Shown here: piece after piece, positions 1 to 64,000 of the stretch | Numbering within the stretch: position 1 is the stretch's first letter | How the letters are laid out: the number at the start of each line of letters is the position of its first letter | Notes under the pieces: generated by a model | Told to the model about the DNA's origin: nothing | The model's database searches: none | The model's input: the letters and a program-made list of their open reading frames with translations, nothing else | Translations under genes and position numbers: made by a program | Source: an uncultured Bacteroidota bacterium | GTDB lineage: Bacteria; Bacteroidota; Bacteroidia; Bacteroidales; P3 | Length of the DNA: 64,000 bases | Reading direction: 5' to 3' | Assembly: GCA_902776365.1 (NCBI GenBank) | Contig: CACYPU010000002.1 | Span: 131,180-195,179 of the forward strand

Positions 1-2514
<2,514 letters not shown>

Positions 2515-2532
2515 TCAGCCTTAGTTACTTGG

Positions 2533-3534
2533 TCACTCTTGGTTGTCGATGTTGAACTGCAGCGTGGCACCGTCTTTGCGCACGTCGATGGTCACAGGGG
2601 CACCCATCACCAACGGCAGGTTCACCTCGTCGTGGCCGGCAGGGAATCCGCAGAGCACGGGAATGTTGTATTTTTCAAAATAGGGTCGTAACATGGCTTC
2701 GACGCTCTCGTAGGAGAATTCTTTCTCGCAGCCAGTAAACTCGCCCAGTATCACCCCCTTGCAACGGTCCAGAACTCCATTCAAAAGGAGCGCGTTGAAC
2801 TGGCGGTCGACATTGCGCATGGGTTCGTCGACTTCTTCGAGGAAGAGAATGATATCATTCCCGAGGGTGGCGTCGGCTTGGGTTCTGAGATTGGGAGCGA
2901 GGGTGCATAGGTTGCCTCCTACCAGTATGCCGCTGGCTTTACCTTCGATGTTCTGTGGATGTGAGGGAATCTCGTAGTGTGGCACGGATCCCATCAGCAA
3001 GTCGCGCATCAGGGTGCTGTTCTTGTCCTTGCCGCCATGTGCCAGGAATTTACCCATGGTGCCGTGGATGCTCATCACGCCGGCACGTGTCAGGAGCCCG
3101 TGCAGCGTGGTGATGTCGCTGAAACCCACAAGCCACTTCGGGTGTGCGGCCCACTCCTCGAGCGGAATTGAGTCAATGTACTGGATTGTGCCGTAGCCGC
3201 CACGGTTGCAGATGATGGCCTTGATGGTGGTGTCGCTCAATGCCCAGCGCAGGTCGCTCACACGCTGCTCCACCGTTCCGGCATACTTCCCTGCATACAG
3301 GCTGTCGACATTGGGACCGATAACGGGCTCCAATCCCCAACCGCGCAGCACCTCGGCGGCCATTTTTACATCCTCTATTGGAACGGAGTAGGAGGGAGAG
3401 AGGAGCGCCACACGGTCGCCCGCCTTCAAGTAAGGAGGTTTCTCGCAGTGGATATTAATGGCATTTTGGCCGAAAAGATTCGTTGTGCAAACCGATGCTA
3501 GCATAAGCACTAAAATAATTGTTCGTTTTATCAT
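2533..3534 (-). CDS. LD-carboxypeptidase (peptidase S66, LdcA/MccF-like), exported
   Basis: 333-aa ORF with a signal peptide. S66 hallmarks are VGFSDITTLH (nucleophile Ser) and C-terminal GFPAGHD. Confidence 0.85.
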   Translation of the reverse strand: MIKRTIILVLMLASVCTTNLFGQNAINIHCEKPPYLKAGDRVALLSPSYSVPIEDVKMAAEVLRGWGLEPVIGPNVDSLYAGKYAGTVEQRVSDLRWALSDTTIKAIICNRGGYGTIQYIDSIPLEEWAAHPKWLVGFSDITTLHGLLTRAGVMSIHGTMGKFLAHGGKDKNSTLMRDLLMGSVPHYEIPSHPQNIEGKASGILVGGNLCTLAPNLRTQADATLGNDIILFLEEVDEPMRNVDRQFNALLLNGVLDRCKGVILGEFTGCEKEFSYESVEAMLRPYFEKYNIPVLCGFPAGHDEVNLPLVMGAPVTIDVRKDGATLQFNIDNQE

Positions 3535-3568
3535 TCTTGATTCTTAACTCTTAATTCTCAATTCTCCA
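3534..3568. repeat. heptanucleotide array (5 units)
   Basis: TTCTTGA TTCTTAA CTCTTAA TTCTCAA TTCTCCA. It fills the whole gap between the start of 2533..3534 and the stop of 3551..4303, and encodes the C-terminal RIEN* of the latter. Confidence 0.9.
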
Positions 3569-4303
3569 AAACACCCCCACTGATCCGTAGATGGGATACA
3601 GCGTCTGTTCCACCGTCTTGAAGTCGCTTTGGAATATGCAGGAGAGACCCCAGTGCAGGTCGGCGGAAAGTCCGAGACGGCTGCTCATCTGCCAGTCCAC
3701 TCCTATGCCCACGCCCCACTGCAGGCTCCGCATGTCGTCGCTGAAGTCGTATGTGGCCCACTCGCCCTCTTTGTTTCCTATCTCGATTTTAGGTCCTGTA
3801 GGGTCGCCTTGGCGCAGGTAGCCGTCGGAGGCAATGCCGCTGAATTCTTTGGAGACCAGCAGCGACACATAAGGACCTAGTCTAAATCGGAAATCGGAAA
3901 TTGATAATTGAAAACTCACCGGTACTGTTAGCATCCACTGGCTCACCTCCTGTGACACATGTCCCCAAAAGAGGCCGCTAATCTGACTGTTGCCTTTTAC
4001 CATCGCCATGCGATAGCCCCTGACTGTCACCTCTGCATCCATGCCTTTGTTTTCGAGACGGATTCCTCCAACCACGGACCACTGCCCTCTGACCACAGGA
4101 ATAGTCATCTCGGCACCAATGCACGGAGAAAATGTCGGTCGGAAGGCATCGATGCTGCGTATCGACGCCGGCAGGGATAGGGGAGAGGTACCCCCGAAGT
4201 TGTAGCCAATCCGCAACCTCACGTCTACACTATCAATCACTCCCGCCCTGACGCCCATCACGCTCATTAATCCAATTAACCCCAACAATAACGCCTTTTT
4301 CAT
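3551..4303 (-). CDS. outer-membrane beta-barrel protein (PorT/OmpA-barrel-like)
   Basis: 250 aa with a signal peptide (MKKALLLGLIGLMSVMGVRA), alternating beta-strand pattern and an aromatic C-terminus. Confidence 0.7.
   Translation of the reverse strand: MKKALLLGLIGLMSVMGVRAGVIDSVDVRLRIGYNFGGTSPLSLPASIRSIDAFRPTFSPCIGAEMTIPVVRGQWSVVGGIRLENKGMDAEVTVRGYRMAMVKGNSQISGLFWGHVSQEVSQWMLTVPVSFQLSISDFRFRLGPYVSLLVSKEFSGIASDGYLRQGDPTGPKIEIGNKEGEWATYDFSDDMRSLQWGVGIGVDWQMSSRLGLSADLHWGLSCIFQSDFKTVEQTLYPIYGSVGVFWRIEN
3884..3918. repeat. heptanucleotide array inside the OMP CDS
   Basis: AAATCGG AAATCGG AAATTGA TAATTGA AAACTCA. It is translated on the minus strand as ..SFQLSISDFRFRL.. Confidence 0.85.
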
Positions 4304-4338
4304 AACTCTTAATTCTTAACTCTTAACTAATCACTCAA
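4304..4338. repeat. heptanucleotide array (5 units)
   Basis: AACTCTT AATTCTT AACTCTT AACTAAT CACTCAA. It begins directly after the start codon of 3551..4303 and runs into the stop of 4331..5524. Confidence 0.9.
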
Positions 4339-5524
4339 ATTCCACTTCCACCTCGTCGATATACAGTGTGCTGCCCACGGCGCCCTCGAAGGTGTCGCCG
4401 TCTTTGCTCGACGAGAAGACCACAGTGAAACTGTAGCCCATGGCGGCGAGAATCTCAGGGTCGGCGGTGCCGCCCTCGAACAGCATCTCGAAATGAGTCC
4501 ACTCGTCGGTGGGCGCAGGCCCGATAATCTGAGCCTTGCTGACGATATACTCGCTGCTCAGCACATTGGTGCCGTTAAGTACCACGGGATTGCCGTTGCT
4601 ATCCTGGTTGCGGTAGAAGACGGCATAGAAATGTGCTTGGTCCACCCGTCCGGCGACCTCCTCCATGTCGACGTTGGTGAACACCTCGCCTGGACGGTAT
4701 TTGTACCAGCCGCACACTTTCTTCGGCTGTCGGTTGGTGGGGAAGCCGAACTCGGTGGCCGCCAATGCATTGGTGAGCACGGCGTTGACGTTGAACTGTC
4801 CCCAGAAGAGGTTGCCTGCGGCGATAGGCTTGCCCATGCTGGCACCCAGTTCTCCTGTCAGTTGTGTGTTCAGGCACACGCCTCGTCCCCGCAACCCATC
4901 GCTTGTCGAATAGGTGGGGAACTGCTCGGGACTCAGTCCTGACTTGATGATGGCCACTCCAGCATTTCCTGAAGCCCAGTAGTGGTAGCGCGTGCCGTTG
5001 GTATCCTCCTCATAGAAAACATGATAGGAACTGCCGTTGCTCACCTCCTGCACCTCTGCGTGCTCAAAGCTGAAGAAGAACGAAGAATCGGAGTTGGCCT
5101 TCTGAAGATAGACGTGGTACGTGCGGCTCCACTCGCCGTCCTCCGAAGTCACCGTGTATGCTACCGGCCCCTGCGAGAAATCCTGAAGCGTGCCGCTCTC
5201 AGGCGTCACCGTTGCCCCGGGACTCAACTCGAAATACACGGGTATCGGCGGCAGACTGTCGACAGAGCGCACCAGGAAAACAATTGTTGTGCTGTTCGAT
5301 GCCACATGCTCTATCCGCATCTGCGAATTCTGGTAAAAGAAACTTGCGTATTCGTCGCCCGCCACCCATGCACTCATAATATCGCACTCACTGTTCTTGG
5401 GCTCCTCCTTGATGCATGAGGTGAAAAAAAAGCAAAGTGAAAGGTGAAAAGCGAGAATCAAACCGACACAAATAATTTTGCGCCAAGTTCTAACCACTGA
5501 CCACTGACTATTGTCTACATTCAT
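4331..5524 (-). CDS. PCMD domain-containing lipoprotein
   Basis: PCMD-like block HYWASGNAGV..AAGNLFWGQFN..FGFPTNRQPKKVCGWYKYRPG. Lipobox ..FFFTSC. The start is trimmed to the ATG at 5524, which lies 21 nt downstream of a TAnnTTTG box. Confidence 0.75.
   Translation of the reverse strand: MNVDNSQWSVVRTWRKIICVGLILAFHLSLCFFFTSCIKEEPKNSECDIMSAWVAGDEYASFFYQNSQMRIEHVASNSTTIVFLVRSVDSLPPIPVYFELSPGATVTPESGTLQDFSQGPVAYTVTSEDGEWSRTYHVYLQKANSDSSFFFSFEHAEVQEVSNGSSYHVFYEEDTNGTRYHYWASGNAGVAIIKSGLSPEQFPTYSTSDGLRGRGVCLNTQLTGELGASMGKPIAAGNLFWGQFNVNAVLTNALAATEFGFPTNRQPKKVCGWYKYRPGEVFTNVDMEEVAGRVDQAHFYAVFYRNQDSNGNPVVLNGTNVLSSEYIVSKAQIIGPAPTDEWTHFEMLFEGGTADPEILAAMGYSFTVVFSSSKDGDTFEGAVGSTLYIDEVEVEFE
5487..5514. 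repeat. heptanucleotide array (4 units) in the 5' end of a CDS
   Basis: GTTCTAA CCACTGA CCACTGA CTATTGT. It encodes N-terminal ..SQWSVVRT.. ahead of the signal peptide. Confidence 0.75.
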
Positions 5525-5544
5525 ATTTTCCCATTTTCTGACTG

Positions 5545-5552
5545 CAAAAATA
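5545..5552 (-). promoter_or_regulatory. Bacteroidota -7 box TAnnTTTG
   Basis: Minus-strand TATTTTTG upstream of the 5524 start. Confidence 0.6.
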
Positions 5553-5606
5553 CGCATTATTTTCGAAATGGAAAAAACTTTTTTTGCTCATGTCGCAAAA
5601 AAGTCG

Positions 5607-5614
5607 TAATTTTG
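5607..5614 (+). promoter_or_regulatory. Bacteroidota -7 box TAnnTTTG
   Basis: TAATTTTG lies 32 nt upstream of the ATG at 5646. Confidence 0.6.
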
Positions 5615-5645
5615 CAGTTTGTAATCCCAATATATCATATAAGCA

Positions 5646-6515
5646 ATGAAACACACCATACTCCCGCTCTTCATCGCCGCAGCCCTCATGACCGCCTGCG
5701 GTGGCAAAAACAAACCCAGTGAGGAAGCCAAGCCTCAGGATTCGCTCCAGGAGCCTCTCATGGAGTCGGTATCGATGGTAAAAGAGTTCAGAACCTTCAC
5801 CGTCTCCGACTGCCTCTGTTTCGTCGTCAACGAACCCGACCCCTTCGAACCCGAATATGCAACCACCGGCGTCAAAGACGAATTCTCCATCGCCTGGCCG
5901 GAGGATGGCATGATGTCCGACAGGGCCATGAAGGAACTTATGTCGCACTACTTCGGCCCCGATGCCTCCATCGATATCAAGCGGGCCGTGAACAACTGGC
6001 GCCAAAAGACCATCGCGGAATACGGCAACCCCGTCAAGAAAATTGACGAGAACCGCTCCTTCAGCTATTCCGAGATGAACAGCACCTGCCGTCAGGACAG
6101 CAACCTCGCCACCTTCATCATCAACTATGGCAACTATAATATCGGTGCCGCCCACGGCATGTACGCCCTCCAGTATGTCACCGTCGATGTCGAGACCGGC
6201 GACATCATCCACCTTCAGGATCTCATCGACACCACACGCCTCGGCTATGCCGTCGCCCGCGCCATTCAGGACCTCGATGTCAACAGCGACACCCGCGACT
6301 GCCTCTTCGACGAATACCAGAACGTCAACGTGATGCCAGTCAACCCCAACTTCTTCATCGACAGCACCCGCAGCTCCATCAATGTTGTCTACGACCTCTA
6401 CGAAATCACCCCCTACTGCTGCGGCATCCAGACCGTCTCTCTCCCTGTCCGCTGGCTTACCAGATACATCACCCTCACTCCTTATGCCAAGCGCCTCTTC
6501 GGCCTCGCCAACTAG
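5646..6515 (+). CDS. DUF3298 (RsiV/PdaC C-terminal-like) lipoprotein
   Basis: Lipobox LMTACGG. Also NIGAAHGMY..TGDIIHLQDLID and YEITPYCCGIQTVSLP, which are typical of DUF3298. Confidence 0.7.
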   Translation: MKHTILPLFIAAALMTACGGKNKPSEEAKPQDSLQEPLMESVSMVKEFRTFTVSDCLCFVVNEPDPFEPEYATTGVKDEFSIAWPEDGMMSDRAMKELMSHYFGPDASIDIKRAVNNWRQKTIAEYGNPVKKIDENRSFSYSEMNSTCRQDSNLATFIINYGNYNIGAAHGMYALQYVTVDVETGDIIHLQDLIDTTRLGYAVARAIQDLDVNSDTRDCLFDEYQNVNVMPVNPNFFIDSTRSSINVVYDLYEITPYCCGIQTVSLPVRWLTRYITLTPYAKRLFGLAN

Positions 6516-6543
6516 CCTTTGAATCTATCAAAAATAATATACT

Positions 6544-8001
6544 ATGAAACAAGACGTACTAAAAGGCCTCAAACCTGCCCGTGTGTGGCACTGGTTTGGG
6601 GAAATCATGCAGATTCCGCGTCCCTCCAAGCACGAGGAGCGCATCTCCGCCTACCTCGTCAACTGGGGCAAGGAACATGGACTCGAAACCAAATCCGACA
6701 AACTCGGCAACGTCCTCATCCGCAAGCCCGCCACCAAGGGCTACGAGAAATCGCCCATGGTCTGCCTCCAGGCCCACATGGACATGGTCTGCGAGAAAAA
6801 CTCCAACAAGAAGTTCAACTTCATGACCGACCCCATCCAGCCCCTCCTCGACGGTGAGTGGCTCACCGCCGACGGCACCACCCTCGGTGCCGACGACGGC
6901 ATCGGCGTCGCCGCCATCCTCGCCATCCTCGAGGACAAGAAGATTGCCCACCCCGCACTCGAGGCCCTCATCACCGTCGACGAGGAGACAGGCCTCACTG
7001 GCGCCAGCGGCCTCAGCAAGAACTGGCTCAAGAGCGAGATTCTCCTCAACTTCGACGACGAGGACGAGGGCGAATACTGCATTGGCTGCGCCGGCGGCAT
7101 CGACACCATCGTCGAGATGGACTATAAGCAGGTGCCCGTCGCCAAAGGCCACAAGGCCTTCCGCCTCCATGTCTCCGGCCTCAAGGGAGGCCACAGCGGC
7201 GACGACATCAACCGCGGCCGCGGTTGCGCCAACAAACTCATCAATCGCATCCTTTGGGAAGGTACCTACAAATACGGCATGCGCCTCGCCACCATCGACG
7301 GCGGCAATCTCCGCAATGCCATCGCCCGCGAGGCAGTGGCTGTCGTCACCGTCCCCGAGGACGTTATCCGCGCCTTTAAGACAATGGTCACCCGTATGGG
7401 CAAGGCCATGCAGTTCGAATTCCGCTCCACCGAGCCCGACCTCAAGTTCGAGCTCAAGAGCGTCGACATGCCCAAGAAACTCATCGACAAGGAGTCTCAG
7501 GAACGCCTCGTCAACGTCATCTATGCCTGCGCCCACGGCGTCCTGGCTATGAGCCGCGAAATCGAGAACTTCGTCGAGACCTCCACCAATCTCGCATCCA
7601 TCAAGATGCAGGATAGCACCATCCACATCGCCACCTCCCAGCGCAGCTCTGTCGAAAGTGCCAAACTCGCCGCCGCCGCCAAAATCGAGAGCACTTTCCG
7701 CCTCGCCGGCTGCCGCGTCAAGCACTCCGACGGCTATCCCGGATGGACCCCCAACCCCGACAGCCGTGTCCTCAAGGTCGGCGTCGAGGTCTACAAGAAG
7801 ATGTACGGCCGCGAGCCCATCGTACGCGCAATCCACGCCGGTCTCGAATGTGGCCTCATCGGCGAGAAGTATCCCAAGATGGACATGATTTCCTACGGTC
7901 CCACCCTCCGCGGTGTCCACAGTCCCGACGAGCGCATCGAAATCCGCACCGTCGAGATGTTCTGGAACCAGACCCTCGAAATCCTCAAGAAGCTTAAATA
8001 G
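6544..8001 (+). CDS. pepD: aminoacyl-histidine dipeptidase (M20 family, PepD)
   Basis: 485 aa with M20 motifs HMDMV, ADDGIGVA and DEETGLTGA. Confidence 0.9.
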   Translation: MKQDVLKGLKPARVWHWFGEIMQIPRPSKHEERISAYLVNWGKEHGLETKSDKLGNVLIRKPATKGYEKSPMVCLQAHMDMVCEKNSNKKFNFMTDPIQPLLDGEWLTADGTTLGADDGIGVAAILAILEDKKIAHPALEALITVDEETGLTGASGLSKNWLKSEILLNFDDEDEGEYCIGCAGGIDTIVEMDYKQVPVAKGHKAFRLHVSGLKGGHSGDDINRGRGCANKLINRILWEGTYKYGMRLATIDGGNLRNAIAREAVAVVTVPEDVIRAFKTMVTRMGKAMQFEFRSTEPDLKFELKSVDMPKKLIDKESQERLVNVIYACAHGVLAMSREIENFVETSTNLASIKMQDSTIHIATSQRSSVESAKLAAAAKIESTFRLAGCRVKHSDGYPGWTPNPDSRVLKVGVEVYKKMYGREPIVRAIHAGLECGLIGEKYPKMDMISYGPTLRGVHSPDERIEIRTVEMFWNQTLEILKKLK

Positions 8002-8020
8002 CGTTTGAGCATTAAACGTA

Positions 8021-8058
8021 ATCAGGGCGCTGGATATCCAGCGCCCTGATTTGTTTTT
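8021..8058 (+). terminator. intrinsic terminator after pepD
   Basis: 13-bp stem ATCAGGGCGCTGG/CCAGCGCCCTGAT followed by TTGTTTTT. Confidence 0.75.
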
Positions 8059-8066
8059 ACAGTTGT

Positions 8067-8098
8067 AAAAAAAAACCTCCCGATTGGGAGGCTTTTTA
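8067..8098 (-). terminator. intrinsic terminator (A-run/T-run flanked, possibly bidirectional)
   Basis: Stem CCTCCC/GGGAGG flanked by A9 and T5. It lies downstream of minus-strand gene 8119..8601. Confidence 0.65.
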
Positions 8099-8118
8099 AT
8101 GATACCGATGCTCGGTTC

Positions 8119-8601
8119 TTATTTTCCGAAGCGGTAGCGGATGCCGAGGGCGATGTCACCCCAGTGGAAGCTCGTGTTGGGGATGAGCCAGAAGTTGGGG
8201 CGGATGTCCAGCGTCAGCTGCAGCGGGAAGTCGAAGTTGTACTCGATACCGGCTTGACCGACAAGAGCGAGGGCGACGTCGGATTTGTTGCCATCGTGCT
8301 CGTGACCTGCTTCATAGCTCCAGAAAGCCAAGCGTGCACCGAAGCCAGCATACCAGCTGAATCCGCTTCCAATGTCGCCAGTCCACTGGTAGACACCAGT
8401 GAGGCTCAGGTTCGAATGGTGGTCGTGGTTGCCCCAGCCAAGGTCGGTCTCGAGACGGTTGCCACCGAGGCCCCACATGGCGGAGAGTTCAGCGCCGTAG
8501 CCCTGGCCACCGCCGATACGGGCGCCAAGGTCCTGAATCTGTGCATTAGCCATCGTGCTCATGGCAAAAATTGCCACAACAGTTAATAGGATTTTCTTCA
8601 T
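8119..8601 (-). CDS. small outer-membrane beta-barrel protein
   Basis: 160 aa with a signal peptide (..MSTMANA), Gly/aromatic-rich strands and a C-terminal ..RYRFGK. Confidence 0.7.
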   Translation of the reverse strand: MKKILLTVVAIFAMSTMANAQIQDLGARIGGGQGYGAELSAMWGLGGNRLETDLGWGNHDHHSNLSLTGVYQWTGDIGSGFSWYAGFGARLAFWSYEAGHEHDGNKSDVALALVGQAGIEYNFDFPLQLTLDIRPNFWLIPNTSFHWGDIALGIRYRFGK

Positions 8602-8665
8602 TGTGTGTTGGTTTTTAATGTGTTATTAAAATATTGTTTAAAATATTGTTTTCTTTTTATAAATG

Positions 8666-8673
8666 CAAATATA
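8666..8673 (-). promoter_or_regulatory. -7 box TAnnTTTG
   Basis: Minus-strand TATATTTG upstream of 8601. Confidence 0.55.
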
Positions 8674-8719
8674 CACTTTTTCTGCAAATTATGTAAAAAA
8701 ATGTTAATTTTTAACTTTT

Positions 8720-9133
8720 CTACTTGAAAAAATCGAAGAAGAAGTACAAGGCGGCGTATCTCTGTGGCACTCCTTTGGCAGAGCCTATGCTGCTATTGTT
8801 GCTGTTGCGGACGGTGCCGTCGCTTTCCACCTTGCCTATCTGGCTGTTATTGCTGTTACGGACGGTGCCGTCGCTCTCTATTTTGCCAATATGTCTACCC
8901 GAACGGTCACGGACGGTGCCGTCGCTTTCGAGTTTGCCTATTTGAGCGCCGTTGCTGTTGCGGATGACGCCGTCGCTCTGGATGTTGCCAATCTTAAAAT
9001 GGTTGCTGCTGCGGACGGTTCCGTCGCTCTCGATGGTGGCAATGGCGGCGTTGTTGCTGTTTCGGATAGTCTGTGCCTGCCCCGTGGACAATAGGCATAG
9101 AATAAAGAATACAATGTAAAATAGACGTTTCAT
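8720..9133 (-). CDS. secreted tandem-repeat protein (6 x 17-aa units)
   Basis: The start is trimmed to MKRLFYIVFFILCLLSTGQAQ (ATG at 9133). The mature part consists of TVRNSNNSQIGKVESDG-type repeats. Confidence 0.7.
   Translation of the reverse strand: MKRLFYIVFFILCLLSTGQAQTIRNSNNAAIATIESDGTVRSSNHFKIGNIQSDGVIRNSNGAQIGKLESDGTVRDRSGRHIGKIESDGTVRNSNNSQIGKVESDGTVRNSNNSSIGSAKGVPQRYAALYFFFDFFK
8765..9070 (-). repeat. 51-nt coding tandem repeat, about 6 copies
   Basis: The recurring peptide unit [TV][IV]R.S[NG]...IG.[IL][EQ]SDG was read directly from the ORF. Confidence 0.8.
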
Positions 9134-9175
9134 TGTTCTGTCTTTCCCCCAATAACGTAAAACCGACCGAAATAT

Positions 9176-9209
9176 TGTACAAAAGCAGGTTGCGTTTGGC
9201 AACCTGCTT
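9176..9209 (-). terminator. intrinsic terminator downstream of tRNA-Met
   Basis: 11-bp stem AAGCAGGTTGC/GCAACCTGCTT followed by TTTTGT on the minus strand. Confidence 0.75.
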
Positions 9210-9218
9210 GTCTGATTT

Positions 9219-9293
<75 letters not shown>

Positions 9294-9362
9294 CTCTTTA
9301 TTTCATCAAAAGAACCCTAAAGTTCATTCGCTGTCGCTCATGTTCTTTTGCGAAATCGGGTG

Positions 9363-9370
9363 CAAAAGTA
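9363..9370 (-). promoter_or_regulatory. -7 box TAnnTTTG for tRNA-Met
   Basis: Minus-strand GTTCGTACTTTTGCACCC. The same context occurs at the tRNA-Ser promoter. Confidence 0.55.
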
Positions 9371-9414
9371 CGAACTTTTTCCCAATCTACCAAATTTTTC
9401 TTTAATTTATTTTT

Positions 9415-11244
9415 CTATAGCTTGATAATTCGGCTCTTATAAAGGGTACCTTTGGTGAGTATCTGCACGGTGTAGGTGCCTGCCGGGAGGCGCTCGAGCG
9501 AGATTTTGGCCTTCCCTCCAACGCTCTCTTTCTGTATCACGACGCGGCCCCAGTTGTCGATAACGGTGATGGTGATGGCATCGGCATCATCGACGGAGAT
9601 GTTGACGTATTCGCTTGCGAGGGTGGGCCAGACGGAGAGTCTCTCTTTCTCGGGGGCTTCGATGTCAACGGATGCAGTGGTGTCGATCCAGAGGGCGTAG
9701 AAGGTGGGGTTGTTGTTGAACCAGGCCATCTCACCAGGCTGGTAGATGATGTCGTTGCCATCGCGGTTGCGGCACCAGCCAGTGAACATGCAGTTGGCTT
9801 TGGTGAAGGTGCAGGGGGGGAAGGTGAAGCCGGTGGCGGGACAATAGGGTTGCATATTGGCCATTTCACCGTTGTTGGGGTTGAGGTAGACTTTTTTCTT
9901 CTGGATGACTTTCAGGTGGTAGCGGAAGACGGTGTCGAGGTGATGGAGGAGGGTGTCGCGGTCTTTTACGTTGTACACCAAGAGGTTGTAGTCGCGGAAC
10001 TGGACGTATTGGGTGCCATCGCAGATGGAGTCCAGATAGTCGACGGTGTCGAATACCTCGGTATATGCGGGATGGATGTTGTAGATGATGCCTTGGTTTA
10101 GGTTGAAGGTGTAGGTGGCGTTGCCGCCAATGAGACCGCCGCCGTTGCGTGGACCGAGATCGTTGATGGAGTAGAAGCCGTCGCCGAAGCCGCCCCAACC
10201 CCAGTTGAAGTGATAATGCCCTGCGGTGTCGGCGCCGTCGAGGACGAAGGCGTGGCCACCGGTGGAGTCGGAGCCGTGGTAATAGACCGGACGGCCATTT
10301 TCGACTTCGTTGTCTAGGATGGCAGTCCAGGCTTCGTCGCTAATGCCGTAGCGGTGGGCGAATTGGATGGAGGAGTCGTATTTGAAGTAATCGACGAAGG
10401 CGCTGACGGCACAATGGCTGGTCCAGGGACCGCATTCGGAGTAGGCTCCGCTGCCGCCTTCGGCGCTGGTGCCATACATCATCTCGACGGCTACGCCGCA
10501 ATGGAAGGAGATGGTGGCAGTGGCGTCGACTTCGGCTTCCTGTGAGTATTCGTTGCAGATGTTGGGCATGATGTGCCAGAGGTAGGATGTGTTCCCGAAG
10601 TCGGCGCTGATGTCGCCGTAGTAGCGGTAGTGGTAGGTGTGGCTGCCTTGACCATAGGCAGGGTATTGCCAGTAGCGCATAATCTGTGCCATAGCGGTGG
10701 CGACGCAGCCGACGACGGCGTGGCCGCCGTGCACCGAGTCGTAGGGGCAGAACTTGTTGTAGTAGGGACTCTGGTTCCAGCGCGTGGTCATCAGGGCTGG
10801 GACGGCTAGCGTGGTGCTTACTGGCTCATCGGGAGCAGCCGCAGTGAGCAATGGCTGCCACTGTTTGTTGCTTTCGGCATCGACCCCGGGAGTCTCAGTG
10901 TTCCATCTGGACAGCTGGGCCTCGTAGCCACGCAGCCAGTAGCCGAGTTCAGGATTGAGTTCCTCGGGGAAGGTGCTGTTGAACGAGTAGGCAAGGATGG
11001 GCTGCACCCTGAGGTCGCCGGAGACGATGACGAAACCCTCGCCGTTGATGTCGAAGATGTGCATGTGCTCTATCTCGGAGAAGGAGAGGGTGGAGAGCAC
11101 GGTGGCGGGCTTGACGTCGGTGGAACGGTAACTGTTCCAGAAATTGGTCGCCACGAGCCTCGCCGTTTCCTCATTCACGGTTTGGGAATGGGCTCCTGCC
11201 GCAAAGGTAAAGAGGGCGGCTATCAGTAAGATTATTCTTTTCAT
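9415..11244 (-). CDS. C10 family cysteine peptidase (streptopain-like) with T9SS C-terminal sorting domain
   Basis: Signal peptide and an N-terminal Spi-inhibitor-like prodomain. The catalytic Cys context is QSPYYNKFCP..VVGCVATAMAQIMRYW. It also has a Listeria-Bacteroides repeat-like segment (FTGWCRNRDG) and a C-terminal CTD (..AGTYTVQILTKGTLYKSRIIKL). Confidence 0.85.
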   Translation of the reverse strand: MKRIILLIAALFTFAAGAHSQTVNEETARLVATNFWNSYRSTDVKPATVLSTLSFSEIEHMHIFDINGEGFVIVSGDLRVQPILAYSFNSTFPEELNPELGYWLRGYEAQLSRWNTETPGVDAESNKQWQPLLTAAAPDEPVSTTLAVPALMTTRWNQSPYYNKFCPYDSVHGGHAVVGCVATAMAQIMRYWQYPAYGQGSHTYHYRYYGDISADFGNTSYLWHIMPNICNEYSQEAEVDATATISFHCGVAVEMMYGTSAEGGSGAYSECGPWTSHCAVSAFVDYFKYDSSIQFAHRYGISDEAWTAILDNEVENGRPVYYHGSDSTGGHAFVLDGADTAGHYHFNWGWGGFGDGFYSINDLGPRNGGGLIGGNATYTFNLNQGIIYNIHPAYTEVFDTVDYLDSICDGTQYVQFRDYNLLVYNVKDRDTLLHHLDTVFRYHLKVIQKKKVYLNPNNGEMANMQPYCPATGFTFPPCTFTKANCMFTGWCRNRDGNDIIYQPGEMAWFNNNPTFYALWIDTTASVDIEAPEKERLSVWPTLASEYVNISVDDADAITITVIDNWGRVVIQKESVGGKAKISLERLPAGTYTVQILTKGTLYKSRIIKL

Positions 11245-11250
11245 CGGTCG

Positions 11251-13326
11251 TTATTTCTTAAAGTTTGTTTTTCCTTCGTTGAGCCAGTTGATGAATTTCT
11301 TCACGTCGAGGTTGAAACTGTAGTTCTCGGCGGTCAAGACCTTGCCGTCGGCATCGATGATGACGTAGTAAGGCTGTGTATTGGTGTTGTATGTCACCTG
11401 CTGGTAATGGAAGTTTTTGGTGCCGAGGGTTTTGTATGTCTTCCCATTTTTGTCGGTGACCCATTCGTTCTCAGGCAGGTCGATGTTGGCGTCGCAGAAG
11501 AGCGATACCATGACGAAGTCGGAGGTGAGGATTTTCTTTACGTCGGAGTTGGTCCATACATGCTGTTCCATGTTACGGCAGTTAGCGCAGGTCTTGCCGG
11601 TGAAGTCGATGAAGATGGGTTTTCCGACTTTGCGTGCGTGTTCCTTTGCTTCGTCGAGGTCGAAGAAGGCTTCAAATCCCAGAGGGACATGCAGCTCGTT
11701 GGCATATTTGCGGTTGGCGGAGATGCCCTCGCCGTTGTCGGTGCTGACACTGACGGTTTTGCCGCTGAATTCGTCGACGACTTTCTGAATGTAGAAGTCT
11801 TGACTTTCCATCGGCGGCACAAGGCCGGGCATGAACTTGATGGCTTTGAGTTCGGCACCCCAGAGGCCGGGAATCATGTAGACCACGAAGGCCAGGTCGA
11901 TGATAGCCATCATCAGGCGGCCGGTACCGATGTGCTCCACGGGATCGTCGCCTTTGAAGCGCAGTTTGCCCAGCAGGTAAAAGCCCCAAAGGCCGAAGAT
12001 GACAATCCAAAGTGCCAGGAAAATGTCGCGCGGCAGGATGCCCCAGTCACAGTAGAGGTCGGCCTGCTGGAGGAATTTCAGACCAAAGGCCAGCTCAAGG
12101 AAGGCGAAGGAGACCTTGACGGTGTTGAGCCATGAGCCGCTCTTCATGTTTTTCAGGAATTGCGGGAAGAAGGCCAGCAGGGTGAAGGGCAGGGCGAATC
12201 CGATGCCGAAGCCCAGCATGGTGACCAGCGGCACCAGGCGGTCGGTCGTGGAGGTGCTGAGACCCACCAGGGCGGTGCCGATAATGGGGCCTGTGCAGCT
12301 GAAAGATACCAATACGGTGGTCAGAGCGATGAAGAAAGGAGCCAGGAAGCCGCCTTTGTCGGCTTTCTCGTCGCTGGCGTTGACCCATTTCTCGGGCATC
12401 TTGATTTCAAACAGACCGAAGAAACTCAGTGCGAAGATGAAGAAGATGATAAAGAAAATGAGGTTGGGAATCCAGTGGGTGCCCATGAGGTAGAGAGAGT
12501 GAGGACCAAATATAAGGGTGAGGATGGCTCCAATCACGGTAAAGAGGCCTACGATACTCAAACCGAAAATCCATGCCTGGCGGCGACCTTTGCGTTTGTT
12601 CTCGGCGCCGCGCAGGAAGAAGTTCACGGTCATGGGTATCATCGGGAAAACGCAGGGAGTGAACATGGTGAGAATACCGCCTCCGAGGGCAATGAGAAAT
12701 TTCATTAGAAGACTGCTGTCTTCCTCGTTTTCGGTATTTCCGTTGCCATTATCTGTGTTTGTCGCTGCGGCAATCTGTGTGGTGTCGGTGTCGTTGGTGT
12801 CTGCCTCCGCAATGACCGAGTCTACTGTCTCCTCATTTTCTGTTGCATTAACGGCAGGCTTGACCTCTTCCTCAGCACCCTTCACCTTGAAGGAGATATC
12901 GTGGTCCTCGGGAGGGATGCAGCTACCGTTATTGCAGAGTTGGTAGCTGATCATGCCTTTCACGGTGAAGTCATTCTGTGAAAGACGTTTGATCTTCTGC
13001 TTGAACACTACGGTGCCCTCGAACGACTTCACCACACAGCCGAACAGCGGGTCGTTCTCCTCATGGGGCTTGGGCTCGCTTACCTTGCCCACCAAGGAGT
13101 AGTCTTTGCTCTTCGTGAATTCGAACGTTGTTGCGATGGGACCGTTGGGGTCGGTGTACTGCGAGTACATGTGCCAGCCGGCGTCGAGCTTCACGGTGAT
13201 TACCAGCTCAGCCTCGGTGGCCGACGTCTCTATGACGCTGCACGACACTTTCGAGGGGTCCAGCATCTGTGCGCTGGCCACAAACATCGTCGCCAGCATC
13301 AGGACGAATAGCGATATCTTTTTCAT
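11251..13326 (-). CDS. dsbD: thiol:disulfide interchange protein DsbD (alpha-beta-gamma)
   Basis: N-terminal DsbD-alpha-like domain (SYQLCNNGSCIPPED), membrane core with CVFPMIP and SCTGPI, and a C-terminal thioredoxin domain with CANC. Confidence 0.85.
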   Translation of the reverse strand: MKKISLFVLMLATMFVASAQMLDPSKVSCSVIETSATEAELVITVKLDAGWHMYSQYTDPNGPIATTFEFTKSKDYSLVGKVSEPKPHEENDPLFGCVVKSFEGTVVFKQKIKRLSQNDFTVKGMISYQLCNNGSCIPPEDHDISFKVKGAEEEVKPAVNATENEETVDSVIAEADTNDTDTTQIAAATNTDNGNGNTENEEDSSLLMKFLIALGGGILTMFTPCVFPMIPMTVNFFLRGAENKRKGRRQAWIFGLSIVGLFTVIGAILTLIFGPHSLYLMGTHWIPNLIFFIIFFIFALSFFGLFEIKMPEKWVNASDEKADKGGFLAPFFIALTTVLVSFSCTGPIIGTALVGLSTSTTDRLVPLVTMLGFGIGFALPFTLLAFFPQFLKNMKSGSWLNTVKVSFAFLELAFGLKFLQQADLYCDWGILPRDIFLALWIVIFGLWGFYLLGKLRFKGDDPVEHIGTGRLMMAIIDLAFVVYMIPGLWGAELKAIKFMPGLVPPMESQDFYIQKVVDEFSGKTVSVSTDNGEGISANRKYANELHVPLGFEAFFDLDEAKEHARKVGKPIFIDFTGKTCANCRNMEQHVWTNSDVKKILTSDFVMVSLFCDANIDLPENEWVTDKNGKTYKTLGTKNFHYQQVTYNTNTQPYYVIIDADGKVLTAENYSFNLDVKKFINWLNEGKTNFKK

Positions 13327-13338
13327 TCTAGCGTTTGA

Positions 13339-14595
13339 TTATTTCAGGTTGAATTTAATCTTTTTCTCTCCGCGAATGGTCTTCACACCCACGGTGTACA
13401 TGCCCTTGGGCATCTTGTTGATTTTAATCTTCTTGCCGCTCACATAGTTTTCTACAGTCTTCACCACCTTGCCATCCTTGTTGGTGAAGGTGACGGTGGC
13501 CGAGGGACTCTCGATGGTGAGGGTGATGTAGCCTTCCTCGAGGTTAGGCTGGATGCGTACGTTCTCGTCGCTGGGGCCGTCGTTGTAGGTCGGGGTGTCG
13601 ACACTGGGCGAACTCTTGGCGGGCATGGTGAAGCCGCTGAGTTTGGCCAGCCCGCGGTTGTCGTTGCCGAACCAGTGGTTGCCGTAACTGTCGTGGCATA
13701 CCTTGTAGGTGTTGCCGGCAGGCAGTTTGCAGTTCTTCGAGGTGAAGACCACCCAGTTGTCCTCGCCGTCGAACACCGCGACGCCGTCGTTGGTGGCCAG
13801 CCACAGCAGGCCGTCGCCGTCGATGGCGATGTCGTTCACCTGGTTGCTGGGCAGGGGGCTGTTCTTGGTGTTCCACACTTTCCATGAGCGGCCGTCGAAA
13901 CGGGCTAGGCCGCTGAGGGTGCCGAACCACTTCACGTCGTTCTGGTCGATAACGATAGCGGGCACGATAGCGTCAGGCAGCTCCGAGTTGAAAGGGGTGT
14001 AGCTGTACCAGCGAGTGCCGTCATACACGCTCACGCCGGCATTGGTGGTAATCCATTTGCGGTTCGAGCGGTCCACCGCCAGGTCGAGCACAAAGTCGCT
14101 CAGCAGTTCGCAGTCGTCGGGGGTGAATTTCTCCCAGCTGCGGCCGTCGTAGCGCACGATGCCGCCCAGCGTCACACCAATCCACACCACCTCATCCTTG
14201 TCGATGACAATTTCCTTGACGAATTTCATCTTCAGCCTCCGTGTCTCCTCGCTGTGCTCCTGCCACGTGGTGCCGTCCCATTCGATGACGCCGTAGTCGT
14301 CGGTGCCAATCCACAGGATGCCGCGCTTGTCCACCATCAGGCAGTTCACCGACTGCCCCTTGAGTTTCTCGTTGAACATGGCATAGTCGGTCCAAGTGTT
14401 GCCCTTCAGGCGGCAGAGGCCTTGGTACGAGCCTGCCCACAGCAGGTTGTCGTCGGCCGTGATGGCCGAGATGTTGTTGCCGCAGATGTCGCTCGTCCGC
14501 GTATCGTAGACGGTCCAGACTCCATTCTGAGCTATGGCCATATTGCCCAATAAACCCATTAAGCCCATCAGGCCTATTATGATTCTTTTTGTCAT
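13339..14595 (-). CDS. beta-propeller protein (two-component-regulator propeller repeats) with T9SS-like C-terminal domain
   Basis: Repeated W.GT..G...[FW]DG..W units (WIGTDDYGVIEWDGTTW, WFGTLSGLARFDGRSW and others). It has a signal peptide and a C-terminal beta-sandwich-like tail (MPKGMYTVGVKT..KFNLK). Confidence 0.75.
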   Translation of the reverse strand: MTKRIIIGLMGLMGLLGNMAIAQNGVWTVYDTRTSDICGNNISAITADDNLLWAGSYQGLCRLKGNTWTDYAMFNEKLKGQSVNCLMVDKRGILWIGTDDYGVIEWDGTTWQEHSEETRRLKMKFVKEIVIDKDEVVWIGVTLGGIVRYDGRSWEKFTPDDCELLSDFVLDLAVDRSNRKWITTNAGVSVYDGTRWYSYTPFNSELPDAIVPAIVIDQNDVKWFGTLSGLARFDGRSWKVWNTKNSPLPSNQVNDIAIDGDGLLWLATNDGVAVFDGEDNWVVFTSKNCKLPAGNTYKVCHDSYGNHWFGNDNRGLAKLSGFTMPAKSSPSVDTPTYNDGPSDENVRIQPNLEEGYITLTIESPSATVTFTNKDGKVVKTVENYVSGKKIKINKMPKGMYTVGVKTIRGEKKIKFNLK

Positions 14596-15899
14596 GTTTT
14601 GTGTTTTTCTTTCTTTGCTGCTGGAAACAATATATTGTTCAGTATCAGTCGGTATCCGGGTGAGTTGGGGTAGAGTGAGAGGTCAGTGGGTGGGTCGCCG
14701 ATGAAGTGTCGGTAGTCCTCGGGGTCGTGGCCGCCGAGGAAGGTCCAGGTGCCTTTGCCGTATTCGCCGTGCAGGTAGCGCACCTCGCCCAGTTCCTTGT
14801 TGTCGGCCAGAATGACGCAGCTGGTTTTCACCAGTTCGCTGCGGAAGGCGGTGGTCTGACCCATAAAGCCATGCACCAGACGTGTGTGGTTCTGCGTCAG
14901 CATCGTCGGCACCCAGTCCCATTTGGCCGAGAAGTCGAAGAGCACAAAGAAGTCGTTCTTCTCGTTCACCAGCTTCTGTCGTGTGCGGTCGTCGATGTCG
15001 ATGGTCGATATCTCATATTCCGTGGGGTTGGTACTGATACGGAAGTCTTTGAATGCAAAGCATTTGCTGTAATCCAGCGCCGACTGTGCGTTGGGTTGCA
15101 TGGGGTCGCCGTCGAACATCTCGGCGCAGATGTCCACGCCGTCGGCCGCCAGCGCCACATCGTAGCTGTCGGGTGCCGAGCACATGGCGAAGAGGAATCC
15201 GCCGCCCATCACAAAGTCGCGTATCTTTTTGACCACCGCCAGCTTGAGGAGACTTACCTTGCTGAAGCCCAGCTTGTGCGCTGTAGCCTCCTGCAGCTTG
15301 ACATCCTCGATGTACCACTGCTGGCTGCGGTAGTTGGCCCAGAACTTGCCATACTGTCCCGTGAAATCCTCGTGGTGCAGGTGCAGCCAGTCGTAGGTGG
15401 GCAGCACGCCGCTCATCACCTCCTCGTCGTACACCACGTCGTAGGGGATTTCGGCGTAGGTGAGCACCAGCGTCACCGCGTCGTCCCACGGCATCTTGTT
15501 CTTCGGCGAATAGACGGCGATTTTAGGTGCTTTCTGAAGCTTCACGGCGTCCATGTTGACGCTGGGGTCGGCTATGTAGCTGAGGATGGCGCTGCTTTGG
15601 CCGTCGGCGATGACCTCGCAGGTGACGCCGCGGAGCTTGCATTCGCGCTCGATGGCGTCGGCATGCTTCATCATGAAAGTGCCGCCGCGATAGTTGAGCA
15701 GCCAGGTCACCTCCACCTCGCGCTCCAGCGCCCAGTAGGCCACACCGTAGGCTTTCAGGTGGTTCTTCTGCACGTCGTCCATCGGCAATAAAATATAACT
15801 CGCCTGCGCGTGCGCGAACAAAAAAATAAAACATACGGCAACTGCCACACGCTTGGGAAGTGTGTGGAAACAGTAGCCTCTATTTTTTTCAATTTTCAA
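14592..15899 (-). CDS. conserved exported protein, possible GATase1-like fold
   Basis: 435-aa ORF with a GGGFLFAMCSAPDS nucleophile-elbow-like motif. Its stop overlaps the next start (ATGA at 14592-14595). The only upstream start is a TTG that lies within a TTTTCAA array. Function is uncertain. Confidence 0.6.
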   Translation of the reverse strand: MKIEKNRGYCFHTLPKRVAVAVCFIFLFAHAQASYILLPMDDVQKNHLKAYGVAYWALEREVEVTWLLNYRGGTFMMKHADAIERECKLRGVTCEVIADGQSSAILSYIADPSVNMDAVKLQKAPKIAVYSPKNKMPWDDAVTLVLTYAEIPYDVVYDEEVMSGVLPTYDWLHLHHEDFTGQYGKFWANYRSQQWYIEDVKLQEATAHKLGFSKVSLLKLAVVKKIRDFVMGGGFLFAMCSAPDSYDVALAADGVDICAEMFDGDPMQPNAQSALDYSKCFAFKDFRISTNPTEYEISTIDIDDRTRQKLVNEKNDFFVLFDFSAKWDWVPTMLTQNHTRLVHGFMGQTTAFRSELVKTSCVILADNKELGEVRYLHGEYGKGTWTFLGGHDPEDYRHFIGDPPTDLSLYPNSPGYRLILNNILFPAAKKEKHKT

Positions 15900-15920
15900 T
15901 TTTCAATTTTCAATTTTCAA
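15886..15920. repeat. heptanucleotide array, 5 perfect TTTTCAA units
   Basis: Read directly. It lies between the 5' end of 14592..15899 and the tRNA-Leu 3' end. Confidence 0.95.
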
Positions 15921-15926
15921 TTTGTG

Positions 15927-16008
15927 TGCGGATAGGGGGGCTCGAACCCCCACTCCTCTCGGAACAAGATCCTAAGTCTTGCGCGGCTACCAATTACGCC
16001 ATATCCGC
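15927..16008 (-). tRNA. tRNA-Leu (UAG)
   Basis: Reverse complement is GCGGATA TG GCG..CAAGA CTTAGGA TCTTG, then a long variable arm TTCCGAGAGGAGT, then GGGGG TTCGAGC CCCCC TATCCGC A. CCA is not encoded. Confidence 0.9.
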
Positions 16009-16037
16009 AGGGCTTTTTTTCGGGCAGAAAAATCGTG

Positions 16038-16045
16038 CAAAGATA
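16038..16045 (-). promoter_or_regulatory. -7 box TAnnTTTG for tRNA-Leu
   Basis: Minus-strand TATCTTTG, 30 nt upstream of the tRNA 5' end. Confidence 0.6.
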
Positions 16046-16073
16046 CGCACTTTTTTTTACATAGCAGAAAAAA

Positions 16074-16108
16074 CTTTCACCTTACACCTTTCATCTTTCA
16101 CCTTTCTT
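16074..16108. repeat. heptanucleotide array (5 units)
   Basis: CTTTCAC CTTACAC CTTTCAT CTTTCAC CTTTCTT. It supplies the msrA C-terminal ..KKGER* and the stop codon. Confidence 0.9.
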
Positions 16109-16636
16109 GTTCGCCATTCTTGCCATTTCAAACAGAGCCTCAGGCAGATGGCAGTATCCGTCGGGATGCTTCACGAGGTAGTCCTGGTGGTATTCCGAGG
16201 CGGGTTGGAACATCCTGAGCGGCTCCACTTCCACGGCCAGCGGTCCCGAATATCCGTGCTCCACCTCGCGGTACACCTCGCGGATGGTCGGCAGGTCCTC
16301 GGGGTCAATGTAATAGATGCCTGTGCGGTAGCGTGTGCCCTCGTCCTCGCCTTGCCGGTTCACCGACGTGGGTTCGATGCAGAGGAAATAGAGATTCAGC
16401 AACTTCTTCAGCGACAACACCTCATCGTCGTACACCACGCGCACCGTCTCGGCGAAGCCCGTTGTGTCGGTGTATACCTCCTCGTAGCTCGGCCCGTGAC
16501 CTGCCGCCACGCGCTCGCCGTACTCCTCGTTGCCGTTGGCAAAACCTGTCTGGGTTTCGATGATGCCCTCTATCTGGTTCAGGTAGTGCTGCGTACCCCA
16601 GAAGCACCCTCCCGCTAGAAAAATCGTCTTGGTCAT
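16091..16636 (-). CDS. msrA: peptide-methionine (S)-S-oxide reductase
   Basis: The start is trimmed to MTKTIFLAGGCFWGTQHY (GCFWG active site). The remainder matches the MsrA fold signature YHQDYL. Confidence 0.9.
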   Translation of the reverse strand: MTKTIFLAGGCFWGTQHYLNQIEGIIETQTGFANGNEEYGERVAAGHGPSYEEVYTDTTGFAETVRVVYDDEVLSLKKLLNLYFLCIEPTSVNRQGEDEGTRYRTGIYYIDPEDLPTIREVYREVEHGYSGPLAVEVEPLRMFQPASEYHQDYLVKHPDGYCHLPEALFEMARMANKKGER

Positions 16637-16679
16637 GCACGAATAACGTACCCCAAATGGAAATATTGTATAAATTTTT

Positions 16680-16713
16680 TTTTGCCAGTTCAAAAAATGT
16701 TCGTATCTTTGCA
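16680..16713 (+). repeat. 34-nt promoter-containing direct repeat, copy 1
   Basis: TTTTGCCAGTTCAAAAAATGTTCGTATCTTTGCA is identical to 17222..17255. It contains a TTTG -33-like box and a TATCTTTG -7 box (16704..16711). Confidence 0.9.
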
Positions 16714-16742
16714 ACCTCAAACTTTAAAAAACAAGGATAAAG

Positions 16743-17150
16743 ATGAAGAAAATTTTCACTTTACTATCTATTGCCTTTATCGCGGCTTTGAGTATAGGTA
16801 CAGCCTCATGCAGCAGCAAGGAGTCAAAACTCCTTGGAAAATGGAATCTTGTAAAAGAGGGATATAACAGTCGCGGGATGATGGACGTCGATGGAACATA
16901 CTGGGAGTTTTTAGAAGGGAATACGGTTATTGTAGAAGAAAATGGTGTAAAAGATTATGGAACATGGAAATTGATTACCGATGTGGGGGCGTTGAAGAGG
17001 GATTATTTGGTGATTGATATGGATAGTAGAAAGGATTTGTCCGAAAGATATTACGTGTCACAATTGGCGGAAAAAGCCGGTTCAGATGCAAGCCCGCGTT
17101 TGACGTTGGTAATTGAAGATGAACAATATCTGTTTTCTTTTACAAAGTGA
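16743..17150 (+). CDS. lipocalin-like small lipoprotein
   Basis: Lipobox GTASCSS followed by the LLGKWNLVKE motif. One of four paralogs in the window (30398, 31031, 39258). Confidence 0.75.
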   Translation: MKKIFTLLSIAFIAALSIGTASCSSKESKLLGKWNLVKEGYNSRGMMDVDGTYWEFLEGNTVIVEENGVKDYGTWKLITDVGALKRDYLVIDMDSRKDLSERYYVSQLAEKAGSDASPRLTLVIEDEQYLFSFTK

Positions 17151-17221
17151 TAGGCTCTCGTACTGCCAACGTCAATAAAAACGACACCAGGAGGCTTGTT
17201 TCCTAAAAATGGTGAAAAATA

Positions 17222-17255
17222 TTTTGCCAGTTCAAAAAATGTTCGTATCTTTGCA
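17222..17255 (+). repeat. 34-nt promoter-containing direct repeat, copy 2
   Basis: Perfect copy of 16680..16713. Its -7 box is at 17246..17253, upstream of the L31 pseudogene. Confidence 0.9.
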
Positions 17256-17326
17256 GCACGAAAAAAGTAAACGAATTATAAACAATCGTCTAACAATTAA
17301 TGGGTTAGACGGCAAAAAGTAAAGAA

Positions 17327-17537
17327 ATGAAAAAAGGAATTCATCCCGAAAACTATCGCCTCGTGGTGTTCAAAGACATGTCCAACGACCACATGATTCT
17401 CACCAAGAGCTGTGCCAACACCAAAGACGAACACCTCGCACCCCTTCTTCACTGGCAAGCTGAAACTCGTTGACACCGCTGGTCGCGTCGACAAGTTCAT
17501 GAACAAGTACAAAAAGTACGCCAAGAAGGCCGAGTAA
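17327..17537 (+). pseudogene. rpmE2: 50S ribosomal protein L31 type B, internal deletion plus frameshift
   Basis: Frame 1 reads [35 protein letters not shown].., then a nonsense tail and TGA at 17471. Frame 2 continues [35 protein letters not shown]. The total span is 211 nt, which is not a multiple of 3. About 17 central residues are missing. Confidence 0.8.
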
Positions 17538-17578
17538 TCGGACGGCTTGAAGTTCTTTCAAGCAGAAGGCCGAATAAT

Positions 17579-17606
17579 GGTTAACGGTTAAAGATTAAAG
17601 GTTAAA
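17579..17606. repeat. heptanucleotide array (4 units)
   Basis: GGTTAAC GGTTAAA GATTAAA GGTTAAA. Confidence 0.9.
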
Positions 17607-17625
17607 GAGGCTGCCGCAGCAAAAT

Positions 17626-17660
17626 CGTTAATCATTAATCAGTAAACAGTAATCATTACA
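17626..17660. repeat. heptanucleotide array (5 units)
   Basis: CGTTAAT CATTAAT CAGTAAA CAGTAAT CATTACA. Confidence 0.9.
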
Positions 17661-17702
17661 AAAAAGAAAAGTAATTTGTTTTAGATTTAGTGGATCTAGA
17701 AG

Positions 17703-17731
17703 CCCCGCCGACCATCGGCGGGGTTTTCTTT
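17703..17731 (+). terminator. intrinsic terminator
   Basis: Stem CCCCGCCG/CGGCGGGG followed by TTTTCTTT. Confidence 0.75.
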
Positions 17732-17776
17732 CGTCTGTCTTAATAAAAATATTTTTGTAAAATAATTTTTTTTCTT

Positions 17777-17784
17777 TAAGTTTG
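17777..17784 (+). promoter_or_regulatory. -7 box TAnnTTTG
   Basis: TAAGTTTG upstream of the sigma factor gene. Confidence 0.5.
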
Positions 17785-17845
17785 CAAAAGTAATTATTTG
17801 CTGTGAAAAAAAATAAGGTTTTGATAATTAATATAATAATTCTTA

Positions 17846-18448
17846 ATGGCTACAATCATCCCTTTCTATCGCAAGCGTTTTGTCTATGAAAATGATGCGC
17901 AGATGGTATTGGCGGTCATGGTCGGCGATGAGGGAGCCACACGCTACCTCTTCTATGACCACTATACCGCCCTCTTGCGGAAAAATTATAACAAAGTCGT
18001 CGGTCAACTCCCTGTACAGTTCGACGATCTTGTCCAGGAACTTTACCTCTATCTTTGCGAAAATGATTGGGGAAAACTAAAAAAATTTGACCCTGATAAA
18101 GATGACTTTGTTTGTTGGTTTTCAACTGTTTCGTTTCGATTCTTCAAAGATTGCTGCAAAAAAAAGTTCTATTCGTCGACAGATTTCTCCGACGACATTC
18201 CTAATTATGATAAAAGAGAGTCCTACTTTGATTGGGAAAATAGCGAACTCATGCGAGACCTCAGACGCGTGTTACCTTTCTTTCAGCCACCCCGCGACAG
18301 AGAAATTATCGAGGCCACCATTATCCACGACGAGCCCATCGCAGAGGTCGCCAAACGCTACAACCTGACCGAGAACAATCTCTCTACCATCAAGCGCAGG
18401 GCTTTGGCCCGCCTGGTGGCAACCTATTTGTCGGACTATAAAAAATGA
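17846..18448 (+). CDS. ECF-type sigma-70 family RNA polymerase sigma factor
   Basis: Region 2-like segment (LVQELYLYLCEN..WFSTVSFRFFKD) and a region 4 HTH (IAEVAKRYNLTENNLSTIKRRALARL). Confidence 0.8.
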   Translation: MATIIPFYRKRFVYENDAQMVLAVMVGDEGATRYLFYDHYTALLRKNYNKVVGQLPVQFDDLVQELYLYLCENDWGKLKKFDPDKDDFVCWFSTVSFRFFKDCCKKKFYSSTDFSDDIPNYDKRESYFDWENSELMRDLRRVLPFFQPPRDREIIEATIIHDEPIAEVAKRYNLTENNLSTIKRRALARLVATYLSDYKK

Positions 18449-19332
18449 ACAACGAAATGGAACAGAACTTTAAAATCACTGACGAACAGATGGCTCGCTT
18501 CATCGCTGGCACAGCCACCGAGGAAGAAAAGAACGCCATCCTTGAATACATGTCGCAAAGCGATGAAAATCTTGATGAATTGATGTCTATTGTCGACGCC
18601 GTGCAGGCCCAGCGTGTCGCCTCTTCGGCTCCCACGCGCAAAACCTCGCCTGCCATTAGGAGTGTCGCTGCCTCCGTGGCAGTCCTCCTCCTTGCCGGTG
18701 GCGCATGGATGCTTCTGCGCGACCGCGGCGTTAACCTCGAATCCCCCTCTAGCAACACCGTGGCTATGAACATTACTCCTGTTCCCTCTTCCGATGCCTC
18801 TGGTGACGATTCCCAGCTCACTCGAACACCCAGCCATTCGGCTGCCCAATCTTCCAGTTACTCGGACCTTATTGCCGATGCTGACCCTGTTGCTAACGCC
18901 ACACCCTTAGCAGAAAAAAACAGCACTTCTCAACAAGGAACGACACAAGCTGCTAATTCCTCCGATGGCTCTGGCATTTTGATGGCATCCTCGGAAGCAA
19001 TAAGTACAAATCCCATTAAAACCGAACACGATATTGTTTTTAGAGCACCGATTCCTTCTGAATGGAAATTTGGTACAGGTCTTACTTTTTCTTGGAATTG
19101 CAATGCTCCGGTTATAAAACTGATGATGAAACCCCAGGGCGAGCTTGAGTGGCTATACCTTAAAAGAATCACATCAGACGCTCAAGAATGGAAGGATGGA
19201 AAAGTTATTGTTACGGCCAAAGAACAGGGTCTTCTCACTTCCAACAGTAATAAGGTTATGTGGCGTATGGAGGCATACTTCAACGGTGGTGAGAAAACTG
19301 TGAAAGAAGGTTTGATTACTATAGTAAAATGA
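18445..19332 (+). CDS. putative anti-sigma factor (single-pass membrane protein)
   Basis: ATGA overlap with the sigma gene. It has an N-terminal helical domain, one TM (AASVAVLLLAGGAWMLL), a Ser/Thr-rich linker and a C-terminal beta-rich domain. Confidence 0.6.
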   Translation: MNNEMEQNFKITDEQMARFIAGTATEEEKNAILEYMSQSDENLDELMSIVDAVQAQRVASSAPTRKTSPAIRSVAASVAVLLLAGGAWMLLRDRGVNLESPSSNTVAMNITPVPSSDASGDDSQLTRTPSHSAAQSSSYSDLIADADPVANATPLAEKNSTSQQGTTQAANSSDGSGILMASSEAISTNPIKTEHDIVFRAPIPSEWKFGTGLTFSWNCNAPVIKLMMKPQGELEWLYLKRITSDAQEWKDGKVIVTAKEQGLLTSNSNKVMWRMEAYFNGGEKTVKEGLITIVK

Positions 19333-19396
19333 TTTTCTGAAAAAAAAGTACCCATCAGCTGTCATAAATCATTTCGTTCATCCCTAGTTATAAGTG

Positions 19397-19424
19397 AAGG
19401 GGCCCCGGCCGGGGCCCCTTTTCA
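19397..19424 (+). terminator. intrinsic terminator-like GC hairpin
   Basis: Palindrome AAGGGGCCCCGG/CCGGGGCCCCTT followed by a short T run. Confidence 0.6.
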
Positions 19425-19460
19425 GAAAAACAGAAATGACCCTCAAAAACAAAGACTGTT

Positions 19461-21212
19461 ATGAAACATATTATCGGTATTGACCTTGGAACCACCAACT
19501 GCTGCGCTGCAGTGGTTATTGATGGCAAGCCTGTTGTCATTCCCAACAGCCAGGGCGGTCTTATCACACCCTCTGTCGTCTGCTTCAACGACGACGGCAC
19601 TTGCCTCGTGGGCGAACCCGCTCGTCGGCGGGCTATTCTGCACCCTCTTCGTACCATCTGTAGTGTCAAGCGTTTCATGGGCGAATCCTATGATGCTACA
19701 AAAAATCTTGTCAAGGGAATGCCCTACCGTGTAGGTTGTAGCGACAAACACCTCCCTCAGTTCGACGGTGGCAATCGCTGGCGCACCCCTCAGGAGGTCA
19801 GTGCTGAAATCCTTCGCTCAGTCAAACGCAACGCCGAGAAATATCTTGGCGTTCCTGTAGATGAGGCCATCATCACAGTCCCAGCTTATTTCAACGACCT
19901 CCAGCGTCAGGCTACAAAAGAGGCCGGCGAGCTGGCCGGATTCAAGGTGCGCCGCATCATCGCCGAACCCACGGCGGCTGCCATGGCATATGGTTATGGG
20001 AAAACAATTAAAAACGACAACTTGGCGGTATTTCATCTGGGAGGTGGTACCTTCGATATTTCTATTCTCAACATTGGAGATGATTTTTATGAAGTCAAAT
20101 CAACCAATGGAAATACCCACCTTGGAGGTGACGACTTCGACAAGGCTATCGTCGACTGGTTGGCCTCTGACTTTCAAAATGCCCACGGCATCGACCTCCG
20201 CCAGGATTCCACCGCTCACCAGCGTCTCCGCGAGGCCGCAGAGAAAGCTAAAATAGAACTCTCCAGCTCCTTGGAGACAGAAATCGACTTACCCTGCATC
20301 TCCGTGGTTGACGGTGTGCCTCAGTTTATTCATACAACTCTCACCCGCAACAAATTCGAGGCCTTGTGTGACCATCTCATCTGTGCCATTGTCGAGCCAT
20401 GCCGACGGGCCATGTTCGATGCAGGCCTCACTAACAGCGAACTCAAGGATGTCATCCTTGTTGGTGGTTCGTCCCGCATCCCTGCTATCCAGAAGAAACT
20501 CGAGCATTTTTTCGGTAACGTTTCTGGCAAGGGTGTCAATGCAGACGAGGCGGTAGCTATCGGTGCCGCCATACAGGGGGCTGTGCTTAGTGGACAAGAG
20601 AAGGATGTTTTCTTGCTCGATGTCATTCCTTTAAGTCTCGGCATCGAGACTCAGGGAGGTATTATGACAAAACTCATTGATGCCAATACTGCCATCCCTA
20701 CCAAGAGAAGTCAGGTGTTTAGTACCACTGTCGACAACCAAACCGAGGTGCAACTGCGTATTCTGCAAGGTGAGCGCCCCATGGCCAACGATAATAAAAC
20801 CATCGCCCGTGTCACCCTCTGTGGGATTACTCCGGCGCCCAAAGGTGTAACACAGATAGAATTGACTTTCGATGTTGACTCCAATGGCATCCTTCGGATT
20901 ACGGCAACAGAAAAAACAACAAACAAAAGCATACATGTAGAAATCGTTGCAGGCACAAATATCACCGAGGAGGATTTCCTTCATGATGGCAACTACTATG
21001 CCAAGCCGTCACACTCCACATCCACAGCATCTTCTTTCTCCCAAGCCTCGCCTCGAACTAAACGGCAAACGTATTCTTCGTCTTCGGCTTCTGCTACTTC
21101 CACTTGCCGGTCCGCGATATCCTCTCCTTGGTGGAGTAGGGCCTGGGTCGGTTTCGCTGCCGTCCTCCTCATGGCTACCCTTGTTACGGTTATCTATGTC
21201 CTGGCTCAATAA
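19461..21212 (+). CDS. Hsp70 family protein lacking the helical lid, with C-terminal TM anchor
   Basis: Hsp70 motifs GIDLGTTNC, IAEPTAAAMAYG, HLGGGTFDIS, VILVGGSSRIPAIQ and the SBD-beta segment LLDVIPLSLGIETQGG. After the SBD-beta domain comes a Ser-rich tail and a TM segment WVGFAAVLLMATLVTVIYVLAQ. Confidence 0.85.
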   Translation: MKHIIGIDLGTTNCCAAVVIDGKPVVIPNSQGGLITPSVVCFNDDGTCLVGEPARRRAILHPLRTICSVKRFMGESYDATKNLVKGMPYRVGCSDKHLPQFDGGNRWRTPQEVSAEILRSVKRNAEKYLGVPVDEAIITVPAYFNDLQRQATKEAGELAGFKVRRIIAEPTAAAMAYGYGKTIKNDNLAVFHLGGGTFDISILNIGDDFYEVKSTNGNTHLGGDDFDKAIVDWLASDFQNAHGIDLRQDSTAHQRLREAAEKAKIELSSSLETEIDLPCISVVDGVPQFIHTTLTRNKFEALCDHLICAIVEPCRRAMFDAGLTNSELKDVILVGGSSRIPAIQKKLEHFFGNVSGKGVNADEAVAIGAAIQGAVLSGQEKDVFLLDVIPLSLGIETQGGIMTKLIDANTAIPTKRSQVFSTTVDNQTEVQLRILQGERPMANDNKTIARVTLCGITPAPKGVTQIELTFDVDSNGILRITATEKTTNKSIHVEIVAGTNITEEDFLHDGNYYAKPSHSTSTASSFSQASPRTKRQTYSSSSASATSTCRSAISSPWWSRAWVGFAAVLLMATLVTVIYVLAQ

Positions 21213-21236
21213 CTTCATTGTTCACTGCTAGACAAT

Positions 21237-22298
21237 ATGGACTCCTTCGCCAATCTAATGAATCGCACCAATCTCCTCGTAGGGAAAGGACAATTCGATT
21301 CAGCAGCCCTGGTGTTCCTGAAAGCGTTGGACATCAATGCCGAGGCAGCATGGGATAGTCTATGGAACCAGACCCCATGGGAATTCTATGTTGCCCTCCT
21401 ACCTCCGCAACTTAACCGTTGGAACCGTCTTCCACTTCGCTCAAAGATTGTTTCCGTCCGAACCCTCCTCTATCTACGCGACTTCGAATACGCCCTGCCA
21501 TTCATTGCCGACCTTGCACGGCTCCTCCCCAAACATAACCTACCTCTCGAGTTTTTCGCCAAGACTCATGCTGGCATGGGACATTTCTATTGTGCCTTGC
21601 AATATGTCGAACGTATTGAAAATTCCAGTTTCTTCCCCGAATTTGAGTTTCCTGTTAGCGGAGATGGAATTAATTCACTTAAACTCTTCAAACTCGATGC
21701 CCTCTTCGAACTGGGCGACGATGATACGTTCGAACGTTGTATTGATGAGGAACTCTTCGACAATCGCAACCCTAGCCTACTGCTTTACAAATCGTTTTGG
21801 CTCCGCAATATAGGACGCTATGAGGAAGGCCTTGCCCTCGCCGAGGATTCTTTTGCTCTCAGTAGTTCCTCTCAGGCACTCTTTCAGCGCGGTTGGTTCC
21901 TCCGTGCTCTGGGAGACCCCCGTGCTGATGCTGATTTTCGCACATTTCTCGCCATGCCCTCCTCTCCCACGCACGACTACTATCTTCCCTTTGTTCACTG
22001 CTACTTAGGCCAGCGGGAAAATGCTTGTCAAGCCATGCTTGATTACTTTGTTGCAAACCCTGATTCCTACCAGGGCTACTACCTTTGTGCCGAGATTTAT
22101 TCCCTTCTAGGCGATATTCCGATGGCTGTCGATTGCCTCGAACAGGCTTTCCGAAACGGCCTTGTCTCTCGAGCTGGTCTATATGCCGACCCTTCCCTTC
22201 AGCCGCTCCTTGCTGATCCTGAAGGATCCGTCCTCATCCGTTCCCACCTCCATTCTCTCGAGCAGTCAGACCTCCTATGTGCGAGGAATTTTTTTTGA
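21237..22298 (+). CDS. TPR-like repeat protein
   Basis: 353 aa of helical repeats. No J-domain HPD motif was seen. It starts 24 nt after the Hsp70 gene. Confidence 0.6.
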   Translation: MDSFANLMNRTNLLVGKGQFDSAALVFLKALDINAEAAWDSLWNQTPWEFYVALLPPQLNRWNRLPLRSKIVSVRTLLYLRDFEYALPFIADLARLLPKHNLPLEFFAKTHAGMGHFYCALQYVERIENSSFFPEFEFPVSGDGINSLKLFKLDALFELGDDDTFERCIDEELFDNRNPSLLLYKSFWLRNIGRYEEGLALAEDSFALSSSSQALFQRGWFLRALGDPRADADFRTFLAMPSSPTHDYYLPFVHCYLGQRENACQAMLDYFVANPDSYQGYYLCAEIYSLLGDIPMAVDCLEQAFRNGLVSRAGLYADPSLQPLLADPEGSVLIRSHLHSLEQSDLLCARNFF

Positions 22299-22393
22299 AA
22301 AAAAAGCCACCCTTGTCATATTTACCCTTTTTCAATCGTAGTTATAGGTAGAAAGGTTAATTGATAATATTAGTATTTAAAAACAATATCATT

Positions 22394-23386
22394 ATGAAAA
22401 GAGTATTTCTTCTTCTCTCCTGTGCATTGCTTGTTGCAGCCTGTGGCGAAAGCACGATAGAGCAAACGGAAAGTTTCAAAACCACCCATGCTGTCGACAC
22501 TACAGCGTTGAGAACTGTCATGGAACAAGCACTCGTCGGTGCCCTCGAAAAAGATGTACAGCGCGGACACGTGATGGTGATGGATGTCTCCACGGGACAT
22601 TTGATTTTGGATCAATGTATTGAGATGTGTGATGGAACTTTTCAAAGTGTTGCAGTGAGAGATACCTTCATCGAGCCTGCGGCTCTGCTCGCCGTCCCTA
22701 TCCTTGCAACCCTCTTTGACGACCCCACAGTAGAACTCGATACCGCCATGCTTTTCCAAGTCTGGCGACAGACCTACCTCGACGGTAGTCTGTACATTAA
22801 GGATATCTCACGTTGCAGCGTATGGCGGGACTCCCTACCGCTCCATACCGCCTTTGCCAATTCCTCCGTTGTTGCGAGGTGCGAGGTTTGCGACAAATAT
22901 TACTCCTATTGTCCTGATAGTTTAATGACAAGGATATACCGACTCTTCCCTAATGCAAAAGCCAATGTTTTTACGGGACCCACAGATTTCTACAGGCTCT
23001 GTACGGGATATGGTATCAGGCTTTCCCCGTCAGACATACTCTCTTTTTACACCGCCATTGCTGCAGGTGGTGTTGACCCCACCACAGGTCGTCGCCTCTG
23101 CATGGACTCGACTGCCGATGTCTTGAAATCACTTTTGTGTGAAGTTGTCGAGCAGGGCACTGCCCGCAACATTCATACCGATGCATACCTTATTGCAGGC
23201 AATTCCGCCATGGTATCGAACATTGTCCTTTACAAGCAACACACCTCCATGTTTGTTGGTTTCTTTCCTGCCGACAAGCCTAAATTCTCTTGCCTTGTGA
23301 TTCTCGAGGGGCACACATATCCCCAAAGTGCCGCCAAGGTTTTTAAAACCATCTCCGACTACCTATACCAAAATAATCAGAATTGA
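22394..23386 (+). CDS. penicillin-binding-protein transpeptidase-like lipoprotein, catalytic motifs degenerate
   Basis: The start is trimmed to MKRVFLLLSCALLVAACG. It has a PBP-like VMVMDVSTGHLIL segment. The SxxK position reads EPAALLAV, SxN reads ANSSVV and KTG reads AGNSAMV. Confidence 0.65.
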   Translation: MKRVFLLLSCALLVAACGESTIEQTESFKTTHAVDTTALRTVMEQALVGALEKDVQRGHVMVMDVSTGHLILDQCIEMCDGTFQSVAVRDTFIEPAALLAVPILATLFDDPTVELDTAMLFQVWRQTYLDGSLYIKDISRCSVWRDSLPLHTAFANSSVVARCEVCDKYYSYCPDSLMTRIYRLFPNAKANVFTGPTDFYRLCTGYGIRLSPSDILSFYTAIAAGGVDPTTGRRLCMDSTADVLKSLLCEVVEQGTARNIHTDAYLIAGNSAMVSNIVLYKQHTSMFVGFFPADKPKFSCLVILEGHTYPQSAAKVFKTISDYLYQNNQN

Positions 23387-23417
23387 TGTTTTTTTTGCAA
23401 GAAAGAAAAAAAACGCC

Positions 23418-23425
23418 TACCTTTG
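23418..23425 (+). promoter_or_regulatory. -7 box TAnnTTTG
   Basis: TACCTTTG upstream of 23502. Confidence 0.5.
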
Positions 23426-23501
23426 TCAATTGGAAAATGTGAACGGAAATCTGTGAGTGGTTTGAAAAAGAATTGTTTAACCTATTTAATAAATAATCAT
23501 T

Positions 23502-23969
23502 ATGGAAGAAAAAGATCAGATTCTCATGCAGGAGGTCACCAAGTATGTCTCCAGCATCGGCAAATGGTACCGCTTCTTTGGCATCATGTCCATCATCGGT
23601 GCCGCTTGCATGATCCTCTCGGGTATTGTCATGCTGTTCTCCTCCTCTGTTACTCAGTACTATTCTGATTATGACAATTTTGGGATGTATAGCTATGGCT
23701 CCGAAACCATCGCCTCCGGCGTCAACTCCATCATGGGCATCGTCTACATCCTCTGCTCGGGCCTCATGATACCCATCGCAATCTTCATGCTGCGTGGTGC
23801 GTCGGCTGCCAGTCGCAGCATCGACTTCCAGGACAACGAACAGGCCGTCCTCTTCCTGAAGAACACCAAGAGCTACTGGAAGTTCTCGGGCATCCTCTCC
23901 ATCGTCGCCCTCTCGCTCTGCATTCTCATGGTCTTTGTGGCAATCTTTGTTACCGCTGCAAACCTCTGA
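23502..23969 (+). CDS. small integral membrane protein
   Basis: 155 aa with several hydrophobic helices (FFGIMSIIGAACMILSGIVMLF, IVYILCSGLMIPIAIFML, ILSIVALSLCILMVFVAIFV). Confidence 0.65.
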   Translation: MEEKDQILMQEVTKYVSSIGKWYRFFGIMSIIGAACMILSGIVMLFSSSVTQYYSDYDNFGMYSYGSETIASGVNSIMGIVYILCSGLMIPIAIFMLRGASAASRSIDFQDNEQAVLFLKNTKSYWKFSGILSIVALSLCILMVFVAIFVTAANL

Positions 23970-24063
23970 TAGTCACTTTCAGTAGTTACTAACTCCTGTC
24001 CGACGAGTGGATAGGTTGCGAGGTAAACCGCTAAGACTTCTTGATTGACTATGTGTGCCGTAC

Positions 24064-24957
24064 CTAGTATAGCGAATATCTAGGTTGTGGGATAGTGGGC
24101 ATGGCGCCGGATTGTGTGCAGATGTATGCCGACACCTCGGAGGCGAGGCTGTGAGCCTCGTTGATGCCCTTGCCGACTGTCAGCGCGCTGCAGAACGCGG
24201 CCGTGAAGGAGTCACCGGCACCCACGGTATCGACGACTTCCACCCGCGGACTTGCCTTGAAGGACGACCGTTCGGGTGTGTACACATAAGAGCCGGTCGC
24301 CCCGCAGGTGTAGATGACAATGTCGATGTTCCAGCGCTCCATCATCCGATGGCAGCGCTCTTCGGATGTACCCCCTTCAATGCCAAACATCCGGCATACG
24401 GTAGGTAGCTCATCTTCGTTGAGTTTAAAGATGTTGCATTGTTGGAGCGACTGTTCGACGATGTCTTTGCTGTAGTATTGCTGGCGGAGATTTATGTCGA
24501 AGACTTTCAAACAGTTGGCTGGCGTTGCGTCGAGAAATTGCCGGATGGTGTTCCTCGATGCGGCGTTGCGCTGTGCAAGTGTGCCGAAGCATACCACGGC
24601 GGTCATCCGCGCGGCGGCTTCCATTTCGGCAGTGAAGGGGATGTGGTCGTAAGCTACGTCCTCGGTAATGGTGTATTCAGGGAGACCTCCTGCGTTCATC
24701 TTTACCTTTACCTCTCCTGTGGGGAAATCCACCGTGGGCATAATGTTGTTGAGCCCTCGCTGCGACAGCTCTTCCTTCATCTGATGACCTAAGGTATCGT
24801 TGTTTCGGGCGCTGATGATGAGGACGTGGTCCATGCCTAACAGTTGACCGGCATGGTAAGCGAAGTTGGCCGGTGCGCCACCAAGGCGCACCCCTGTGGG
24901 AAGCATATCGAAAAGGCACTCCCCGATGCCGATAACGAGATGGCTATAGTTTGTCAT
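24064..24957 (-). CDS. PfkB family carbohydrate kinase (fructokinase-like)
   Basis: 297 aa with an N-terminal GECLFD..GGAPANFA segment and a C-terminal DTVGAGDSFTAAF motif. Confidence 0.85.
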   Translation of the reverse strand: MTNYSHLVIGIGECLFDMLPTGVRLGGAPANFAYHAGQLLGMDHVLIISARNNDTLGHQMKEELSQRGLNNIMPTVDFPTGEVKVKMNAGGLPEYTITEDVAYDHIPFTAEMEAAARMTAVVCFGTLAQRNAASRNTIRQFLDATPANCLKVFDINLRQQYYSKDIVEQSLQQCNIFKLNEDELPTVCRMFGIEGGTSEERCHRMMERWNIDIVIYTCGATGSYVYTPERSSFKASPRVEVVDTVGAGDSFTAAFCSALTVGKGINEAHSLASEVSAYICTQSGAMPTIPQPRYSLY

Positions 24958-24958
24958 T

Positions 24959-27900
24959 TTATTTGATTTTCTTGATACTTACTACTTTGATGCCCTTCAC
25001 CAATGGGTGGCCGACGAGATTGGCTAAGTCATTAGCTTCTTGTGCATTGGATAGAATTAACAGAAAGTCATAGGCTTCTGTTGCATATGAGCTTGTTCCG
25101 TGACTATTGGGCGATATTATCAGAAAACTATCATTTTCTTTTTTTGTAATGCTGAGCAAGATGGGTTTTCCGTCTAGATAGGATACGAGTTCCTCTTCGG
25201 GATATTCTTCGAAGATTCTTCGTAAGGAGAAGAATCTGTTCTTGAGTGTTATTTTTATTGTGTCTCCCGTGATTTTAGTTTTCCCAATGGCTGTTCCGTC
25301 GAATAGGGGAGATCCGTCTTTAGGGTTCAAGTCGGCATTGGCAAAATTGATTTCCAGTTTTCCCGGGGTGGTTATGAGCTCTTTTATGATGTTGGTGTCT
25401 CTTACGTGTCGTAGGTCGATAGTGTAGAGGTCAGTTCCTGGCACGTTTTGCGGCCAGTTGATATTGTCATGACCCAGTATTTGTTCCAGACGGAGACAAA
25501 TGTTTTGCAGCATCTGTTTTTTCTCTTCCATAAGTTCCCATTCATATTCAAGATTGTAGAGTGTGGGGTATTGAGTGATAAGAGCATGCTCACTGAGATT
25601 GAGAGCGGATTTGAGGCGGGAGAAGAAGGTGCCCACGGTGTCGAACTTCTCTTGTCCGGCCTGAAGGATGGCAAGACTGAGGGTAGAATCCATTTCTTGT
25701 CTGTAATTTGCACGTAGCCAGTCGGCCGGGGAGAGCATGAAGGTGACCCTGATATTAGCACCCAATGTTTGGATGGTTCTGTCAGCTTGAGGGGAAGATT
25801 GGAGGCATGTTGTGGGTGTTGGCAAGGTGAAATTGAAAGATGGTGTTTGGTGGTTAGTGGTTTGTAGGGGCTGTCTTCTGTACCTGACCTGTTTCAAGGT
25901 GAGTAGGTGGTCGCGAGGGTTGAGCTCAATACTGAAATTGTCAAGGACGCTCATGCCGAGGAGCAGTGGTGCAGTGTCTTGCTTGGTGATGGAGGCTGTC
26001 ACATCGTGGAGGACGATGCCTCCGATTTCGACGGTTCGGAGTAGGACGACGGGTCTTACTTCCGAGCTTCCGTTGGCACAAATATAGGTCATGGTTGTCA
26101 CAGAATCTTCGCTCATTTTTAGCGTGCCATTCGCAATCATCTGTTTGGCCATCTGATTAGAAATCTGTACATGTCCGGATCCAGAATCGAATATCAAACT
26201 GTCAGTGATTCCGTTGAGGGTACAACTTACTTTCATCACCCCGTTTGATGTGTGGTATTCGAGAAAGGCGATGTTGGTGTCTATTTCGAGCGAATTTAGT
26301 TCAAGGTTTTGTTCGAAGAAATTCGGTAGCTTTTTCCATACAGTTTCCATGTAGGGAAGAACTTTTGCTTCGGAGAGTAGCATGGGATCGTGAGAAAAAC
26401 GCTGCATGGCATCCACGCTTTTTATTGCTTCTTCAATGTGTCCTGTCATGCTGTAGATTTGTGCCAGATAGAGGTGATTATAAGCGGCTTTCAAGGAGTC
26501 TTCCCCATTGTGGTAGAAATTGTACTCAATGAGAGTGTCCAGTTGGAGGTAGAATGGCTCGGCGAGTTTGAGGGCCAGATTTTTATTGCCGAGCAGGGCG
26601 AGGATAAAAGCTTTATCGCCGTCGGAAGTCTTTTCGTTTTCAAGGGCAGCATTGAAATCTGTCAGGGCTTTCTCGCTGTATTCATTGCGTTTGTTGTCGG
26701 AGACGGCTTTTTGGGCCATGTTATGGTAGCAGACTCCGCGCATCAATAGGCCATAAGGAGTCGTTTCTTTTGAGAGATATTTGTCAAAATAATATATTGC
26801 CTCAAGGTATTGCCCATTTATATAGTAGGTTCTACCGTTGTACAAGTCCAAATCAATGCTACTGAATTCGTATTCCGAGTAGAGATTTCCAGTATTGCGG
26901 GTGTGGCGCAATGCGTTGATGAAGCCGTCACCCCAGTAACCCAACTCTTGAAGACATAGAAATTGATTGGTGAGCAGGACATTGTCGTGACAAAAACGTG
27001 TGGATATGGAGTCATAGAAGACCAGTGCTTTTTCATAAAAAGATTTTGCCCCTTCGATATCCCCGTTTCTTTTTTTGAAATCTCCCTGTCTCATTAGCCA
27101 GAACATAGGGTAAGCAGCATAAGGTGTAGTAATCCAGATTGTTTTTCCCAGTATGGGGATTTCTATCATGTTGTTCAGCCCTGGATAAAGCATACGGCGG
27201 TTATTGTAAAAGAATTTTCCTATCTCATTCTCGCGTTTGTAGTAGGCACTCGTGTCTCCTTGGGCAATATAAATCCATTCCATGAAGTCAGTGTTGTGTA
27301 TTGCTTCTATAGAATTGAGTTTTATGTCGGCTAGGATATAGAAATAAGTGGCTGCATCAAAATATGAAGAAAGTCTTTCGTAGTTGTTCGGCCAGTCCGG
27401 GTCTTGAATAAGCCGGTTAAAACTTGTATCGTTGTTTATTTCGACACCTGTAAAAACGATTTTGTAAAGAGCATGGGCTATATCTGTGTAGTATTTGGCA
27501 AGGGCTAAGCATGATTCTATGGCTATCTGACAGGAGGTGTCAGATAACTGGGAAAAACCGGTATAAGATTGTGATTTTTCAAATGTTTTTGCAATGGCAA
27601 TATTGTCTTCGATGTTTTGTTCAGGGAGGTCTGCGACAAGGTCTGCATGTCGGCGCAGCGACCATACATACAAATCGCATAGACTCGGGTAGCTTTGCCA
27701 TTTCTCGTAATCTAAGTAGTGATGGTTCTCAATGGCTTCAAAATAGCGAATGGATTCTGTCAGGCTTTTGATATCTCCTTTTTGGTAGAGACGTTCCATT
27801 TTCTTGTATGTTTCTGCATAGAGCTCGGTCTGCCCTTGAATGATATGACGCCATGCCTCTTGTTGCATTTCAGGCAACTCTGGTAGGATGTCGTCAGGTG

Positions 27901-28231
27901 CGTCTAGTACGCGGTCGAAATCAATGAAGGCTTGCAAAAAATCTCTTGATTTTTCGGCTGCGAGTGCCCGCTGGTAGTGTGCTTTGATGTTCAGTGTACG
28001 GAACTCGGGTAACATGTTGCAAGGGTAGGTGTCGTCAAGGATATTGGCGATGGAGTCGTAAATGTGGATGACCTGGGTGTAATTTTTTTCCACGTAGAGT
28101 CTCTCCATTCTTTTTAGAGGACTCTTGCAGTTTATTGTATCTGCATGTCCCCAGTTTGTATCCTGGGCATGGAAACAATTAGTCATCATTGAAAAAAAAC
28201 CTAGGAATAATGTCAATCTTTTTAGTGCCAT
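24959..28231 (-). CDS. exported TPR-repeat protein with retropepsin-like aspartic protease domain
   Basis: 1090 aa with a signal peptide and long TPR-like helical repeats. It then has LIFDSGSGHVQIS and ..IGGIVLHDV..LLLGMSVLDNFSIELN (clan AA Asp_protease_2-like). The C-terminal 330 aa or so are unassigned. Confidence 0.75.
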   Translation of the reverse strand: MALKRLTLFLGFFSMMTNCFHAQDTNWGHADTINCKSPLKRMERLYVEKNYTQVIHIYDSIANILDDTYPCNMLPEFRTLNIKAHYQRALAAEKSRDFLQAFIDFDRVLDAPDDILPELPEMQQEAWRHIIQGQTELYAETYKKMERLYQKGDIKSLTESIRYFEAIENHHYLDYEKWQSYPSLCDLYVWSLRRHADLVADLPEQNIEDNIAIAKTFEKSQSYTGFSQLSDTSCQIAIESCLALAKYYTDIAHALYKIVFTGVEINNDTSFNRLIQDPDWPNNYERLSSYFDAATYFYILADIKLNSIEAIHNTDFMEWIYIAQGDTSAYYKRENEIGKFFYNNRRMLYPGLNNMIEIPILGKTIWITTPYAAYPMFWLMRQGDFKKRNGDIEGAKSFYEKALVFYDSISTRFCHDNVLLTNQFLCLQELGYWGDGFINALRHTRNTGNLYSEYEFSSIDLDLYNGRTYYINGQYLEAIYYFDKYLSKETTPYGLLMRGVCYHNMAQKAVSDNKRNEYSEKALTDFNAALENEKTSDGDKAFILALLGNKNLALKLAEPFYLQLDTLIEYNFYHNGEDSLKAAYNHLYLAQIYSMTGHIEEAIKSVDAMQRFSHDPMLLSEAKVLPYMETVWKKLPNFFEQNLELNSLEIDTNIAFLEYHTSNGVMKVSCTLNGITDSLIFDSGSGHVQISNQMAKQMIANGTLKMSEDSVTTMTYICANGSSEVRPVVLLRTVEIGGIVLHDVTASITKQDTAPLLLGMSVLDNFSIELNPRDHLLTLKQVRYRRQPLQTTNHQTPSFNFTLPTPTTCLQSSPQADRTIQTLGANIRVTFMLSPADWLRANYRQEMDSTLSLAILQAGQEKFDTVGTFFSRLKSALNLSEHALITQYPTLYNLEYEWELMEEKKQMLQNICLRLEQILGHDNINWPQNVPGTDLYTIDLRHVRDTNIIKELITTPGKLEINFANADLNPKDGSPLFDGTAIGKTKITGDTIKITLKNRFFSLRRIFEEYPEEELVSYLDGKPILLSITKKENDSFLIISPNSHGTSSYATEAYDFLLILSNAQEANDLANLVGHPLVKGIKVVSIKKIK

Positions 28232-28281
28232 CGGTTTATGTTGTTTGACGAATTTGTTGTTCTCTGTTGAAAAAAAAAGAT

Positions 28282-29280
28282 TTAATTGAGGGATTTCTTA
28301 ACCTTCTTCAGGTCAGATTTCAAAGATGATATTTCAGCCATGGTCTCTTCGTGTGCGCCACCCATAAATACGGAACCTTCGGTGGTAGAAAGTTCAATGC
28401 CGTAAAATGAACCATGTGCATCCAATCGGCAAGCCCAAGGGGTGATGTCATCGTTGTCGTCAATGACTACCAGGTCATACGAGCCATTAGCGATGTCATT
28501 TTCATAGGTGGAATGGGCTTTCATATAGATAGTTTGAACTTTGCTAGATTTGGCTCTTAGATATACAGTACAGGCAGAAGCTCCAGCGTTTTTCAGTTCC
28601 AAATAGGATGTTTCGAGTTCTGGGTTGGAGAAGGTTGGTTTTATAACTTCGGGTGTTTCCATCTTTTTCCTGTAATTGCGACCATACCGGGGCCTTTTGT
28701 TTTCCGACTCAAGGTATGCTCGAATGGCGACATCCATGAGGTCATTGCATTTTTGTTCGGAAAGAAATGCCTCTTTTTTCTGAATTTGTTTAAGGTGATC
28801 TCCTTTTGGGTAACTGTGGATATACTTTTCGTAGGATGTTATACTGTTTTCGCTACAGGCGATTTGCCAGGCATATTCTTCACGGCTCCACAATAGGTTG
28901 TAGATATCTGTTTTCAGCAAGTTGTCGCTGACGTTGGTTTGCACTTTGCGGATTGAATCATACGTTTCGTTGGATAAAAGTTTTATGATGGTATCGCGAA
29001 CTTGTTCGGCTCTGAACTCTGGTGCGTCTTTGTACCGTGTAAGATACCAGCAAAGCCTCTCAACGGTTCCTTCCTGCAGGGCCATGTTATAAGCGATGTC
29101 TTCGGCATATTTGCTGTCAGGGTATTCCGTCAGAAATGCAGCGTATGCTTCCACAGTGTTTTCTTTCAGGGCTTTGTTATAAGACTTTTCGTCCATGGCT
29201 ATTTGGCCTGACTTTGTTCCACAGGAAGCGAGTGTCATCAGAATTAATGGGACGCTAAAAAGAAAAGATAATTTTTTCAT
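28282..29280 (-). CDS. lipoprotein with YbgF/BamD-like helical repeats
   Basis: The start is trimmed to MKKLSFLFSVPLILMTLASCG. It has repeated ..AY..FL..YP.S.Y.. motifs. Confidence 0.65.
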   Translation of the reverse strand: MKKLSFLFSVPLILMTLASCGTKSGQIAMDEKSYNKALKENTVEAYAAFLTEYPDSKYAEDIAYNMALQEGTVERLCWYLTRYKDAPEFRAEQVRDTIIKLLSNETYDSIRKVQTNVSDNLLKTDIYNLLWSREEYAWQIACSENSITSYEKYIHSYPKGDHLKQIQKKEAFLSEQKCNDLMDVAIRAYLESENKRPRYGRNYRKKMETPEVIKPTFSNPELETSYLELKNAGASACTVYLRAKSSKVQTIYMKAHSTYENDIANGSYDLVVIDDNDDITPWACRLDAHGSFYGIELSTTEGSVFMGGAHEETMAEISSLKSDLKKVKKSLN

Positions 29281-29290
29281 GTTGGATAAG

Positions 29291-29686
29291 TTAAAAATAA
29301 TGAAACAGACCTTTGAGGAACTGTATGCCGCCGAAAAGTATTGCACCCCATGCAATGATATAAGTGCCACCGTCGGAGGCGTTGTTATAGGTGATCATGG
29401 TGACAATGATGCCACCAATGCACCAAAGTAATCCGAAAAGAATATCCTTTTGGGCGTTCCTTTTCTTATCGATGGCATCCCAGCGCTCTCTATCGGCTTC
29501 ACTGACCTGCCATGATTCCTCCTGTGTGTTATGAGAGAAACCGAGTTGCATAAAGGTGCACCACTCTCCATCGGGATTTGTAGTGATGGGAGTATCGTCA
29601 GGAATATTGAAATTTCCCATCTCTTCAGCGGAATATGGACCGTAGATTTCATTGCTCATTTTAACATAGTACAGATTGTTTTCCAT
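29291..29686 (-). CDS. GYF_2 (DUF4339) domain protein with C-terminal double-TM region
   Basis: N-terminal YYVKMSNEIYGPYSAEEMGNFNIPDDTPITT..GEWCTF and C-terminal hydrophobic helices. Confidence 0.7.
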   Translation of the reverse strand: MENNLYYVKMSNEIYGPYSAEEMGNFNIPDDTPITTNPDGEWCTFMQLGFSHNTQEESWQVSEADRERWDAIDKKRNAQKDILFGLLWCIGGIIVTMITYNNASDGGTYIIAWGAILFGGIQFLKGLFHYF

Positions 29687-29794
29687 GATATGTATTGTTA
29701 TTAGGTTTGTTGTTGTGTCTGTTCATATATAATTAGGAATTATTTACCAAGAATCTGACATGTTTTTTCCGTTTTGATTATTTTTTTTCAGGTG

Positions 29795-29802
29795 CAAATA
29801 TA
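29795..29802 (-). promoter_or_regulatory. -7 box TAnnTTTG
   Basis: Minus-strand TATATTTG about 110 nt upstream of 29686. Confidence 0.4.
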
Positions 29803-29909
29803 CATTTTTTTCCTTACATGGAGAAAAAAAAGATAGAATAGCGGAATTCAACTCCAAATGTGTGATGAAAAAATTCTTTCATCATAATAGAGATGATTTT
29901 AGATGTTCG

Positions 29910-30206
29910 TTAGAAACAGCAGGCGATATAGCCGAAACTCCAGGCGGTAAAATAGATGAGAAGGTAAGGCATATAGCCTGGGTTGTTTCTGGCGTTGCGG
30001 AAGAAAGCGGTAATGATAATGATGGTGGAGTATATAGTAAGCACCATTCCAGTGAAGAATAGAATGTAATAACCCAAGGAAGGACCTTCTATTAGAGTGA
30101 GGACGTCTTTCCTGAGACTTGTCTTTGAGAACAGGAAGGTGATGTTCAAAATGGTTGTTGTTATCACTAAAATGGGCGAAATGCTGTAATGTGTATTCAT
30201 TTTCAT
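29910..30206 (-). CDS. hypothetical small membrane protein
   Basis: 98-aa ORF with three hydrophobic segments. An alternative overlapping frame (29899..30282) looks less protein-like. No promoter was recognised. Confidence 0.35.
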   Translation of the reverse strand: MKMNTHYSISPILVITTTILNITFLFSKTSLRKDVLTLIEGPSLGYYILFFTGMVLTIYSTIIIITAFFRNARNNPGYMPYLLIYFTAWSFGYIACCF

Positions 30207-30364
30207 TTCTTTGTGTTTTTATTAATTGCTTGGGTGTTGACTTGGTACATAAAGATAGAGTGTTAAATGCGAGTTCTTTCATTTATACATAGGAATTAAT
30301 AAATAGGAATATGACAGTAGGAGAAAAAAAACTTTGAATTCAGTTTTATGTCGAAAAAAAAGTG

Positions 30365-30372
30365 TATCTTTG
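30365..30372 (+). promoter_or_regulatory. -7 box TAnnTTTG
   Basis: TATCTTTG lies 26 nt upstream of the ATG at 30398. Confidence 0.6.
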
Positions 30373-30397
30373 CAACTGAAATCAAAAGAATCAAACC

Positions 30398-30787
30398 ATG
30401 AAAAAGTCTTTGGGGCTAATTGTTGCGTTGTGTCTTGTGGCGATGTTGACGGCTGCGTGCAACCGCTATGAGGACAAGATTGTGGGCACGTGGAAGTTGG
30501 ATTATTGGATGACGTACAGCCAGTTCGGGTCGAATGGCGATGCTGTGGAGGATTGCTTTTTCACTTTCAACAAGGGTGGGAAAGGCTTTATGACGGCTCC
30601 GAGTAACGATGACGGCGACGTCTTGACCACCGAGTTCACCTACAGCATCGACGGCGACGACCTCCGCATGAGCCTGCGCGACTTCGAGCACAACACCATC
30701 GAGAAACTCGACGACAACAAGATGCTTCTCACCCAGTTGGCGGCCACGTCGAGCACCGAGTTCGGCTTCACGAAAATTAGGAATTAA
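30398..30787 (+). CDS. lipocalin-like small lipoprotein
   Basis: Lipobox LTAACN followed by IVGTWKLDYW. Confidence 0.75.
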   Translation: MKKSLGLIVALCLVAMLTAACNRYEDKIVGTWKLDYWMTYSQFGSNGDAVEDCFFTFNKGGKGFMTAPSNDDGDVLTTEFTYSIDGDDLRMSLRDFEHNTIEKLDDNKMLLTQLAATSSTEFGFTKIRN

Positions 30788-30809
30788 GAGATAATAGTGT
30801 GGTGCAACG

Positions 30810-30837
30810 AACCGCTAGCGGCTAATTGCTAGCGGTT
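30810..30837 (+). terminator. hairpin, weak T run
   Basis: 10-bp stem AACCGCTAGC/GCTAGCGGTT. Confidence 0.45.
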
Positions 30838-30872
30838 TAAGAAAATAATTTTGCCATGTTGGTGAAAAGTTG

Positions 30873-30880
30873 TACTTTTG
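30873..30880 (+). promoter_or_regulatory. -7 box TAnnTTTG for tRNA-Ser
   Basis: TACTTTTG lies 13 nt upstream of the tRNA 5' end. Confidence 0.65.
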
Positions 30881-30892
30881 CACCCGCTTTTT

Positions 30893-30977
30893 GGAGAGAT
30901 GGCAGAGCGGTCGATTGCGGCGGTCTTGAAAACCGTTGACCTGCGAGGGTCCGGGGGTTCGAATCCCTCTCTCTCCG
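30893..30977 (+). tRNA. tRNA-Ser (UGA)
   Basis: GGAGAGA TG GCAGAGCGGTCGATTGC GGCGGT CTTGAAA ACCGT, then a long variable arm, then GGGGG TTCGAAT CCCTC TCTCTCC G. Confidence 0.9.
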
Positions 30978-31030
30978 CCCAAAGTACAAACTCCCCGCCG
31001 CAGGGCAGGGGGGTAAAAAAACTAATCAAT

Positions 31031-31450
31031 ATGAAGAAAATGATGAAAGTTTTTGCGGCCATGTTCTGCGCCGCTATGGTTTTTGCCCTCACGGGCTGCT
31101 CGAAGGACATGGAAAAGGATATTGTGGGCACATGGAAAGTAACAGACGTGACGATGACCTGGTCTTACAACGGCCAGTCTTATACCGAAAGCGAGCCTAT
31201 CGAGGATGACTTGAGGCTCATTTTCAACGAGGACAAGACTTTCCAGGCCACCACAAATGGTGACGTTGAAGCCTCTGGTACATGGAGTCTCAAGGATGAC
31301 CAGCTCACGATGATTAATGACTCAGACGGCGACTTGGGCTTTGATACCGCTACGGTCAAAATCGACGGCAACTCCATGACGCTCACTGCAACTCAGACAG
31401 ACGGAGAGTCTATCTCGATGAAGATAGTCATGACGCTCCAAAAAGTCTGA
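31031..31450 (+). CDS. lipocalin-like small lipoprotein
   Basis: The start is trimmed to [23 protein letters not shown], because the longer track ORF overlaps tRNA-Ser. It has an [10 protein letters not shown] motif. Confidence 0.75.
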
Positions 31451-31478
31451 CGCTCAAGCAACATAAACAATACTTAAT

Positions 31479-31511
31479 ATCGGTGCCCTTCGGTTGCGCC
31501 GATTTTTTTTT
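31479..31511 (+). terminator. intrinsic terminator
   Basis: Stem ATCGGTGC/GCGCCGAT followed by T9. Confidence 0.7.
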
Positions 31512-31586
31512 GCAAAAGTGTTTTGTCTATATAATAAAAGGGATTTCATTGCGTTACTCTTACGTTTTTTATAATTATCCAACAAG

Positions 31587-32861
31587 ATGCTACAACTGCA
31601 ATATATAAAGGATCATCGTGAGGAGTGTATCTCCCGTTTGAAAATCAAGAATGTGGCCGACGTGGAGGCCCGCATCGCCGAAATCCTGGAGCTCGACGCC
31701 CAGCGCCGCGCCCTCCAGGTGAAGGCCGACGCCGTCAAGGCCGAGCAGAACCGCATTGCCAAAGAGATTGGCATGCTGATGAAGCAGGGCAAGAAGGACG
31801 AGGCCGAACAGGCCAAAGCCCGCACCGCCCAGCTCAAGGGTGAGGAGAAGGCCCTCGGCGAGGAGCAGGCTGCCACCGAGAAGACCCTCAACGAGAAGCT
31901 CATCTCGCTGCCCAACGCGCCCCATATCTCCGTGCCTTGCGGCAAGAGCGAGGCCGACAACGTCGTCGTCGCCGAATACGGCGTCAAGCCCGACCTGCCC
32001 GCCGACGCGCTGCCCCACTGGGACCTCTGCGCCAAATACGACATCATTGACTTCGAGCTGGGCAACAAGGTGACCGGTGCCGGCTTCCCCTTCTACAAGG
32101 GCAAGGGTGCCCGCCTGCAGCGCGCCCTCATCAATTTCTTCCTCAACGAGGCCGCCGATGCCGGCTTCGTGGAGATACAGCCGCCGCTGATGGTCAACGA
32201 GGCTTCGGGCCTCGGCACCGGCCAGCTGCCCGACAAGGAGGGACAGATGTACGCCATCCCGCTCGACGGCTTCTATATGATTCCCACCGCCGAGGTGCCC
32301 ATCACCAACATCTTCCGCGGCGAGGTGGTTGACCCGAGGCAGCTGCCCATCAAGCGCGTGGGTTACAGCGAGTGCTTCCGCCGCGAGGCCGGCAGCTACG
32401 GCAAGGACGTCCGCGGCCTCAACCGCCTGCACGAGTTCTCGAAGGTCGAAATCGTCGTCATCGAACACCCCGACCGCTCCTACGACATGCTCGAGGAGAT
32501 GAAACGCCACGTGGGAGGCCTGCTCGACAAACTCGGCCTGCCCTACCATATCCTCAAACTCTGCGGTGGCGATATCAGCTTCACCTCCGCCATGACCTTT
32601 GACTTCGAGGTGTGGAGCGCCGCGCAGAAACGCTGGCTCGAGGTGAGCTCGGTCTCCAACTTCGAGACCTTCCAAGCCAACCGTATGAAGCTGCGCTTCA
32701 AGGACGAGAACGGCAAGATGCAGCTCTGCCACACCCTCAACGGCTCGGCTCTGGCCTTGCCGCGCATCGTCGCCGCCCTGCTGGAGAACAACCAGACACC
32801 CGACGGCATCACGATGCCCGAGTGCCTGCGTCCCTATCTCGGATTCGACAAGATTTCGTAA
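31587..32861 (+). CDS. serS: serine--tRNA ligase
   Basis: 424 aa with an N-terminal coiled-coil arm and class II core motifs (..FRREAGS.., ..TLNGSALA..PRIVAALLEN). Confidence 0.95.
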   Translation: MLQLQYIKDHREECISRLKIKNVADVEARIAEILELDAQRRALQVKADAVKAEQNRIAKEIGMLMKQGKKDEAEQAKARTAQLKGEEKALGEEQAATEKTLNEKLISLPNAPHISVPCGKSEADNVVVAEYGVKPDLPADALPHWDLCAKYDIIDFELGNKVTGAGFPFYKGKGARLQRALINFFLNEAADAGFVEIQPPLMVNEASGLGTGQLPDKEGQMYAIPLDGFYMIPTAEVPITNIFRGEVVDPRQLPIKRVGYSECFRREAGSYGKDVRGLNRLHEFSKVEIVVIEHPDRSYDMLEEMKRHVGGLLDKLGLPYHILKLCGGDISFTSAMTFDFEVWSAAQKRWLEVSSVSNFETFQANRMKLRFKDENGKMQLCHTLNGSALALPRIVAALLENNQTPDGITMPECLRPYLGFDKIS

Positions 32862-32873
32862 AAACAATACCCT

Positions 32874-33362
32874 TTGGAATCAAACAACAGCGAGACTTCC
32901 CATTCGCCCAACAAACACACCTATCGTTTGTTGGGCGAATCGGGTTTGGTGGAAGACGAGGAGGGCAATCTCTACAATGCCGACCTCTCCGACCTCTACT
33001 CGCTGCCGAAGGAGCCACTCCCTGAGCCCTTATGGCAGCCCGAAACTTCTGGCAAGACGCCACCTTCCTATTGGGATTACGACCCACGCTACTGCGGTCC
33101 CGACCCCGATGCCTATCTGGAGGAGCGCTGGAAGCAATACCAGGCCAAAGCCTCGCACAATTCCGACGGGGCCCAATCCTCTGTAAAGGAGACTCCGGCC
33201 GATGCGGCACAGGACTCGCCTCAGGAGGATTGCCAGCCTCGTGGAGGACTCCATCTCCCCATACGCACCATTGTTTTCTTGATTATTGGTGCAATAGCCT
33301 TTACGGTTTACTTCATTATTTTGATAATCAGTCTTGTGAAGCAGTTGGGTCGATTGTTTTAA
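32874..33362 (+). CDS. hypothetical tail-anchored membrane protein
   Basis: 162 aa, acidic and Pro-rich, with a C-terminal TM (IVFLIIGAIAFTVYFIILIISLV). It starts 12 nt after serS. Confidence 0.5.
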   Translation: MESNNSETSHSPNKHTYRLLGESGLVEDEEGNLYNADLSDLYSLPKEPLPEPLWQPETSGKTPPSYWDYDPRYCGPDPDAYLEERWKQYQAKASHNSDGAQSSVKETPADAAQDSPQEDCQPRGGLHLPIRTIVFLIIGAIAFTVYFIILIISLVKQLGRLF

Positions 33363-33400
33363 GCACTTCGGGTACCCTGTACGGGCCAGAGGTTCATATC

Positions 33401-33477
33401 AACCATATTTCGACCATATTTCTACCATTGTTCTTCCATTTAAATGAAAGAACAATGGAAGAACAATGGAAGAACAG
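33401..33477. repeat. seven 11-bp units with dyad symmetry
   Basis: AACCATATTTC GACCATATTTC TACCATTGTTC TTCCATTTAAA TGAAAGAACAA TGGAAGAACAA TGGAAGAACAG. The arms are inverted about position 33441. Confidence 0.85.
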
Positions 33478-33520
33478 AGGTTGATGTGCTTAAGGATGAG
33501 GGGGGTATGGGGATAAGAAA

Positions 33521-33562
33521 AATCAGGCTGGCGCTTGGGGGGCGTCAGCCTGATTTTTTTTG
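33521..33562 (+). terminator. intrinsic terminator
   Basis: Stem AATCAGGCTG/CAGCCTGATT followed by T8. Confidence 0.75.
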
Positions 33563-33580
33563 GTTTTGATTTTCAACTTG

Positions 33581-34324
33581 TTAGAAGTGGAAGCCGATGC
33601 GGAGCATGAGGCTGCCGACGGAGCGGCGCTGGCGGCCCATGCCGGCGGCATCGTTGACGGCTACTTGTGCTTGGGCAGCCGCATTGTCGTCGAGGGTGCC
33701 CTGGGTGTAGTCGATGTTGTGGGTGCCGAGGCCGTAGTAGTGGAGTCCTACGCTGACGTGCTCGCCGAAGTAGGCGCCGGCGCCGATTTGCCATGCGAAG
33801 GCGAAGGTGGACTTGTAGGAGAGCTTGATGTTGTCGCTGGAGCCTTCGGAGGTGATCCAGAAGAGGTCGGTGCCGATAGCGAATTCGGCGAAGGCTGAGA
33901 TGTCGTTCCAGGGGAGTTCGTCATAGATGTAGCTGACGCCGCCCATGAATGGGATGTTGAAGTAGGTGGGAGAGCTCATGTAGGCGTCGCTGTATTTGTC
34001 GCTCCATTTGCCGGAGATGGTGTTCCAGAGGAAGTCGATGTTGGCGTAGGGTGCCACGAGGCCGACGCCGACGTCGAAGCGGTAGCTGACGCGGTAGCCG
34101 AGGCCGAAGCCGAGGGTGGCGTCTTTACCGATCTGCTCATAGGTCAGAGGCACGCCGGTGTTGTAGGCAGCAATCAGGGTGGGGCCGTTGCTGGCGTCGG
34201 AGGCGAAGTCGCCGGTGGGGATGTTGCCGTTGAGGTAGACGCTCTGGCGGAACTGGGCGTTGGCGGCGGTGCCGATGCCGATGAGCATGGCGCCGAGGCA
34301 GAGAACTTTTACTATTTTCTTCAT
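33581..34324 (-). CDS. outer-membrane beta-barrel protein (porin-like)
   Basis: 247 aa with a signal peptide (..GTAANAQ), a C-terminal ..MLRIGFHF and alternating strands. Confidence 0.7.
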   Translation of the reverse strand: MKKIVKVLCLGAMLIGIGTAANAQFRQSVYLNGNIPTGDFASDASNGPTLIAAYNTGVPLTYEQIGKDATLGFGLGYRVSYRFDVGVGLVAPYANIDFLWNTISGKWSDKYSDAYMSSPTYFNIPFMGGVSYIYDELPWNDISAFAEFAIGTDLFWITSEGSSDNIKLSYKSTFAFAWQIGAGAYFGEHVSVGLHYYGLGTHNIDYTQGTLDDNAAAQAQVAVNDAAGMGRQRRSVGSLMLRIGFHF

Positions 34325-34342
34325 GGTGTTATGTTTTTTTGA

Positions 34343-35074
34343 TTATTTGTCTGTTTTTTTCTTGCGGCCGCGTTTCAGGGGGACGCTGTTTTTGGCTTTG
34401 ATATTGCTTTTGGCTTTGGTATTGGTCTTGGTTTTGGTTTTGTTTTTTGTTTTGGAGGGTTTGACCATTTCTTCCTCGGGGATGGTGGCGTCGAGTGGTG
34501 GGTTTTCGGCCTCGAAGTATTCGGCCTCGATGCCGCGGATGTCGTCGTCGGTGGGTTCGAAGTCGTCGTCGGAGGGTTCGTCGTCCTCGTCGGTTTTCTC
34601 GTAGCTGTCGAGTTCTTCGACGTCGTCGTCGTCGCCCAGGGCGGCGCGAATTTCCTCTTTGTTGATGCCGAGGGTGAGTTTTTTCTTTCGTTTTTCGTCG
34701 TCCTCGAGGTTGGTTTCGAAGTCGCCGTGGCGCAGGACGCGTTCTTTGTGTGAGGGGTCGACTTCTTCTTTTTCGAGGGCTTCGCTGATGGGTGCGAATT
34801 CGTCTTCCTTGCCGTTGTCATCCTCGTCGTCGAAGAGTGCTTTGTCGAGGTCTTCGCCGAGGGTGTCAATGACGACTTCGAATTTGACCATGTAGTTGGT
34901 GTCTGGGGTCTCGAAGGGGACGACAAAAATAGTGTCGCCGTTGGGCTTGGTGAAGCGTTGGAGGTGGTCGTTGTATCCGTCGGGATAAGCTTCTTTGAAC
35001 TTTTCCTTGAGGTTATCGGAAAGGTTCTTATAGCTGACTATCAGGTTGTTTTTGCGTTTTTTGGTAGCTGTCAT
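34343..35074 (-). CDS. hypothetical highly acidic protein with Lys-rich C-terminal tail
   Basis: The start is trimmed to MTATKKRKNN. It has long D/E runs and then ..KTKNKTKTKTNTKAKSNIKAKNSVPLKRGRKKKTDK. Confidence 0.6.
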   Translation of the reverse strand: MTATKKRKNNLIVSYKNLSDNLKEKFKEAYPDGYNDHLQRFTKPNGDTIFVVPFETPDTNYMVKFEVVIDTLGEDLDKALFDDEDDNGKEDEFAPISEALEKEEVDPSHKERVLRHGDFETNLEDDEKRKKKLTLGINKEEIRAALGDDDDVEELDSYEKTDEDDEPSDDDFEPTDDDIRGIEAEYFEAENPPLDATIPEEEMVKPSKTKNKTKTKTNTKAKSNIKAKNSVPLKRGRKKKTDK

Positions 35075-35130
35075 AGTTGTTGGAATTTGGTGCAATAATA
35101 GGAAGTTATTTTGATATAGCAAAATTTTTT

Positions 35131-37059
35131 TTAACCGACCACGATAGATTCATCGTCTTCGATGCGTAGGTTGCTCATAATGAATTCGCGTCGTTCGAGG
35201 GTGTTCTCGCCCATGTAGAAGGAGAGGACGCCTTTGGTGTCGAAGTCTTTGTGGAGTAACACGGGGTCGAGGCGCATGTCTTTGCCGATGAAGTTCTTGA
35301 ATTCGTCGGGAGAGATTTCGCCGAGGCCTTTGAATCGGGTGATTTCGGCCTTGGGAGTGTCGTGGATGGCGGCGATGCGTTCGTCGTCGGTGTAGCAGTA
35401 GGTGGTTTTCTGTTTGTTGCGTACGCGGAAGAGTGGAGTCTGGAGGATGTAGACGTGGCCTGTCTGGATGAGTTCGGGGTAGAAGCGGAGGAAGAAGGTG
35501 AGGAGGAGTAGACGAATGTGCATGCCGTCGACATCGGCATCGGTGGCGATGACGACGTTGTTGTAGCGAAGGTTTTCGATGCCGTCGTCGATGTCGAGGG
35601 CGTTGTGGAGTAGGTTAAGTTCCTCGTTCTTGTAGACGTCGACTTTGGAGATGGAGTAGGTGTTCTTGGGTTTTCCGCGGAGGGAGAAGACGGCCTGGGT
35701 GTCGACATCGCGAGATTTTGTAATGGAGCCGGAGGCGGAGTCGCCCTCGGTGATGAAGATGGTGCTTTCGAGTCGTCGGGCGTGGTTGGTGTTGTAGTGG
35801 ACGTGGCAGTCGCGGAGCTTGCGGTTGTTGAGGGAGGCTTTCTTGCCGGCTTCGCGAGCCACCTTCTTGATGCCTGCTATCTCTTTGCGTTCCTTTTCGT
35901 TGGCGTTGATTTTAGCGAGTAGGGCGTCGGCGGTTTCGGAGTGCATGTGGAGGTAGTTGTCGAGGTTGCGCTTGAGGATGTCGAGGACGTAGGTTTTGAG
36001 GAGTGGCGAGTCGTTGGAGCCGTCGACCTTGTTGGGTTCGAGGTGTGTGGAGCCGAGCTTGGTTTTTGTTTGAGCCTCGAAGACGGGTTCTTGGATGCGG
36101 ACGCAGAGGGCGCAGACGAGTCCCTGTCGGATGACTTCAGGGGAGTAGTCTTTCTTGATGAAGTCCTTGACGACGCGTGCGTAGGCTTCGCGGAAGGCGC
36201 TCTGGTGAGTGCCGCCCTCGGTGGTGTGCTGGCCGTTGACGAAGGAGTAGTAGTAGTCGTTGGATTGGCCGTTGACGTGGGTGAAGGCGGCTTCGAAGTC
36301 GCCCTCTTTGATGTGGATGATGGGGTAGAGGGGGTCGGACTGGAGGTTGTTCTCGAGGAGGTCGAGGAGTCCGTTCTTGGAGTAGTAGCGGCGGTCGTTG
36401 TAGTACATGGTGAGGCCGCGGTTGAGGTAGCAGTAGTTCCAGATGCGGCGTTCGACGTATTCGGAGATGAAGTGGTAGTTGCCGAAGAGCTTGCTGTCGG
36501 GGATGAACTCAACCAATGTGCCATTGGTTGAGTCAGTGGGTAGTGGGTGGTGGGTAGTGGGTAGTATTTCTGTAATGCCACTGTCGTTGGTGAGTTTGCC
36601 TTCGGAGAATTCGGCGATGCGGGTTTTGCCGTCGCGGATGGCTTGCACTTTGAAATAGCTGCTGAGGGCGTTGACGGCCTTGGTGCCCACGCCGTTGAGG
36701 CCCACGGACTTCTGGAAGACTTTGCTGTCGTATTTGGCTCCGGTGTTGAGTTTGCTGACGGCTTCGACGAGTTTGCCGAGTGGGATTCCGCGGCCGTAGT
36801 CGCGGATGGAGACCTTGCGTTCGGCGAAGTTGATTTTCACTTCGATTTTCTTGCCGAAGCCAGAGGTGAATTCGTCGATGGCATTGTCGATGACCTCTTT
36901 GATGAGGACGTAGATGCCGTCGTCGTGTGAGGAGCCGTCGCCGAGTTTGCCGATATACATACCGGGACGGAGGCGGATGTGTTCCATGTCCTCGAGGTGG
37001 ACGATGGAGTCGTCGTTGTAGTCGATGGGATTGGTGTTGAGTAGGTCTGTTTGCTCCAT
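35131..37059 (-). CDS. parE: DNA topoisomerase IV subunit B
   Basis: GHKL ATPase motifs ([15 protein letters not shown]) and Toprim motifs ([17 protein letters not shown]). The N-terminus is Bacteroidota ParE-like rather than GyrB-like. Confidence 0.85.
36534..36568. repeat. TAGTGGG-family heptanucleotide array inside parE
   Basis: CAGTGGG TAGTGGG TGGTGGG TAGTGGG TAGTATT, translated as [13 protein letters not shown]. Confidence 0.9.
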
Positions 37060-37064
37060 GATAT

Positions 37065-37099
37065 CAGTGTTCAGTGTTTAGTGGGTAGTTGATTATTCT
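37065..37099. repeat. heptanucleotide array filling the parE/upstream-gene gap
   Basis: CAGTGTT CAGTGTT TAGTGGG TAGTTGA TTATTCT. Confidence 0.85.
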
Positions 37100-39123
37100 T
37101 CATCGAGTTTCATTTCGGATGTGATGGTGTAGCCTGTTTTTTCGCCGTCGGAGACGGGTTGGCCAGTGAGGATGGTGAACTGGCTTTCGCTGACTCCTTG
37201 CTCGACGAGGTAGCGGCGTACGATGCCGTTGCGGAATTCGTATCCGCGGGCCACGGTGTCGTTGGCGGGGGCGGGCATGTGCTGTTCGAGGGTGAAGTGG
37301 ACGAGGGAGTCGGACTTGGCGATGGTGGCGAGGTCGCCGAGGATATGGTAGTGCTCGGAGGTGAGTCCGCGCTGGCCGGGTTCGATTTCGATGAATTCGA
37401 GGTTGTCGTTGCCGAATCCGAAGACGTTACCCAGTGCGCGGACGGGCGAGGTGGCCACTTTGACGAGCAGGTTGCCGAGGGTCTTCCATACGATTTTCAT
37501 GTAGCTGAACTCGGGGCTGTCGATGTTTCCCGCGACGGGGATATCGAAGAGAATCTTGTCGTCCTTGTCTTTGAGGATGTAGAGGGCGGTTTTGAGAGGC
37601 AGCTTCTGCTGAGGCTCGATGTCGCTGCGACGGCTGCCGACCTTGGCTTTGTAGATGTCGATTTTGTTTTTGCCGTTGAGGCTGCTGTTCTTGATGGTGT
37701 TGTGCGAGGTGAGGCCGAAGATGCCATCCTCGATGGGTTGGCCGGTGTAGTAGACCGACCATGGTGAGAACTGCCTCATGTCGAGACCTTTGATGGAGAT
37801 GAAGATGTCCTGATGCTGTTTCCAATGGTCGATGTCGCCGGTCCATTTCACCATCAGATGGCCTCCGCCGGGCAGGGTGGCGCGGAGTTTGGCGTTGTTG
37901 CTGCCGCTGAGGGTGAGGTCGGAGGCTTCGATATTGAGGTCGGTGATGGGGAAGGTGAAGAGGTCGGGGAGGGTGTGGTCGTTGTAGGTGAGGTTGCCGT
38001 TGGTGACGGCGAACTCGTGGACGGTCAAGTTGAGGGGACTTCCGGTGGTGTTGGTGTTGGTGTCTTCGGGTTCTTCGGGTTCTTCGGAATTGACGGGTTC
38101 TTCGGAATTGACGGGCTCTTCGGAATTGCCAGATGTTTTTATCAGGCCGTCGATGGTGCTGTGGTCGGCCCATTGGTCGTAGCGGGCGGTGAGGCCCTCG
38201 AGGCGTAGGCTCTGGATGTCGTAGTTGTTGGCGTCGAGGTTGATGTTGTTGACGGCGATGTCGAGCCGTTGCCATCCAGCCACCTGGCCGTTGTTGTCCT
38301 GCAGGTCGACTTCCGACACCGTCACGGTGCCGCCGATGCGGCTCTTGGTGATTTCGCTGACGTTGCCAGAGGCTTTGAGGTGAAGGTCGAGTTTGCCGCT
38401 GAGTTTCTGGTAGTTGAGGATGTCGGAGAGGATGGGCGCCAGGTTGTCGAATTTGAATTTCTCGAGTTTGACGGCGAGGTCGTAGGTGCCCTGTTGTTCG
38501 TGGTAGCTGCCGGCGATATTCAGGTGACCGCCTTTGGCGAAGGCGATATTGAGGCCACCCTCGCTGGCTTGGTCTCCGCCCAATTCCAGATTGGGAACCA
38601 GGAGGTTGATGTCGGGCAGGTGCCACTGTTTGTTTTCGCCGACGTCGTTGTAGTGGATTTGGGCGTGGCTGAGGCGTATGTTGTGGAGTTTGATGAGCCA
38701 GTCGCTCGGGGTGGTGTCCTGCACCTCCTCGGTGGTGTCGGAGGCGAAATGGTCGAGCATGGTTTGGAAGTTAAAGTCCTCGCCACGCTTGACGATGTTG
38801 ACATTGAGTCCCGAGAGGGTGATGTGCTCGAGTTCGACGGTATGGCTGAGGAGTTTGAAGAGGCTGGCTTTGGTGTCGAGGGTGTCGAAGCGGGCGAAAA
38901 CATCTTTCCCGTTGTCTTCGTAGAGGGTGAGGCCGAGGATGGCAACATGGCCGTTGTAGACGTTGATGGTGACGTCGTCGACATGCACCTCGCGGCCTAC
39001 CAGCTCCTTGCCGTGACTGTTGATGTAGCTTTTGGCGATGGGTGACAATAGCAGTGTGGCCAGGATGATGAGTGCCAGCAGGATGCCTATTGTCCACAGG
39101 ACTATTTTCCAAACACGTTTCAT
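37093..39123 (-). CDS. membrane-anchored AsmA/DUF748-like protein
   Basis: 676 aa with an N-terminal TM (IVLWTIGILLALIILATLLL) and a long beta-rich body. The DUF748 assignment is from memory of Bacteroides homologs. Confidence 0.65.
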   Translation of the reverse strand: MKRVWKIVLWTIGILLALIILATLLLSPIAKSYINSHGKELVGREVHVDDVTINVYNGHVAILGLTLYEDNGKDVFARFDTLDTKASLFKLLSHTVELEHITLSGLNVNIVKRGEDFNFQTMLDHFASDTTEEVQDTTPSDWLIKLHNIRLSHAQIHYNDVGENKQWHLPDINLLVPNLELGGDQASEGGLNIAFAKGGHLNIAGSYHEQQGTYDLAVKLEKFKFDNLAPILSDILNYQKLSGKLDLHLKASGNVSEITKSRIGGTVTVSEVDLQDNNGQVAGWQRLDIAVNNINLDANNYDIQSLRLEGLTARYDQWADHSTIDGLIKTSGNSEEPVNSEEPVNSEEPEEPEDTNTNTTGSPLNLTVHEFAVTNGNLTYNDHTLPDLFTFPITDLNIEASDLTLSGSNNAKLRATLPGGGHLMVKWTGDIDHWKQHQDIFISIKGLDMRQFSPWSVYYTGQPIEDGIFGLTSHNTIKNSSLNGKNKIDIYKAKVGSRRSDIEPQQKLPLKTALYILKDKDDKILFDIPVAGNIDSPEFSYMKIVWKTLGNLLVKVATSPVRALGNVFGFGNDNLEFIEIEPGQRGLTSEHYHILGDLATIAKSDSLVHFTLEQHMPAPANDTVARGYEFRNGIVRRYLVEQGVSESQFTILTGQPVSDGEKTGYTITSEMKLDEE
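38064..38130 (-). repeat. 9/18-nt coding tandem repeat (SEEPVN)
   Basis: TCTTCGGGT x2 then TCTTCGGAATTGACGGGT x2.5. The protein reads SEEPVNSEEPVNSEEPEEPE. Confidence 0.85.
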
Positions 39124-39257
39124 ATATATTATTATATATGACAGACAACGACAAGGTGTTGTCTTTATTGTGTTGTTTTTGGCCTTTTTTTGAAAAAGTT
39201 TCGCCTTGTCACAATATTTTTTTCATGGTGGCGTTAAAGAGAAAAATGAAATAAACG

Positions 39258-39677
39258 ATGAAAAAGATAAGTACGAGAGTCTTTATACTTTTGACTGCCG
39301 CGATTATGGCGGTTGGATGCAGCAAGCCAGAGGAGCCCGCGGTTCCGGAGGTTAAATTGGTCGGTGTATGGAAAGCCCCGTTTGAGACGTGTGAGGGGAT
39401 GATGGAGGATTTTGCCGGCAAGAAGCTGACAATTAATGCGGACCACACGGGTTCCTTCCATTACCTCTCGTTTGCCAACTGGAAAATCGAGGGCGACCAG
39501 CTGACGTTCAGCAATTACTTCGAGCAAGATGCGAGACGTCACCTTGAGTTGCTGCGCTATACCATCAGCAATTATGCCGATACGGCCATGCTTCTCACGG
39601 GTAAATATATGTATATCGTGGGAGACAGCGTCTATCAGGAGGCTGACATGAGTGGGCTGTTTAGTAGGGAGAGGTAG
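39258..39677 (+). CDS. lipocalin-like small lipoprotein
   Basis: Lipobox MAVGCS followed by LVGVWKAPFE. Confidence 0.7.
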   Translation: MKKISTRVFILLTAAIMAVGCSKPEEPAVPEVKLVGVWKAPFETCEGMMEDFAGKKLTINADHTGSFHYLSFANWKIEGDQLTFSNYFEQDARRHLELLRYTISNYADTAMLLTGKYMYIVGDSVYQEADMSGLFSRER

Positions 39678-39694
39678 TAGTCGGCGAAGTTTCT

Positions 39695-40306
39695 TTATTC
39701 GTAGAAGTGCATCTCTGTGAGGTACTTGTACACCGGTTCGGTGAGCAGGTAGCGTACGTCTTTATGTGCCGCGATTTGCTGTCGGATGTAGCTGGAGGAG
39801 ATGTCCATCATGGGCACGTCGACCATTGTCACGCTGGGGTGTGAGGCGAGTTCGCAATGCTCGGAGCCGGGACGGGGATAGACGAGGAGGCGGTAGTGGT
39901 CGAGGATATACTGGTAGTTGCGCCATTTCTTGAATGTGTAGAGGTTGTCGCTTCCCATGACGAGGCAGAACTTCCGGTCGGGGTATTTTTCCTGTAGTGC
40001 GGCGAGGGTGACCACCGTGTAGCTGGGGATGGGGAGGTGCATCTCGATGTCGCAGACTTTCAGACGGTAGTTGTCGTCGATGGCCCGCTGCACCATCTGC
40101 AGGCGGTGGTGGTCGGCGAGGAGGGAGGCGCGTTCTTTCAGCGGGTTCTGTGGCGAGACGACAAGCCACACCTCATCAACGCCCTCCAGCTGGAGTATGG
40201 TATTGGCGATGATGAGGTGCCCGACATGAATGGGATTGAAGGAGCCAAAAAAAAGAGCGGTGCTCTTTTTTTTAGTGGGTAGTGGGTAGTGGGTAGTGGG
40301 TAGCAT
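39695..40306 (-). CDS. nadD: nicotinate-nucleotide adenylyltransferase
   Basis: FFGSFNPIHVGH (HxGH) and ISSSYIR motifs. The ATG at 40306 gives an N-terminal [15 protein letters not shown] that is encoded by the heptamer array. Confidence 0.85.
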   Translation of the reverse strand: MLPTTHYPLPTKKKSTALFFGSFNPIHVGHLIIANTILQLEGVDEVWLVVSPQNPLKERASLLADHHRLQMVQRAIDDNYRLKVCDIEMHLPIPSYTVVTLAALQEKYPDRKFCLVMGSDNLYTFKKWRNYQYILDHYRLLVYPRPGSEHCELASHPSVTMVDVPMMDISSSYIRQQIAAHKDVRYLLTEPVYKYLTEMHFYE

Positions 40307-40404
40307 ACTACAACTATTTCTCTGAAGGTAGGGTGTTGGCAAGGGAGGATGTGTAGGTAGTATGCCCCATATGCTACACACTACCCACTATCCACTACCC
40401 ACTA
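40273..40404. mobile_element. MITE-like unit: two 35-nt TAGTGGG-array arms in inverted orientation around a 62-nt spacer
   Basis: Left arm is TAGTGGG x4 + TAGCATA (40273..40307). The right arm (40370..40404) is its reverse complement with 2 mismatches. Confidence 0.6.
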
Positions 40405-40998
40405 ATAATATTTATACGCTGTCTCGACTTTGATGTGGCGGAGTTTTGTGCCTTTGAAGGTGTAGATTTCGGCTACTTCGCCGGCGCCGGAGATGATTTT
40501 CAGCACCTGCACGTCGGCGGTGTATGACTTGGGATATTGTTTGAAGAAGACCTTGAAGACATCATCTTTCGACATGCCCACATGCAGTCCGTTGGCCAGC
40601 ACCACTTCGGGGTCGTTGATGCGTCCTCCGAGGAGCTCCACCTTGCGTGTCCAGATGGAATAGAAGAGGTCGAGGTAGCTGTCGTCGAGGCGTTTGATGC
40701 GGTTGACGCTCACTTCCATGGAGTCGAAGTAGCGGCGATAGTCGCTCTCGCGGTACCAATGCAACTTATTGTCGGTCATGAAGTATTCGATGGAATCCCA
40801 TTGGCCGAAGGGGTAGATGACTTGGCTCGACAGCGAGTAGACGGTCATGGTGTCGGCATATACCTTGATATCTTTAATCTGGTATTCAGGGCGGCTGAAA
40901 CTCATCATGCGCATGGCTTTGGCGCGTGATGCCACTTGCTGTGAGAAAGCCATGGAACTGCATAGCACCAAGGCTGCTAAGGTCAGTATTCGTTTCAT
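40402..40998 (-). CDS. hypothetical exported protein
   Basis: 198 aa with a signal peptide (MKRILTLAALVLCSSMAFSQ). Confidence 0.6.
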   Translation of the reverse strand: MKRILTLAALVLCSSMAFSQQVASRAKAMRMMSFSRPEYQIKDIKVYADTMTVYSLSSQVIYPFGQWDSIEYFMTDNKLHWYRESDYRRYFDSMEVSVNRIKRLDDSYLDLFYSIWTRKVELLGGRINDPEVVLANGLHVGMSKDDVFKVFFKQYPKSYTADVQVLKIISGAGEVAEIYTFKGTKLRHIKVETAYKYY

Positions 40999-41025
40999 TT
41001 TTACAGAATAAATTTATAATGTAAC

Positions 41026-41054
41026 GCGGGATGCAATTATTTATTGCATCCCGC
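41026..41054 (-). terminator. 12-bp perfect hairpin
   Basis: GCGGGATGCAAT/ATTGCATCCCGC between two minus-strand genes. The T run is better on the plus strand. Confidence 0.4.
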
Positions 41055-41102
41055 ATCACTTTTTTTGTATTTATTCTATATCGGATATAGAATTGTGGCA
41101 AT

Positions 41103-42998
41103 TTACTTCGTCACGCTGAGGCGCTGGGTGGCAGTGCCGAGGTCAGTGGTGACGGTGATGAAGTAGATGCCGGCGGAGAGGCTGCTGACGTTGAGCTCAA
41201 GGATGTCGGCGTTGACATTCTCGCTGCCCATGACTTTGCGACCCAGGGCGTCGACCATCTCATAGCTGCGGATGGTGCTCTCGGTGGTGACGTAAGCCAT
41301 CTCGGTGGTGGGGTTAGGATAGGTGACGACCTTCATGCTGGCCTGCACATCGCCGATACCGGCGGTGGGGTCGGTGCCTTCGAGGAGGTAACCGGTCTTG
41401 GTGGCGTTGGCAATACGGCAGTTGTTGACATTGCTGGTGTAGTTGTTGACGAAAGCGGCTGCCCAGCAGTTGTTGGCTTTGAAATTGGTGGGCAGAGTGT
41501 AGGTGAAGGTCTTGCTGAAGGTGCTGCCAGCGGTGGTGCTGGTGATGGCAGTAGCATCGCCCCAAACATCGGTGACGCAGGCGCGGATAACGTGGTTGTG
41601 CTCATACTGGCCGCTGGCGCCGGACTGAGTGCCCATGATGTGATCCTGCATGATGTAAACGGTGATACGAGGGCTGTCGAAGGTCATATCGCTAATGAAG
41701 GAGCCATTGACGGTGAGGCTCAGCTGGCGGGACTGTGCGTCATAGTTCACATCGCTGATGTTCACGCTCACATAGGCGGGGGTGGAAATGGCATTACTGA
41801 TGACTTGGGCTACATCTTCGCCGGGGAAGAAGACAGGACCTGGGTCGTTGTCGGTGACGAAAGCCTGGTTACGATCAAGCATGATAGCGGGAGCGTAGGT
41901 ACTGCCACCGTCATTGTAGAAACGCAGCATCTGGTTGGATTCGGTGATGGTCATGTCGTCGGTGTAGTATCCCACATGGTGGGCAATCCAAACCACGCGG
42001 TCTTCCTGGCCGTTGACAGCAGCCTCGAGGCGATCGTGGGCGGGAGGACAGTTGGGACAGCGGGCGGTGGTGAAGTGCTCGAGCACGGTGTTGCGCAAGG
42101 CGGTGGTAGAGGGATCGTAGACGTTGGTCTCGCAGCTGGTGCTGTTGTCGGTTGCATCGGGGTCGGTGTCGTTGTTGGGGTTGCTCACGGTGAGGTTGAT
42201 AAGGGCAACGCCGAGGTCAAGCACCTGGACGGGGACGGTGCAGGTGTGGGTAGTGAAGGGGGCTACGTCGATGCCAGCCACACTGAGGGTCTGCTCGTCG
42301 CCACCGTTGACGGTATAGGCAATGTCGAAAGCGGCCAGAGGAGCGGAACCTTCGTTGCGCACGGTGAGAGACACGTTGCAGAGGCCACCCTGAGAAGTAT
42401 AGGCGGGAGCAGCGGCGCTAACGGCAGAAATGCCGTTGGCAGGAATCACTTTCACTTCGACATCGTCGACAAAGGTGTAGTAACCGTCGCCATAATTGAC
42501 GAAGGCAATGTAGATGTTCTGACCGGCATAGCTGTCGAGGTTAACCATCACGGGGTTCCAGCCATTGCTGTAGGTGGTGCCATCCATGACGACATCCAGC
42601 ACCTGGGTGAAATCGGTTTTGTTGGTGCCAGTGGTGGAAACCATGATGCGTATTTTCTCGGGGTAGGAGGTGGTGTAACCCCAAAGGTTGGCGGTCAAGC
42701 TATAGCCAGAAGAGGGAACGGTGATGGCGGGGGTGATGAGCCAACGGTCGCAGTCGTTGCCCTGGGGCTCGGTCCAGGAGATGGAGACGGCGGCATAGTT
42801 GCCATCCTGACTGACTTGGGCCACCTGCCAGCTCTGGTTGTAATCAGAGTAGTTGTCACTGTTTACCAGTTCGTCGGCAATGACAGTCCATCCAGTGGGC
42901 ATTGAACCACCCTGGAAGTCCTCCGAGAAGGCGGTCTGAGCGTGTGCGGCCATGCCGAAAGTCAGCGCGGCAGCAAGAAATAATAATGTTTTCTTCAT
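41103..42998 (-). CDS. T9SS-sorted surface protein (choice-of-anchor-J-like N-domain, CxxC thioredoxin-like region)
   Basis: The start is trimmed to MKKTLLFLAAALTFGMAAHAQ. It has FSEDFQGGSMPTGWTV and RCPNCPP motifs, and a C-terminal CTD (VVTYPNPTTE..AGIYFITVTT..QRLSVTK). Confidence 0.75.
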   Translation of the reverse strand: MKKTLLFLAAALTFGMAAHAQTAFSEDFQGGSMPTGWTVIADELVNSDNYSDYNQSWQVAQVSQDGNYAAVSISWTEPQGNDCDRWLITPAITVPSSGYSLTANLWGYTTSYPEKIRIMVSTTGTNKTDFTQVLDVVMDGTTYSNGWNPVMVNLDSYAGQNIYIAFVNYGDGYYTFVDDVEVKVIPANGISAVSAAAPAYTSQGGLCNVSLTVRNEGSAPLAAFDIAYTVNGGDEQTLSVAGIDVAPFTTHTCTVPVQVLDLGVALINLTVSNPNNDTDPDATDNSTSCETNVYDPSTTALRNTVLEHFTTARCPNCPPAHDRLEAAVNGQEDRVVWIAHHVGYYTDDMTITESNQMLRFYNDGGSTYAPAIMLDRNQAFVTDNDPGPVFFPGEDVAQVISNAISTPAYVSVNISDVNYDAQSRQLSLTVNGSFISDMTFDSPRITVYIMQDHIMGTQSGASGQYEHNHVIRACVTDVWGDATAITSTTAGSTFSKTFTYTLPTNFKANNCWAAAFVNNYTSNVNNCRIANATKTGYLLEGTDPTAGIGDVQASMKVVTYPNPTTEMAYVTTESTIRSYEMVDALGRKVMGSENVNADILELNVSSLSAGIYFITVTTDLGTATQRLSVTK

Positions 42999-43034
42999 AA
43001 TAATATGTGTTTGTTTGTTATTATTTTCAAAATG

Positions 43035-43042
43035 CAAAAATA
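43035..43042 (-). promoter_or_regulatory. -7 box TAnnTTTG
   Basis: Minus-strand TATTTTTG upstream of 42998. Confidence 0.55.
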
Positions 43043-43095
43043 CACATATTTTTTGATATGATACAATTTTTTTTCAAAAAATCTTTTTATTTTCG

Positions 43096-43103
43096 TAATT
43101 TTG
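43096..43103 (+). promoter_or_regulatory. -7 box TAnnTTTG, 4 nt from the tex ATG (leaderless?)
   Basis: TAATTTTGCAGCATG. Confidence 0.55.
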
Positions 43104-43107
43104 CAGC

Positions 43108-45192
43108 ATGAATTACGCCACTATTATTGCCAATCGGCTGAATGTCAACCAGCGTCAGGTTGAGAAAACTATAGAACTGCTAGAGCAGGGAGCCACGGTG
43201 CCCTTTATAGCGCGATACCGCAAGGAGGCCACTGGCGGTCTCAACGAGGTGCAGATTGCTGCCATCCGCGACCTTCTGCTGCGTCTCAAAGAGCTCGACA
43301 AACGTCGCGAAGCCATCCTCGCCTCCATCGAGGAACAAGGAAAGCTTACTCCCGACTTGCGTCAGCAGATTGAATCTGCAGAGACCCTCACCGACCTCGA
43401 GGACCTCTACCTGCCCTACCGTCCTAAGCGCCGCACCCGTGCTACTATCGCTATTGAAAAAGGCTATGAGCCTGTGGCAGATGCTATTATGCGTGGTCGA
43501 TGGGATGGTTGGGATGAGGAAGCATTGGCAGGGGCTCGTGATATTATTGCCGAACGCATAAGTGAGGATGCTGCCGTTCGTAACCGAGTCCGTAACGTTT
43601 TCCGTCGCAGGGCGTTCCTTACTTCTGGTTTGGCCCGTGGGGTAGACCCCGAAGACGAGAAGGTGGGCAAATTTGAGTCGTGGCTGGATTGGAAAGAGCC
43701 CATCAACCGGGCCCCCTCGCACCGCATCCTCGCCCTATTCCGCGGCGAAGAGGCCGGCGTGCTCAAAGTGCATGTGAAACCTGAGAAGGACGACGAATGT
43801 ATAGAGGCGATGACCTCCCGTATCCGTCCGCAAGGCAGCGCTGGCGAACAATACGAGCTCGCTGTCGTCGACAGTTACAAGCGCCTTGTCGGTCCTTCAA
43901 TCGAGAATGAGTTTCGCAACTTGTTGAAAGAAAAGGCCGACCGTGAGGCCATCCGTGTCTTCGCCGAAAACCTCCGCCAGCTCCTCCTGGCCGCCCCCAT
44001 GGGACAGAAGCGCACCCTTGCCATTGACCCGGGTTTCCGTACTGGCTGCAAGGTGGTCTGTCTCGACGCCCAAGGGCAGCTGCTTCACAATGAGACTATC
44101 TATCCCTTTACCTCGGTACGCGAGGAACGTGCTGCGGTGAACAAACTCGAGGCATTGGTCGAAGCCTTCCAAATCGAAGCCATCGCCATAGGCAATGGCA
44201 CTGCCGGCCGCGAGACCGAGGAGGTGGTGCAGCGCTGTCGCTTCAACCGCAAGGTGATAGCCGTCTCTGTCAGCGAGGCTGGTGCCAGCGTCTACAGCGC
44301 CAGCGAGGTGGCCCGACGCGAATTCCCCGACTATGACGTCACTGTGCGCGGTGCTGTCAGCATCGGACGCCGCCTGATGGACCCCCTCAGCGAGTTGGTG
44401 AAGATAGACCCCAAGAGCATCGGAGTGGGTCAGTATCAGCACGATGTGGACCAGAAGATGCTTGCCGAGAGTTTGGGCGACACCGTGGAGAGTTGTGTTA
44501 ACAGTGTGGGTGTGGAACTCAATACCGCCAGTCGCGAGTTGCTCAGCTATGTCAGTGGCATTGGACCTGCGTTGGCCGACAAGATTGTGGCACATCGCAA
44601 CAAGAATGGTGCTTTTGTATCGCGTGAGGCATTGCACGACGTGAAAGGCCTCGGCGACAAAGCTTTTGAGCAGTGTGCCGGTTTTCTGCGTGTGCGCGAG
44701 TCAAGCAATCCCCTCGACCGCAGTGCCGTCCACCCCGAGCGCTATGCGCTGGTGGAAAAGATGGCGCAATCGGTGGGTTGCGATGTGGAGACGTTGATGA
44801 AAGACAAGGAGTTGCGTTCAAAGATTGTGCTCGCCGATTTTGTTACTTCCGACTGCGGCATGCCCACCCTCCAAGATATCATGAAGGAACTGGAGAAGCC
44901 GGGCCTCGACCCCCGTGCCAAGTTTGAGGTGTTCGAGTTCGACAAAAATGTCACCCGTATTGAGGATGTGAAAGAGGGAATGGTACTTCCTGGCATCGTT
45001 ACCAACATCACCGCCTTCGGCGCCTTTGTCGATATTGGAGTGCATCAGGACGGACTTGTCCATGTCAGCCAGATGGCTGATCGCAGGGTTAACGACCCCA
45101 ACGAAGTGGTCCACCTCCATCAGCACTTGAAAGTCAAGGTGCTGGAGGTGGACCTTCGTCGTCATCGCATCAGTCTTACTCTAAAACTATAA
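43108..45192 (+). CDS. tex: transcription accessory protein Tex (S1 RNA-binding)
   Basis: 694 aa with the N-terminal Tex motif VPFIARYRKE, YqgF/HhH regions and a C-terminal S1 domain (GIVTNITAFGAFVDIG). Confidence 0.95.
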   Translation: MNYATIIANRLNVNQRQVEKTIELLEQGATVPFIARYRKEATGGLNEVQIAAIRDLLLRLKELDKRREAILASIEEQGKLTPDLRQQIESAETLTDLEDLYLPYRPKRRTRATIAIEKGYEPVADAIMRGRWDGWDEEALAGARDIIAERISEDAAVRNRVRNVFRRRAFLTSGLARGVDPEDEKVGKFESWLDWKEPINRAPSHRILALFRGEEAGVLKVHVKPEKDDECIEAMTSRIRPQGSAGEQYELAVVDSYKRLVGPSIENEFRNLLKEKADREAIRVFAENLRQLLLAAPMGQKRTLAIDPGFRTGCKVVCLDAQGQLLHNETIYPFTSVREERAAVNKLEALVEAFQIEAIAIGNGTAGRETEEVVQRCRFNRKVIAVSVSEAGASVYSASEVARREFPDYDVTVRGAVSIGRRLMDPLSELVKIDPKSIGVGQYQHDVDQKMLAESLGDTVESCVNSVGVELNTASRELLSYVSGIGPALADKIVAHRNKNGAFVSREALHDVKGLGDKAFEQCAGFLRVRESSNPLDRSAVHPERYALVEKMAQSVGCDVETLMKDKELRSKIVLADFVTSDCGMPTLQDIMKELEKPGLDPRAKFEVFEFDKNVTRIEDVKEGMVLPGIVTNITAFGAFVDIGVHQDGLVHVSQMADRRVNDPNEVVHLHQHLKVKVLEVDLRRHRISLTLKL

Positions 45193-46999
45193 ACGGCAGT
45201 CGGGCCTGCAGGCCTGAAGCTTCACTGATGTAAAGCATCTCACGTTCGAAGCGAGAGAGGGGTTGCGGATGTGTTATCTTCGCCCCAGTGAAGTATTTCC
45301 ATGCCAGCCGCATCTTGGCCACAAGATTTATATCATCATCCTCTTGCTCTCCCATGAGCAGGCTGAGTTGTTCCCAGATGTCTTTCTCCTCGGGAAGCAC
45401 TTTTATTCGGTAGTTTGTGAGTTTTGCTTTTTCGGCTGCGATGCTGAATGCCAAGTCAAGACCTCCAAGGGTGTCCACCAGTCCGAGTTCCTTGGCGTCG
45501 GCACCTGTCCAAACCCGTCCGCGTGCGATGGAGTCAACGGCGTTGTAGTCCATATGACGACCTTCTGCCACACGTCCCACGAAGACCTTATAGAAGTCTT
45601 CCACGTTGCGGTTCATCATATTGAGGGCGGTGGGGGAGAGAGGACGCATGACAGAGAGACTTGCAGCGTTACTGTTGGTGAGCACGGTGTCGGTGGTAAG
45701 TCCGAGTTTGTCCTTGAGTCCTTTGCCGACATTGGGGATGGTGGCGAAGACACCGATGGAGCCGGTGATGGTCGTGGGCTGTGCCACGATGACGTCGGCC
45801 ATGCAGCTGATCTCGTAGCCTGCCGATGCGGCGAGGTCGCCCATGCTAATAATGACGGGCTTCTGTTTGCGAGCCTCCATTACGGCGTGAGTCATGCTTT
45901 CGCTGGCGGTGGCAGAGCCTCCGGGCGAATTGACACGCAGCACGATGGCTTTCACATCCTTGTCGTCCGTGGCTTTGCGCAGCGCCTTCACAATGTCGTC
46001 TCCGTAGACGGCGGTGTTCAAACCATCGGACTTGCCGTCGAGCACGTTGCCCTCGGCGTAGATGAGAGCAATGGCATCGCCACGTTTACGGTTGGCTTCG
46101 ATGCGTCGGTTGCCGATGTATTTGTCAAGGTTCATGAGTTGGGTTCCTTGATACTTCTCTTTGAGGTAGTTGCGTACATCGGCCTCGAAGCACAGGGTGT
46201 CGACCAGTCTGGATTGCAATGCGTCGGTGGCAAGGTAACCCTCAAGATTGTCGGCTATTATGTTCAGCTGGGCTACGTCGATGTCTCGCGAAGCGGAGAT
46301 GCCGTTGAGGGCGGTCTTCCAGATGCTTGTGATATAGGCACGGATTTGCTCGCGGTTGGCCTCGCTCATGTGGTTCATGGTATAGACTTCGCCGGCACTC
46401 TTATAGGAGCAACTTTCGGGTCGGATGAGTTGCATCTCCACACCCAGTTTGTCAAGTAAATCTTTGTAGTACATCACCTCGCCTCCTATTCCGCGGAAGT
46501 CTACCATGCCTGACGGATGCAGGCAGACCCGGTCGGCCGCCGAGGCTAGGAAGTAGCCTGTCTGCGAATAGGCGTCGGAGTAGGCTATCACTGGTTTGCC
46601 ACTCTTGCGAAAATCGTTGAGGGCGTTGCGGAGTTCCTCCGTCGAGGCCCACGAAAGGGTGCCTGTCGAGGGGTCGGTAATCATGATGCCAGACACATTG
46701 GGGTCGTCCGCTGCAGCGCGGATGGCGTCCGTGGCGTCGACAAGGCCGATGGGATTGGTTTCGTCAAAAAGGTTCACCAGAGTTTCTTCGCCACGTTCGC
46801 CCGTGATGTCGGACAGGTTGAGTGTCAAGAAGGTGCCTTTTTTCACTGGCGTGGCCATTTCGTCTCCCAGATTGCCGATGGACAATACCAGCATCATGAG
46901 GAAGACGAAAGACAGAACGGCACCGATGGCAGATACTATCAGCACGCCCAAGGCGCTGGCCAGCATCGTTTTTCCGAAGGATAAGGGTTTCTTTTCCAT
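45176..46999 (-). CDS. sppA: signal peptide peptidase SppA, 67K type
   Basis: 607 aa with an N-terminal TM and two S49 domains (..GDLAASAGYEIS..). Confidence 0.9.
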   Translation of the reverse strand: MEKKPLSFGKTMLASALGVLIVSAIGAVLSFVFLMMLVLSIGNLGDEMATPVKKGTFLTLNLSDITGERGEETLVNLFDETNPIGLVDATDAIRAAADDPNVSGIMITDPSTGTLSWASTEELRNALNDFRKSGKPVIAYSDAYSQTGYFLASAADRVCLHPSGMVDFRGIGGEVMYYKDLLDKLGVEMQLIRPESCSYKSAGEVYTMNHMSEANREQIRAYITSIWKTALNGISASRDIDVAQLNIIADNLEGYLATDALQSRLVDTLCFEADVRNYLKEKYQGTQLMNLDKYIGNRRIEANRKRGDAIALIYAEGNVLDGKSDGLNTAVYGDDIVKALRKATDDKDVKAIVLRVNSPGGSATASESMTHAVMEARKQKPVIISMGDLAASAGYEISCMADVIVAQPTTITGSIGVFATIPNVGKGLKDKLGLTTDTVLTNSNAASLSVMRPLSPTALNMMNRNVEDFYKVFVGRVAEGRHMDYNAVDSIARGRVWTGADAKELGLVDTLGGLDLAFSIAAEKAKLTNYRIKVLPEEKDIWEQLSLLMGEQEDDDINLVAKMRLAWKYFTGAKITHPQPLSRFEREMLYISEASGLQARLPFIVLE

Positions 47000-47011
47000 A
47001 GTTTAGGTATT

Positions 47012-47041
47012 AAAAAAGGCCCCGTGCGTCAGCACGGGGCC
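47012..47041 (-). terminator. intrinsic terminator after fba
   Basis: 10-bp stem GGCCCCGTGC/GCACGGGGCC followed by T6 on the minus strand. Confidence 0.8.
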
Positions 47042-47054
47042 ATAAAACGAAACG

Positions 47055-48053
47055 TTAGAGTTTGTCGTTCGAGCCAAGGACATTCACAATCTTGTGGATG
47101 TACATCTTCTTCATGCTTTCGCGGGCAGGTTTCAGGTACTGGCGCGGGTCGAAGTGGTCGGGGTGCTCGGCCATGTGCTTGCGGATGGCGGCGGTCATGG
47201 CGAGGCGGCTGTCGCTGTCGATGTTAATCTTGCAGACGGCACTCTTGGCGGCCTTGCGAAGCTGTTCCTCGGGGATACCCACGGCGGCTTTCAGGGCGCC
47301 ACCGTTGGCGTTGATGGTGTCGACCTCGTCCTGCGGCACGCTGGAGGAGCCGTGGAGCACGATGGGGAAGCCGGGGAGCTTCTTCTCGACGGCTTCGAGG
47401 ACGTCGAAGGCCAGGGGAGGAGGCAGCAGACGGCCGGTCTGCGGGTCGACGGTGCACTGCTCGGGTTTGAACTTGTAGGCGCCGTGACTGGTGCCGATGC
47501 TGATAGCCAGGGAGTCGCAACCGGTACGGGTGGCGAAGTCAATGACCTCCTCGGGTTTGGTGTAGTGGCTCACCTCGGAGGCTACCTCGTCCTCCACGCC
47601 GGCCAGCACGCCGAGTTCGCACTCGACGGTGACATCGAACTGGTGGGCATATTCCACCACCTGACGAGAGATTTTGATGTTCTCTTCATAGGGCAGTGCG
47701 CTGCCGTCGTACATCACGCTGGAGAAGCCCATGTCGATGCAGCTCTTGCAGGTCTCGAAGCTGTCGCCGTGGTCGAGGTGAAGCACAATCTGGGGGTTGG
47801 GGCAACCCAGCTCCTTGGCATACTCGACGGCGCCCTCGGCCATGTAGCGCAGGAGGGTGGGGTTGGCGTAGTCGCGGGCACCCTTGCTGACCTGCAGGAT
47901 GACGGGACTCTTGGTTTCGACAGCGGCCTGAATGATGGCCTGCATCTGCTCCATGTTGTTGAAGTTGAAGGCGGGGATGGCATAGCCGCCATTAACGGCT
48001 TTCTTGAACATCTCGCGGGTGTTCACGAGACCGATTTTCTTGTAATCTACCAT
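47055..48053 (-). CDS. fba: class II fructose-bisphosphate aldolase
   Basis: AIPAFNFNN, HLDHGDS and GTSHGAYKF motifs. The start is trimmed to MVDYKKIGLV, because the upstream extension is heptamer-array sequence. Confidence 0.9.
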   Translation of the reverse strand: MVDYKKIGLVNTREMFKKAVNGGYAIPAFNFNNMEQMQAIIQAAVETKSPVILQVSKGARDYANPTLLRYMAEGAVEYAKELGCPNPQIVLHLDHGDSFETCKSCIDMGFSSVMYDGSALPYEENIKISRQVVEYAHQFDVTVECELGVLAGVEDEVASEVSHYTKPEEVIDFATRTGCDSLAISIGTSHGAYKFKPEQCTVDPQTGRLLPPPLAFDVLEAVEKKLPGFPIVLHGSSSVPQDEVDTINANGGALKAAVGIPEEQLRKAAKSAVCKINIDSDSRLAMTAAIRKHMAEHPDHFDPRQYLKPARESMKKMYIHKIVNVLGSNDKL

Positions 48054-48095
48054 AGTTATTAATTTTGAATTATTATATTTGAATGCTGAATTATT
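48054..48095. repeat. heptanucleotide array (6 units)
   Basis: AGTTATT AATTTTG AATTATT ATATTTG AATGCTG AATTATT. It fills the fba/upstream-gene gap. Confidence 0.85.
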
Positions 48096-49029
48096 GTTTT
48101 TCGTCAAGTCCTTTCAGGTAATTCTTTGCGCGCTCGGCAAATTCGCCGTCGTCAATTTTAATAATTTTCTCAAGGTATTTGCGCTCGTTTTTGGTGTCGC
48201 CGAGAATATGGTAGGTGTCGGCGATGTTGCTGAGGACGATGGCGTCTTTCGGGGCCACTTTCTCGGCGGACAGGAGCCATTTCAGCGAGTTCTGTCGGTC
48301 TTCTACCAACTGGTAGGTGACAGCCATGATGTTCATGCTGTATGCATCTGTGGGGAAGATGTGCAGCATGTGTTCGGAAATGCCGCGCAGCAGGTCCAGA
48401 TGGGTGACGAAAGTGAGGCTGTCGGGCGAGTTCTGGATGGCTTCGAACAGGCTGCTCTCATAGTCCAGGATGCCTTCGATGAGGATGGTGTCGATGGGAG
48501 CACCGCCATCGGGGAAGACCATGGTCTTACGATGTTTCTCCGCGTAATCGAGGGTGGCGTGGATGGCGTCGGCAAAAGCGTTCCACCAGCGCAACTTCCT
48601 CAACAGATGAATCTTGCCGTAGTGCATATCCAGACGTTCGGGATAGAGAGAGAGGCCCTTGTTGATGATGGCCAGACCCGAATCGGCGATGCCTTCGTCC
48701 CAGTTCTCAATGAAATACATGTATCCTGCCACCTCGCCGGTGCTGTCGGAGAGGGTCATGATGTCGCCCACCACATGTTCGCTTTCATCAGGATAAACGG
48801 TCGAGCTGGTCATGCCCGAGAAAAGCAGGGCTCGGCTGAAGTAGAAGTTGTACTCCGCGACGTAGCGCTCAGCACTTTGGTCACCCGAGGCACGAATCTC
48901 GCCGATGGTGGTGGCCATGGCGGCACTATCGTCCTCTTGGAGTGCCTCATAGAAGCGGTCATAGACCCCCTGCGCCGTGGTGAAACCACAAACGGCAGTG
49001 AGTAGTGCGATGGAGAAGAAACGTTTCAT
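48091..49029 (-). CDS. hypothetical exported helical-repeat protein
   Basis: 312 aa with a signal peptide and a C-terminal TPR-like segment. Confidence 0.6.
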   Translation of the reverse strand: MKRFFSIALLTAVCGFTTAQGVYDRFYEALQEDDSAAMATTIGEIRASGDQSAERYVAEYNFYFSRALLFSGMTSSTVYPDESEHVVGDIMTLSDSTGEVAGYMYFIENWDEGIADSGLAIINKGLSLYPERLDMHYGKIHLLRKLRWWNAFADAIHATLDYAEKHRKTMVFPDGGAPIDTILIEGILDYESSLFEAIQNSPDSLTFVTHLDLLRGISEHMLHIFPTDAYSMNIMAVTYQLVEDRQNSLKWLLSAEKVAPKDAIVLSNIADTYHILGDTKNERKYLEKIIKIDDGEFAERAKNYLKGLDEKQ

Positions 49030-49049
49030 TTCCCGCTGTTTTGAATTTG

Positions 49050-49057
49050 CAAAATTA
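49050..49057 (-). promoter_or_regulatory. -7 box TAnnTTTG
   Basis: Minus-strand TAATTTTG upstream of 49029. Confidence 0.55.
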
Positions 49058-49080
49058 CGAAAAAAAAATCAACTGACCAA

Positions 49081-49115
49081 ATTTTCAATTCTCAATTTTC
49101 ATTTTTCAATTTGAA
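49081..49115. repeat. heptanucleotide array (5 units)
   Basis: ATTTTCA ATTCTCA ATTTTCA TTTTTCA ATTTGAA. It encodes the ispE C-terminal ..FQIEK* and the stop. Confidence 0.9.
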
Positions 49116-49890
49116 AGATGCCAAAGACGGCAGCCCCGCTGCCGGTCATGGAGGCGTAGAGGGCTCCGCGGCGGTACATCTCCTCCTTCAGTTCCGCAAT
49201 GGCTGGATGCGCAGGGAAAACTGAAGCCTCGAAGTCGTTGACAATGAGGTTGCGCCATTCCTCGACGGGTTTCTTTATCGTCTCCCGCAAGTTGGGCCGT
49301 GTCGCGCCGAACAGGTCGTGGTTTAGGCCGGCGTAAGCTTCTTTCGTCGACACATGCTCCCCTTCGGGAATCTCAATTTGAATTGAAAATTGAGAATTGA
49401 GAATTGAGATTTCGTGAAGTGACTCTAACTGGTCACCGATGCCAGTGGCAAAAGCGGGGCGGTTCTGGATGAAGAAAGCACAGTCGGCACCGAGTTTGGC
49501 GGCACGTTGCTCCAATTCGGCGGTACTCAACTCCAAAGAGAACATCTCATTGAGCATCTTCAGCGTGAAGGCGGCGTCGCTGCTGCCGCCACCAAGGCCT
49601 GCACCGAAGGGGATGTTCTTCTTCAGTCGGATGCTCACGGCAGGGATGTTAAACTCCTCATGCAGAAGCTTCCAGGCATTCATACAGAGGTTGTCTTCGG
49701 GGGCGTTGTCAAGGGCGATGCCGTCTTGGGACATAGTGGGTAGTGGGTAGTGGGTAGAGGGTAGTATTTCCAGCTCGTCTCGGAGGTCGCTGACTGGAAG
49801 GAAGATGGTCTCCAGGTCGTGGTAACCGTCCGCCCGCTTGCCCACCACGTGCAACCCCAGGTTTATCTTACAATTCGGAAAAGAAATCAT
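49099..49890 (-). CDS. ispE: 4-(cytidine 5'-diphospho)-2-C-methyl-D-erythritol kinase
   Basis: GHMP kinase motif PFGAGLGGGSSDAA and N-terminal PNCKINLGL. Confidence 0.9.
   Translation of the reverse strand: MISFPNCKINLGLHVVGKRADGYHDLETIFLPVSDLRDELEILPSTHYPLPTMSQDGIALDNAPEDNLCMNAWKLLHEEFNIPAVSIRLKKNIPFGAGLGGGSSDAAFTLKMLNEMFSLELSTAELEQRAAKLGADCAFFIQNRPAFATGIGDQLESLHEISILNSQFSIQIEIPEGEHVSTKEAYAGLNHDLFGATRPNLRETIKKPVEEWRNLIVNDFEASVFPAHPAIAELKEEMYRRGALYASMTGSGAAVFGIFQIEK
49371..49412. repeat. heptanucleotide array inside ispE
   Basis: TCTCAAT TTGAATT GAAAATT GAGAATT GAGAATT GAGATTT, translated as EISILNSQFSIQIE. Confidence 0.85.
49734..49768. repeat. TAGTGGG-family array inside ispE
   Basis: TAGTGGG x3 TAGAGGG TAGTATT, translated as EILPSTHYPLPTM. 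Confidence 0.9.
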
Positions 49891-49896
49891 GGCATA

Positions 49897-50889
49897 TCAT
49901 TTGTCTTGTATTCCCTTGCACTCCTCGCATTCCTTCGTACTCCCCAATTTGTCATAGGCTCGTATGATGTCGGTGACTAAACGGTGGCGAATCACGTCGC
50001 AGTTATCGAGCTGAATAATTTCGATGCCCTTCACGTCCTTAAGAATCTGTGTAGCTTGCATCAAGCCGCTCTGCTGGTGGCGTGGCAGATCCACCTGGGT
50101 CAGGTCACCGGTGATGACGAATTTGGCGTTGCGTCCCATGCGTGTGAGGAACATCTTCAGCTGTGCCGAGGTGGCGTTCTGAGCTTCGTCGAGGATGACG
50201 AAGGCGTTGTCCAGTGTGCGGCCGCGCATGAAAGCCAACGGCGCTATCTCTATCGTGTTGTCCTCCATATAGGAGAGCAGTTTCTGCTGAGGTATCATAT
50301 CGCGCAGCGCGTCATAGAGGGGTTGCAGGTAGGGGTCGAGCTTGTCGCGCAGGTCGCCCGGCAGGAAGCCCAGGTTCTCGCCGGCCTCCACGGCGGGACG
50401 GGTCAGGATGATACGGCGTATCTCCTTGTTCTTCAGCGCGCGGACGGCCATGGCTACGGCGGTATAGGTCTTGCCGGTGCCGGCGGGGCCGATGGCGAAG
50501 ACCATGTCGTGCTCGTAGACACTCCGCACCAGCCGTTGCTGGTTGGGGGTGCGGGCCTTGATGAGCAGGCCGTTGCGGCCATGCACCAGCACTTCGTCGC
50601 TCACCTCGGCCTCGGGACTACCTCCGCCGCTCTCCATGATGCCCATGATGGCGTTCTCCGTCAGGCGGCCGAACTTGTCATAGTAGGTCATCATGGCCTG
50701 CAACTTGCCGTCGAACCAGGCGATGTCTTCCTCACTGCCGATGGCTTTCAGCATCTCGCCGCGTGCCACCAGCTTCAGCTTTGGGAACAGCATCCTCACA
50801 AAGTCCAGCATCCGGTCATTGGTGCCCCAAAAGCGCGCATAATCAAGCTCTTCTAGCGAAAAAATCTTCTCAGTAGTGGTATCTATCAT
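49897..50889 (-). CDS. phoH: PhoH family ATPase
   Basis: Walker A GPAGTGKTY and ..ILDEAQN... Confidence 0.9.
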   Translation of the reverse strand: MIDTTTEKIFSLEELDYARFWGTNDRMLDFVRMLFPKLKLVARGEMLKAIGSEEDIAWFDGKLQAMMTYYDKFGRLTENAIMGIMESGGGSPEAEVSDEVLVHGRNGLLIKARTPNQQRLVRSVYEHDMVFAIGPAGTGKTYTAVAMAVRALKNKEIRRIILTRPAVEAGENLGFLPGDLRDKLDPYLQPLYDALRDMIPQQKLLSYMEDNTIEIAPLAFMRGRTLDNAFVILDEAQNATSAQLKMFLTRMGRNAKFVITGDLTQVDLPRHQQSGLMQATQILKDVKGIEIIQLDNCDVIRHRLVTDIIRAYDKLGSTKECEECKGIQDK

Positions 50890-50893
50890 GCTG

Positions 50894-50901
50894 CAAAAAT
50901 A
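50894..50901 (-). promoter_or_regulatory. -7 box TAnnTTTG, 4 nt from the phoH ATG (leaderless?)
   Basis: Minus-strand TATTTTTGCAGCATG. Confidence 0.55.
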
Positions 50902-50919
50902 CGAAAAAACTCTATAATG

Positions 50920-53900
50920 TTATTTTACTAATTCGTTTGCTATCAATTCCGCCTGTTTCAGCACCGTCTCGGTGGCCAATGCCTGCATGTCGGGCGGGTA
51001 GCCATACTTGCGCAACAACCGCTTCACCGCCACTTTCATCTTAGCCCTTACGTTCTCCTTGATGGTCCAGTCGATGGTGCTGTTCTTACGAATGGTCTCG
51101 GTGAGTACCACAGCCAGCTCTCGCAGCTTGTCCTTGCCCATCAACTCGCGGGCACTCTCGTTGTCGGCTACGGCGGTATAGAAGGCGTATTCGTAGGTTT
51201 CCAGCCCCATCTCCTGTGCCGCGCTGTCGCTGGCCACTATCTGTTTGCTGAGTTTGATAAGCTCGTCTATTACCTCGGCGGCGGAGACTATTTTATTGTG
51301 GTAACGTGTGATGGAGCCGTCGAGCATCTCCATCAACGTGCGACTCTCTACGAGGTTGTATTTCGACCGTGCCTTGATTTCATCTTCTAGCAACTTCCGT
51401 AGAACTTCAAGAGCGATATTCTTGTGTTCCATGCCTTTCAACTCCATCAGGAATTCCTCAGAGAGGATGGAAATATCGGGTTTCTTGATGCCGGCGGCAT
51501 CGAAGAGGTCTATCACCTGTTCCGACACCAGCGCTTGGTCTATCACCTGCCTAATGGTGGTCTCAATCTCCTCGTTGGTGTGTCCGCCGCCTTTGGCATC
51601 GAACTTGCACAGGCGTGCTTTCACGGCTTGGAAGAAAGCCACTTCGTCTTTTACATCCATTGCCTCCTCATTCGGAATAGCCAATGCGAAAGCCTTTCCC
51701 AAGGAGGTTACCTCGTTGACAAACCTTATCTTGCCGTCTTCGAGTCCGAGGATGAAATCTTCGGCTTTGAGTATCCACGACAACTTGCCTTTGGTGTCGG
51801 AAGAGAAATATTGCGGCCATTCTAACCCGTGCAGCATCTGTTCCACCACCTCCAGCTTCTCTTTCATCAGTTCCACCGCCTGTGACTGCTGCTGTGTGGG
51901 GTCGCCCTTGCCGCCGCTGTCGGAATAGAACGAAAGCGCTTTCTTCAGGTCAGCAGCGATGCCGAGGTAGTCCACCACCAAGCCGCCGGGCTTGTCCTTA
52001 TAGACGCGGTTCACGCGGGCAATGGCCTGCATCAGATTGTGGCCCTGCATGGGCTTGTCGATATAGAGGGTATGCAGACAGGGCACGTCGAAGCCCGTGA
52101 GCCACATGTCGCGCACTATCACCATTTTCAACTCATCATCAGGATCTTTCATCCTTTCGGCTAGCAGATGGCGGTCGGCCTTGGTGGTATGGTGCTTGGC
52201 AATGGCGGGACCGTCGGAGGCCGAGGTGGTCATCACCACCTTCAACGCTCCTTTGCGCAGGTCGTCGCTGTGCCATTCGGGCCGCAGCTTGATGATTTTG
52301 TCGTAGAACTCCACGGCAATCCTGCGGCTCATGGCTACAATCATGGCTTTGCCCTCGAATACTTGCTGGCGTGCCTCGAAGTGTTCCACGATGTCGCGGG
52401 CGATGTTCTTCACACGGTTGGGGCTGCCTATCAGGGCTTCCAGCTGTGTCCACTTGGCTTTGGCCTTCTGCACATCGTCCAGTTCCTTCACATCGAGTTC
52501 CTTGTCCAGTTCTTCCACCAGCTTGCGTCCTTCGGCGCTCAACTCCACCTTGGCCAGACGGCTCTCGTAGTAGATACGCACCGTGGCGCCGTCCTCCACC
52601 GCCTGTGCGATGTCATAGACGTCGATGTAGTTGCCGAAGACAGCGGGTGTGTTCTTGTCGCTCAGCTCGATGGGCGTGCCGGTGAAGCCGATATAGGTGG
52701 CGTTGGGCAGCGCGTCGCGCAGGTATTTGGCGAAGCCGTACTTGATTTCGGAGCCCACCACCTCGTCGGCTTCGTTGCGCACATCCTTGGTCTTGGCGCC
52801 GAAGCCATACTGAGTGCGGTGCGCCTCGTCGGCTATCACCACTACGTTGGTGCGGTCGGTAAGCCTGTCGTATATATTGCCCTCTTCGGGCTGGAATTTC
52901 TGTATGGTAGTAAAAACCACGCCACCCGACTGCACCGCAAGCAGACCTTTCAAATGTTCACGGCTATCCGCCTGCACGGGTGTCTGTCGCAGCAGTTGTT
53001 TGGAGGAGACGAAGGTCTCGAAGAGCTGGTCGTCGAGGTCGTTGCGGTCGGTGATGACCACGATGGTGGGGTTGTTCAGCCGCTGCACTATCTTGCCGGC
53101 ATAGAACACCATCGACAGCGACTTGCCGCTACCCTGCGTATGCCATACTACACCGGCGCGGTGGTCGCCCGTATGCTGTTCACGCACTGTCTTGAAACCG
53201 AAGTTCTCCGGTGATTCGGCAGCCATCGGCATACTGCTGTTGATGCCCGAGGCCCTCAATGTGGACTCCACGGCTTTGTTGACGGCATAGTATTGATGGT
53301 AGGCCGCCAGCTTCTTCACCGTGGTGATAGTGATTTGGCCCGTGGCTTTGTCCTCGTGTTTGTCTTTTTCAAAGACGGTGAACGCCTGCACCAGGTCAAG
53401 CAGCGTCTCGGGGTTCAGCATCCCATTTAGCAGCACCTCCAACTCGCCTTTCAAGTGTGAGGCTATGGTCTCGCCATCTTCGCTTTTCCATGCGGTGAAT
53501 CGGCTCAGTCCCGACGACAGGGTGCCAGCCTTGGCCTCCAAGCCGTCGCTGATTACGATGACCTCGTTATATCTGAACAGCATCGGTATTTGCTCCTTGT
53601 AGGTGCCTATCTGGTCGTAGGCCTTGGTGATGGTGGCCTCCTCGTCGGCGGCATTCTTCAGTTCCATCACCACCAGCGGCAAGCCGTTGACGAACAGCAC
53701 CATGTCGGGCCGCAGGTTATGACCATTCTCTATGACGGTGAACTGGTTGACCACCGTGAACTCGTTGTTCCACGGGTCGTCGAAGTCCACCAGCCACACC
53801 TTCTTTCCGCGCTCCTCACCCTCTTCGTACACCGACACCGTCACGCCCTGTGTCAGCAGCTCGTGGAACTGCTCGTTGTCGGTCAGCAGATCGGTGGAGC

Positions 53901-54132
53901 CGATGCGCAGCACCATCTTGACGGCCTCGTCGAGCACCGCAGCAGGCAGCGACGGGTTGAGCCGCCGCACCGCTGCCTCCAGCTTTTCGCGCAGCACCAC
54001 CTCGCCCAACGATGTCCGCATAGGCGACTGTCCGTCCGGCGCGATATCAGGGCCGTAGAGGTATTCATACCCACGGCTCTGCAGTATCTCGATGGTCATC
54101 TGCTCAATGTCCGATTCCGTCAGCTTGGTCAT
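50920..54132 (-). CDS. hsdR: type I restriction endonuclease subunit R
   Basis: SF2 helicase motifs (HTQGSGKS, VIADEAHRTQ) and an HsdR N-terminal nuclease region. The ATG at 54132 (MTKLTESDIEQ) is preferred over the TTG at 54156. Confidence 0.9.
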   Translation of the reverse strand: MTKLTESDIEQMTIEILQSRGYEYLYGPDIAPDGQSPMRTSLGEVVLREKLEAAVRRLNPSLPAAVLDEAVKMVLRIGSTDLLTDNEQFHELLTQGVTVSVYEEGEERGKKVWLVDFDDPWNNEFTVVNQFTVIENGHNLRPDMVLFVNGLPLVVMELKNAADEEATITKAYDQIGTYKEQIPMLFRYNEVIVISDGLEAKAGTLSSGLSRFTAWKSEDGETIASHLKGELEVLLNGMLNPETLLDLVQAFTVFEKDKHEDKATGQITITTVKKLAAYHQYYAVNKAVESTLRASGINSSMPMAAESPENFGFKTVREQHTGDHRAGVVWHTQGSGKSLSMVFYAGKIVQRLNNPTIVVITDRNDLDDQLFETFVSSKQLLRQTPVQADSREHLKGLLAVQSGGVVFTTIQKFQPEEGNIYDRLTDRTNVVVIADEAHRTQYGFGAKTKDVRNEADEVVGSEIKYGFAKYLRDALPNATYIGFTGTPIELSDKNTPAVFGNYIDVYDIAQAVEDGATVRIYYESRLAKVELSAEGRKLVEELDKELDVKELDDVQKAKAKWTQLEALIGSPNRVKNIARDIVEHFEARQQVFEGKAMIVAMSRRIAVEFYDKIIKLRPEWHSDDLRKGALKVVMTTSASDGPAIAKHHTTKADRHLLAERMKDPDDELKMVIVRDMWLTGFDVPCLHTLYIDKPMQGHNLMQAIARVNRVYKDKPGGLVVDYLGIAADLKKALSFYSDSGGKGDPTQQQSQAVELMKEKLEVVEQMLHGLEWPQYFSSDTKGKLSWILKAEDFILGLEDGKIRFVNEVTSLGKAFALAIPNEEAMDVKDEVAFFQAVKARLCKFDAKGGGHTNEEIETTIRQVIDQALVSEQVIDLFDAAGIKKPDISILSEEFLMELKGMEHKNIALEVLRKLLEDEIKARSKYNLVESRTLMEMLDGSITRYHNKIVSAAEVIDELIKLSKQIVASDSAAQEMGLETYEYAFYTAVADNESARELMGKDKLRELAVVLTETIRKNSTIDWTIKENVRAKMKVAVKRLLRKYGYPPDMQALATETVLKQAELIANELVK

Positions 54133-54137
54133 AAGTG

Positions 54138-55157
54138 CTATATGTTTAGTTTCCAATATCCGTTCTTGTCCTCGCCTATACGTATTAGAATACCCATTTC
54201 TTTCAATGCCGCAATATTTCGTGTAATAGTTGATCTGTCCACATCAAGAGTTGTTGCCATTTCATCGTATGTGGTATAAGGATTATTTCTTAGAATATCT
54301 ATAATGGCAGCTTGTCTCTTAGTTATATTTACAGGTGCATTTACAGGTGCATTTACAGGTGCATTAAGCGGCTCACCTTTATGTTGCAGTACGGACTTAT
54401 GTATCTCCTCCAGCATAAAGTCGATGAAGGGACCACACTCGCCCTGCTTGGTACTTTGGGCGATGGCGTCATAGTAGGCCTGCTGGTTGGAATAGACCAT
54501 ATTCTCCACAGGCAGGTGCGCAAAAGCAGGGTGCCAGCGGCTGAGGATGAGCGACTGCCACAGGCGGCCCATACGTCCGTTGCCATCGATAAACGGATGG
54601 ATAAACTCGAACTCATAATGGAAGACACAGCTGCGCACCAACAGGTGGTCGTCGGCATTCTTCAGCCAGTCGAAGAGGTCGGACATCAGCCCATGCACCC
54701 TGTCGGATGGAGGGGCCATGTGTACCAGGCCGCTCTCGGAATAGACGCCTACGCCGCCCCTGCGGAAATGACCTGCGTCATCGGTCAAGGCGGACATCAT
54801 CAGTCCGTGAGCCCGCAGTAGGTCGTCCATCGAGAAGGGGTCGAGCTTTTCAAACTCATCATACACCCGTATGGTGTTCTTCACCTCCTGAATCTCGCGG
54901 ATGGGTGCCACCACCGTCTTGCCGTCAAGGATATCGGCCACCTCACTCTCCCGAAGACGGTTGCCCTCTATGGCCAATGAGCTATGGATGGTCTTGATAC
55001 GGTTGGCCTTGCGCAGCCGCAAGGCATCGCTCTGCTCCATACGGATGGCAAACCGCTCCATCTGGGCGGCGATATCCGCCACCAGCCCCACTGCCTTCGC
55101 CGACAATGTGAAAGGTGGTTTGTATCCATTATATGTCTTTGTCTTTTTTTCAGCCAT
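54138..55157 (-). CDS. Fic family protein (class II, N-terminal inhibitory helix) with C-terminal wHTH
   Basis: Fic motif HPFIDGNGRMGR, inhibitory motif SLAIEGN, and a C-terminal HTH (..VDRSTITRNIAALKEMGILIR). Confidence 0.85.
   Translation of the reverse strand: MAEKKTKTYNGYKPPFTLSAKAVGLVADIAAQMERFAIRMEQSDALRLRKANRIKTIHSSLAIEGNRLRESEVADILDGKTVVAPIREIQEVKNTIRVYDEFEKLDPFSMDDLLRAHGLMMSALTDDAGHFRRGGVGVYSESGLVHMAPPSDRVHGLMSDLFDWLKNADDHLLVRSCVFHYEFEFIHPFIDGNGRMGRLWQSLILSRWHPAFAHLPVENMVYSNQQAYYDAIAQSTKQGECGPFIDFMLEEIHKSVLQHKGEPLNAPVNAPVNAPVNITKRQAAIIDILRNNPYTTYDEMATTLDVDRSTITRNIAALKEMGILIRIGEDKNGYWKLNI
54328..54363 (-). repeat. 3 perfect 12-nt repeats (NAPV x3) in the Fic linker
   Basis: TTTACAGGTGCA x3. 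Confidence 0.9.
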
Positions 55158-55233
55158 AATTGTTAGTCTCCCTTCTTCGATCCCTCTATGTGGGTTCTAT
55201 GATCCTTCGGTGATGGTTCGGTGATATTCAACA

Positions 55234-55257
55234 AATAGGATTATGATTAATCCTATT
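55234..55257 (-). terminator. 10-bp hairpin overlapping the stop of the 812-aa gene
   Basis: AATAGGATTA/TAATCCTATT with a weak U tract. Confidence 0.3.
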
Positions 55258-57691
55258 TTTCTTGACCACCATCTGTTCCTCCTGTAATTCTTCTGATATA
55301 TCTTTGCTTTCCTTTTCCGACTTTTTTCAGTTCCTCTTCTATTTGAGTATATTTTTTCTCTTTTTCTTCATTTCTCAACTTCATTTCTTCATATGTGCTA
55401 ATCATTTTCTCTGCCGCTGGAATCATCTTATACCCTTTGCTCTGTATCTCTTTTGCAAAACTTACAAAATCATCCAAATTATAATTCAGTGTAAGAGCAG
55501 TTTTAGAGTCGTTCTTATCTGATTCATCACTATCGTTCGAATAAATCAATTCCTCATTCTTGGTCATTAATTCATGTATTTCCTTCTTTAACTCCCTTTT
55601 TAATCTAGGTAATTCTTTTCCTCGTAAATCAACACCTGACTCAATTAGAGATTTTATTTCCTCCCAACTCTGATTTACAGCCTCTGCCAAGAAGGGATTT
55701 CCTAATAGATTTACAATCGCTTTATTTGACGAATCAAACAAACCTATTTCTGACAATAATGCCACTAGCACTTTTGGTCTTGCCACTACAGAGCTATAGA
55801 GATTAACTTCTTTTGCACATCTTATTGCACGACTTGAACTTGTAACGAGATATGCGATTCCAAATAACATCTGATTATTTCTTTGGGGAATATTTTTATT
55901 GAGTTCTCTAGCCAATAGGTAAAGTTCAGCGTCAGTTTTTGCAATGCGCCAATTCTCCTCAGGAGTTCTATATGCAGCCTTGGGCGTTTTAATTGTTTCG
56001 TCGTATATCAACTGGGTTAGATTATCACAATCTACCTCGCTAATACTTACACTATCAATCAAGGACTCATCTCCAATCACAACACCTTTCGGAAGTCTAT
56101 GTTCCATTACTTCTAACATAAAATTGTATTCATCAGTCTCATCATAAATATTTTGTATATAGGATGAGAATGTGTCATCTGAATACTCATTATCATTACG
56201 GAGAATATTAATATAATAATCTATAACAAAAACATTTGATAATTTTTCATATACCACAGTTTCATTTACAGCAGTAAAAGTATTCCTAAAATAATTGAAA
56301 TTTCTTTTTGCGAAACTAGCATGAATGACAACTTCTTCTACTACACTCTTTGGTATATACACTTTACAACCATTATTTAACAACTCTTTTAGAAGGACTG
56401 TGTATATGTCACTAAACGGCCCGTATTTAACCATACAATTAAGGACAAAATCAGTATCCAAGATATACATCTTGCTTGCGAATGTTTTTTTCTGGAATCC
56501 TGCCAACATTGGATCCAATCTCATCAATTGAGTTCCAATATATGCTCTTGCCCATAATAAAATTGTTTGGAATTGTTCATCATTTGGCTTGCTTAGTATT
56601 TCTCCAAGTCCATACACAAGGCATTCACCCAAGTCAGGTTGGATGCTATCAGTAAGTATTTTTATCAGTTCTTTCTGACGTACCATCCCTGAAACAATAT
56701 TATCTTCATTGATTGCCAGGTCTTGCCCATAATATTTGAAAAATAAATTCAATGTTTTTTGTATATTATTCCATATTTGTTTGATTTCACTATCACTTAA
56801 AGGTATTCCATCTGCAAGTTCTTGCATTTTTGTAATAATATCATTAATCAGGGCATTTGTTCGTTGTTCCATATGAGAAATGCCTTCCATCATCTCAGAC
56901 TTTGCTTTCGTTGATGCTGAGATTTTTTCCTCTTCGTTACTTATAAGACCCTCCCTTTTCAATCTTTCTATCGATGCTCTTATCTGCGATTCGTCAATAA
57001 TACAGCCAAATTCCTTATGGAATTCGTCAATAATTTCGCTTCGTGACAAACCACCCGAATATGTTGAAATTAATGACAATATGGATTTATCAAACAAGGA
57101 TTTTTTTTGTGTTTTTTCTTTTAGCTTCGGAGAAAGTGAAAAAAGCAACGTGCTTTTAATCATCGAACTTGTTAGCAAACTTTCCCCATCTGTTGAGAAA
57201 TAATTATTTTTCAAAAAATCCTCCTCTATTTGAGCTTTAATGTTGGGGAAGTATCTTGAAATAATATCTTTGTGTTCTCCTGTCACAAGAATAAATGTTG
57301 ATAAATCAAATATCTGTAATGTCTTTGAATGCTCCATTCTGAATTTGCTTTCCAATCCCTTTATGCTATTTACAGATTGTGAAGTCACAAAAACCAGTTC
57401 ATCAAATACAACATTATTATCATTTAATTTTTTTACGGTAGCTTTTATTTTTGCATTTGAATCCTTCTGCATTGTAAACTGGAATACTCGGCTTATTTTT
57501 GTTTCGTCCTGATAAATTTCAGAACTTATAGCATCAACACCATCATCTTTAATGCCACCGACTTTTCTTATTCGAGGAAATCCGTAATATCCCATAACCT
57601 CCAAACACAACTGCTCGAATTTAAAGAAATCAGTATAATTACTTAATGCAAGTTCAATTATATCCATATTATATAATTTAATATTATTCAC
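55253..57691 (-). CDS. Mrr-like PD-(D/E)xK nuclease / wHTH / PIN-like / coiled-coil fusion protein (uncharacterised)
   Basis: 812 aa. Residues 24-76 read FEQLCLEVMGYYGF..GGIKDDGVDAIS..RVFQFTMQK (Mrr_cat-like). Residues 215-251 look like a wHTH. Residues 408-625 have YILDTDFVLN, VVEEV and KTDAELYLLA (PIN-like acidic residues). The tail is Lys/Glu-rich. Confidence 0.6.
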   Translation of the reverse strand: MNNIKLYNMDIIELALSNYTDFFKFEQLCLEVMGYYGFPRIRKVGGIKDDGVDAISSEIYQDETKISRVFQFTMQKDSNAKIKATVKKLNDNNVVFDELVFVTSQSVNSIKGLESKFRMEHSKTLQIFDLSTFILVTGEHKDIISRYFPNIKAQIEEDFLKNNYFSTDGESLLTSSMIKSTLLFSLSPKLKEKTQKKSLFDKSILSLISTYSGGLSRSEIIDEFHKEFGCIIDESQIRASIERLKREGLISNEEEKISASTKAKSEMMEGISHMEQRTNALINDIITKMQELADGIPLSDSEIKQIWNNIQKTLNLFFKYYGQDLAINEDNIVSGMVRQKELIKILTDSIQPDLGECLVYGLGEILSKPNDEQFQTILLWARAYIGTQLMRLDPMLAGFQKKTFASKMYILDTDFVLNCMVKYGPFSDIYTVLLKELLNNGCKVYIPKSVVEEVVIHASFAKRNFNYFRNTFTAVNETVVYEKLSNVFVIDYYINILRNDNEYSDDTFSSYIQNIYDETDEYNFMLEVMEHRLPKGVVIGDESLIDSVSISEVDCDNLTQLIYDETIKTPKAAYRTPEENWRIAKTDAELYLLARELNKNIPQRNNQMLFGIAYLVTSSSRAIRCAKEVNLYSSVVARPKVLVALLSEIGLFDSSNKAIVNLLGNPFLAEAVNQSWEEIKSLIESGVDLRGKELPRLKRELKKEIHELMTKNEELIYSNDSDESDKNDSKTALTLNYNLDDFVSFAKEIQSKGYKMIPAAEKMISTYEEMKLRNEEKEKKYTQIEEELKKVGKGKQRYIRRITGGTDGGQEK

Positions 57692-57702
57692 TATATTTAA
57701 TA

Positions 57703-58941
57703 TTATCCGATTTTCACTTCGCCTAACATCAGTCTAGGCAGTAATGCATCGCGTTGTGCAGACAGCGCGAGTATCTGTTGTTTATTTGCATTTATTTTAT
57801 CAAAATAAGGTTTTACTTGGTTGTTGAAGTCAATAACAACTTTTTCATCTGTTGGTACATTCCAGTCCATCTCATAAAGCGCTGCCTTATAGTTTAGGTT
57901 GTGTATTCCTGAACTACCATTCTCTAAGTTGAAGAATTCGCCCTGCTTGTGTAGATAACGGAAAAAACAATAAACAAAGAATGTGTGTCTTTCATCAACT
58001 CGTAATAATCTACAAAAGTTTGAAAACACAATAGGGTAATCGAACAATTGCTTTACTCCTTCATTAATATATGCAACTCTGCCTGTGGAGCAAGTATCCG
58101 TACCGCCAGATATTTCTAGGATAATATCTCCATTGTTCGGCTTGATTTTCTCGTATTTGCTTGGCTTTACATATCGAAGAGGTGTTCTTGTCGCAATCCC
58201 GTCATTCAAGTCAGCAACATCCGCACCCCTTAGGCATCGTACTGGCATACCGCTCTCACCTTCAGGTGTCTCCGTTCCCCATTCTCCACCTATTGTTTCA
58301 ATAACATAGTCTCCCAGTTTGCCTTCTTTCCAGGTGGGGTCGGGGTTTTCGATGAAGTAGTGGCGGAAGAGGGTTTCGGCGAGGGCTTCAAGGGTCGCGT
58401 TCTCCCGATTCAACAAATCTATCTTGTCATCCAACGAACTCAACACCCCCGCAATCCGATTCTGCTCGTCAAGTGGCGGCAATTTTAAAACAATATTTTC
58501 AAAATCACTTTTATTCACAATAGGAACAGCTGTCCCATCCCCACCTAATACTCTCAATGTATCATAAGCATTCAAAAGCGAGTAATAGACAAAATCATTA
58601 TCGTACTCTTTGTACGGAACAATTGCGTTTATTTGCTGATTCGTAATACACATGACGTTATTCATAACCACTTTCCCCATATCAGAACCTATGCAGGTCA
58701 CAAGGATGGATTTGGGTGGCAATACTTTCTTTTTTAGTCGTTCAAGGCCGGATACCGAAAGCTTGCGAATACTATCCTTCGCATATTTACCATAATTACA
58801 ATAATCCGATGGGGTTATAAAAAGAAAATTATTCCCCCAATCTTCAGGATTACGAACCGAAGGTGTCTTCCCTGTAATAATTTCTCCTATTTCTCCCAAC
58901 CTATATTCTTTCCATTCACTCATAGGCAGTATTTCTAACAT
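57703..58941 (-). CDS. hsdS: type I restriction-modification specificity subunit
   Basis: Two target-recognition halves are separated by the conserved helix LPPLDEQNRIAGVLSSLDDKIDLL, with a C-terminal ..RDALLPRLMLGEV. The alternative start is at 58923. Confidence 0.9.
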   Translation of the reverse strand: MLEILPMSEWKEYRLGEIGEIITGKTPSVRNPEDWGNNFLFITPSDYCNYGKYAKDSIRKLSVSGLERLKKKVLPPKSILVTCIGSDMGKVVMNNVMCITNQQINAIVPYKEYDNDFVYYSLLNAYDTLRVLGGDGTAVPIVNKSDFENIVLKLPPLDEQNRIAGVLSSLDDKIDLLNRENATLEALAETLFRHYFIENPDPTWKEGKLGDYVIETIGGEWGTETPEGESGMPVRCLRGADVADLNDGIATRTPLRYVKPSKYEKIKPNNGDIILEISGGTDTCSTGRVAYINEGVKQLFDYPIVFSNFCRLLRVDERHTFFVYCFFRYLHKQGEFFNLENGSSGIHNLNYKAALYEMDWNVPTDEKVVIDFNNQVKPYFDKINANKQQILALSAQRDALLPRLMLGEVKIG

Positions 58942-58985
58942 AAAGTATTCATCATTACCAATCTATAGCTGATAAAAAAATTGTA

Positions 58986-59906
58986 TTACATAAACTCGAA
59001 TGCCAACAATGTTTTTACTCTCTGTTTCTCTTTTTCTGTCATATGTCGAGCAATATAAGGATATGTATTAATAAACACTTTCTTCATTTTTTCAAAGGCT
59101 GTTTTATCCATATCATGTTCATCTTGAATACTATTAATAAAGGCCATCAATCTCATTATCCATACAGTCGGATTGCATAATTCATCAATAGATTCCCATC
59201 CACCATCATTAAGGCCAGACTTTCTATATTTTTCTCGTAATAGATGGTCACACACTCCACAGCATGCAAAATACATATCTTTATAAACAGTTTTTTTCTC
59301 TTTTTCAAAAGTATCACTGTCATACAAGAGTACATAGTTTCCATGCTCACTCTCTAACAATAAGTTTTTACCACAATAATCACAACATAGCTCGGCATTA
59401 TTGTCAAATATTTTTGACGGTGTCGGATTTTCAATTTGATACTTTTTAAATGATGTGGGGAAATATCTACAAGCAATCTTGTGTCCATCAAGATTGTTTA
59501 ATAAAAAGGATTCTATCTTTTCGCGATCAAAAACGAGATAATGCTCTTGTCCTTGTAAAATACCAGACAAAGACGTGGATGCCAACGTTGAATAAACCCC
59601 CATAAAACCATCACAATGATGTTGCTTTAACCTATCGCTTATATTTATCTCGTCACTATCATTTACAGCACGACCTGAATGAGCAAAATGTTTGCAGCTC
59701 ACTAACCAACGGATTGTATACTCACTTGTTATGCCTTTTATTACTTCATCAACAATCAAATCCTTTTTTCCGTCAGCTCCTCTGTCTGGATCTTGTACGA
59801 TTCTATATCCAAGGTAAGATAAAAAATCTCTTGTAAGCAGTTCAAAGGTATCTTGCAAACCTGTGCCTTTGTTTGCTTCTGGTATTTCTTTAAAATCTAA
59901 AATCAT
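58986..59906 (-). CDS. Mrr-like PD-(D/E)xK domain protein with CCxxC..CCxxC module (uncharacterised)
   Basis: 306 aa with FELLTRDFLSYLGY..GADGKKDLIVDE..IRWLVSCKH, then CCDYCGK (174-178) and CCGVCDH (215-219). Confidence 0.6.
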   Translation of the reverse strand: MILDFKEIPEANKGTGLQDTFELLTRDFLSYLGYRIVQDPDRGADGKKDLIVDEVIKGITSEYTIRWLVSCKHFAHSGRAVNDSDEINISDRLKQHHCDGFMGVYSTLASTSLSGILQGQEHYLVFDREKIESFLLNNLDGHKIACRYFPTSFKKYQIENPTPSKIFDNNAELCCDYCGKNLLLESEHGNYVLLYDSDTFEKEKKTVYKDMYFACCGVCDHLLREKYRKSGLNDGGWESIDELCNPTVWIMRLMAFINSIQDEHDMDKTAFEKMKKVFINTYPYIARHMTEKEKQRVKTLLAFEFM

Positions 59907-60139
59907 ACTTTTCTCTTTTTTTATTACATCTTTTCTATTACGACATTGTACCTTACTATATTTTTTTTCTACCTAATAATTATAACTAATAATCAATACT
60001 TTTTCATAAAGATTACGCGGTCGTTGATTTTATCGGTGGGGGGCCTGGTACAACAGCTCACGAATGTACGTATTATCGGTGTGGTTTTCTATCACAGTAT
60101 TCATCTCCTTTTTATTAATATTTTTTCCTTTCGCTCATA

Positions 60140-60397
60140 TTACAGTTTTTCTTTGATATCCTCTATCTCTTGTTCCAATTTATCACGCTCCTCAAAATGT
60201 TTGTTCTTTACTAAGCCAGCCAACGGAGAGAATGGACTAATATGCGTTATTTCATTCAATCGTTCGTAACGTTCTTCCTTTTTCCGTAGTTTCCTTTGCA
60301 AATAGCCTTTGCTATTTCTTACCATAAAGACTAATGTTGCCACCATCACCACTAGTGATGCGCATGCGATTATTATTGTTAGTGTTTCCGTACTCAT
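60140..60397 (-). CDS. small single-TM coiled-coil protein
   Basis: 85 aa with an N-terminal TM (LTIIIACASLVVMVATLVFMV) and a charged helical tail. Confidence 0.45.
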   Translation of the reverse strand: MSTETLTIIIACASLVVMVATLVFMVRNSKGYLQRKLRKKEERYERLNEITHISPFSPLAGLVKNKHFEERDKLEQEIEDIKEKL

Positions 60398-60420
60398 ATC
60401 GTTTCTATTCCTTATTTTTC

Positions 60421-60454
60421 AGTTATTAAGTAATCCTTAATAACTGGTTTTTTA
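60421..60454 (+). terminator. plus-strand intrinsic-terminator-like hairpin
   Basis: 11-bp perfect stem CAGTTATTAAG/CTTAATAACTG followed by G TTTTTT. The orientation is opposite to the surrounding operon. Confidence 0.45.
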
Positions 60455-60558
60455 ATGTTTATTTGTTACCGTCACTTAATTCTCTTTCGCTTGGCAATTG
60501 TTCCACAAGTTGTGGAATTATTTGTTTCTCAAGCACCCCCAAGTTGAGGGTGTTTTTC

Positions 60559-61680
60559 CTATTTAGATATGTTTTCCTCGATCAGTTTTTGTAGTTCCTC
60601 TTTGCTCGGCAAATAGGTCTGGTATTTGCTGGCGAAGATTTGGTTGTTGTCTTTCGGTAGGGTAATCTCAACCATTGCATCGCTTTTGTCAGTACACAAC
60701 AAGATTCCAATGGTCGGATTCTCCTCCTCGGTTTTCACGAAGCGGTCGTAGTAGTTGACATACATCTGCATCTGCCCAAGATCTTGATGCTTCAATGTTC
60801 CTCGTTTGAGGTCTATCAACACAAATGCTCTAAGCAGACGATTGTAAAATACCAAGTCCACACGGAAATGCTGCTCGTCGAAGGTAAACCGCACCTGCCG
60901 CCCGACAAAAGTAAATCCCTTACCCAACTCCAGCAAGAAAGTCTGCAGATGGTCTATCAGACGCTGTTCCAACTCGCTCTCGCTATATTGTGGCAACTCT
61001 TTCAGCCCAAGGAACTCCAACACGTAGGGGTCTTTCACCACATCCTCAGGCTTCTCTATTATCTGTCCTTTTTGTGCTAGCGACTTCACTCCCTTCTTGT
61101 CTTTGCTAAGAGCCAACCGTTCATACAACGAACTGTCGAACTGTCGTTGTAATTCCCGCAGACTCCAGTTATTCTCCGTGGCCTCAATCTCATAGAAACG
61201 CCTTTCGTCGGGGTTCTCAATGCGCATCAGCTTCAAATAGTGCGACCAACTGAGGGTGAAATGCAATTTGTCAGACGCTGTCTGACCTTTTTGAGAAGAT
61301 TCCGCAGACAGTGTCTGCGAAATTGGAGAAATCCGAGACGGTGTTGCGGAATTTTCTTCTTTCAATGATTTTCTAGACGGTGTTTGGAAAATTTGAATTC
61401 TCTGCGAATAGATTACATAGAACTGTCTCATTTGTTCTATGTTTCTTTCAGAGAATCCTTTTCCGAATTTCCTTGTAAGCCTATTGGACAATTGCCTAAT
61501 AACAGCTTTCCCATAATTAGCTCGATAGTTGCCTTGCTGCTCATCCTCTACAATCATCCGACCTATCTCATAATAGGTATAGACCATGGCAGTGTTGACC
61601 GCCGTGATGGTGCGTTTGCGGGCTTCTTCTATCAGATGCTCTATCTTTTCTCCTAAATCTATCTTCTGTATCTGCTCCAT
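60559..61680 (-). CDS. PDDEXK nuclease domain protein (YhcG/DUF1016 family)
   Basis: 373 aa with an N-terminal DUF1016-like helical region and a C-terminal ..RVDLVFYNRLLRAFVLIDLKRG.. nuclease core. Confidence 0.8.
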   Translation of the reverse strand: MEQIQKIDLGEKIEHLIEEARKRTITAVNTAMVYTYYEIGRMIVEDEQQGNYRANYGKAVIRQLSNRLTRKFGKGFSERNIEQMRQFYVIYSQRIQIFQTPSRKSLKEENSATPSRISPISQTLSAESSQKGQTASDKLHFTLSWSHYLKLMRIENPDERRFYEIEATENNWSLRELQRQFDSSLYERLALSKDKKGVKSLAQKGQIIEKPEDVVKDPYVLEFLGLKELPQYSESELEQRLIDHLQTFLLELGKGFTFVGRQVRFTFDEQHFRVDLVFYNRLLRAFVLIDLKRGTLKHQDLGQMQMYVNYYDRFVKTEEENPTIGILLCTDKSDAMVEITLPKDNNQIFASKYQTYLPSKEELQKLIEENISK

Positions 61681-61682
61681 AA

Positions 61683-63203
61683 TTAGTCAATCTTTATTTT
61701 TGACAGGTTCTCCAGTATCACTTTGTTCAGGCGTTCTTCTTCTTTCAGCTGGGCTTCCAGTTCGGCGCGGAGGGCGGTGAAACGTTCGGCGAAGTTGAAG
61801 TCGTCTTCCTCTTCGGGTAGACCGACATAACGGCCGGGGGTGAGCACATAGTCCAGTTCGGCCACACGGCTGACGGGCACCGAGGCACAGAAGCCCGGCA
61901 CATCGGCATAGTCCTTAGACTCGTCGCGCCAGCGGTGGTAAGTGTCGGCGATGGTGTGGATATCTTCCTCTGTCAGCTCGCGTGTGCGACGGTTGATAAG
62001 ACGGCCCATATTGCGGGCATCGACGAAGAGTATCTCGCCAGCCCTCTTTTGGCGGTTGCGGGTGACGAACCACAGGCAGGCGGGTATCTGTGTGTTAAGG
62101 AAGAGCTTGGCGGGCAGGTTGACGATACAGGCGATGAGGCCTTTGTCGATAAGCGCACGACGGATTTCGCCTTCGCCTCCTGTTTTTGACGTCAGCGAGC
62201 CTTTGGCCAGAACGAAGCCTGCCTGCCCGTTGGGGGCTAGGTGATAGATAAAGTGTTGTATCCAGGCGAAGTTGGCATTGCCGGCAGGCGGTACGCCATA
62301 CTGCCAGCGGGCGTCGCCACGCAGCTGGTCGCCACTCCAGTCGCTGTCGTTGAACGGCGGGTTGGCAATGACGAAGTCGGCCTTCACGTCCTTGTGGGCA
62401 TCGTTAAGGAACGATCCTTCGGTGTTCCACTTCACCTGCGAGGCGTCGATGCCGCGGATGGCGAGGTTCATCTTGCAGAGGCGCCAGGTGGTCTGGTTGC
62501 TCTCCTGACCGTAAATGGAGATATCCTCCACACGTCCCTGATGCTGACGCACAAACTTGTCGCTCTGCACGAACATGCCGCCCGAGCCACAACAGGGGTC
62601 AAGTACACGGCCGTGATAGGGTTCCAGCATCGTCACCAGCAACTCCACAACGCTCCTCGGCGTGTAGAATTGTCCACCCTTCTTGCCTTCTGCCAGAGCA
62701 AACTCGCCAAGGAAATACTCGAACACGTGCCCAAGCAGGTCGGCGCTGCGCGTGCTGGTGTTCTGCAGGGTAGAGTTGCCGATAAGGTCAATCAGCTCGC
62801 CCAGCGACGTGGGGTCAAGGTTGGGACGGGCAAAAACCTTGGGCAGCACGCCTTTGAGCGTCTTGTTCTCACGTTCGATAGCATCCATGGCATCGTCAAT
62901 AAGCTTGCCAATCTGCGGGTTCTTGGCATCGGCCACCAGACGGCTCCAGCGGGCACTCTCAGGCACATAGAACACATTCTCGGCTGCATACTCCTCGCGG
63001 TCCTCCGGGTCGGCACCGTCAACTTGTTGCTTCAGCAGCTCATTGTACAGTCGTTCAAATTCAACAGAAATATAGCGCAGGAATATCAGTCCCAGCACCA
63101 CATGCTTGTATTCCGCCGCATCGATGTTTTTGCGCAGTTTGTCCGCCGCCTTCCACAATCGCTTTTCCAGCGGTTCCTCTAAAGTCTCCTTTTTCTTAGC
63201 CAT
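61683..63203 (-). CDS. hsdM: type I restriction-modification methyltransferase subunit M
   Basis: The start is trimmed to MAKKKETLEEPLEKRLW. It has the HsdM N-domain (YKHVVLGLIFLRYIS), motif I DPCCGSGGMF and motif IV NPPF. Confidence 0.92.
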   Translation of the reverse strand: MAKKKETLEEPLEKRLWKAADKLRKNIDAAEYKHVVLGLIFLRYISVEFERLYNELLKQQVDGADPEDREEYAAENVFYVPESARWSRLVADAKNPQIGKLIDDAMDAIERENKTLKGVLPKVFARPNLDPTSLGELIDLIGNSTLQNTSTRSADLLGHVFEYFLGEFALAEGKKGGQFYTPRSVVELLVTMLEPYHGRVLDPCCGSGGMFVQSDKFVRQHQGRVEDISIYGQESNQTTWRLCKMNLAIRGIDASQVKWNTEGSFLNDAHKDVKADFVIANPPFNDSDWSGDQLRGDARWQYGVPPAGNANFAWIQHFIYHLAPNGQAGFVLAKGSLTSKTGGEGEIRRALIDKGLIACIVNLPAKLFLNTQIPACLWFVTRNRQKRAGEILFVDARNMGRLINRRTRELTEEDIHTIADTYHRWRDESKDYADVPGFCASVPVSRVAELDYVLTPGRYVGLPEEEDDFNFAERFTALRAELEAQLKEEERLNKVILENLSKIKID

Positions 63204-63227
63204 GAATTCTTTATGATTAACAAAATG

Positions 63228-63235
63228 CAAAAATA
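63228..63235 (-). promoter_or_regulatory. -7 box TAnnTTTG for the R-M operon
   Basis: Minus-strand TATTTTTG, 25 nt upstream of the ATG at 63203. Confidence 0.6.
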
Positions 63236-63320
63236 CGAATTTTCCACGACATGGACAAATTATATTTAAAAAGGTTTTCAACATAGCATCAACCTGCAAT
63301 CACCCTACCATCTCCTATCA

Positions 63321-63386
63321 GGGTAAGAGGAGGGTAAGAGATAAGTAAGAGTTGAGTAAGAGTTGGTATAGAGTTGGTGTTGATTA
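63321..63386. repeat. six degenerate 11-bp tandem units
   Basis: GGGTAAGAGGA GGGTAAGAGAT AAGTAAGAGTT GAGTAAGAGTT GGTATAGAGTT GGTGTTGATTA. Confidence 0.8.
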
Positions 63387-63501
63387 TGAGGTGGTTGGAA
63401 AATGTTAAAAATGGGTCACAATAAATGTGTTTTATTGGCGTTATTAATATGTTTAATTATTTTTGATTAATCAGGAAATCAATTATTTGATCAATCAGAC
63501 A

Positions 63502-64000
63502 ATGAAAAACCATATCGTAATCATGGCGGGCGGCATCGGGAGCCGCTTCTGGCCGCTGAGCACCCCCGAGTTCCCGAAGCAGTTTATCGACATTTTGGGT
63601 TGCGGCCGCACGCTGATACAGCTCACTGTGGACCGTTTCAAAGGGCTGTGCCCGATGGAGAATTTCTGGGTGGTGACCAATGCCGCATACGTTGACATTG
63701 TGCGTCGTCAGCTGCCGGAGATGCCTGTGAATCATATTCTTGCGGAGCCTGCGGCGCGCAATACCGCGCCCTGCATCGCATGGGCCTGTTGGCGTATCAA
63801 GCAGGATGACCCTGAGGCCAACGTGGTGGTGACACCCGCCGACGCCGTGGTGATGAACCCCGAGGAGTTCCGCCGCGTGATTGGCAACGCGTTGGCGTTC
63901 ACCGAGAAGAGCGACGCCATTGTGACCATCGGCATCAAGCCGTCGCGTCCCGAGACGGGGTATGGATATGTGGAAGCGGCTGATGCGGTGAACGGTGAGA
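63502..64000 (+). CDS. manC: mannose-1-phosphate guanylyltransferase-like nucleotidyltransferase, 3' end beyond window
   Basis: The ATG at 63502 gives MKNHIVIMAGGIGSRFWPLS..PKQF..LAEPAARNTAPCIAWA. The frame is open to the window end. Confidence 0.75.
   Translation, partial: MKNHIVIMAGGIGSRFWPLSTPEFPKQFIDILGCGRTLIQLTVDRFKGLCPMENFWVVTNAAYVDIVRRQLPEMPVNHILAEPAARNTAPCIAWACWRIKQDDPEANVVVTPADAVVMNPEEFRRVIGNALAFTEKSDAIVTIGIKPSRPETGYGYVEAADAVNGE

Follow-up and report, generated by a model that had tools for sequence, protein, structure and literature searches.

The blocks of repeated heptanucleotides scattered over the 64-kb stretch of DNA analysed here (the window) are best explained as heptameric SSR/STRR-type arrays which have been strongly amplified in one uncultured rumen Bacteroidales lineage, a reading to which we assign a probability of about 0.5. 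The underlying observation, that heptamer arrays are widespread, is confirmed. With TRF as tandem repeat caller for the window and score tiers of at least 40 and at least 30, we found 12 period-7 arrays in the upper tier (3.7 to 5.4 head-to-tail copies) against none in 40 shuffles preserving dinucleotide composition within 2-kb blocks, and 17 arrays against 1.3 in shuffles when the lower tier was included; no other period came near this excess within the window. In the clade to which the DNA belongs, 69 arrays have a period of 7, whereas periods 8, 9 and 10 account for 17, 17 and 8, and array density is approximately 9.5 per 100 kb versus about 1.0 in other Bacteroidales. Among the 17 blocks with strict period 7 listed in the original prediction, 15 were called as such by TRF (Table 1), 12 of them with a score of 40 or more and three (3884, 5493 and 37064) weakly, with 2.3 to 2.9 copies; the block at 48056 has a period of 14 and the one at 5436-5460 was not called. 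The TTTTCAA array at 15886 had been described as perfect and is so (x5.4, 100% identity), but the usual length is not 35 nt (5 units) as supposed: the measured mode is 31 to 33 nt, or 4.4 to 4.7 units.

Table 1. Tandem arrays of the window, with coordinates, strand, gene context and TRF score
Position	Strand	Array	Context	TRF score
3533..3565	-	AGAATTG-type, 4.7 units	fills the 16-nt gap between the stop (3551) of an OMP beta-barrel gene (Pfam OMP_b-brl_2), encoding its tail ...RIEN*, and the longest-ORF ATG (3534) of an S66 peptidase gene; length unchanged across 4 strains	45
3884..3901	+	weak AAATCGG x2.6 block, marginal member	inside the OMP gene	36
4303..4328	-	AGTTAAG, 3.7 units	fills the gap between the stop of a PCMD lipoprotein gene (4331) and the OMP start ATG (4303)	45
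5436..5460	+	degenerate GTGAAAG-like block, doubtful member	signal-peptide coding part of the PCMD gene; most strain substitutions are located here	too degenerate for a call
5493..5508	-	CAGTGGT x2.3 (family B)	N-terminal codons of the PCMD gene (SQWSVV)	32
15886..15923	-	perfect AAATTGA x5.4	begins 2 nt past the tRNA-Leu 3' end; contains the TTG start candidate of 14592..15899	76
16074..16106	-	GAAAGGT, 4.7 units	across the stop of msrA, whose tail reads KKGER*; upstream of the promoter-like TAnnTTTG of tRNA-Leu	52
17575..17607	+	TAAAGGT-type, 4.7 units	long intergenic region; within a segment missing from some strains (strain coverage)	45
17623..17658	+	AATCAGT/AATCATT, 5.1 units		44
33402..33476	.	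inverted pair of period-11 arrays	hairpin between convergent genes	TRF
36535..36565	+	TAGTGGG, 4.4 units	inside a ParE/GyrB-like gene	55
37064..37092	+	drifting CAGTGTT>TAGTGGG>TAGTTGA block	takes up the gap from the stop of 37093..39123 to the start of ParE (37059)	33 (37064-37083)
40273..40303	+	TAGTGGG x4.4	downstream arm of inverted pair	62
40374..40404	-	TAGTGGG-type x4.4	upstream arm, at the stop of a 198-aa gene	48
48056..48084	+	AT-rich block, period 14 (7+7), 2.1 copies; weak as heptamer array	fills the gap ahead of the start (48053) of the fructose-bisphosphate aldolase gene	44
49080..49112	-	AAATTGA, 4.7 units	across the stop of ispE, whose tail reads FQIEK*; upstream of a promoter-like TAnnTTTG site	52
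49380..49409	+	GAATTGA, 4.3 units	open strand in ispE (SILNSQFSIQ)	53
49734..49765	+	TAGTGGG, 4.6 units	in ispE (LPSTHYPLPT)	57
63320..63376	+	period-11 array, GTAAGAGTTGA x4.9		TRF

The arrays combine many unit sequences, among them those of families A (AATTGAA), B (TAGTGGG/CAGTGGN) and C (GAAAGGT), with a common architecture, which agrees with the earlier argument that the blocks have a process or architecture in common and not a single conserved motif. In 88% of units G or C is missing from one strand, compared with 22% of random 7-mers, and the arrays are AT-rich (34% GC in a genome of 55% GC). CRISPR can be ruled out, as had been stated, because the units are contiguous, with no unique spacers between them. 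REP/BIME elements, which have an imperfect palindromic unit of about 35 nt, are likewise ruled out because ten single arrays fold at only 0 to -1.6 kcal/mol, no better than their shuffles. The accompanying claim that there is no palindromic unit applies to these structure-free single arrays but not to some others, which form inverted pairs with long stems. An Rfam search yielded no match at the arrays; three tRNAs alone reached the gathering score.

The predicted enrichment at gene boundaries is strong. Among 95 arrays classed by gene context in 792 kb of clade DNA, 52 (55%) are intergenic, compared with 11% of the DNA (p = 8e-25), and 40% lie inside coding sequences. Overall, orientation relative to genes is neutral (37 vs 38), but arrays at stop codons have the G-rich strand as sense in 19 cases versus 1, whereas those internal to coding sequences have the G-poor strand as sense in 26 versus 11; units with stops on both strands were never seen in coding sequences. 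The strand composed of A, G and T carries stops in all three frames, so that an open reading frame meeting an array ends there, which accounts for the donated stops, the tails of 3 to 5 residues and the intercistronic gaps taken up by arrays. The opposite strand is open in most cases. Stop donation thus requires no special mechanism but follows from composition, as MacGregor argued for TAACTGA repeats (PMC4679880). The individual instances reported before largely stand, including the filled gaps between called ORFs at 3535-3550, 4304-4330, 37060-37092 and 48054-48090, the translated tails RIEN*, FQIEK* and KKGER*, and the donation of some start codons: the nadD ATG (40306-40304) adjoins the array at 40273..40303, which encodes NadD residues 2-11, and a 203-aa NadD with this start is called in all conspecific contigs. 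For 14592..15899 the TTG start is plausible, given a signal peptide ahead of the first ATG and the ATG-KR... found in L004 at the matching place, but it is not the only one available, because an in-frame GTG exists too. The ATG said to be donated to 2533..3534 is doubtful, since other gene calls begin 30 nt downstream (323 aa). The arrays behave as elements of double-stranded DNA that favour neither orientation overall with respect to genes, and their placement follows from translation, the A/G/T strand ending reading frames and the open strand surviving in frame.

Open-strand arrays whose total length change is a multiple of 3 survive as in-frame inserts in variable regions. In the window, arrays of this kind code for loop inserts in IspE and ParE and for residues at the N-terminus of NadD. 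At the 49380 loop of ispE, seven further types of unit occur among orthologues, oriented either way, and the array-free sequence DLDLSAYRI is found as well; the 49734 loop is variable among orthologues and corresponds to a gap in the solved IspE. The array at 36535..36565 is translated into 10 residues that are absent from four orthologues and map to a variable loop of solved ParE/GyrB. Orthologues carry different units or none at matching loops. The clade offers dense natural variation, with dozens of related genomes that have different units, different orientations or no array at matching variable regions and junctions, among them sites within IspE, ParE and NadD, and this variation shows both the filtering of repeats by translation and how far enzymes tolerate inserts.

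Only one of 16 covered arrays changed length between strains (up to five strains per array), and the substitution rate is 0.84% in arrays versus 1.42% in the background; the arrays are not hypermutable. The lone length-polymorphic array (15886) is intergenic and one unit (7 nt) shorter in two of four conspecific strains (L434 and L435). Phase-variable contingency SSRs, in which changes of unit number between strains switch the reading frame or promoter spacing, were rejected because no array in a coding sequence changes length in up to 5 strains. Further length differences include an 11-nt unit indel between L006 and L044 and differences of at least 21 nt between species, with 21 nt between L027 and L033; changes in unit number are rare overall. 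L002 shows a period-14 substructure. At the tRNA-Leu junction, where the 15886 array is located, eight other species have different units, homogeneous within arrays and differing among species. The arrays change by gain and loss of units together with concerted change of the unit sequence, as slippage predicts, and between species they are replaced wholesale or lost. In our preferred reading, heptameric SSR/STRR-type arrays, most solo arrays would probably lack a dedicated function and be tolerated as filler. However, simple slippage leaves several features unexplained, namely that periods 7 and 11 are favoured over 8 to 10; that the length mode lies at 31 to 33 nt; that TAGTGGG arrays have a fixed phase, a fixed unit number and common non-periodic flanks at seven or more independent loci; that units are shared by 26.6% of pairs within a genome but 13.3% between genomes; and that unrelated inserts lie between flanks which are 98-99% identical.

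The strongest lead is the TAGTGGG inverted pair 40273/40404 as the relic of a cassette. The pair folds at -62.9 kcal/mol (z -6.9), and the orthologous arm of 40273 was found in L022, L038, L443, L453 and L463. Strains L433 and L434 have 203 nt more between the arms, comprising 59 codons of a four-helix-bundle gene (23S-rRNA-IVS/Avd-like, PF05635/TIGR02436), and L022 and L038 have the full 120-aa gene; the 70-nt spacer of the window (40304-40373) is the remnant of this gene after its deletion. In relatives, a PF05635/TIGR02436 ORF lies inside a long inverted repeat as in an IVS-like cassette, of which the window keeps the arms only. In many members of the clade, inverted YAGTGGN-type arrays bracket the gene at the nadD locus, and arrays lie beside genes of this family at all six unrelated loci sampled from Bacteroidota and Firmicutes, at five of them as a bracketing inverted pair. 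No four-helix-bundle gene was found in the window, and in the 792 kb of clade DNA it was found at the nadD locus only; no link to this gene was found for families A and C. Of the arm cells, 88.7% pair, and six pairs have changed on both sides, compared with 2.5 ± 1.3 in shuffles (4 of 500 shuffles reach 6), all in the L463 lineage; these compensatory changes could also reflect homogenisation of the inverted repeats at the DNA level.

The 23S rRNA IVS consists of an S23p/four-helix-bundle ORF (PF05635) bounded by inverted repeats and is cut out by RNase III. Both elements have an ORF of the same family (described in PMC10053308) inside a long inverted repeat, and in both the stem can persist after loss of the ORF; they differ in that the element here lies between protein-coding genes, has a stem of tandem heptamers and contributes its downstream arm to the NadD N-terminus. 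The TAGTGGG/CAGTGGN family also occurs as discrete arms of about 31 nt with fixed phase, which bracket the 120-aa gene as an inverted pair; the window has lost the gene and kept the arms at 40273/40374. By analogy with the rRNA IVS, the paired arms could form a long RNA stem and possibly an RNase III processing site.

It might alternatively be assumed that the arrays in general are putative cis sites for a pentameric Avd-like four-helix-bundle protein, their approximately five 7-nt units matching five subunits, and that gene-flanking inverted arrays are autoregulatory or packaging sites, whereas the dispersed solo arrays are further targets of a network that binds RNA or DNA in trans, or products of some process assisted by this protein. 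The DGR Avd protein is a pentamer, and the solved homologues 2gsc and 2rld are both entries with exactly five chains, although five crystal chains are no proof of a pentamer in solution. The bracketing at the nadD locus in the clade, the arrays beside the gene at the six unrelated loci and the peak of array length at 4.4-4.7 units would fit, as would the origin of 2gsc, Xanthomonas campestris, whose strain ATCC 33913 is rich in heptamers with about 70 inverted pairs (PMC4692102). Nevertheless we consider this assumption unlikely, as YAGTGGN bears no relation to the units of families A and C, all arrays persist in the window strain despite loss of the gene from its nadD locus, and orientation-neutral arrays within ORFs would be odd for RNA sites. 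Applied to YAGTGGN/STRR-type arrays as the putative cis partner of free-standing Avd-like PF05635 proteins, with inverted pairs as arms of an IVS-like cassette found across phyla, about five units as the footprint of a pentamer and solo arrays, those in frame within essential genes included, as relics or secondary targets, the idea is tentative and likewise unlikely. If true, the long-known heptamer repeats would gain a molecular partner. The co-occurrence of the repeat family with an Avd-like gene at every locus sampled in two phyla makes protein binding, RNase III processing and cassette mobility testable, and it bears on what the relatives of the DGR accessory protein, a very large protein family, may do.

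Selection of the arrays as structure-free, AT-rich mRNA spacers that aid ribosome loading or translational coupling between adjoining cistrons in Shine-Dalgarno-poor Bacteroidota seems distinctly unlikely to us. Four window arrays end 0 to 5 nt from a start codon, arrays are unstructured, leaders in the clade are generally G-poor and A-rich, and TAACTGA repeats upstream of start codons provide a precedent (PMC4679880). A pile-up at start codons like that of TAACTGA is, however, not significant: 15 of 55 intergenic arrays (27%) abut the ATG of a long ORF, compared with 17% of random intergenic 32-mers (p = 0.07). Moreover, the orientation of these ATG-abutting arrays is mixed (9 vs 6), and neither the proportion of arrays within coding sequences nor the overall orientation neutrality is expected of such spacers.

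Family-B arrays (TAGTGGG x4) might be predicted G-quadruplex (G4) or i-motif elements on DNA or RNA, like the Xanthomonas GGGAATC repeats, related repeats having been shown to form both structures in vitro (PMC4692102). A G4 pattern of at least four G3 tracts separated by loops of 1-7 nt is present at 40273 and at 49734, each with exactly four tracts and 4-nt loops, and nearly so at 36535, and the commonest TAGTGGG form in unrelated metagenome contigs also has four tracts in 30-33 nt. We regard this as highly unlikely for the arrays, because it is restricted to one family, with no G3 tracts in families A and C, because the tract is broken in many orthologous units (TAGTGGA, TAGTTGA, TAGCAGG), and because the duplex stem of inverted pairs competes with G4 formation. 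Sequencing or assembly artefacts, for which nothing speaks beyond the ability of short repeats to confuse assemblers, are already refuted, because as many as five assemblies of conspecific strains, made independently from different samples and studies, agree in their arrays and unit numbers; the reading frames which the arrays leave open in essential genes and the related arrays in dozens of MAGs also speak against them.

Among the long simple repeats of bacteria, heptamers have for decades been recognised as the most over-represented and have, to our knowledge, no accepted origin or function. STRR units share a YAGT/ACTR core with arrays found here. Like the STRR of heterocystous cyanobacteria (Calothrix/Nostoc), our arrays are tandem 7-nt repeats with several units per genome, mostly intergenic and with a period-7 excess, but they occur in rumen Bacteroidales, are short (31-33 nt) where STRR are long and variable, have one nearly G-free strand, are in many cases translated in housekeeping enzymes and co-occur with a period-11 hairpin class. 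STRR in the strict sense were rejected, since the host is not cyanobacterial and the units are similar but not identical to the three canonical ones. Rickettsia palindromic elements (RPE) are palindromic elements of 100-150 bp that lie in frame in protein genes. They resemble the arrays as short repeated DNA, coding and non-coding, which housekeeping proteins tolerate in frame within their variable regions, whereas the arrays are approximately 32 nt long, non-palindromic and tandem.

The arrays had been regarded as having no described function, but heptanucleotide tandem repeats are a described class, comprising STRR in Calothrix/Nostoc, GGGAATC in Xanthomonas and TAACTGA in Beggiatoaceae, cyanobacteria and five Bacteroidetes (PMC4679880, PMC4692102), and heptamers are the commonest long SSR (Mrazek et al. 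2007, as cited in PMC4679880 and PMC4692102). TAACTGA repeats (MacGregor 2015, PMC4679880) are also sets of heptamers (2-6 in TAACTGA) whose forward orientation stops all frames, whose reverse orientation is occasionally translated and whose presence differs between close relatives; here, in contrast, there are many unit families instead of one, and essential enzymes carry inserts in variable regions of their interior as well as at protein ends. No TAACTGA array (two tandem units, up to 2 mismatches) was found in the window; the unit of 17623..17658 differs at a single position from TAACTGA in reverse complement. The GGGAATC/GGGGAYT repeats of Xanthomonas and Nostoc (Rehm et al. 2015, PMC4692102) are likewise G3-N4 heptamers, more than half with at least 4 units, and in both cases convergent inverted pairs are frequent, with conserved position and with length and sequence varying between species, but here G3 tracts occur only in the TAGTGGG family and most arrays are AT-rich without G4 potential. 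New in the present arrays are the strand lacking G or C in 88% of units, the absence of structure, the length of 31-33 nt, the neutral overall orientation with its contrast between the stop-bearing and the open strand, the in-frame inserts in IspE, ParE and NadD, the differing or missing units at matching loops of orthologues, and the period-11 class.

This hairpin class, like the link to the four-helix-bundle gene, was not part of the original prediction. It is enriched 10-fold in the clade. The pair at 33402..33476 forms a periodic stem of -40.4 kcal/mol (z -8.3), and the period-11 array at 63320..63376 sits at the right junction of a strain-specific R-M island.

Searching the window with Tandem Repeats Finder (TRF) yielded 17 period-7 arrays, 12 of them at a score of at least 40, which was reached by no array in 40 shuffled replicates with dinucleotide content kept within 2-kb blocks (1.3 arrays per window at score 30). 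Fifteen of the 17 blocks of the original prediction were recovered as period 7; blocks 3884, 5493 and 37064 are weak, block 48056 is a repeat called with period 14 instead, and block 5436 escapes calling through its degeneracy. The descriptions of the perfect TTTTCAA array, of the blocks that fill gaps and of the tails RIEN, FQIEK and KKGER (each ending at a stop) hold. Arrays usually measure 31-33 nt (4.4-4.7 units), not 35 nt. In 792 kb of related DNA the run-length histogram, drawn without a threshold, has two modes, the second of them at 29-34 nt; this census was centred on one gene neighbourhood, and orthologous sites were therefore counted several times. Because unit numbers agree across independent assemblies of conspecific strains, an assembly artefact is ruled out. 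That the arrays are neither CRISPR nor REP/BIME elements also holds, as their units are contiguous and they do not fold when single-stranded (~0 kcal/mol); among Rfam RNA families only tRNAs matched.

The heptamer arrays belong to a known kind of repeat, the heptameric SSR or short tandemly repeated repetitive (STRR) sequences. Their nearest relatives are TAACTGA and GGGAATC repeats, and no window array matched the TAACTGA repeat itself. With a probability of about one half, we consider that the arrays would arise and change size by slippage as DNA-level repeats and persist wherever translation permits, that their effects on gene ends would be passive, and that TAGTGGG-type (family B) arrays may in addition be arms, or solo arms, of a four-helix-bundle cassette resembling 23S rRNA intervening sequences (IVS), which has probably decayed in the window.

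Among up to five conspecific strains, the only change of length in any array is a difference of exactly one unit, at the intergenic array 15886; substitutions in arrays amount to 0.84% versus a strain divergence of 1.42%. A role as contingency locus was rejected, since arrays in coding sequences are invariant across strains. Between species, units are gained and lost, and the unit sequence within arrays shifts in concert: the tRNA-Leu junction of ten species carries AAATTGA, AAGTTGA, GAGTTAT, AGTGGGT, decayed copies, or no array. A duplication pattern of two units is seen in the related contig L002. Three observations are at odds with simple slippage: a common phase, four units plus CTA and a non-periodic flank of 3-5 nt recur in the TAGTGGG arrays of at least seven independent loci, units are shared twice as frequently within as between genomes, and unrelated inserts occur between flanks that are 98-99% identical. 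The suggestion that arrays are more conserved than their background (121/123 nt versus 84% overall between the related contigs L022 and L038) was withdrawn because the 120-nt array flanks are 93-97% identical as well.

The inverted TAGTGGG pair of the window forms a 31-bp stem (-62.9 kcal/mol, z -6.9). Two conspecific strains (L433, L434) contain 203 nt extra between the arms, a stretch coding for the N-terminal 59 residues of a protein, and the full gene of 120-121 aa is found between the arms in the more distant L022, L038 and about 30 other rumen contigs, with a 198-aa gene and nadD as neighbours in every case. Its product belongs with the 'four helix bundle protein' family, matching TIGR02436 (2e-35), PF05635 (the 23S rRNA IVS protein) and bAvd, and, more remotely, DGR Avd. 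rRNA intervening sequences are excised by RNase III, and Avd is a pentamer. The arms appear to co-vary across species (TAGCAGG upstream and CTACCTG/CTACCAG downstream in contig L463), with 88.7% paired arm cells in six species; two-sided changes number 6 pairs versus 2.5 +/- 1.3 in shuffles, all from one lineage. Where four-helix-bundle genes were sampled at six unrelated loci, the adjacent units are YAGTGGN-type: an inverted pair of heptamer arrays brackets the gene in a rumen metagenome contig (L474), a Tannerella MAG (L478), Desulfotomaculum (L480), Oscillospiraceae (L481) and Gracilibacteraceae (L482), and an array hairpin lies downstream only in a Bacteroidales MAG (L473). It is conceivable, if rather unlikely, that the arrays are what the pentameric Avd-like protein binds. 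The two homologues with solved structures are entries of five chains each, and one of them comes from Xanthomonas campestris, a species known for a classic heptamer-rich genome (PMC4692102); the window and 792 kb of clade DNA contained no four-helix-bundle paralogues near other arrays, the nadD locus excepted, and no paper linking this family with heptamer repeats was found in the limited literature searched.

Array sequence is translated within essential genes, in IspE and a ParE/GyrB-like protein (see the table) and within the first 11 residues of NadD, and the encoded segments coincide with gaps in solved homologues. Among 25 IspE orthologues (73-84% identical) and 44 loci, the second site reads DLDLSAYRI when array-free and otherwise carries TCAATTC, TTTTCAA, GGAAAGT, CCTCATT or AAATTCG or, in reverse orientation, AAATTGA or GAATTAA; the first carries ACTACCC, GTGGGCA, CTCATCA, GC-rich hairpins, or nothing. 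The array is missing from four ParE orthologues. Alignment gaps and array-free orthologues suggest that the inserts lie in loops; an AlphaFold model of IspE with the 25 close orthologues was unusable (mean pLDDT 46). In two relatives (L007, L016), GC-rich hairpin motifs similar to those in the IspE insertion of L044, a Bacteroidales MAG (RGIG3228), form short inserts that keep the reading frame at a different site of IspE. REP-like GC hairpins occur in relatives and are absent from the window.

With gene calls from our own codon-usage caller (start sites approximate), 52 of 95 arrays are intergenic or at boundaries, intergenic DNA making up only 11% (p = 8e-25), and 38 lie well within called genes. 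Orientation relative to transcription is without preference overall (37 to 38); at stop codons the sense strand is the A/G/T strand (19 to 1), and within genes the G-poor strand (26 to 11). A 7-nt unit with TAA, TAG or TGA places a stop in every frame over a 21-nt stretch, and the complementary strand is usually open; this sorts the arrays by orientation. Genes contain no units whose two strands both carry a stop. The stops-in-all-frames argument has already been made for TAACTGA repeats (MacGregor 2015, PMC4679880). Donated stops, short tails and filled gaps would thus be passive consequences of unit composition. A dedicated start-codon element was rejected (adjacency 27% versus 17% in controls, p = 0.07, not significant). 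Subsets of arrays could act as translation spacers or G-quadruplexes; as a general explanation neither is supported. The coding strand consistently has more C than G: in every 4-kb bin of the window, the GC skew is opposite in sign to the gene strand.

Units can be grouped into families A (AATTGAA, AATTGAG, AGTTAAG), B (TAGTGGG, CAGTGGT, CAGTGTT) and C (GAAAGGT, TAAAGGT), and further types are present in relatives. Mean array GC is 34% versus 55% for the genome, and 88% of arrays have a unit lacking G or C on one strand, versus 22% of random and 43% of intergenic 7-mers. This rule applies only to this clade: outside it the proportion (23% of units) is that of random 7-mers, and in viral contigs mixed G/C heptamers equal G-free ones in frequency.

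The genes of the window (PorZ-like and T9SS-sorted proteins, Omp28, an ECF sigma factor) point to Bacteroidota; the nearest genomes are uncultured rumen Bacteroidales MAGs, and a 261-kb rumen scaffold contains a segment identical to the window. Period-7 and period-11 arrays occur at 9.5 and 9.1 per 100 kb in 44 related loci (728 kb) and at 1.0 and 0.9 per 100 kb in 36 loci of other families (584 kb), with periods 8-10 several-fold rarer; array density ranges from 0 to 6 per 10 kb across clade members. CTACCCA was rejected as clade-specific, being found in at least 120 metagenome contigs (GC 0.30 to 0.73). Metagenome and viral contigs chosen for one heptamer array each (L083-L202, L203-L430; GC 0.30 to 0.73, giant-virus bins among them) contain 800 period-7 arrays in 2.7 Mb, so the distribution of heptamer arrays is much wider than the consulted literature suggests.

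Positions of arrays, other repeats and variable segments in the window and in two related contigs
Sequence	Position	Feature	Observation
Window	8783-9034	51/102-nt repeat	within ORF 8720..9202
Window	15886	TTTTCAA array	x5.4
Window	16713-23393; 23970-30395	variable segments	several conspecific strains (L433-L436) lack them or carry them rearranged
Window	17575; 17623	period-7 arrays	ECF-sigma region, hence in variable DNA
Window	33402-33476; 63320-63376	period-11 arrays	
Window	36535	period-7 array	10 residues of ParE/GyrB-like protein
Window	38063-38128	18-nt coding repeat	AsmA-like 676-aa gene; 18- and 27-nt indels among strains
Window	40273; 40374	inverted TAGTGGG pair	cassette arms
Window	49380	period-7 array	IspE, SILNSQFSIQ
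Window	49734	period-7 array	IspE, LPSTHYPLPT
Window	50910-63299	12.4-kb strain-specific island	missing from contigs 98.4% identical; type I restriction-modification (HsdR, HsdS, HsdM), Fic/HTH protein, YhcG/DUF1016 nuclease, two unknown ORFs in 34% GC stretch
Window	54327-54365	perfect 12-nt x3.2 repeat	in the interval from hsdR to the Fic gene
L006	~8140-8225	~80-nt segment, compared with L044 ~8145-8230	within NTP-transferase-like gene
L044	~8145-8230	segment corresponding to L006 ~8140-8225	one of the two genomes has an inverted pair of 8-nt arrays, the other an unrelated REP-like hairpin of nearly equal length; surrounding 3-kb alignment 96% identical
L044	10001-11770	IspE ORF, 589 aa, in-frame ~980-nt insertion	DUF559 (Vsr-like endonuclease) domain between 66-nt repeats with GC-rich hairpins; at CCTTTCA array site of L006; adjoining ispE 99% identical

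The indels of the AsmA-like gene are ordinary in-frame repeat polymorphism. Period-11 arrays (window and L001-L044) are as strongly enriched in the clade as period-7 arrays; a common driver was rejected, the two densities being uncorrelated (rho 0.06). Of the period-11 arrays 94% are intergenic; start codons are avoided (adjacent in 1/75), and adjacent inverted pairs, giving hairpins with periodic stems, are frequent.

Follow-up and report, generated by a model that had tools for sequence, protein, structure and literature searches.

Does a tandem heptamer array that is translated inside an essential topoisomerase gene belong to that gene, or was it inserted there? The question arises from parE in a 64-kb window, the whole stretch of DNA analysed, from an uncultured Bacteroidales bacterium. 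The gene lies on the minus strand (35131..37059) and encodes 642 amino acids with the Pfam domains HATPase_c, DNA_gyraseB, Toprim and DNA_gyraseB_C; relatives of the protein are annotated as topoisomerase-4 subunit B (topoisomerase IV B). The plus strand at 36532-36568 reads GT CAGTGGG TAGTGGG TGGTGGG TAGTGGG TAGTATT, for which TRF reports a period of 7, 4.4 copies and 91% matches (36532-36565, TAGTGGG units). In the sense direction the segment is made up of CTACCCA CTACCCA CCACCCA CTACCCA together with GAAATA, a remnant of an inner junction that corresponds to TAGTATT on the plus strand. Positions, frame and the TRF result all agree with the sequence-only reading, in which a TAGTGGG-family array is translated in frame inside parE. 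The features of the locus are as follows.

36535..36570, minus strand: in-frame ParE segment of 36 nt, 12 residues, amino acids 164-175.
36507..36533, minus strand: palindrome adjoining the array on its sense-downstream side, perfect over 12 bp, ACTCAACCAATG(gca)CATTGGTTGAGT.
37060..37092, minus strand: array filling the 33-bp spacer from the stop of an AsmA-like gene to the parE ATG, TCAACTA CCCACTA AACACTG AACACTG, of the same superfamily as the TAGTGGG-type array in ParE.

One arm of the palindrome consists of native TLVEF codons, the other is an inverted copy encoding DSTN. A partner arm for the array itself was sought across the mRNA and none was found, the sole pairing being a 6-bp match to native CAGTGG. 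Repeats can mislead assemblers, and nothing more specific suggests an artefact of assembly or sequencing. Against it, the exact 642-residue protein is present on 39 contigs (NCBI and ENA) and heads a cluster of 37 members, MCR5445311.1 among them, the frame is preserved, and related copies occur in independent assemblies and on closed plasmids. We regard an artefact as scarcely credible.

The closest ParE orthologs, P0127 and P0121 (both 95% identical) and P0002 with others (94%), have a short unrelated loop at the array site, and the L003 and L004 proteins (95% identical) show no trace of the array. Among the orthologs compared, the array is confined to the species-level cluster and one 96%-identical allele, L001, which has a two-armed palindrome in this position, an identical right boundary, CCCACTGACTC, and a matching flank palindrome with four compensated differences. 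Where the array is absent the site reads GCGGTCGACGGTTCGGCCGTCGAC, with no seed for the repeat. Since orthologs of 95% identity lack the array, and L001 is two-armed at the same site, the ParE segment is an insertion and not ancestral. The alignment did not reveal a homologous segment across Bacteroidales, the finding that would have favoured ancestry, and with array-free orthologs at 94-95% identity it upholds the proposal of a repeat element inserted and tolerated in frame. Ancestral sequence lost elsewhere might appeal to the length of the loop, which varies from 11 to 35 residues across lineages. However most lineages have no array, those that do are rare, scattered over the ParE tree and each nested among short-loop relatives, and the DNA of the segment belongs to a dispersed repeat family that is also intergenic. 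Such an origin is most improbable.

Other families occupy the same loop in L085 (TTCTCAA), L086 (ACTTTCA) and L087 (a GC-rich palindrome). The ATPase domain is hypervariable along this stretch, and several array families have struck it independently. The insert aligns to a variable inter-strand stretch of S. pneumoniae ParE 4em7. In an AlphaFold2 model it has pLDDT below 50 and lies between the strands at 155-159 and 180-187; the model is poor (mean pLDDT 42), its alignment of 31 sequences being too shallow, and it was used for strand order only. Surface exposure of the insert is predicted mainly from the 4em7 alignment and general knowledge of the GHKL fold. Its position in a variable loop between two β-strands would account for its being tolerated.

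Is the array an isolated occurrence? The 20-mer family pattern has 12 matches in the 64-kb window against 0.01 expected, and there are 12 period-7 arrays at the stricter threshold (16 at the lowest, two or three of them weak) against 0-2 for each other period from 4 to 12. The family is therefore not due to chance. These period-7 arrays span 29-38 bp and the majority lie exactly at stop/start junctions. The unit types are TAGTGGG, TTGAGAA/TTGAAAA, GTGAAAG and others, none of which matches the described families CCCCAGT, TTGGTCA, CAACAGT, TAACTGA or GGGAATC. An Rfam scan of the window returned three tRNAs only, with no rRNA and no family over the arrays. Arrays at gene boundaries and between genes include the following.

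3531..3566, minus strand: junction array holding the stop codon of an OMP beta-barrel gene and the ATG of an LD-carboxypeptidase gene.
4300..4328, minus strand: junction array between the stop of a PCMD-domain gene and the ATG of an OMP gene.
15886..15923, minus strand: perfect (TTGAAAA)x5.4 array beginning 2-3 nt past the 3′ end of tRNA-Leu.
16072..16106, minus strand: GTGAAAG-type array holding the msrA stop codon, upstream of tRNA-Leu.
17572..17652, no strand assigned: two adjoining intergenic arrays of GGTTAAA and TAATCAT types, upstream of a sigma-70 gene.

Those in ispE and at the start of nadD are listed separately.

49735..49770, minus strand: in-frame TAGTGGG-family arm in ispE, encoding EILPSTHYPLPT.
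49381..49409, minus strand: in-frame ispE array of a second family, TCTCAAT/TTCTCAA, encoding ISILNSQFSIQ.
49080..49108, minus strand: array at the ispE 3′ end, sense TTGAAAA/TTGAGAA, holding the stop codon and adding C-terminal QIEK.
40271..40307, minus strand: nadD right arm, ATGCTA(CCCACTA)x4, supplying the nadD start codon.
40308..40370, minus strand: inter-arm loop in which about 35 nt remain of a deleted PF05635 (S23p) gene, from its 3′ end.
40371..40406, minus strand: nadD left arm, a fourth and inverted copy, TAGTGGG TAGTGGA TAGTGGG TAGTGTG TAGCAT.

Near-identical DNA and peptide had been noticed in ispE and at the nadD start, and both are confirmed (49735-49770; 40274-40306), as is the conserved terminal unit, TAGTATT in parE and ispE and TAGCATA/TATGCTA at the nadD locus. 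The 11 N-terminal residues of NadD are array-coded (40274-40306), with the ATG within the terminal unit TAGCATA. Three units restore the frame (3 x 7 nt = 7 codons), and the CCCACTA strand is free of stops in all frames, the TAGTGGG strand having a stop in all three. With a stop-free strand and a seven-codon cycle, the peptide common to ParE, IspE and NadD follows from the unit sequence itself. We found no evidence for selection on the shared peptide; of the suggestion that the insertion was tolerated, or selected, in frame, the first part stands and the second gains nothing. At the second ispE site the array unit is the reverse complement of adjoining native codons, a hint that some arrays may be seeded locally.

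The nadD junction provides the link to a larger element. Its two arms (40271-40307 and 40371-40406) pair in a 35-bp stem with dG -62.9 kcal/mol and z -8, and the upstream gene, 40402..40998, ends at the first TAG of the left arm (40402-40404), which serves as its stop codon. No PF05635 gene survives intact in the window, only the 3′-end remnant at this junction. In L001 and L005-L010 the same junction holds an array, a PF05635 ORF and a complementary array, and the ORF matches PF05635 at E = 2.7e-37 and also TIGR02436. The junction is empty of the element in L085 and L087; filled and empty sites, compared at one comparable junction, gave no sign of a target-site duplication.

The full-length form consists of a TAGTGGG array ending in TAGCA, a PF05635 gene, then TGCTA and a CCCACTA array. 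The layout of array, PF05635 gene and reverse-complement array is seen at 68 of 80 loci in several phyla and at nine of 12 loci on cyanobacterial plasmids, with closed examples in Nostoc, Anabaena, Calothrix and Aulosira. Array density up to 150 bp from the ORF ends is 22 times that of the outer flanks (3.5 against 0.16 per kb). In 30 of 36 two-armed loci the upstream and downstream units are reverse complements with at most one mismatch, compared with about 20% with shuffled partners. Median arm length at PF05635 loci is 30-31 nt and copy number there varies widely, up to about 20 units. Arm covariation is seen only between array families; the 78-nt copies described below show none among themselves, all belonging to one family. 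Stops placed only in the upstream arm were considered as a general design and rejected, as 35 of 49 upstream and 37 of 55 downstream arms across phyla contain a sense-direction stop; such asymmetry is confined to the TAGTGGG family.

PF05635 is the sole ORF of the long form, which has no recognisable transposase. The protein, the little-understood 23S rRNA intervening-sequence protein (S23p), is a 120-residue, Avd-like four-helix bundle for which we know of no catalytic activity. No transposase, integrase or reverse transcriptase could be linked to the element, and no population yielded an insertion event; that the element is mobile is suggested by its distribution. Phage as the main vector is unsupported, with a single S23p locus among viral contigs.

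A gene-less form of 78 nt keeps the arms and the TAGCA...TGCTA junction and has one stop-free frame of 26 residues. In related metagenomes it is found in frame in UvrC, a MurF-like ligase, a GH2 beta-galactosidase, TruA and alpha-2-macroglobulin (two copies), and these in-gene copies are all exactly 78 nt and all in one fixed frame. Further in-frame hosts of the element in these metagenomes are a glycosyltransferase, CopA and a MurD-like ligase. After three of the in-gene copies the adjoining native flank is repeated as a fold-back (inverted) duplicate. Target-site duplications were looked for beside the in-gene copies and none was seen, and arrays often replace native sequence instead of simply adding to it.

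Could the ParE array be a local microsatellite, grown by slippage from a chance seed in the loop and unrelated to any element? One nadD allele is longer than the other by exactly three units, ATGCCA CCCACTA as opposed to ATGCTA (CCCACTA)x4, or one unit against four, copy number varies as widely as noted above, and the over-representation of heptamers in bacteria has been ascribed to slippage (PMC4692102). However array-free orthologs provide no seed, the non-repeat junction GAAATACTACCC is common to the parE and ispE arms and ATGCTA to the nadD/S23p copies, and the same unit and the 78-nt two-armed structure with its conserved loop recur in unrelated genes. The sharing of a non-repeat junction, GAAATA or ATGCTA, among copies argues for insertion of an element and not for local slippage. 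Slippage explains changes of length after insertion, not the origin, and as the source of the ParE array it is unlikely.

We consider it likely that the ParE segment derives from a small palindromic element with arms of about 4.4 heptamers (~30 nt), of which it would be a one-armed, in-frame form. This retains the idea of an inserted repeat element and refines it: the array is a single arm, and the complete palindromic element bears PF05635. The L001 allele and the shared junction point to descent of the window copy from a two-armed element, although it may have arisen as an independent one-arm insertion. The window allele retains the stop-free CCCACTA arm and a loop remnant, and nothing else of the element. 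Its peptide is probably a by-product of the DNA sequence, and the element is probably selfish or neutral in ParE. Judged by its distribution, the element has apparently spread through rumen Bacteroidales, entering many genes as well as the junctions between genes. The lack of a target-site duplication at the one empty-site junction, the frequent replacement of native sequence and the three inverted flank duplicates suggest a copy-in process with hairpin or fold-back DNA synthesis (template switching), not cut-and-paste transposition. S23p might act in this as a trans-acting factor.

A different view is that the segment is kept for use, as a Pro/Thr-rich module of ParE, a template-strand G-quadruplex, or an RNase III or regulatory site. 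(GGGTAGT)4 fits the G3N4 x 4 quadruplex pattern, and the G-rich heptamers of Xanthomonas and Nostoc have been studied as G4-forming repeats (PMC4692102). The insert is fixed, being identical in all four 642-residue members listed for the species-level cluster, that of ispE is common to orthologs of 75-84% identity, and junction arrays set stop and start codons precisely. Set against this, sister lineages have unrelated array families or a GC-rich palindrome at the same ParE loop and most have none, ispE copies have decayed to unrelated sequence in some orthologs (HPSTGSKQPT, TGTQASLPA), the peptide is wholly determined by the DNA unit, and the ParE copy, with its single arm, lacks the partner that a long stem would require. 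Retention for use has a low probability in our judgement, comparable to that of slippage. An inserted, tolerated element carries practical consequences. Enzymes such as ParE, UvrC and Mur ligases are lengthened by some 12-26 residues, in-frame inserts inflate apparent protein diversity in metagenomes, and at array junctions gene callers will set start and stop codons wrongly.

How does the element compare with known systems? It most resembles Rickettsia palindromic elements and the S23p-type intervening sequences of rRNA. Ogata et al. in 2000 reportedly described Rickettsia palindromic elements (RPEs) as in-frame selfish palindromes. We know of no gene associated with RPEs and, to our knowledge, translated selfish repeats inside essential genes are textbook-rare and essentially restricted to Rickettsia. 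The present element would add another such case, with a different mechanism, in bacteria that are abundant in gut and rumen. RPEs, which are summarised in PMC10969869 and were compared by description, are likewise a short palindromic family found in frame in unrelated housekeeping genes, with a conserved peptide compatible with the fold and no transposase. They differ in being about 100-150 bp long, without tandem heptamers and in Rickettsiales, whereas the element described here has arms of 7-nt arrays, a 78-nt short form, a gene-bearing form and Bacteroidales hosts; homology in sequence between the two would not be expected. In the window the repeat is in frame in the unrelated genes of ParE, IspE and NadD. 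Two palindromic arms are present in the L001 allele, the 78-nt copies and the window at 40271-40406; the window ParE copy, with one arm and no long stem, lacks the two complementary arms of an RPE-like element.

Intervening sequences (IVSs) with an S23p ORF interrupt the 23S rRNA of Leptospira and Coxiella (PMC4990558). The Coxiella IVS has at its 5′ end two to three tandem heptamers, GACAGAT, their number varying, and RNase III cleaves where the first of them begins (PMC4990558). Our literature search on the peptide, the DNA units and S23p with heptamers found only this Coxiella paper to join S23p and heptamers, at one locus. Like the present element, rRNA IVSs place a PF05635 ORF in the loop of a terminal-inverted-repeat stem of about 28-35 bp and have ORF-bearing and ORF-less forms. 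They differ in occupying helix 25 or 45 of 23S rRNA and in being excised by RNase III; the present copies lie in operon junctions and protein-coding genes, where excision would destroy the mRNA. A PF05635 ORF within terminal inverted repeats with a stem of at least 25 bp is a property of the element family, of which the window retains an ORF remnant only, and none of the copies is at helix 25 or 45.

Heptanucleotide repeats of cyanobacteria, the STRR sequences, were reportedly described by Mazel et al. in 1990. TAACTGA repeats are found in Beggiatoaceae, Cyanobacteria and five Bacteroidetes (PMC4679880), and GGGAATC/GGGGAYT heptamers in Xanthomonas and Nostoc (PMC4692102). The window shares with them dispersed, short 7-nt arrays, mostly at gene boundaries. 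Common to these repeats and ours are arrays by start codons and overlapping stops, stops in three frames on one strand, occasional reading of the other strand in ORFs, and convergent pairs (in Xanthomonas). The units are different, and those papers contain neither a link to PF05635 nor a two-armed element in frame in essential enzymes.

REPIN/RAYT and MITE systems (PMC3116915; PMC10969869) also combine many dispersed, hairpin-forming short repeats with a rarer gene-bearing relative, but those systems have a recognisable transposase, as the RAYT or as the parent of the MITE, and MITE insertion duplicates the target site. The present element has inverted arms, with no target-site duplication seen and no transposase-encoding parent. 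Avd, the accessory protein of diversity-generating retroelements, is homologous to PF05635 (PF22296, E = 2.7e-8; NF033474, E = 2.9e-7; both below the family cut-offs). Unlike those retroelements, the cassettes were not seen beside a reverse transcriptase or a pair of template and variable repeats, and since the spacers that they fill are short and lie between unrelated genes, an adjoining reverse transcriptase would not fit.

The link between heptamers and PF05635 prompts hypotheses on the role of S23p, the origin of rRNA IVSs and the excess of 7-nt repeats in some phyla. Tentatively, and with the balance against it, hairpins with heptamer arms and PF05635 might form one widespread class that takes in rRNA IVSs, STRR, TAACTGA and GGGAATC repeats and the in-frame arrays of Bacteroidales. 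S23p would then act in trans, binding the heptamer stem and promoting hairpin- or RNA-templated copying, possibly with a borrowed reverse transcriptase as Avd does, and the gene-less arms would be non-autonomous offspring shaped for read-through in one frame.

The window encodes topoisomerase IV subunit B in parE, whose relatives in Bacteroidales MAGs (JGI, NCBI) are named topoisomerase-4 subunit B or type IIA topoisomerase subunit B. Inside the gene lies an array of period 7 (GT CAGTGGG TAGTGGG TGGTGGG TAGTGGG TAGTATT, positions 36532-36568 on the plus strand; 4.4 copies, 91% matches by TRF), the translation of which supplies 12 residues, aa 164-175 of the 642-aa ORF. The sequence-only reading had the array in frame in parE, with kin in ispE and at the nadD start, and both points hold.

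The parE gene and other copies of the TAGTGGG family in the window
35131..37059, minus strand: parE, 642 aa, with HATPase_c, DNA_gyraseB, Toprim and GyrB C-terminal domains
49735-49770: ispE copy, read as EILPSTHYPLPT
40274-40306: copy at the nadD start, read as an 11-residue peptide, with the ATG from terminal unit TAGCATA
40371-40404: inverted copy of the same family

On the plus strand (GGGTAGT)4 matches a G3N4 x 4 G-quadruplex motif at 36532-36565, 40273-40303 and 49734-49764; in parE, ispE and nadD the G-rich strand serves as the template for transcription. The gene immediately downstream of parE (34343-35122) has internal repeats of 6, 18 and 21 bp; its product is rich in D/E/K, highly charged and of low complexity.

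Is the ParE segment ancestral? Among 120 ParE orthologs (87-100% identity) the array position is the sole hypervariable stretch, and alignment to those lacking the segment reveals short, unrelated loops, most of the 120 having 11-14 residues between the conserved flanks GI...GT. At relatives' loci L003 and L004 (protein P0127, 95% identical) the DNA at the site is GCGGTCGACGGTTCGGCCGTCGAC, with no similarity to the array. All four 642-aa members of the 90% cluster (99.4-100% identical) share the identical insert, and the P0130 allele (locus L001, 96%) carries a longer version at the same site with the same right boundary. This insert, GAGTGGG CAGTGGA CAGTTGA CAGTGGA TAGCAC-ACGCGAACAA-ATGCTA CCCACTA CCCACTC CACACTA CCCACTG, has both arms, is hairpin-shaped and is translated as GVGSGQLTVDSTREQMLPTTHSTLPT. 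The array-free proteins at 95% identity and the two-armed allele at 96% confirm that a repeat element was inserted. The window array could represent a separate, independent one-arm insertion with no derivation from a two-armed element. It looks more like an L001-type element minus the left arm, because the window sequence ACA GAA ATA CTA aligns with ACA CGC GAA CAA ATG CTA in L001.

Other sequences occupy the same site. The L085 locus has CATTCAA CTCTCAA CTCTCAA TTCTCAA TTCTCAA (translated QLSTLNSQFST), L086 has ACTTTCA/ACTTTCC units (ELSTFNSPLST) and L087 a GC-rich palindrome; in P0038, P0058, P0084 and P0103 the peptides hint at additional events. Every one of these lineages is nested among short-loop relatives. 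The common array-free loop AVDGSAVD is also palindrome-encoded, GTCGACGG-TTCGG-CCGTCGAC (L003, about 10480-10510), and hairpin-forming DNA of any kind may be drawn to the site. The segment aligns with a variable stretch, GGKPVTTLKKIGTALKSKTGT, in the GHKL domain of S. pneumoniae ParE and falls between two strands of a predicted structure, the model being poor. As is general for GyrB/ParE structures, this hairpin would be solvent-exposed and distant from the ATP site. We infer that the insert is a tolerated passenger.

The nadD junction discloses the larger form of the element. In the window the order is TAGTGGG x 4.4 (ending TAGCAT), 63 nt, then ATGCTA(CCCACTA)x4, and the hairpin has a 35-bp stem with dG -62.9 kcal/mol (z -8). 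At the same junction in L001 the arms flank a 121-aa ORF for a PF05635 23S rRNA intervening-sequence (IVS) protein (E = 2.7e-37); this protein has a further match to TIGR02436 (four helix bundle protein) and a weaker one to Avd. The window loop still aligns with the last ~35 nt of this ORF. Six further Bacteroidales species carry the same cassette at this junction, with arm units that vary (TAGTGGG, TAGTTGG, CAGTTGG) and the complement always in the opposite arm. The element took the place of TGATG, since in L085 and L087 the empty junction preserves the original order, TATTGATGAAACAT, the upstream stop codon overlapping the nadD ATG. It contributes a stop (its first TAG), a start (the ATG in ATGCTA) and ten nadD codons. 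In species without the S23p gene here (L003 6270-7046, L004 6768-7197) the spacer consists of long heptamer arrays, the unit drifting from TAGTGGT to GAGTGAG to GAATTAA, together with other repeats (AATCTACAAGATCTACGAGATCTCGCCGCAGGC).

This architecture is widespread. We surveyed 80 PF05635 loci, one genome per species, from Bacteroidales, Ruminococcus/Clostridia, Saccharibacteria, Chloroflexi, Ignavibacteriota and others. A period-7 array lies within 150 bp of an ORF end in 68, array density being 3.5 per kb near ORF ends versus 0.16 per kb in outer flanks. The upstream and downstream units are reverse complements of each other (≤1 mismatch) in 30 of 36 two-armed loci, against about 20% in a shuffled-partner control, and the median arm, 30-31 nt, equals the ParE array. 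Closed plasmids were added so that the result does not depend on MAGs; nine of the 12 regions inspected have array-gene-array architecture.

Cassettes on closed plasmids
N. edaphicum: (AGTAGGG)x7, gene, (CCCTACT)x5, between two ribonucleotide reductase genes
Anabaena sp. 90: ACAGGTG/CACCTGT, between cas6 and cas4
Nostoc C052: GGGAACA/CTGTTCC
N. punctiforme pNPUN01 and pNPUN02, and Aulosira: TCAGGAG/CTCCTGA
Calothrix brevissima: TAGGGTG/CACCCTA
Geminocystis and Calothrix sp. PCC 7716: same architecture

The cyanobacterial plasmid cassettes (L131-L139) sit in short gaps that separate genes of linked function: nrdB/nrdA (with the cassette on the opposite strand), cas6/cas4 and conjugation genes. 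Their heptamers resemble the cyanobacterial STRR repeats described in 1990. On IMG/VR contig L130 (840-1500) an S23p cassette with heptamer arms apparently sits within a larger ORF, the two flanks looking like parts of a single protein (...LAYAGGEF / DKDNVIPITDEEY...). The S23p-bearing IVS of Coxiella has 2-3 tandem GACAGAT heptamers at its 5' end and a 28-bp terminal stem, and is cleaved by RNase III at the first of these repeats (PMC4990558). None of the papers searched states a general association of heptamer arrays with PF05635.

Scanning metagenome contigs with an exact pattern yielded 42 loci, many with a gene-less two-armed element, GGAGTGGGTAGTGGACAGTGTGTAGTGGATAGCAC-N10-ATGCTA(CCCACTA)x4. 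The pattern search recovered six distinct in-ORF copies, the L001 parE allele included, each of 71-78 nt as delimited and all translated in one and the same frame. The hosts are long ORFs, by Pfam UvrC, a MurF-like ligase, GH2 beta-galactosidase, TruA and alpha-2-macroglobulin (two copies). Copies with a single arm were seen in CopA, a MurD-like ligase, ManC and a glycosyltransferase. Since three units of 7 nt span seven codons, (CCCACTA)n in any frame gives the cyclic peptide LPTTHYP, which explains the peptide common to the parE, ispE and nadD copies. On the opposite strand every frame contains TAG. In the two-armed in-ORF copies the would-be in-frame TAG of the left arm is CAG or GAG, leaving one frame open and the stem weaker. 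This accounts for the entry of the element into an essential gene in spite of its stop-rich arm. Both ispE array sites behave like the ParE site: orthologs have the same array, decayed versions, a short form or other arrays (ESGKWKV, from GAAAGTG; RIKNEEL). In the second ispE array (49381-49420) the unit TCTCAAT is the reverse complement of adjoining native ATTGAGA, codons for the IEI of the conserved IEIP motif; the pairing gives a 9-bp hairpin and hints at seeding from, or targeting to, matching native sequence.

This genome is characterised by period-7 arrays. The window has 12, all of 29-38 bp, versus 0-2 for each other period from 4 to 12; a lower threshold raises the count to 16 runs, of which two or three are weak. 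A 20-nt family pattern has 12 matches versus 0.01 expected. Most arrays fall precisely on operon junctions and carry the upstream stop codon, the downstream ATG, or both, a placement that agrees with the TAACTGA repeats described by MacGregor in Beggiatoaceae, Cyanobacteria and five Bacteroidetes, for which no mechanism was given (PMC4679880). Rehm et al. reported convergent GGGAATC array pairs in Xanthomonas (PMC4692102).

Junction arrays in the window
3531-3566
4300-4328
16072-16106: msrA stop
37060-37092: between an AsmA-like gene and parE
49080-49108: ispE stop

A tRNA-Leu (15926-16008, minus strand) lies between two same-orientation arrays (15886-16106), one with the msrA stop codon, the other beginning 2-3 nt past the tRNA 3' end. 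Short in-frame arrays of 2.7-3 units (minus strand CTAACCA CTGACCA CTGAC and AACCACT AACCACC AAACACC) occur at 5490-5508 and 25841-25862; one encodes SQWSVV in the N-terminal extension of a PCMD-domain lipoprotein, the other TTNHQTP within a 1090-aa protein. Other repeats are an 18-bp tandem repeat in the AsmA-like gene (38063-38128; 2.9 copies, 97% matches; NSEEPV NSEEPV NSEEPE), a 51/102-bp repeat at 8783-9034 (about 4.9 copies, 70-80% matches) overlapping ORF 8720..9202, and, outside the heptamer family, 11-12 bp repeats at 33402-33476, 54327-54365 and 63320-63376, for example ATTTACAGGTGC x 3.2 (perfect) and AATGGAAGAAC x 3.1.

With the anatomy, distribution, arm covariation, fixed frame and recurrent sites of the element established, the mode of spread can be considered. 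No target-site duplication was seen, either between filled and empty nadD junctions or at the in-gene copies. Net length gain is far below array length; in P0061 a 35-nt array adds only 4 aa, thus native sequence has been replaced. Units are homogenised within an array and between both arms. Three in-gene copies (window ParE, 36507-36533; L001 ParE, 10573-10600; L107) are followed on the minus strand by a perfect palindrome of 9-12 bp, made of adjoining downstream native codons and their inverted duplicate, which is absent from orthologs without the array. Between the two ParE alleles these fold-back duplicates differ at 4 of 12 positions, all four compensated. The pattern favours fold-back or template-switching DNA synthesis, or else active correction of quasipalindromes, over cut-and-paste transposition. 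By homology to Avd, we speculate that S23p might bind nucleic acid and perhaps recruit a polymerase or reverse transcriptase.

Overall, the array is a real feature and the reading of it as an inserted element was correct. The link of such arrays to IVS-type PF05635/S23p cassettes is apparently undescribed. The arrays themselves are of the same kind as known heptanucleotide repeat arrays, and the element resembles the Rickettsia palindromic element in being in-frame, palindromic selfish DNA.

Follow-up and report, generated by a model that had tools for sequence, protein, structure and literature searches.

The inverted pair of heptamer arrays between ORF198 and nadD originated as the two arms of an intervening-sequence-type cassette whose central gene has been lost. 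The full cassette consists of a gene for a ~120-aa four-helix-bundle protein (S23p/IVP, a homologue of Avd) enclosed by complementary tandem-heptamer arrays. We consider it probable that the pair found in the window (the whole 64-kb stretch of DNA analysed here) is the terminal stem of such a decayed PF05635/TIGR02436 cassette and that it also has the role at the mRNA that is proposed below. Genes of the S23p/IVP type, which are homologues of Avd, have been recognised as passengers of rRNA intervening sequences since the early 1990s; in Bacteroidota, Cyanobacteria and many other phyla they rank with the commonest small 'hypothetical' genes.

The layout given in the original prediction was recovered when the sequence was read again. 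The left arm (40273-40307) is TAGTGGG x4 + TAGCATA, the right arm (40370-40404) repeats it in reverse complement with 2 of 35 positions mismatched, and the spacer between them (40308-40369) is 62 nt long. A repeat search extended the arms to 39 nt (40269-40307 and 40370-40408) with 92% complementarity. Both arms are period-7 arrays and the genes around the hairpin all lie on the minus strand (Table 1). As had been claimed, the element overlaps the stop codon of the upstream gene (CTA at 40402-40404) as well as the nadD ATG (40306-40304), and translation places the first 11 residues of NadD within the left arm. The long hairpin envisaged at the same time was supported by folding: the minus-strand RNA from 40420 to 40255 (166 nt) has a predicted energy of -65.6 kcal/mol, against -37.7 +/- 4.1 for shuffled sequences (z = -6.9), and the stem appears in both the MFE and the centroid folds. 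Comparison with the longer alleles described below places the deletion junction at ~40350/40351. The stem of the small hairpin that directly follows the 3' arm changes in step elsewhere, being GCGC/GCGC in L177 and L179 and GTGC/GCAC in L178. In gene sense, A8 and not a U-run comes after the large stem, and a terminator scan returned no intrinsic terminator at 40269-40408.

Table 1. Features of the ORF198-nadD junction, in window positions.
Feature	Position	Strand	Basis or remark
5' arm (gene sense), TTATTAGTGGGTAGTGGATAGTGGGTAGTGTGTAGCATA	40370..40408	-	First TAG (40404-40402) is the ORF198 stop; identical in 10 other contigs of the species
Leader remnant, from the 5' arm to the former IVP start	40351..40369	-	Compared with the 298-nt and 278-nt alleles in L001-L010
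Last 11 codons and TAG stop of the deleted PF05635 gene (..LSSLANTLPSEK*)	40315..40350	-	tblastn; homology to the C-terminus of the intact L011 protein
3' arm (gene sense), TATGCTACCC(ACTACCC)3ACTAAAAA	40269..40307	-	Holds the nadD ATG (40306-40304); encodes 11 residues
nadD, nicotinate-nucleotide adenylyltransferase, 203 aa	39695..40306	-	Pfam PF01467, E = 1.8e-26; homologues
ORF198, signal-peptide protein, no Pfam family	40402..40998	-	Stop CTA at 40402-40404, inside the 5' arm
Second small hairpin, A8GAGC-ACC-GCTCT8	40247..40273		nadD codons 12-21, directly after the 3' arm

Alleles from the same species capture the gene decaying between fixed arms. An exact look-up of the ORF198 protein gathered 10 contigs of this species from rumen and gut metagenomes. 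In the window and in L002, L006 and L008, 95 nt separate ORF198 from nadD; the distance is 298 nt in L001, L003, L004, L005, L007 and L010 but 278 nt in L009. Arm sequences do not differ between alleles, and the extra DNA (203 bases in the 298-nt allele) sits between them. In the long alleles this DNA encodes a 60-aa stub, MTVRNYKELIVWQKSMTAVKILYSLIKKLPKEELFSLSDQMRRCAVSIPSNIAEGQQRNR, that matches PF05635 ('23S rRNA-intervening sequence protein') over profile positions 1-53 of 106 with E = 2.1e-20 and TIGR02436 ('four helix bundle protein') with E = 9.4e-18; it also matches Avd models weakly, below the Avd family cut-offs (NF033474, E = 8e-6; PF22296, E = 0.002). Other strains of the species carry either this 60-aa stub, out of frame, or a 79-aa in-frame mini-ORF. 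In the window itself, a tblastn search aligned the spacer with P0001 at 11 of 11 identities (40349-40317), and the 11-codon remnant is homologous to the C-terminus of the intact protein of L011. The gene-less state arose in place, via nested internal deletions.

Related lineages supply the earlier states of the same site. An intact PF05635 gene of 120-121 aa stands between homologous arms in L011, L097, L093, L177 and L179, in a common synteny of a T9SS-cargo gene, ORF198, the cassette, nadD, an asmA-like gene and parE. The arms around the intact gene of L011 are 90% complementary, and there a 39-bp terminal stem closes the whole ORF with a predicted energy of -171.9 kcal/mol (z = -7.2). The refuting evidence to look for was a gene or stub lacking such borders; those in the long alleles and in L011, L093, L177 and L179 are bounded by homologous arms. 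Empty sites, in which the ORF198 stop overlaps the nadD ATG (..TACTATTGATGAAACGCACC..), occur in L092, L095, L096, L098, L099, L102 and L103. Comparing the nadD 5' region across strains and lineages, a check proposed with the original prediction, therefore uncovered empty, intact, stub and bare-hairpin states at one locus, and the cassette sits exactly at the ancestral overlap of ORF198 stop and nadD ATG (TATTGATGAAACGC). The same junction also holds array hairpins with quite different units in L100, L104/L106, L105 and L109.

The cassette protein is 72-83% identical between lineages, and the NadD proteins of those lineages are 81-86% identical. Because IVP dN is 0.12-0.22 with synonymous sites saturated, the comparison indicates that the protein is under purifying selection; two solved IVP relatives in the PDB (2GSC and 2RLD) have five chains each, and the cassette protein is accordingly predicted to be functional and pentameric. 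Since IVP dS far exceeds the dS of adjacent nadD (0.65-0.9), the interior of the cassette may have been exchanged or re-acquired rather than strictly inherited in place; strict vertical co-descent of cassette and nadD, which was also considered, is weakened by the same comparison. The flanks are mosaic too. Away from the junction, nadD and ORF198 of the window are ~90% identical to those of the empty-site lineage L092, and this identity is 77-80% within 100 nt of it. Identity to the filled lineages L097 and L175 is highest beside the junction (83-86%, except on the ORF198 side of L097, where it is 76%) and drops to about 70-78% farther away. This mosaic identity suggests transfer of the cassette allele among related lineages through homologous recombination of its flanks.

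The heptamer differs between lineages, and the two arms differ together. The paired units are TAGTGGG:CCCACTA in the window and L011, CAGTTGG:CCAACTG in L177, TAGCAGG:CCTGCTA in L179 and TAGCGGG/TAGCAGA:CCAGCTA in L093. When six lineages are aligned, pairing holds in 88.9% of cells, and both sides have changed in 12 of 30 pairs; none of 500 shuffles reaches this, and slid registers give 0-1 pairs with two-sided changes. The 12 two-sided pairs are not independent, as they represent three or four substitution types, each copied through all units. The pattern points to concerted evolution inside each arm and to compensation between arms, and the predicted pairing is demonstrably conserved between lineages. 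Because the unit has changed compensatorily in both arms, in all copies, between lineages, the pairing itself would appear to be under selection.

The arms have been taken over by ORF198 and nadD as stop and start codons. In filled sites the first heptamer of the 5' arm gives ORF198 its TAG, and the inner end of the 3' arm gives nadD its ATG, which is the only in-frame ATG, GTG or TTG ahead of the catalytic GSFNPIHVGH motif of NadD. NadD proteins accordingly come in a class without cassette (191 aa, N-terminus MKRTALFFG) and a class with cassette (~203 aa), in which the N-terminus is arm-encoded and all repeats vary together, giving variants such as MLPATSYQLPA, MLPTAHCPLPT and MLTTNHYPLTT, among others. 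Read at the DNA level, the 3' arm is ATG plus 4.4 units in 8 lineages; the NadD N-termini of P0135 and P0164 are longer by 7 aa (three units), and the 5' arms vary from 3 to 7 units. A frame constraint thus appears to be confined to the 3' arm, as expected if this arm is translated. The arms outlast the lost gene because they are now part of two genes, as the ORF198 stop and as the start and first 11 residues of nadD.

Heptamer arrays are not restricted to this junction. The window has ten arrays of period 7 and 0-2 for each of the periods 5, 6 and 8-11 (0.156 per kb versus at most 0.031 per kb), and several of them abut ATGs. Allowing up to 2 mismatches, TAGTGGGTAGTGGG has 13 matches in the 64-kb window against 0.19 expected, and none of 100 shuffles attains this count of 13. 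Elsewhere in the window TAGTGGG arrays occur singly and in frame, within parE and ispE, rather than as inverted pairs, so the inverted layout, which had been suggested to show how the TAGTGGG family spreads, does not by itself account for that spread. An absence of further inverted copies had been named as a refuting condition. Inverted array pairs as such do recur: the window contains others at 17575-17658, 33395-33488 and 49080/49381, built from different units.

The association of PF05635 genes with complementary heptamer arrays extends well beyond this species. We scanned one genome per species with the IVP alignment and found at least 80 loci; the 80 listed, among which the species of the window does not appear, span Bacillota, Bacteroidota, Acidobacteriota, Planctomycetota, Pseudomonadota, CPR and others. 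An inverted repeat with a score of 14 or more flanks 52 of the 80 listed loci and none of 294 shifted controls, for which the maximum was 11. Seven was the best period, at a self-match of at least 80%, in 34 upstream and 27 downstream flanks of these 80 loci, compared with 1 of 299 controls, and a few listed loci use period 8 or 9. Among the loci listed, the median arm is 27 nt long (IQR 24-32), and at the median the 3' arm begins 7 nt past the stop of the enclosed gene and the 5' arm ends 27 nt ahead of its start. The unit is specific to each locus without being arbitrary: 45 of 50 units in the listed loci contain AG, with the consensus NAGTRRY, and a G-rich 5' arm occurs in 43 of 48 (p = 1.4e-8). 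Among the cassettes with a clear stem in this set, 31 of 51 lie between co-directional genes, with the stop of the upstream gene mostly no more than ~15 nt away from the arm. A rule that 5' arms carry stops in all three frames was tried and holds for TAG-type units like those of the window, but is not general; such stops occur in 21 of 50 5' arms and 15 of 50 3' arms among the listed loci, with no clear difference. An Rfam 15 scan of ten cassette loci at E <= 1 placed no family over the arms and detected no rRNA, its only hits being tRNA and sub-threshold look-alikes of microRNA precursors at other hairpins. A PADLOC scan with the intact protein gave no match.

How might the arms act in the operon? 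ORF198 and nadD are probably co-transcribed. A search for the Bacteroidota -7 box (TAnnTTTG) found none on the gene strand from 43035 to 34931, which is consistent with co-transcription; a sigma-70-type scan gave a weak match (9/12) to this strand within the spacer, at 40342 to 40313, which is not considered meaningful in this phylum. Because the two genes are probably co-transcribed, the arms would pair as a 35-39-bp duplex in the mRNA, and the predicted hairpin would bury the nadD ATG in the read-through transcript, in line with the proposal that the stem sequesters the nadD start. By analogy with S23p-bearing intervening sequences of 23S rRNA, such a duplex would most likely be an RNase III-type processing site that also hides this ATG, and the stem is thus probably a processing or occlusion element of the kind found in rRNA intervening sequences. 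In three of four intact-cassette lineages the IVP stop lies 6-16 nt ahead of the nadD ATG; ribosomes finishing IVP could therefore open the inner stem of intact cassettes and couple nadD translation to that of IVP. The coupling idea is inapplicable to the relic in the window, because nothing is translated just upstream of its nadD ATG. A mid-stem RNase III cut in the Coxiella style would part the loop-proximal nadD ATG from the coding region, which is hard to reconcile with expression of an essential gene. For that reason the stem may act by occlusion or coupling alone, or nadD may have an unrecognised internal promoter.

Other origins for the pair were weighed against these data. The original prediction had likened it to a MITE, and one part of that description stands, in that the pair is a gene-less deletion derivative of a larger inverted-array element; the other part does not, since the full-length parent encodes a 120-aa PF05635 protein alone, without a transposase. 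A non-autonomous DNA transposon with heptamer-array terminal repeats, supplied with transposase in trans, would explain a short element with inverted terminal arrays and no gene, its presence or absence at one locus between related lineages, and perhaps, as repeated insertions, the array hairpins with quite different units at the same junction; the greater synonymous divergence of IVP than of nadD fits as well. The comparison of empty (TATTGATGAAACGC) and filled (TATTAG[...]CTAAAAAAAAGAGC) junctions defines no unambiguous target-site duplication, the arms being periodic and the flanks diverged. Against a MITE, the 64-kb window holds no second copy of the whole unit, and a tblastn search with 120 IVP homologues found no IVP remnant in it beyond the 11 codons of the spacer. 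The deletions are nested and in place, with identical arms in all alleles; the ATG, 4.4 units and A-run common to all filled lineages argue for one ancestral insertion; and the mosaic identity around the junction points to homologous recombination. Presence and absence at this locus look like internal deletion plus homologous recombination of the flanks, not the transposition that MITE-type movement implies, and we regard a MITE as highly improbable. We give almost no credence to a hairpin evolved by the host to regulate nadD, through translational repression or operon punctuation, from local heptamer slippage unrelated to any cassette. Heptamers do indeed dominate the short tandem repeats of this DNA, with several arrays bordering start codons, and comparable TAACTGA arrays ahead of start codons have been put forward as regulators of translation (PMC4679880), but the comparison of alleles and of species shows directly that a PF05635 gene once lay between the arms, and the spacer still holds the last 11 codons of that gene.

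A further alternative concerns what the pairing is kept for. The arms could work at the DNA level, as a cruciform or single-strand hairpin read by a recombinase, a replication factor or the IVP pentamer, with pairing kept for mobility or maintenance of the cassette and not for RNA processing. Across the 51 stems among the loci listed, 47 arm mismatches would allow G.U pairing on the sense strand, compared with 56 on the antisense strand, so there is no strand-specific wobble bias, and selection could for this reason act on a DNA hairpin rather than on RNA. The AG core and the G-rich 5' arm suggest sequence-specific recognition, and the joint change of all unit copies in both arms needs a copying or correction process on DNA. 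Avd binds nucleic acid, and IVP relatives are pentameric. On the other hand, the cassette has no recombinase, its frequent position between co-directional genes fits a need for read-through transcription, and for elements of this type the sole precedent from experiment is an RNA stem cleaved by RNase III (PMC4990558). On balance we find a DNA-level function unlikely, though not negligibly so.

Reading the pair as the stem of a decayed cassette with a role at the mRNA places it beside the intervening sequences of 23S rRNA. Those with an S23p ORF occur in Coxiella burnetii, Leptospira, Xanthomonas and Brucella (Warrier et al. 2016, PMC4990558), and RNase III cleavage of the stem is described for Coxiella, Leptospira and Salmonella (PMC4990558). 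In Coxiella the element combines an S23p ORF with a terminal stem of 28 bp that RNase III cuts; it carries 3 or 4 GACAGAT heptamers, depending on the strain, and in some strains the ORF has suffered deletions (PMC4990558); within the literature searched, this is the one earlier report of heptamers in such elements. The shared features are a PF05635 four-helix-bundle ORF inside a terminal stem of about 28-39 bp, tandem heptamers of strain-variable number in the 5' part of the element, decay of the ORF by internal deletion in some strains with the stem kept, and a long-standing suspicion that the element is selfish. Unlike the rRNA elements, however, that of the window lies in the protein-coding operon ORF198-nadD and not in helix 9, 25 or 45 of 23S rRNA, both of its arms are almost pure heptamer arrays, and they now serve its neighbours as a stop codon and a start codon and form 11 codons of an essential enzyme. 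The likeness to MITEs is that of a short, gene-less, intergenic derivative of a longer element, with inverted-repeat ends and polymorphism between lineages, whereas the parent lacks a transposase, its gene disappeared in situ and there are no dispersed identical copies in the 64 kb compared; with these periodic arms, no target-site duplication is definable.

Comparison with other repeat families and with Avd is also instructive. Like Avd of diversity-generating retroelements, to which it is homologous in sequence, the cassette protein has solved relatives that are pentameric; unlike Avd, it has no reverse transcriptase, template repeat or variable repeat beside it in the loci read. Rickettsia palindromic elements are reportedly (Ogata et al. 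2000) non-tandem palindromes of 100-150 bp restricted to Rickettsia; they resemble the present arrays in being hairpin-capable repeat DNA that is translated in frame within housekeeping proteins, here NadD for the 3' arm and ParE and IspE for the single arrays. They differ in that the translated piece here is a 33-nt heptamer array. Heptanucleotide long simple-sequence repeats (LSSR), reportedly surveyed by Mrazek in 2007, include the STRR sequences of Cyanobacteria (both as cited in PMC4679880). TAACTGA heptamer arrays have been described in Beggiatoaceae, Cyanobacteria and some Bacteroidetes (MacGregor 2015, PMC4679880), with 169 direct sets and one indirect set and no associated gene identified (PMC4679880). 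The arrays studied here share with the TAACTGA, STRR and LSSR arrays their 7-nt tandem units, the strong preference for period 7 and a mostly intergenic position, often a few bases before a start codon and occasionally in ORFs. In contrast to TAACTGA-type arrays, they form complementary pairs around one gene family, and the unit differs by locus. A speculative and rather unlikely extension would unite these observations: the heptamers would be cognate nucleic-acid sites of a pentameric IVP, one unit per subunit with ~4-5 units per arm, and modules of IVP and arrays would form a widespread selfish or regulatory system, in which IVP-linked copying or homogenising keeps the arms complementary and seeds single arrays, among them those of parE and ispE and perhaps also the STRR arrays of Cyanobacteria and the TAACTGA arrays of Beggiatoa.

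In summary, the element is of a known kind, an S23p/IVP intervening-sequence cassette, in an undescribed setting: an mRNA operon in which the arms have been co-opted, with a heptamer signature that extends across phyla. The locus provides a complete natural series at one site, from empty through intact and stub to bare hairpin, and reveals that the stem-enclosed build is also used outside rRNA, wedged into operons. Here a selfish insert has turned indispensable, giving its neighbours their stop and start codons and adding 11 residues to an essential enzyme. Complementary AG-core heptamer arrays, with their concerted evolution and compensatory changes, offer a signature that can be searched for across phyla, and cassettes of this type may have given rise to the as yet unexplained surplus of heptanucleotide arrays that bacterial genomes carry.

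Heptamer arrays in the window are not confined to inverted pairs (Table). Those that stand singly in the short gaps between co-directional genes end at the downstream ATG or at most 4 nt from it, reading on the gene strand, in order of position, (AAGAATT/AAGAGTT)n-ATG, (AGTTAAG)n-TTATG and CTACCCACTA(AACACTG)n..ATG. In this they resemble the TAACTGA arrays of Beggiatoaceae, heptamer repeats found upstream of start codons (PMC4679880).

Table. Repeat arrays and hairpins in the window
Feature	Position	Strand	Setting
Single heptamer arrays	3533-3565; 4303-4328; 37064-37092		short gaps, co-directional genes either side
Perfect (TTTTCAA) x5.4 array	15886-15923		abuts tRNA-Leu gene 15926-16008 (-)
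CTTTCAC-type array	16074-16106		overlaps msrA (16091..16636) stop
Adjacent TAAAGGT-type and AATCATT-type heptamer arrays, 15 nt between	17575-17658		imperfect hairpin
Inverted arrays of 11-nt units, ACCATATTTCG / AATGGAAGAAC	33395-33488		near-perfect hairpin
In-frame CCCACTA array	36535-36565	-	inside parE (35131..37059), topoisomerase IV subunit B
18-nt tandem repeat encoding about 3 copies of NSEEPV in frame	38046-38128		inside asmA-like gene 37093..39123
Small hairpin A8GAGC-ACC-GCTCT8	40247-40273		nadD codons 12-21, directly past 3' arm
Inverted heptamer pair AATTTTC/GAATTGA	49080-49111; 49381-49412		arms 32 nt, 88% complementary, 269 nt apart
Two translated heptamer arrays	49734-49765; 49380-49409		inside ispE-like GHMP kinase gene 49099..49890

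Arrays also lie within coding sequence. The parE array falls in the loop joining the ATPase and transducer domains and is absent from relatives, nine loci being 4-10 residues shorter at that point; it shares the module AT(A/G)CTACCC(ACTACCC)nACT with the nadD arm, in the identical reading frame. The ispE-like kinase, an essential gene, carries two arrays, translated as ELEILPSTHYPLPTMSQ and ISILNSQFSIQ, and both stretches are longer than their counterparts in L098, a relative from an empty-site lineage. On another contig of the window's species (L007:1231-1262) the first of these arrays is shorter by one unit (7 nt), which splits the gene into ORFs of 67 and 211 aa, either as a real frameshift variant or through an assembly error. 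The asmA-like protein varies in length from 667 to 676 aa across contigs of the species, and its 18-nt repeat is therefore probably polymorphic in copy number.

Other arrays in the window form hairpins. G.U pairs give that of the TAAAGGT-type and AATCATT-type arrays, upstream of a + strand gene at 17846, greater stability on the + strand, at -20.4 kcal/mol (z = -4.4), compared with -16.6 (z = -2.7) on the - strand. The hairpin of 11-nt units, which overlaps the 3' end of an ORF (33032..33484), reaches -40 to -43 kcal/mol with z about -9 on both strands. The AATTTTC/GAATTGA pair has one arm in ispE codons 160-170 and the other immediately past the ispE stop, so that what the arms enclose is a housekeeping gene's C-terminal domain rather than an IVP gene.

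In nadD, the small hairpin in codons 12-21 looks like a bidirectional terminator placed in a coding region. Its stem co-varies in other cassette-bearing lineages, with GCGC/GCGC in L177 and L179 and GTGC/GCAC in L178, and the hairpin is less strong in empty-site lineages.

Array hairpins that enclose no gene occupy the ORF198-nadD junction in other lineages (L100 and L104-L109), with very different units: in L104/L106, for example, GCGGAAA pairs with a (TTTCCGC) array grown to roughly 20-25 copies, and in L109 the units are AAAACTA/TAGTTTT. An inverted heptamer hairpin without a gene is also present on a Gemmatimonadaceae contig (L065:1030-1165). These gene-less hairpins either survived the loss of a gene they once enclosed or arose independently.
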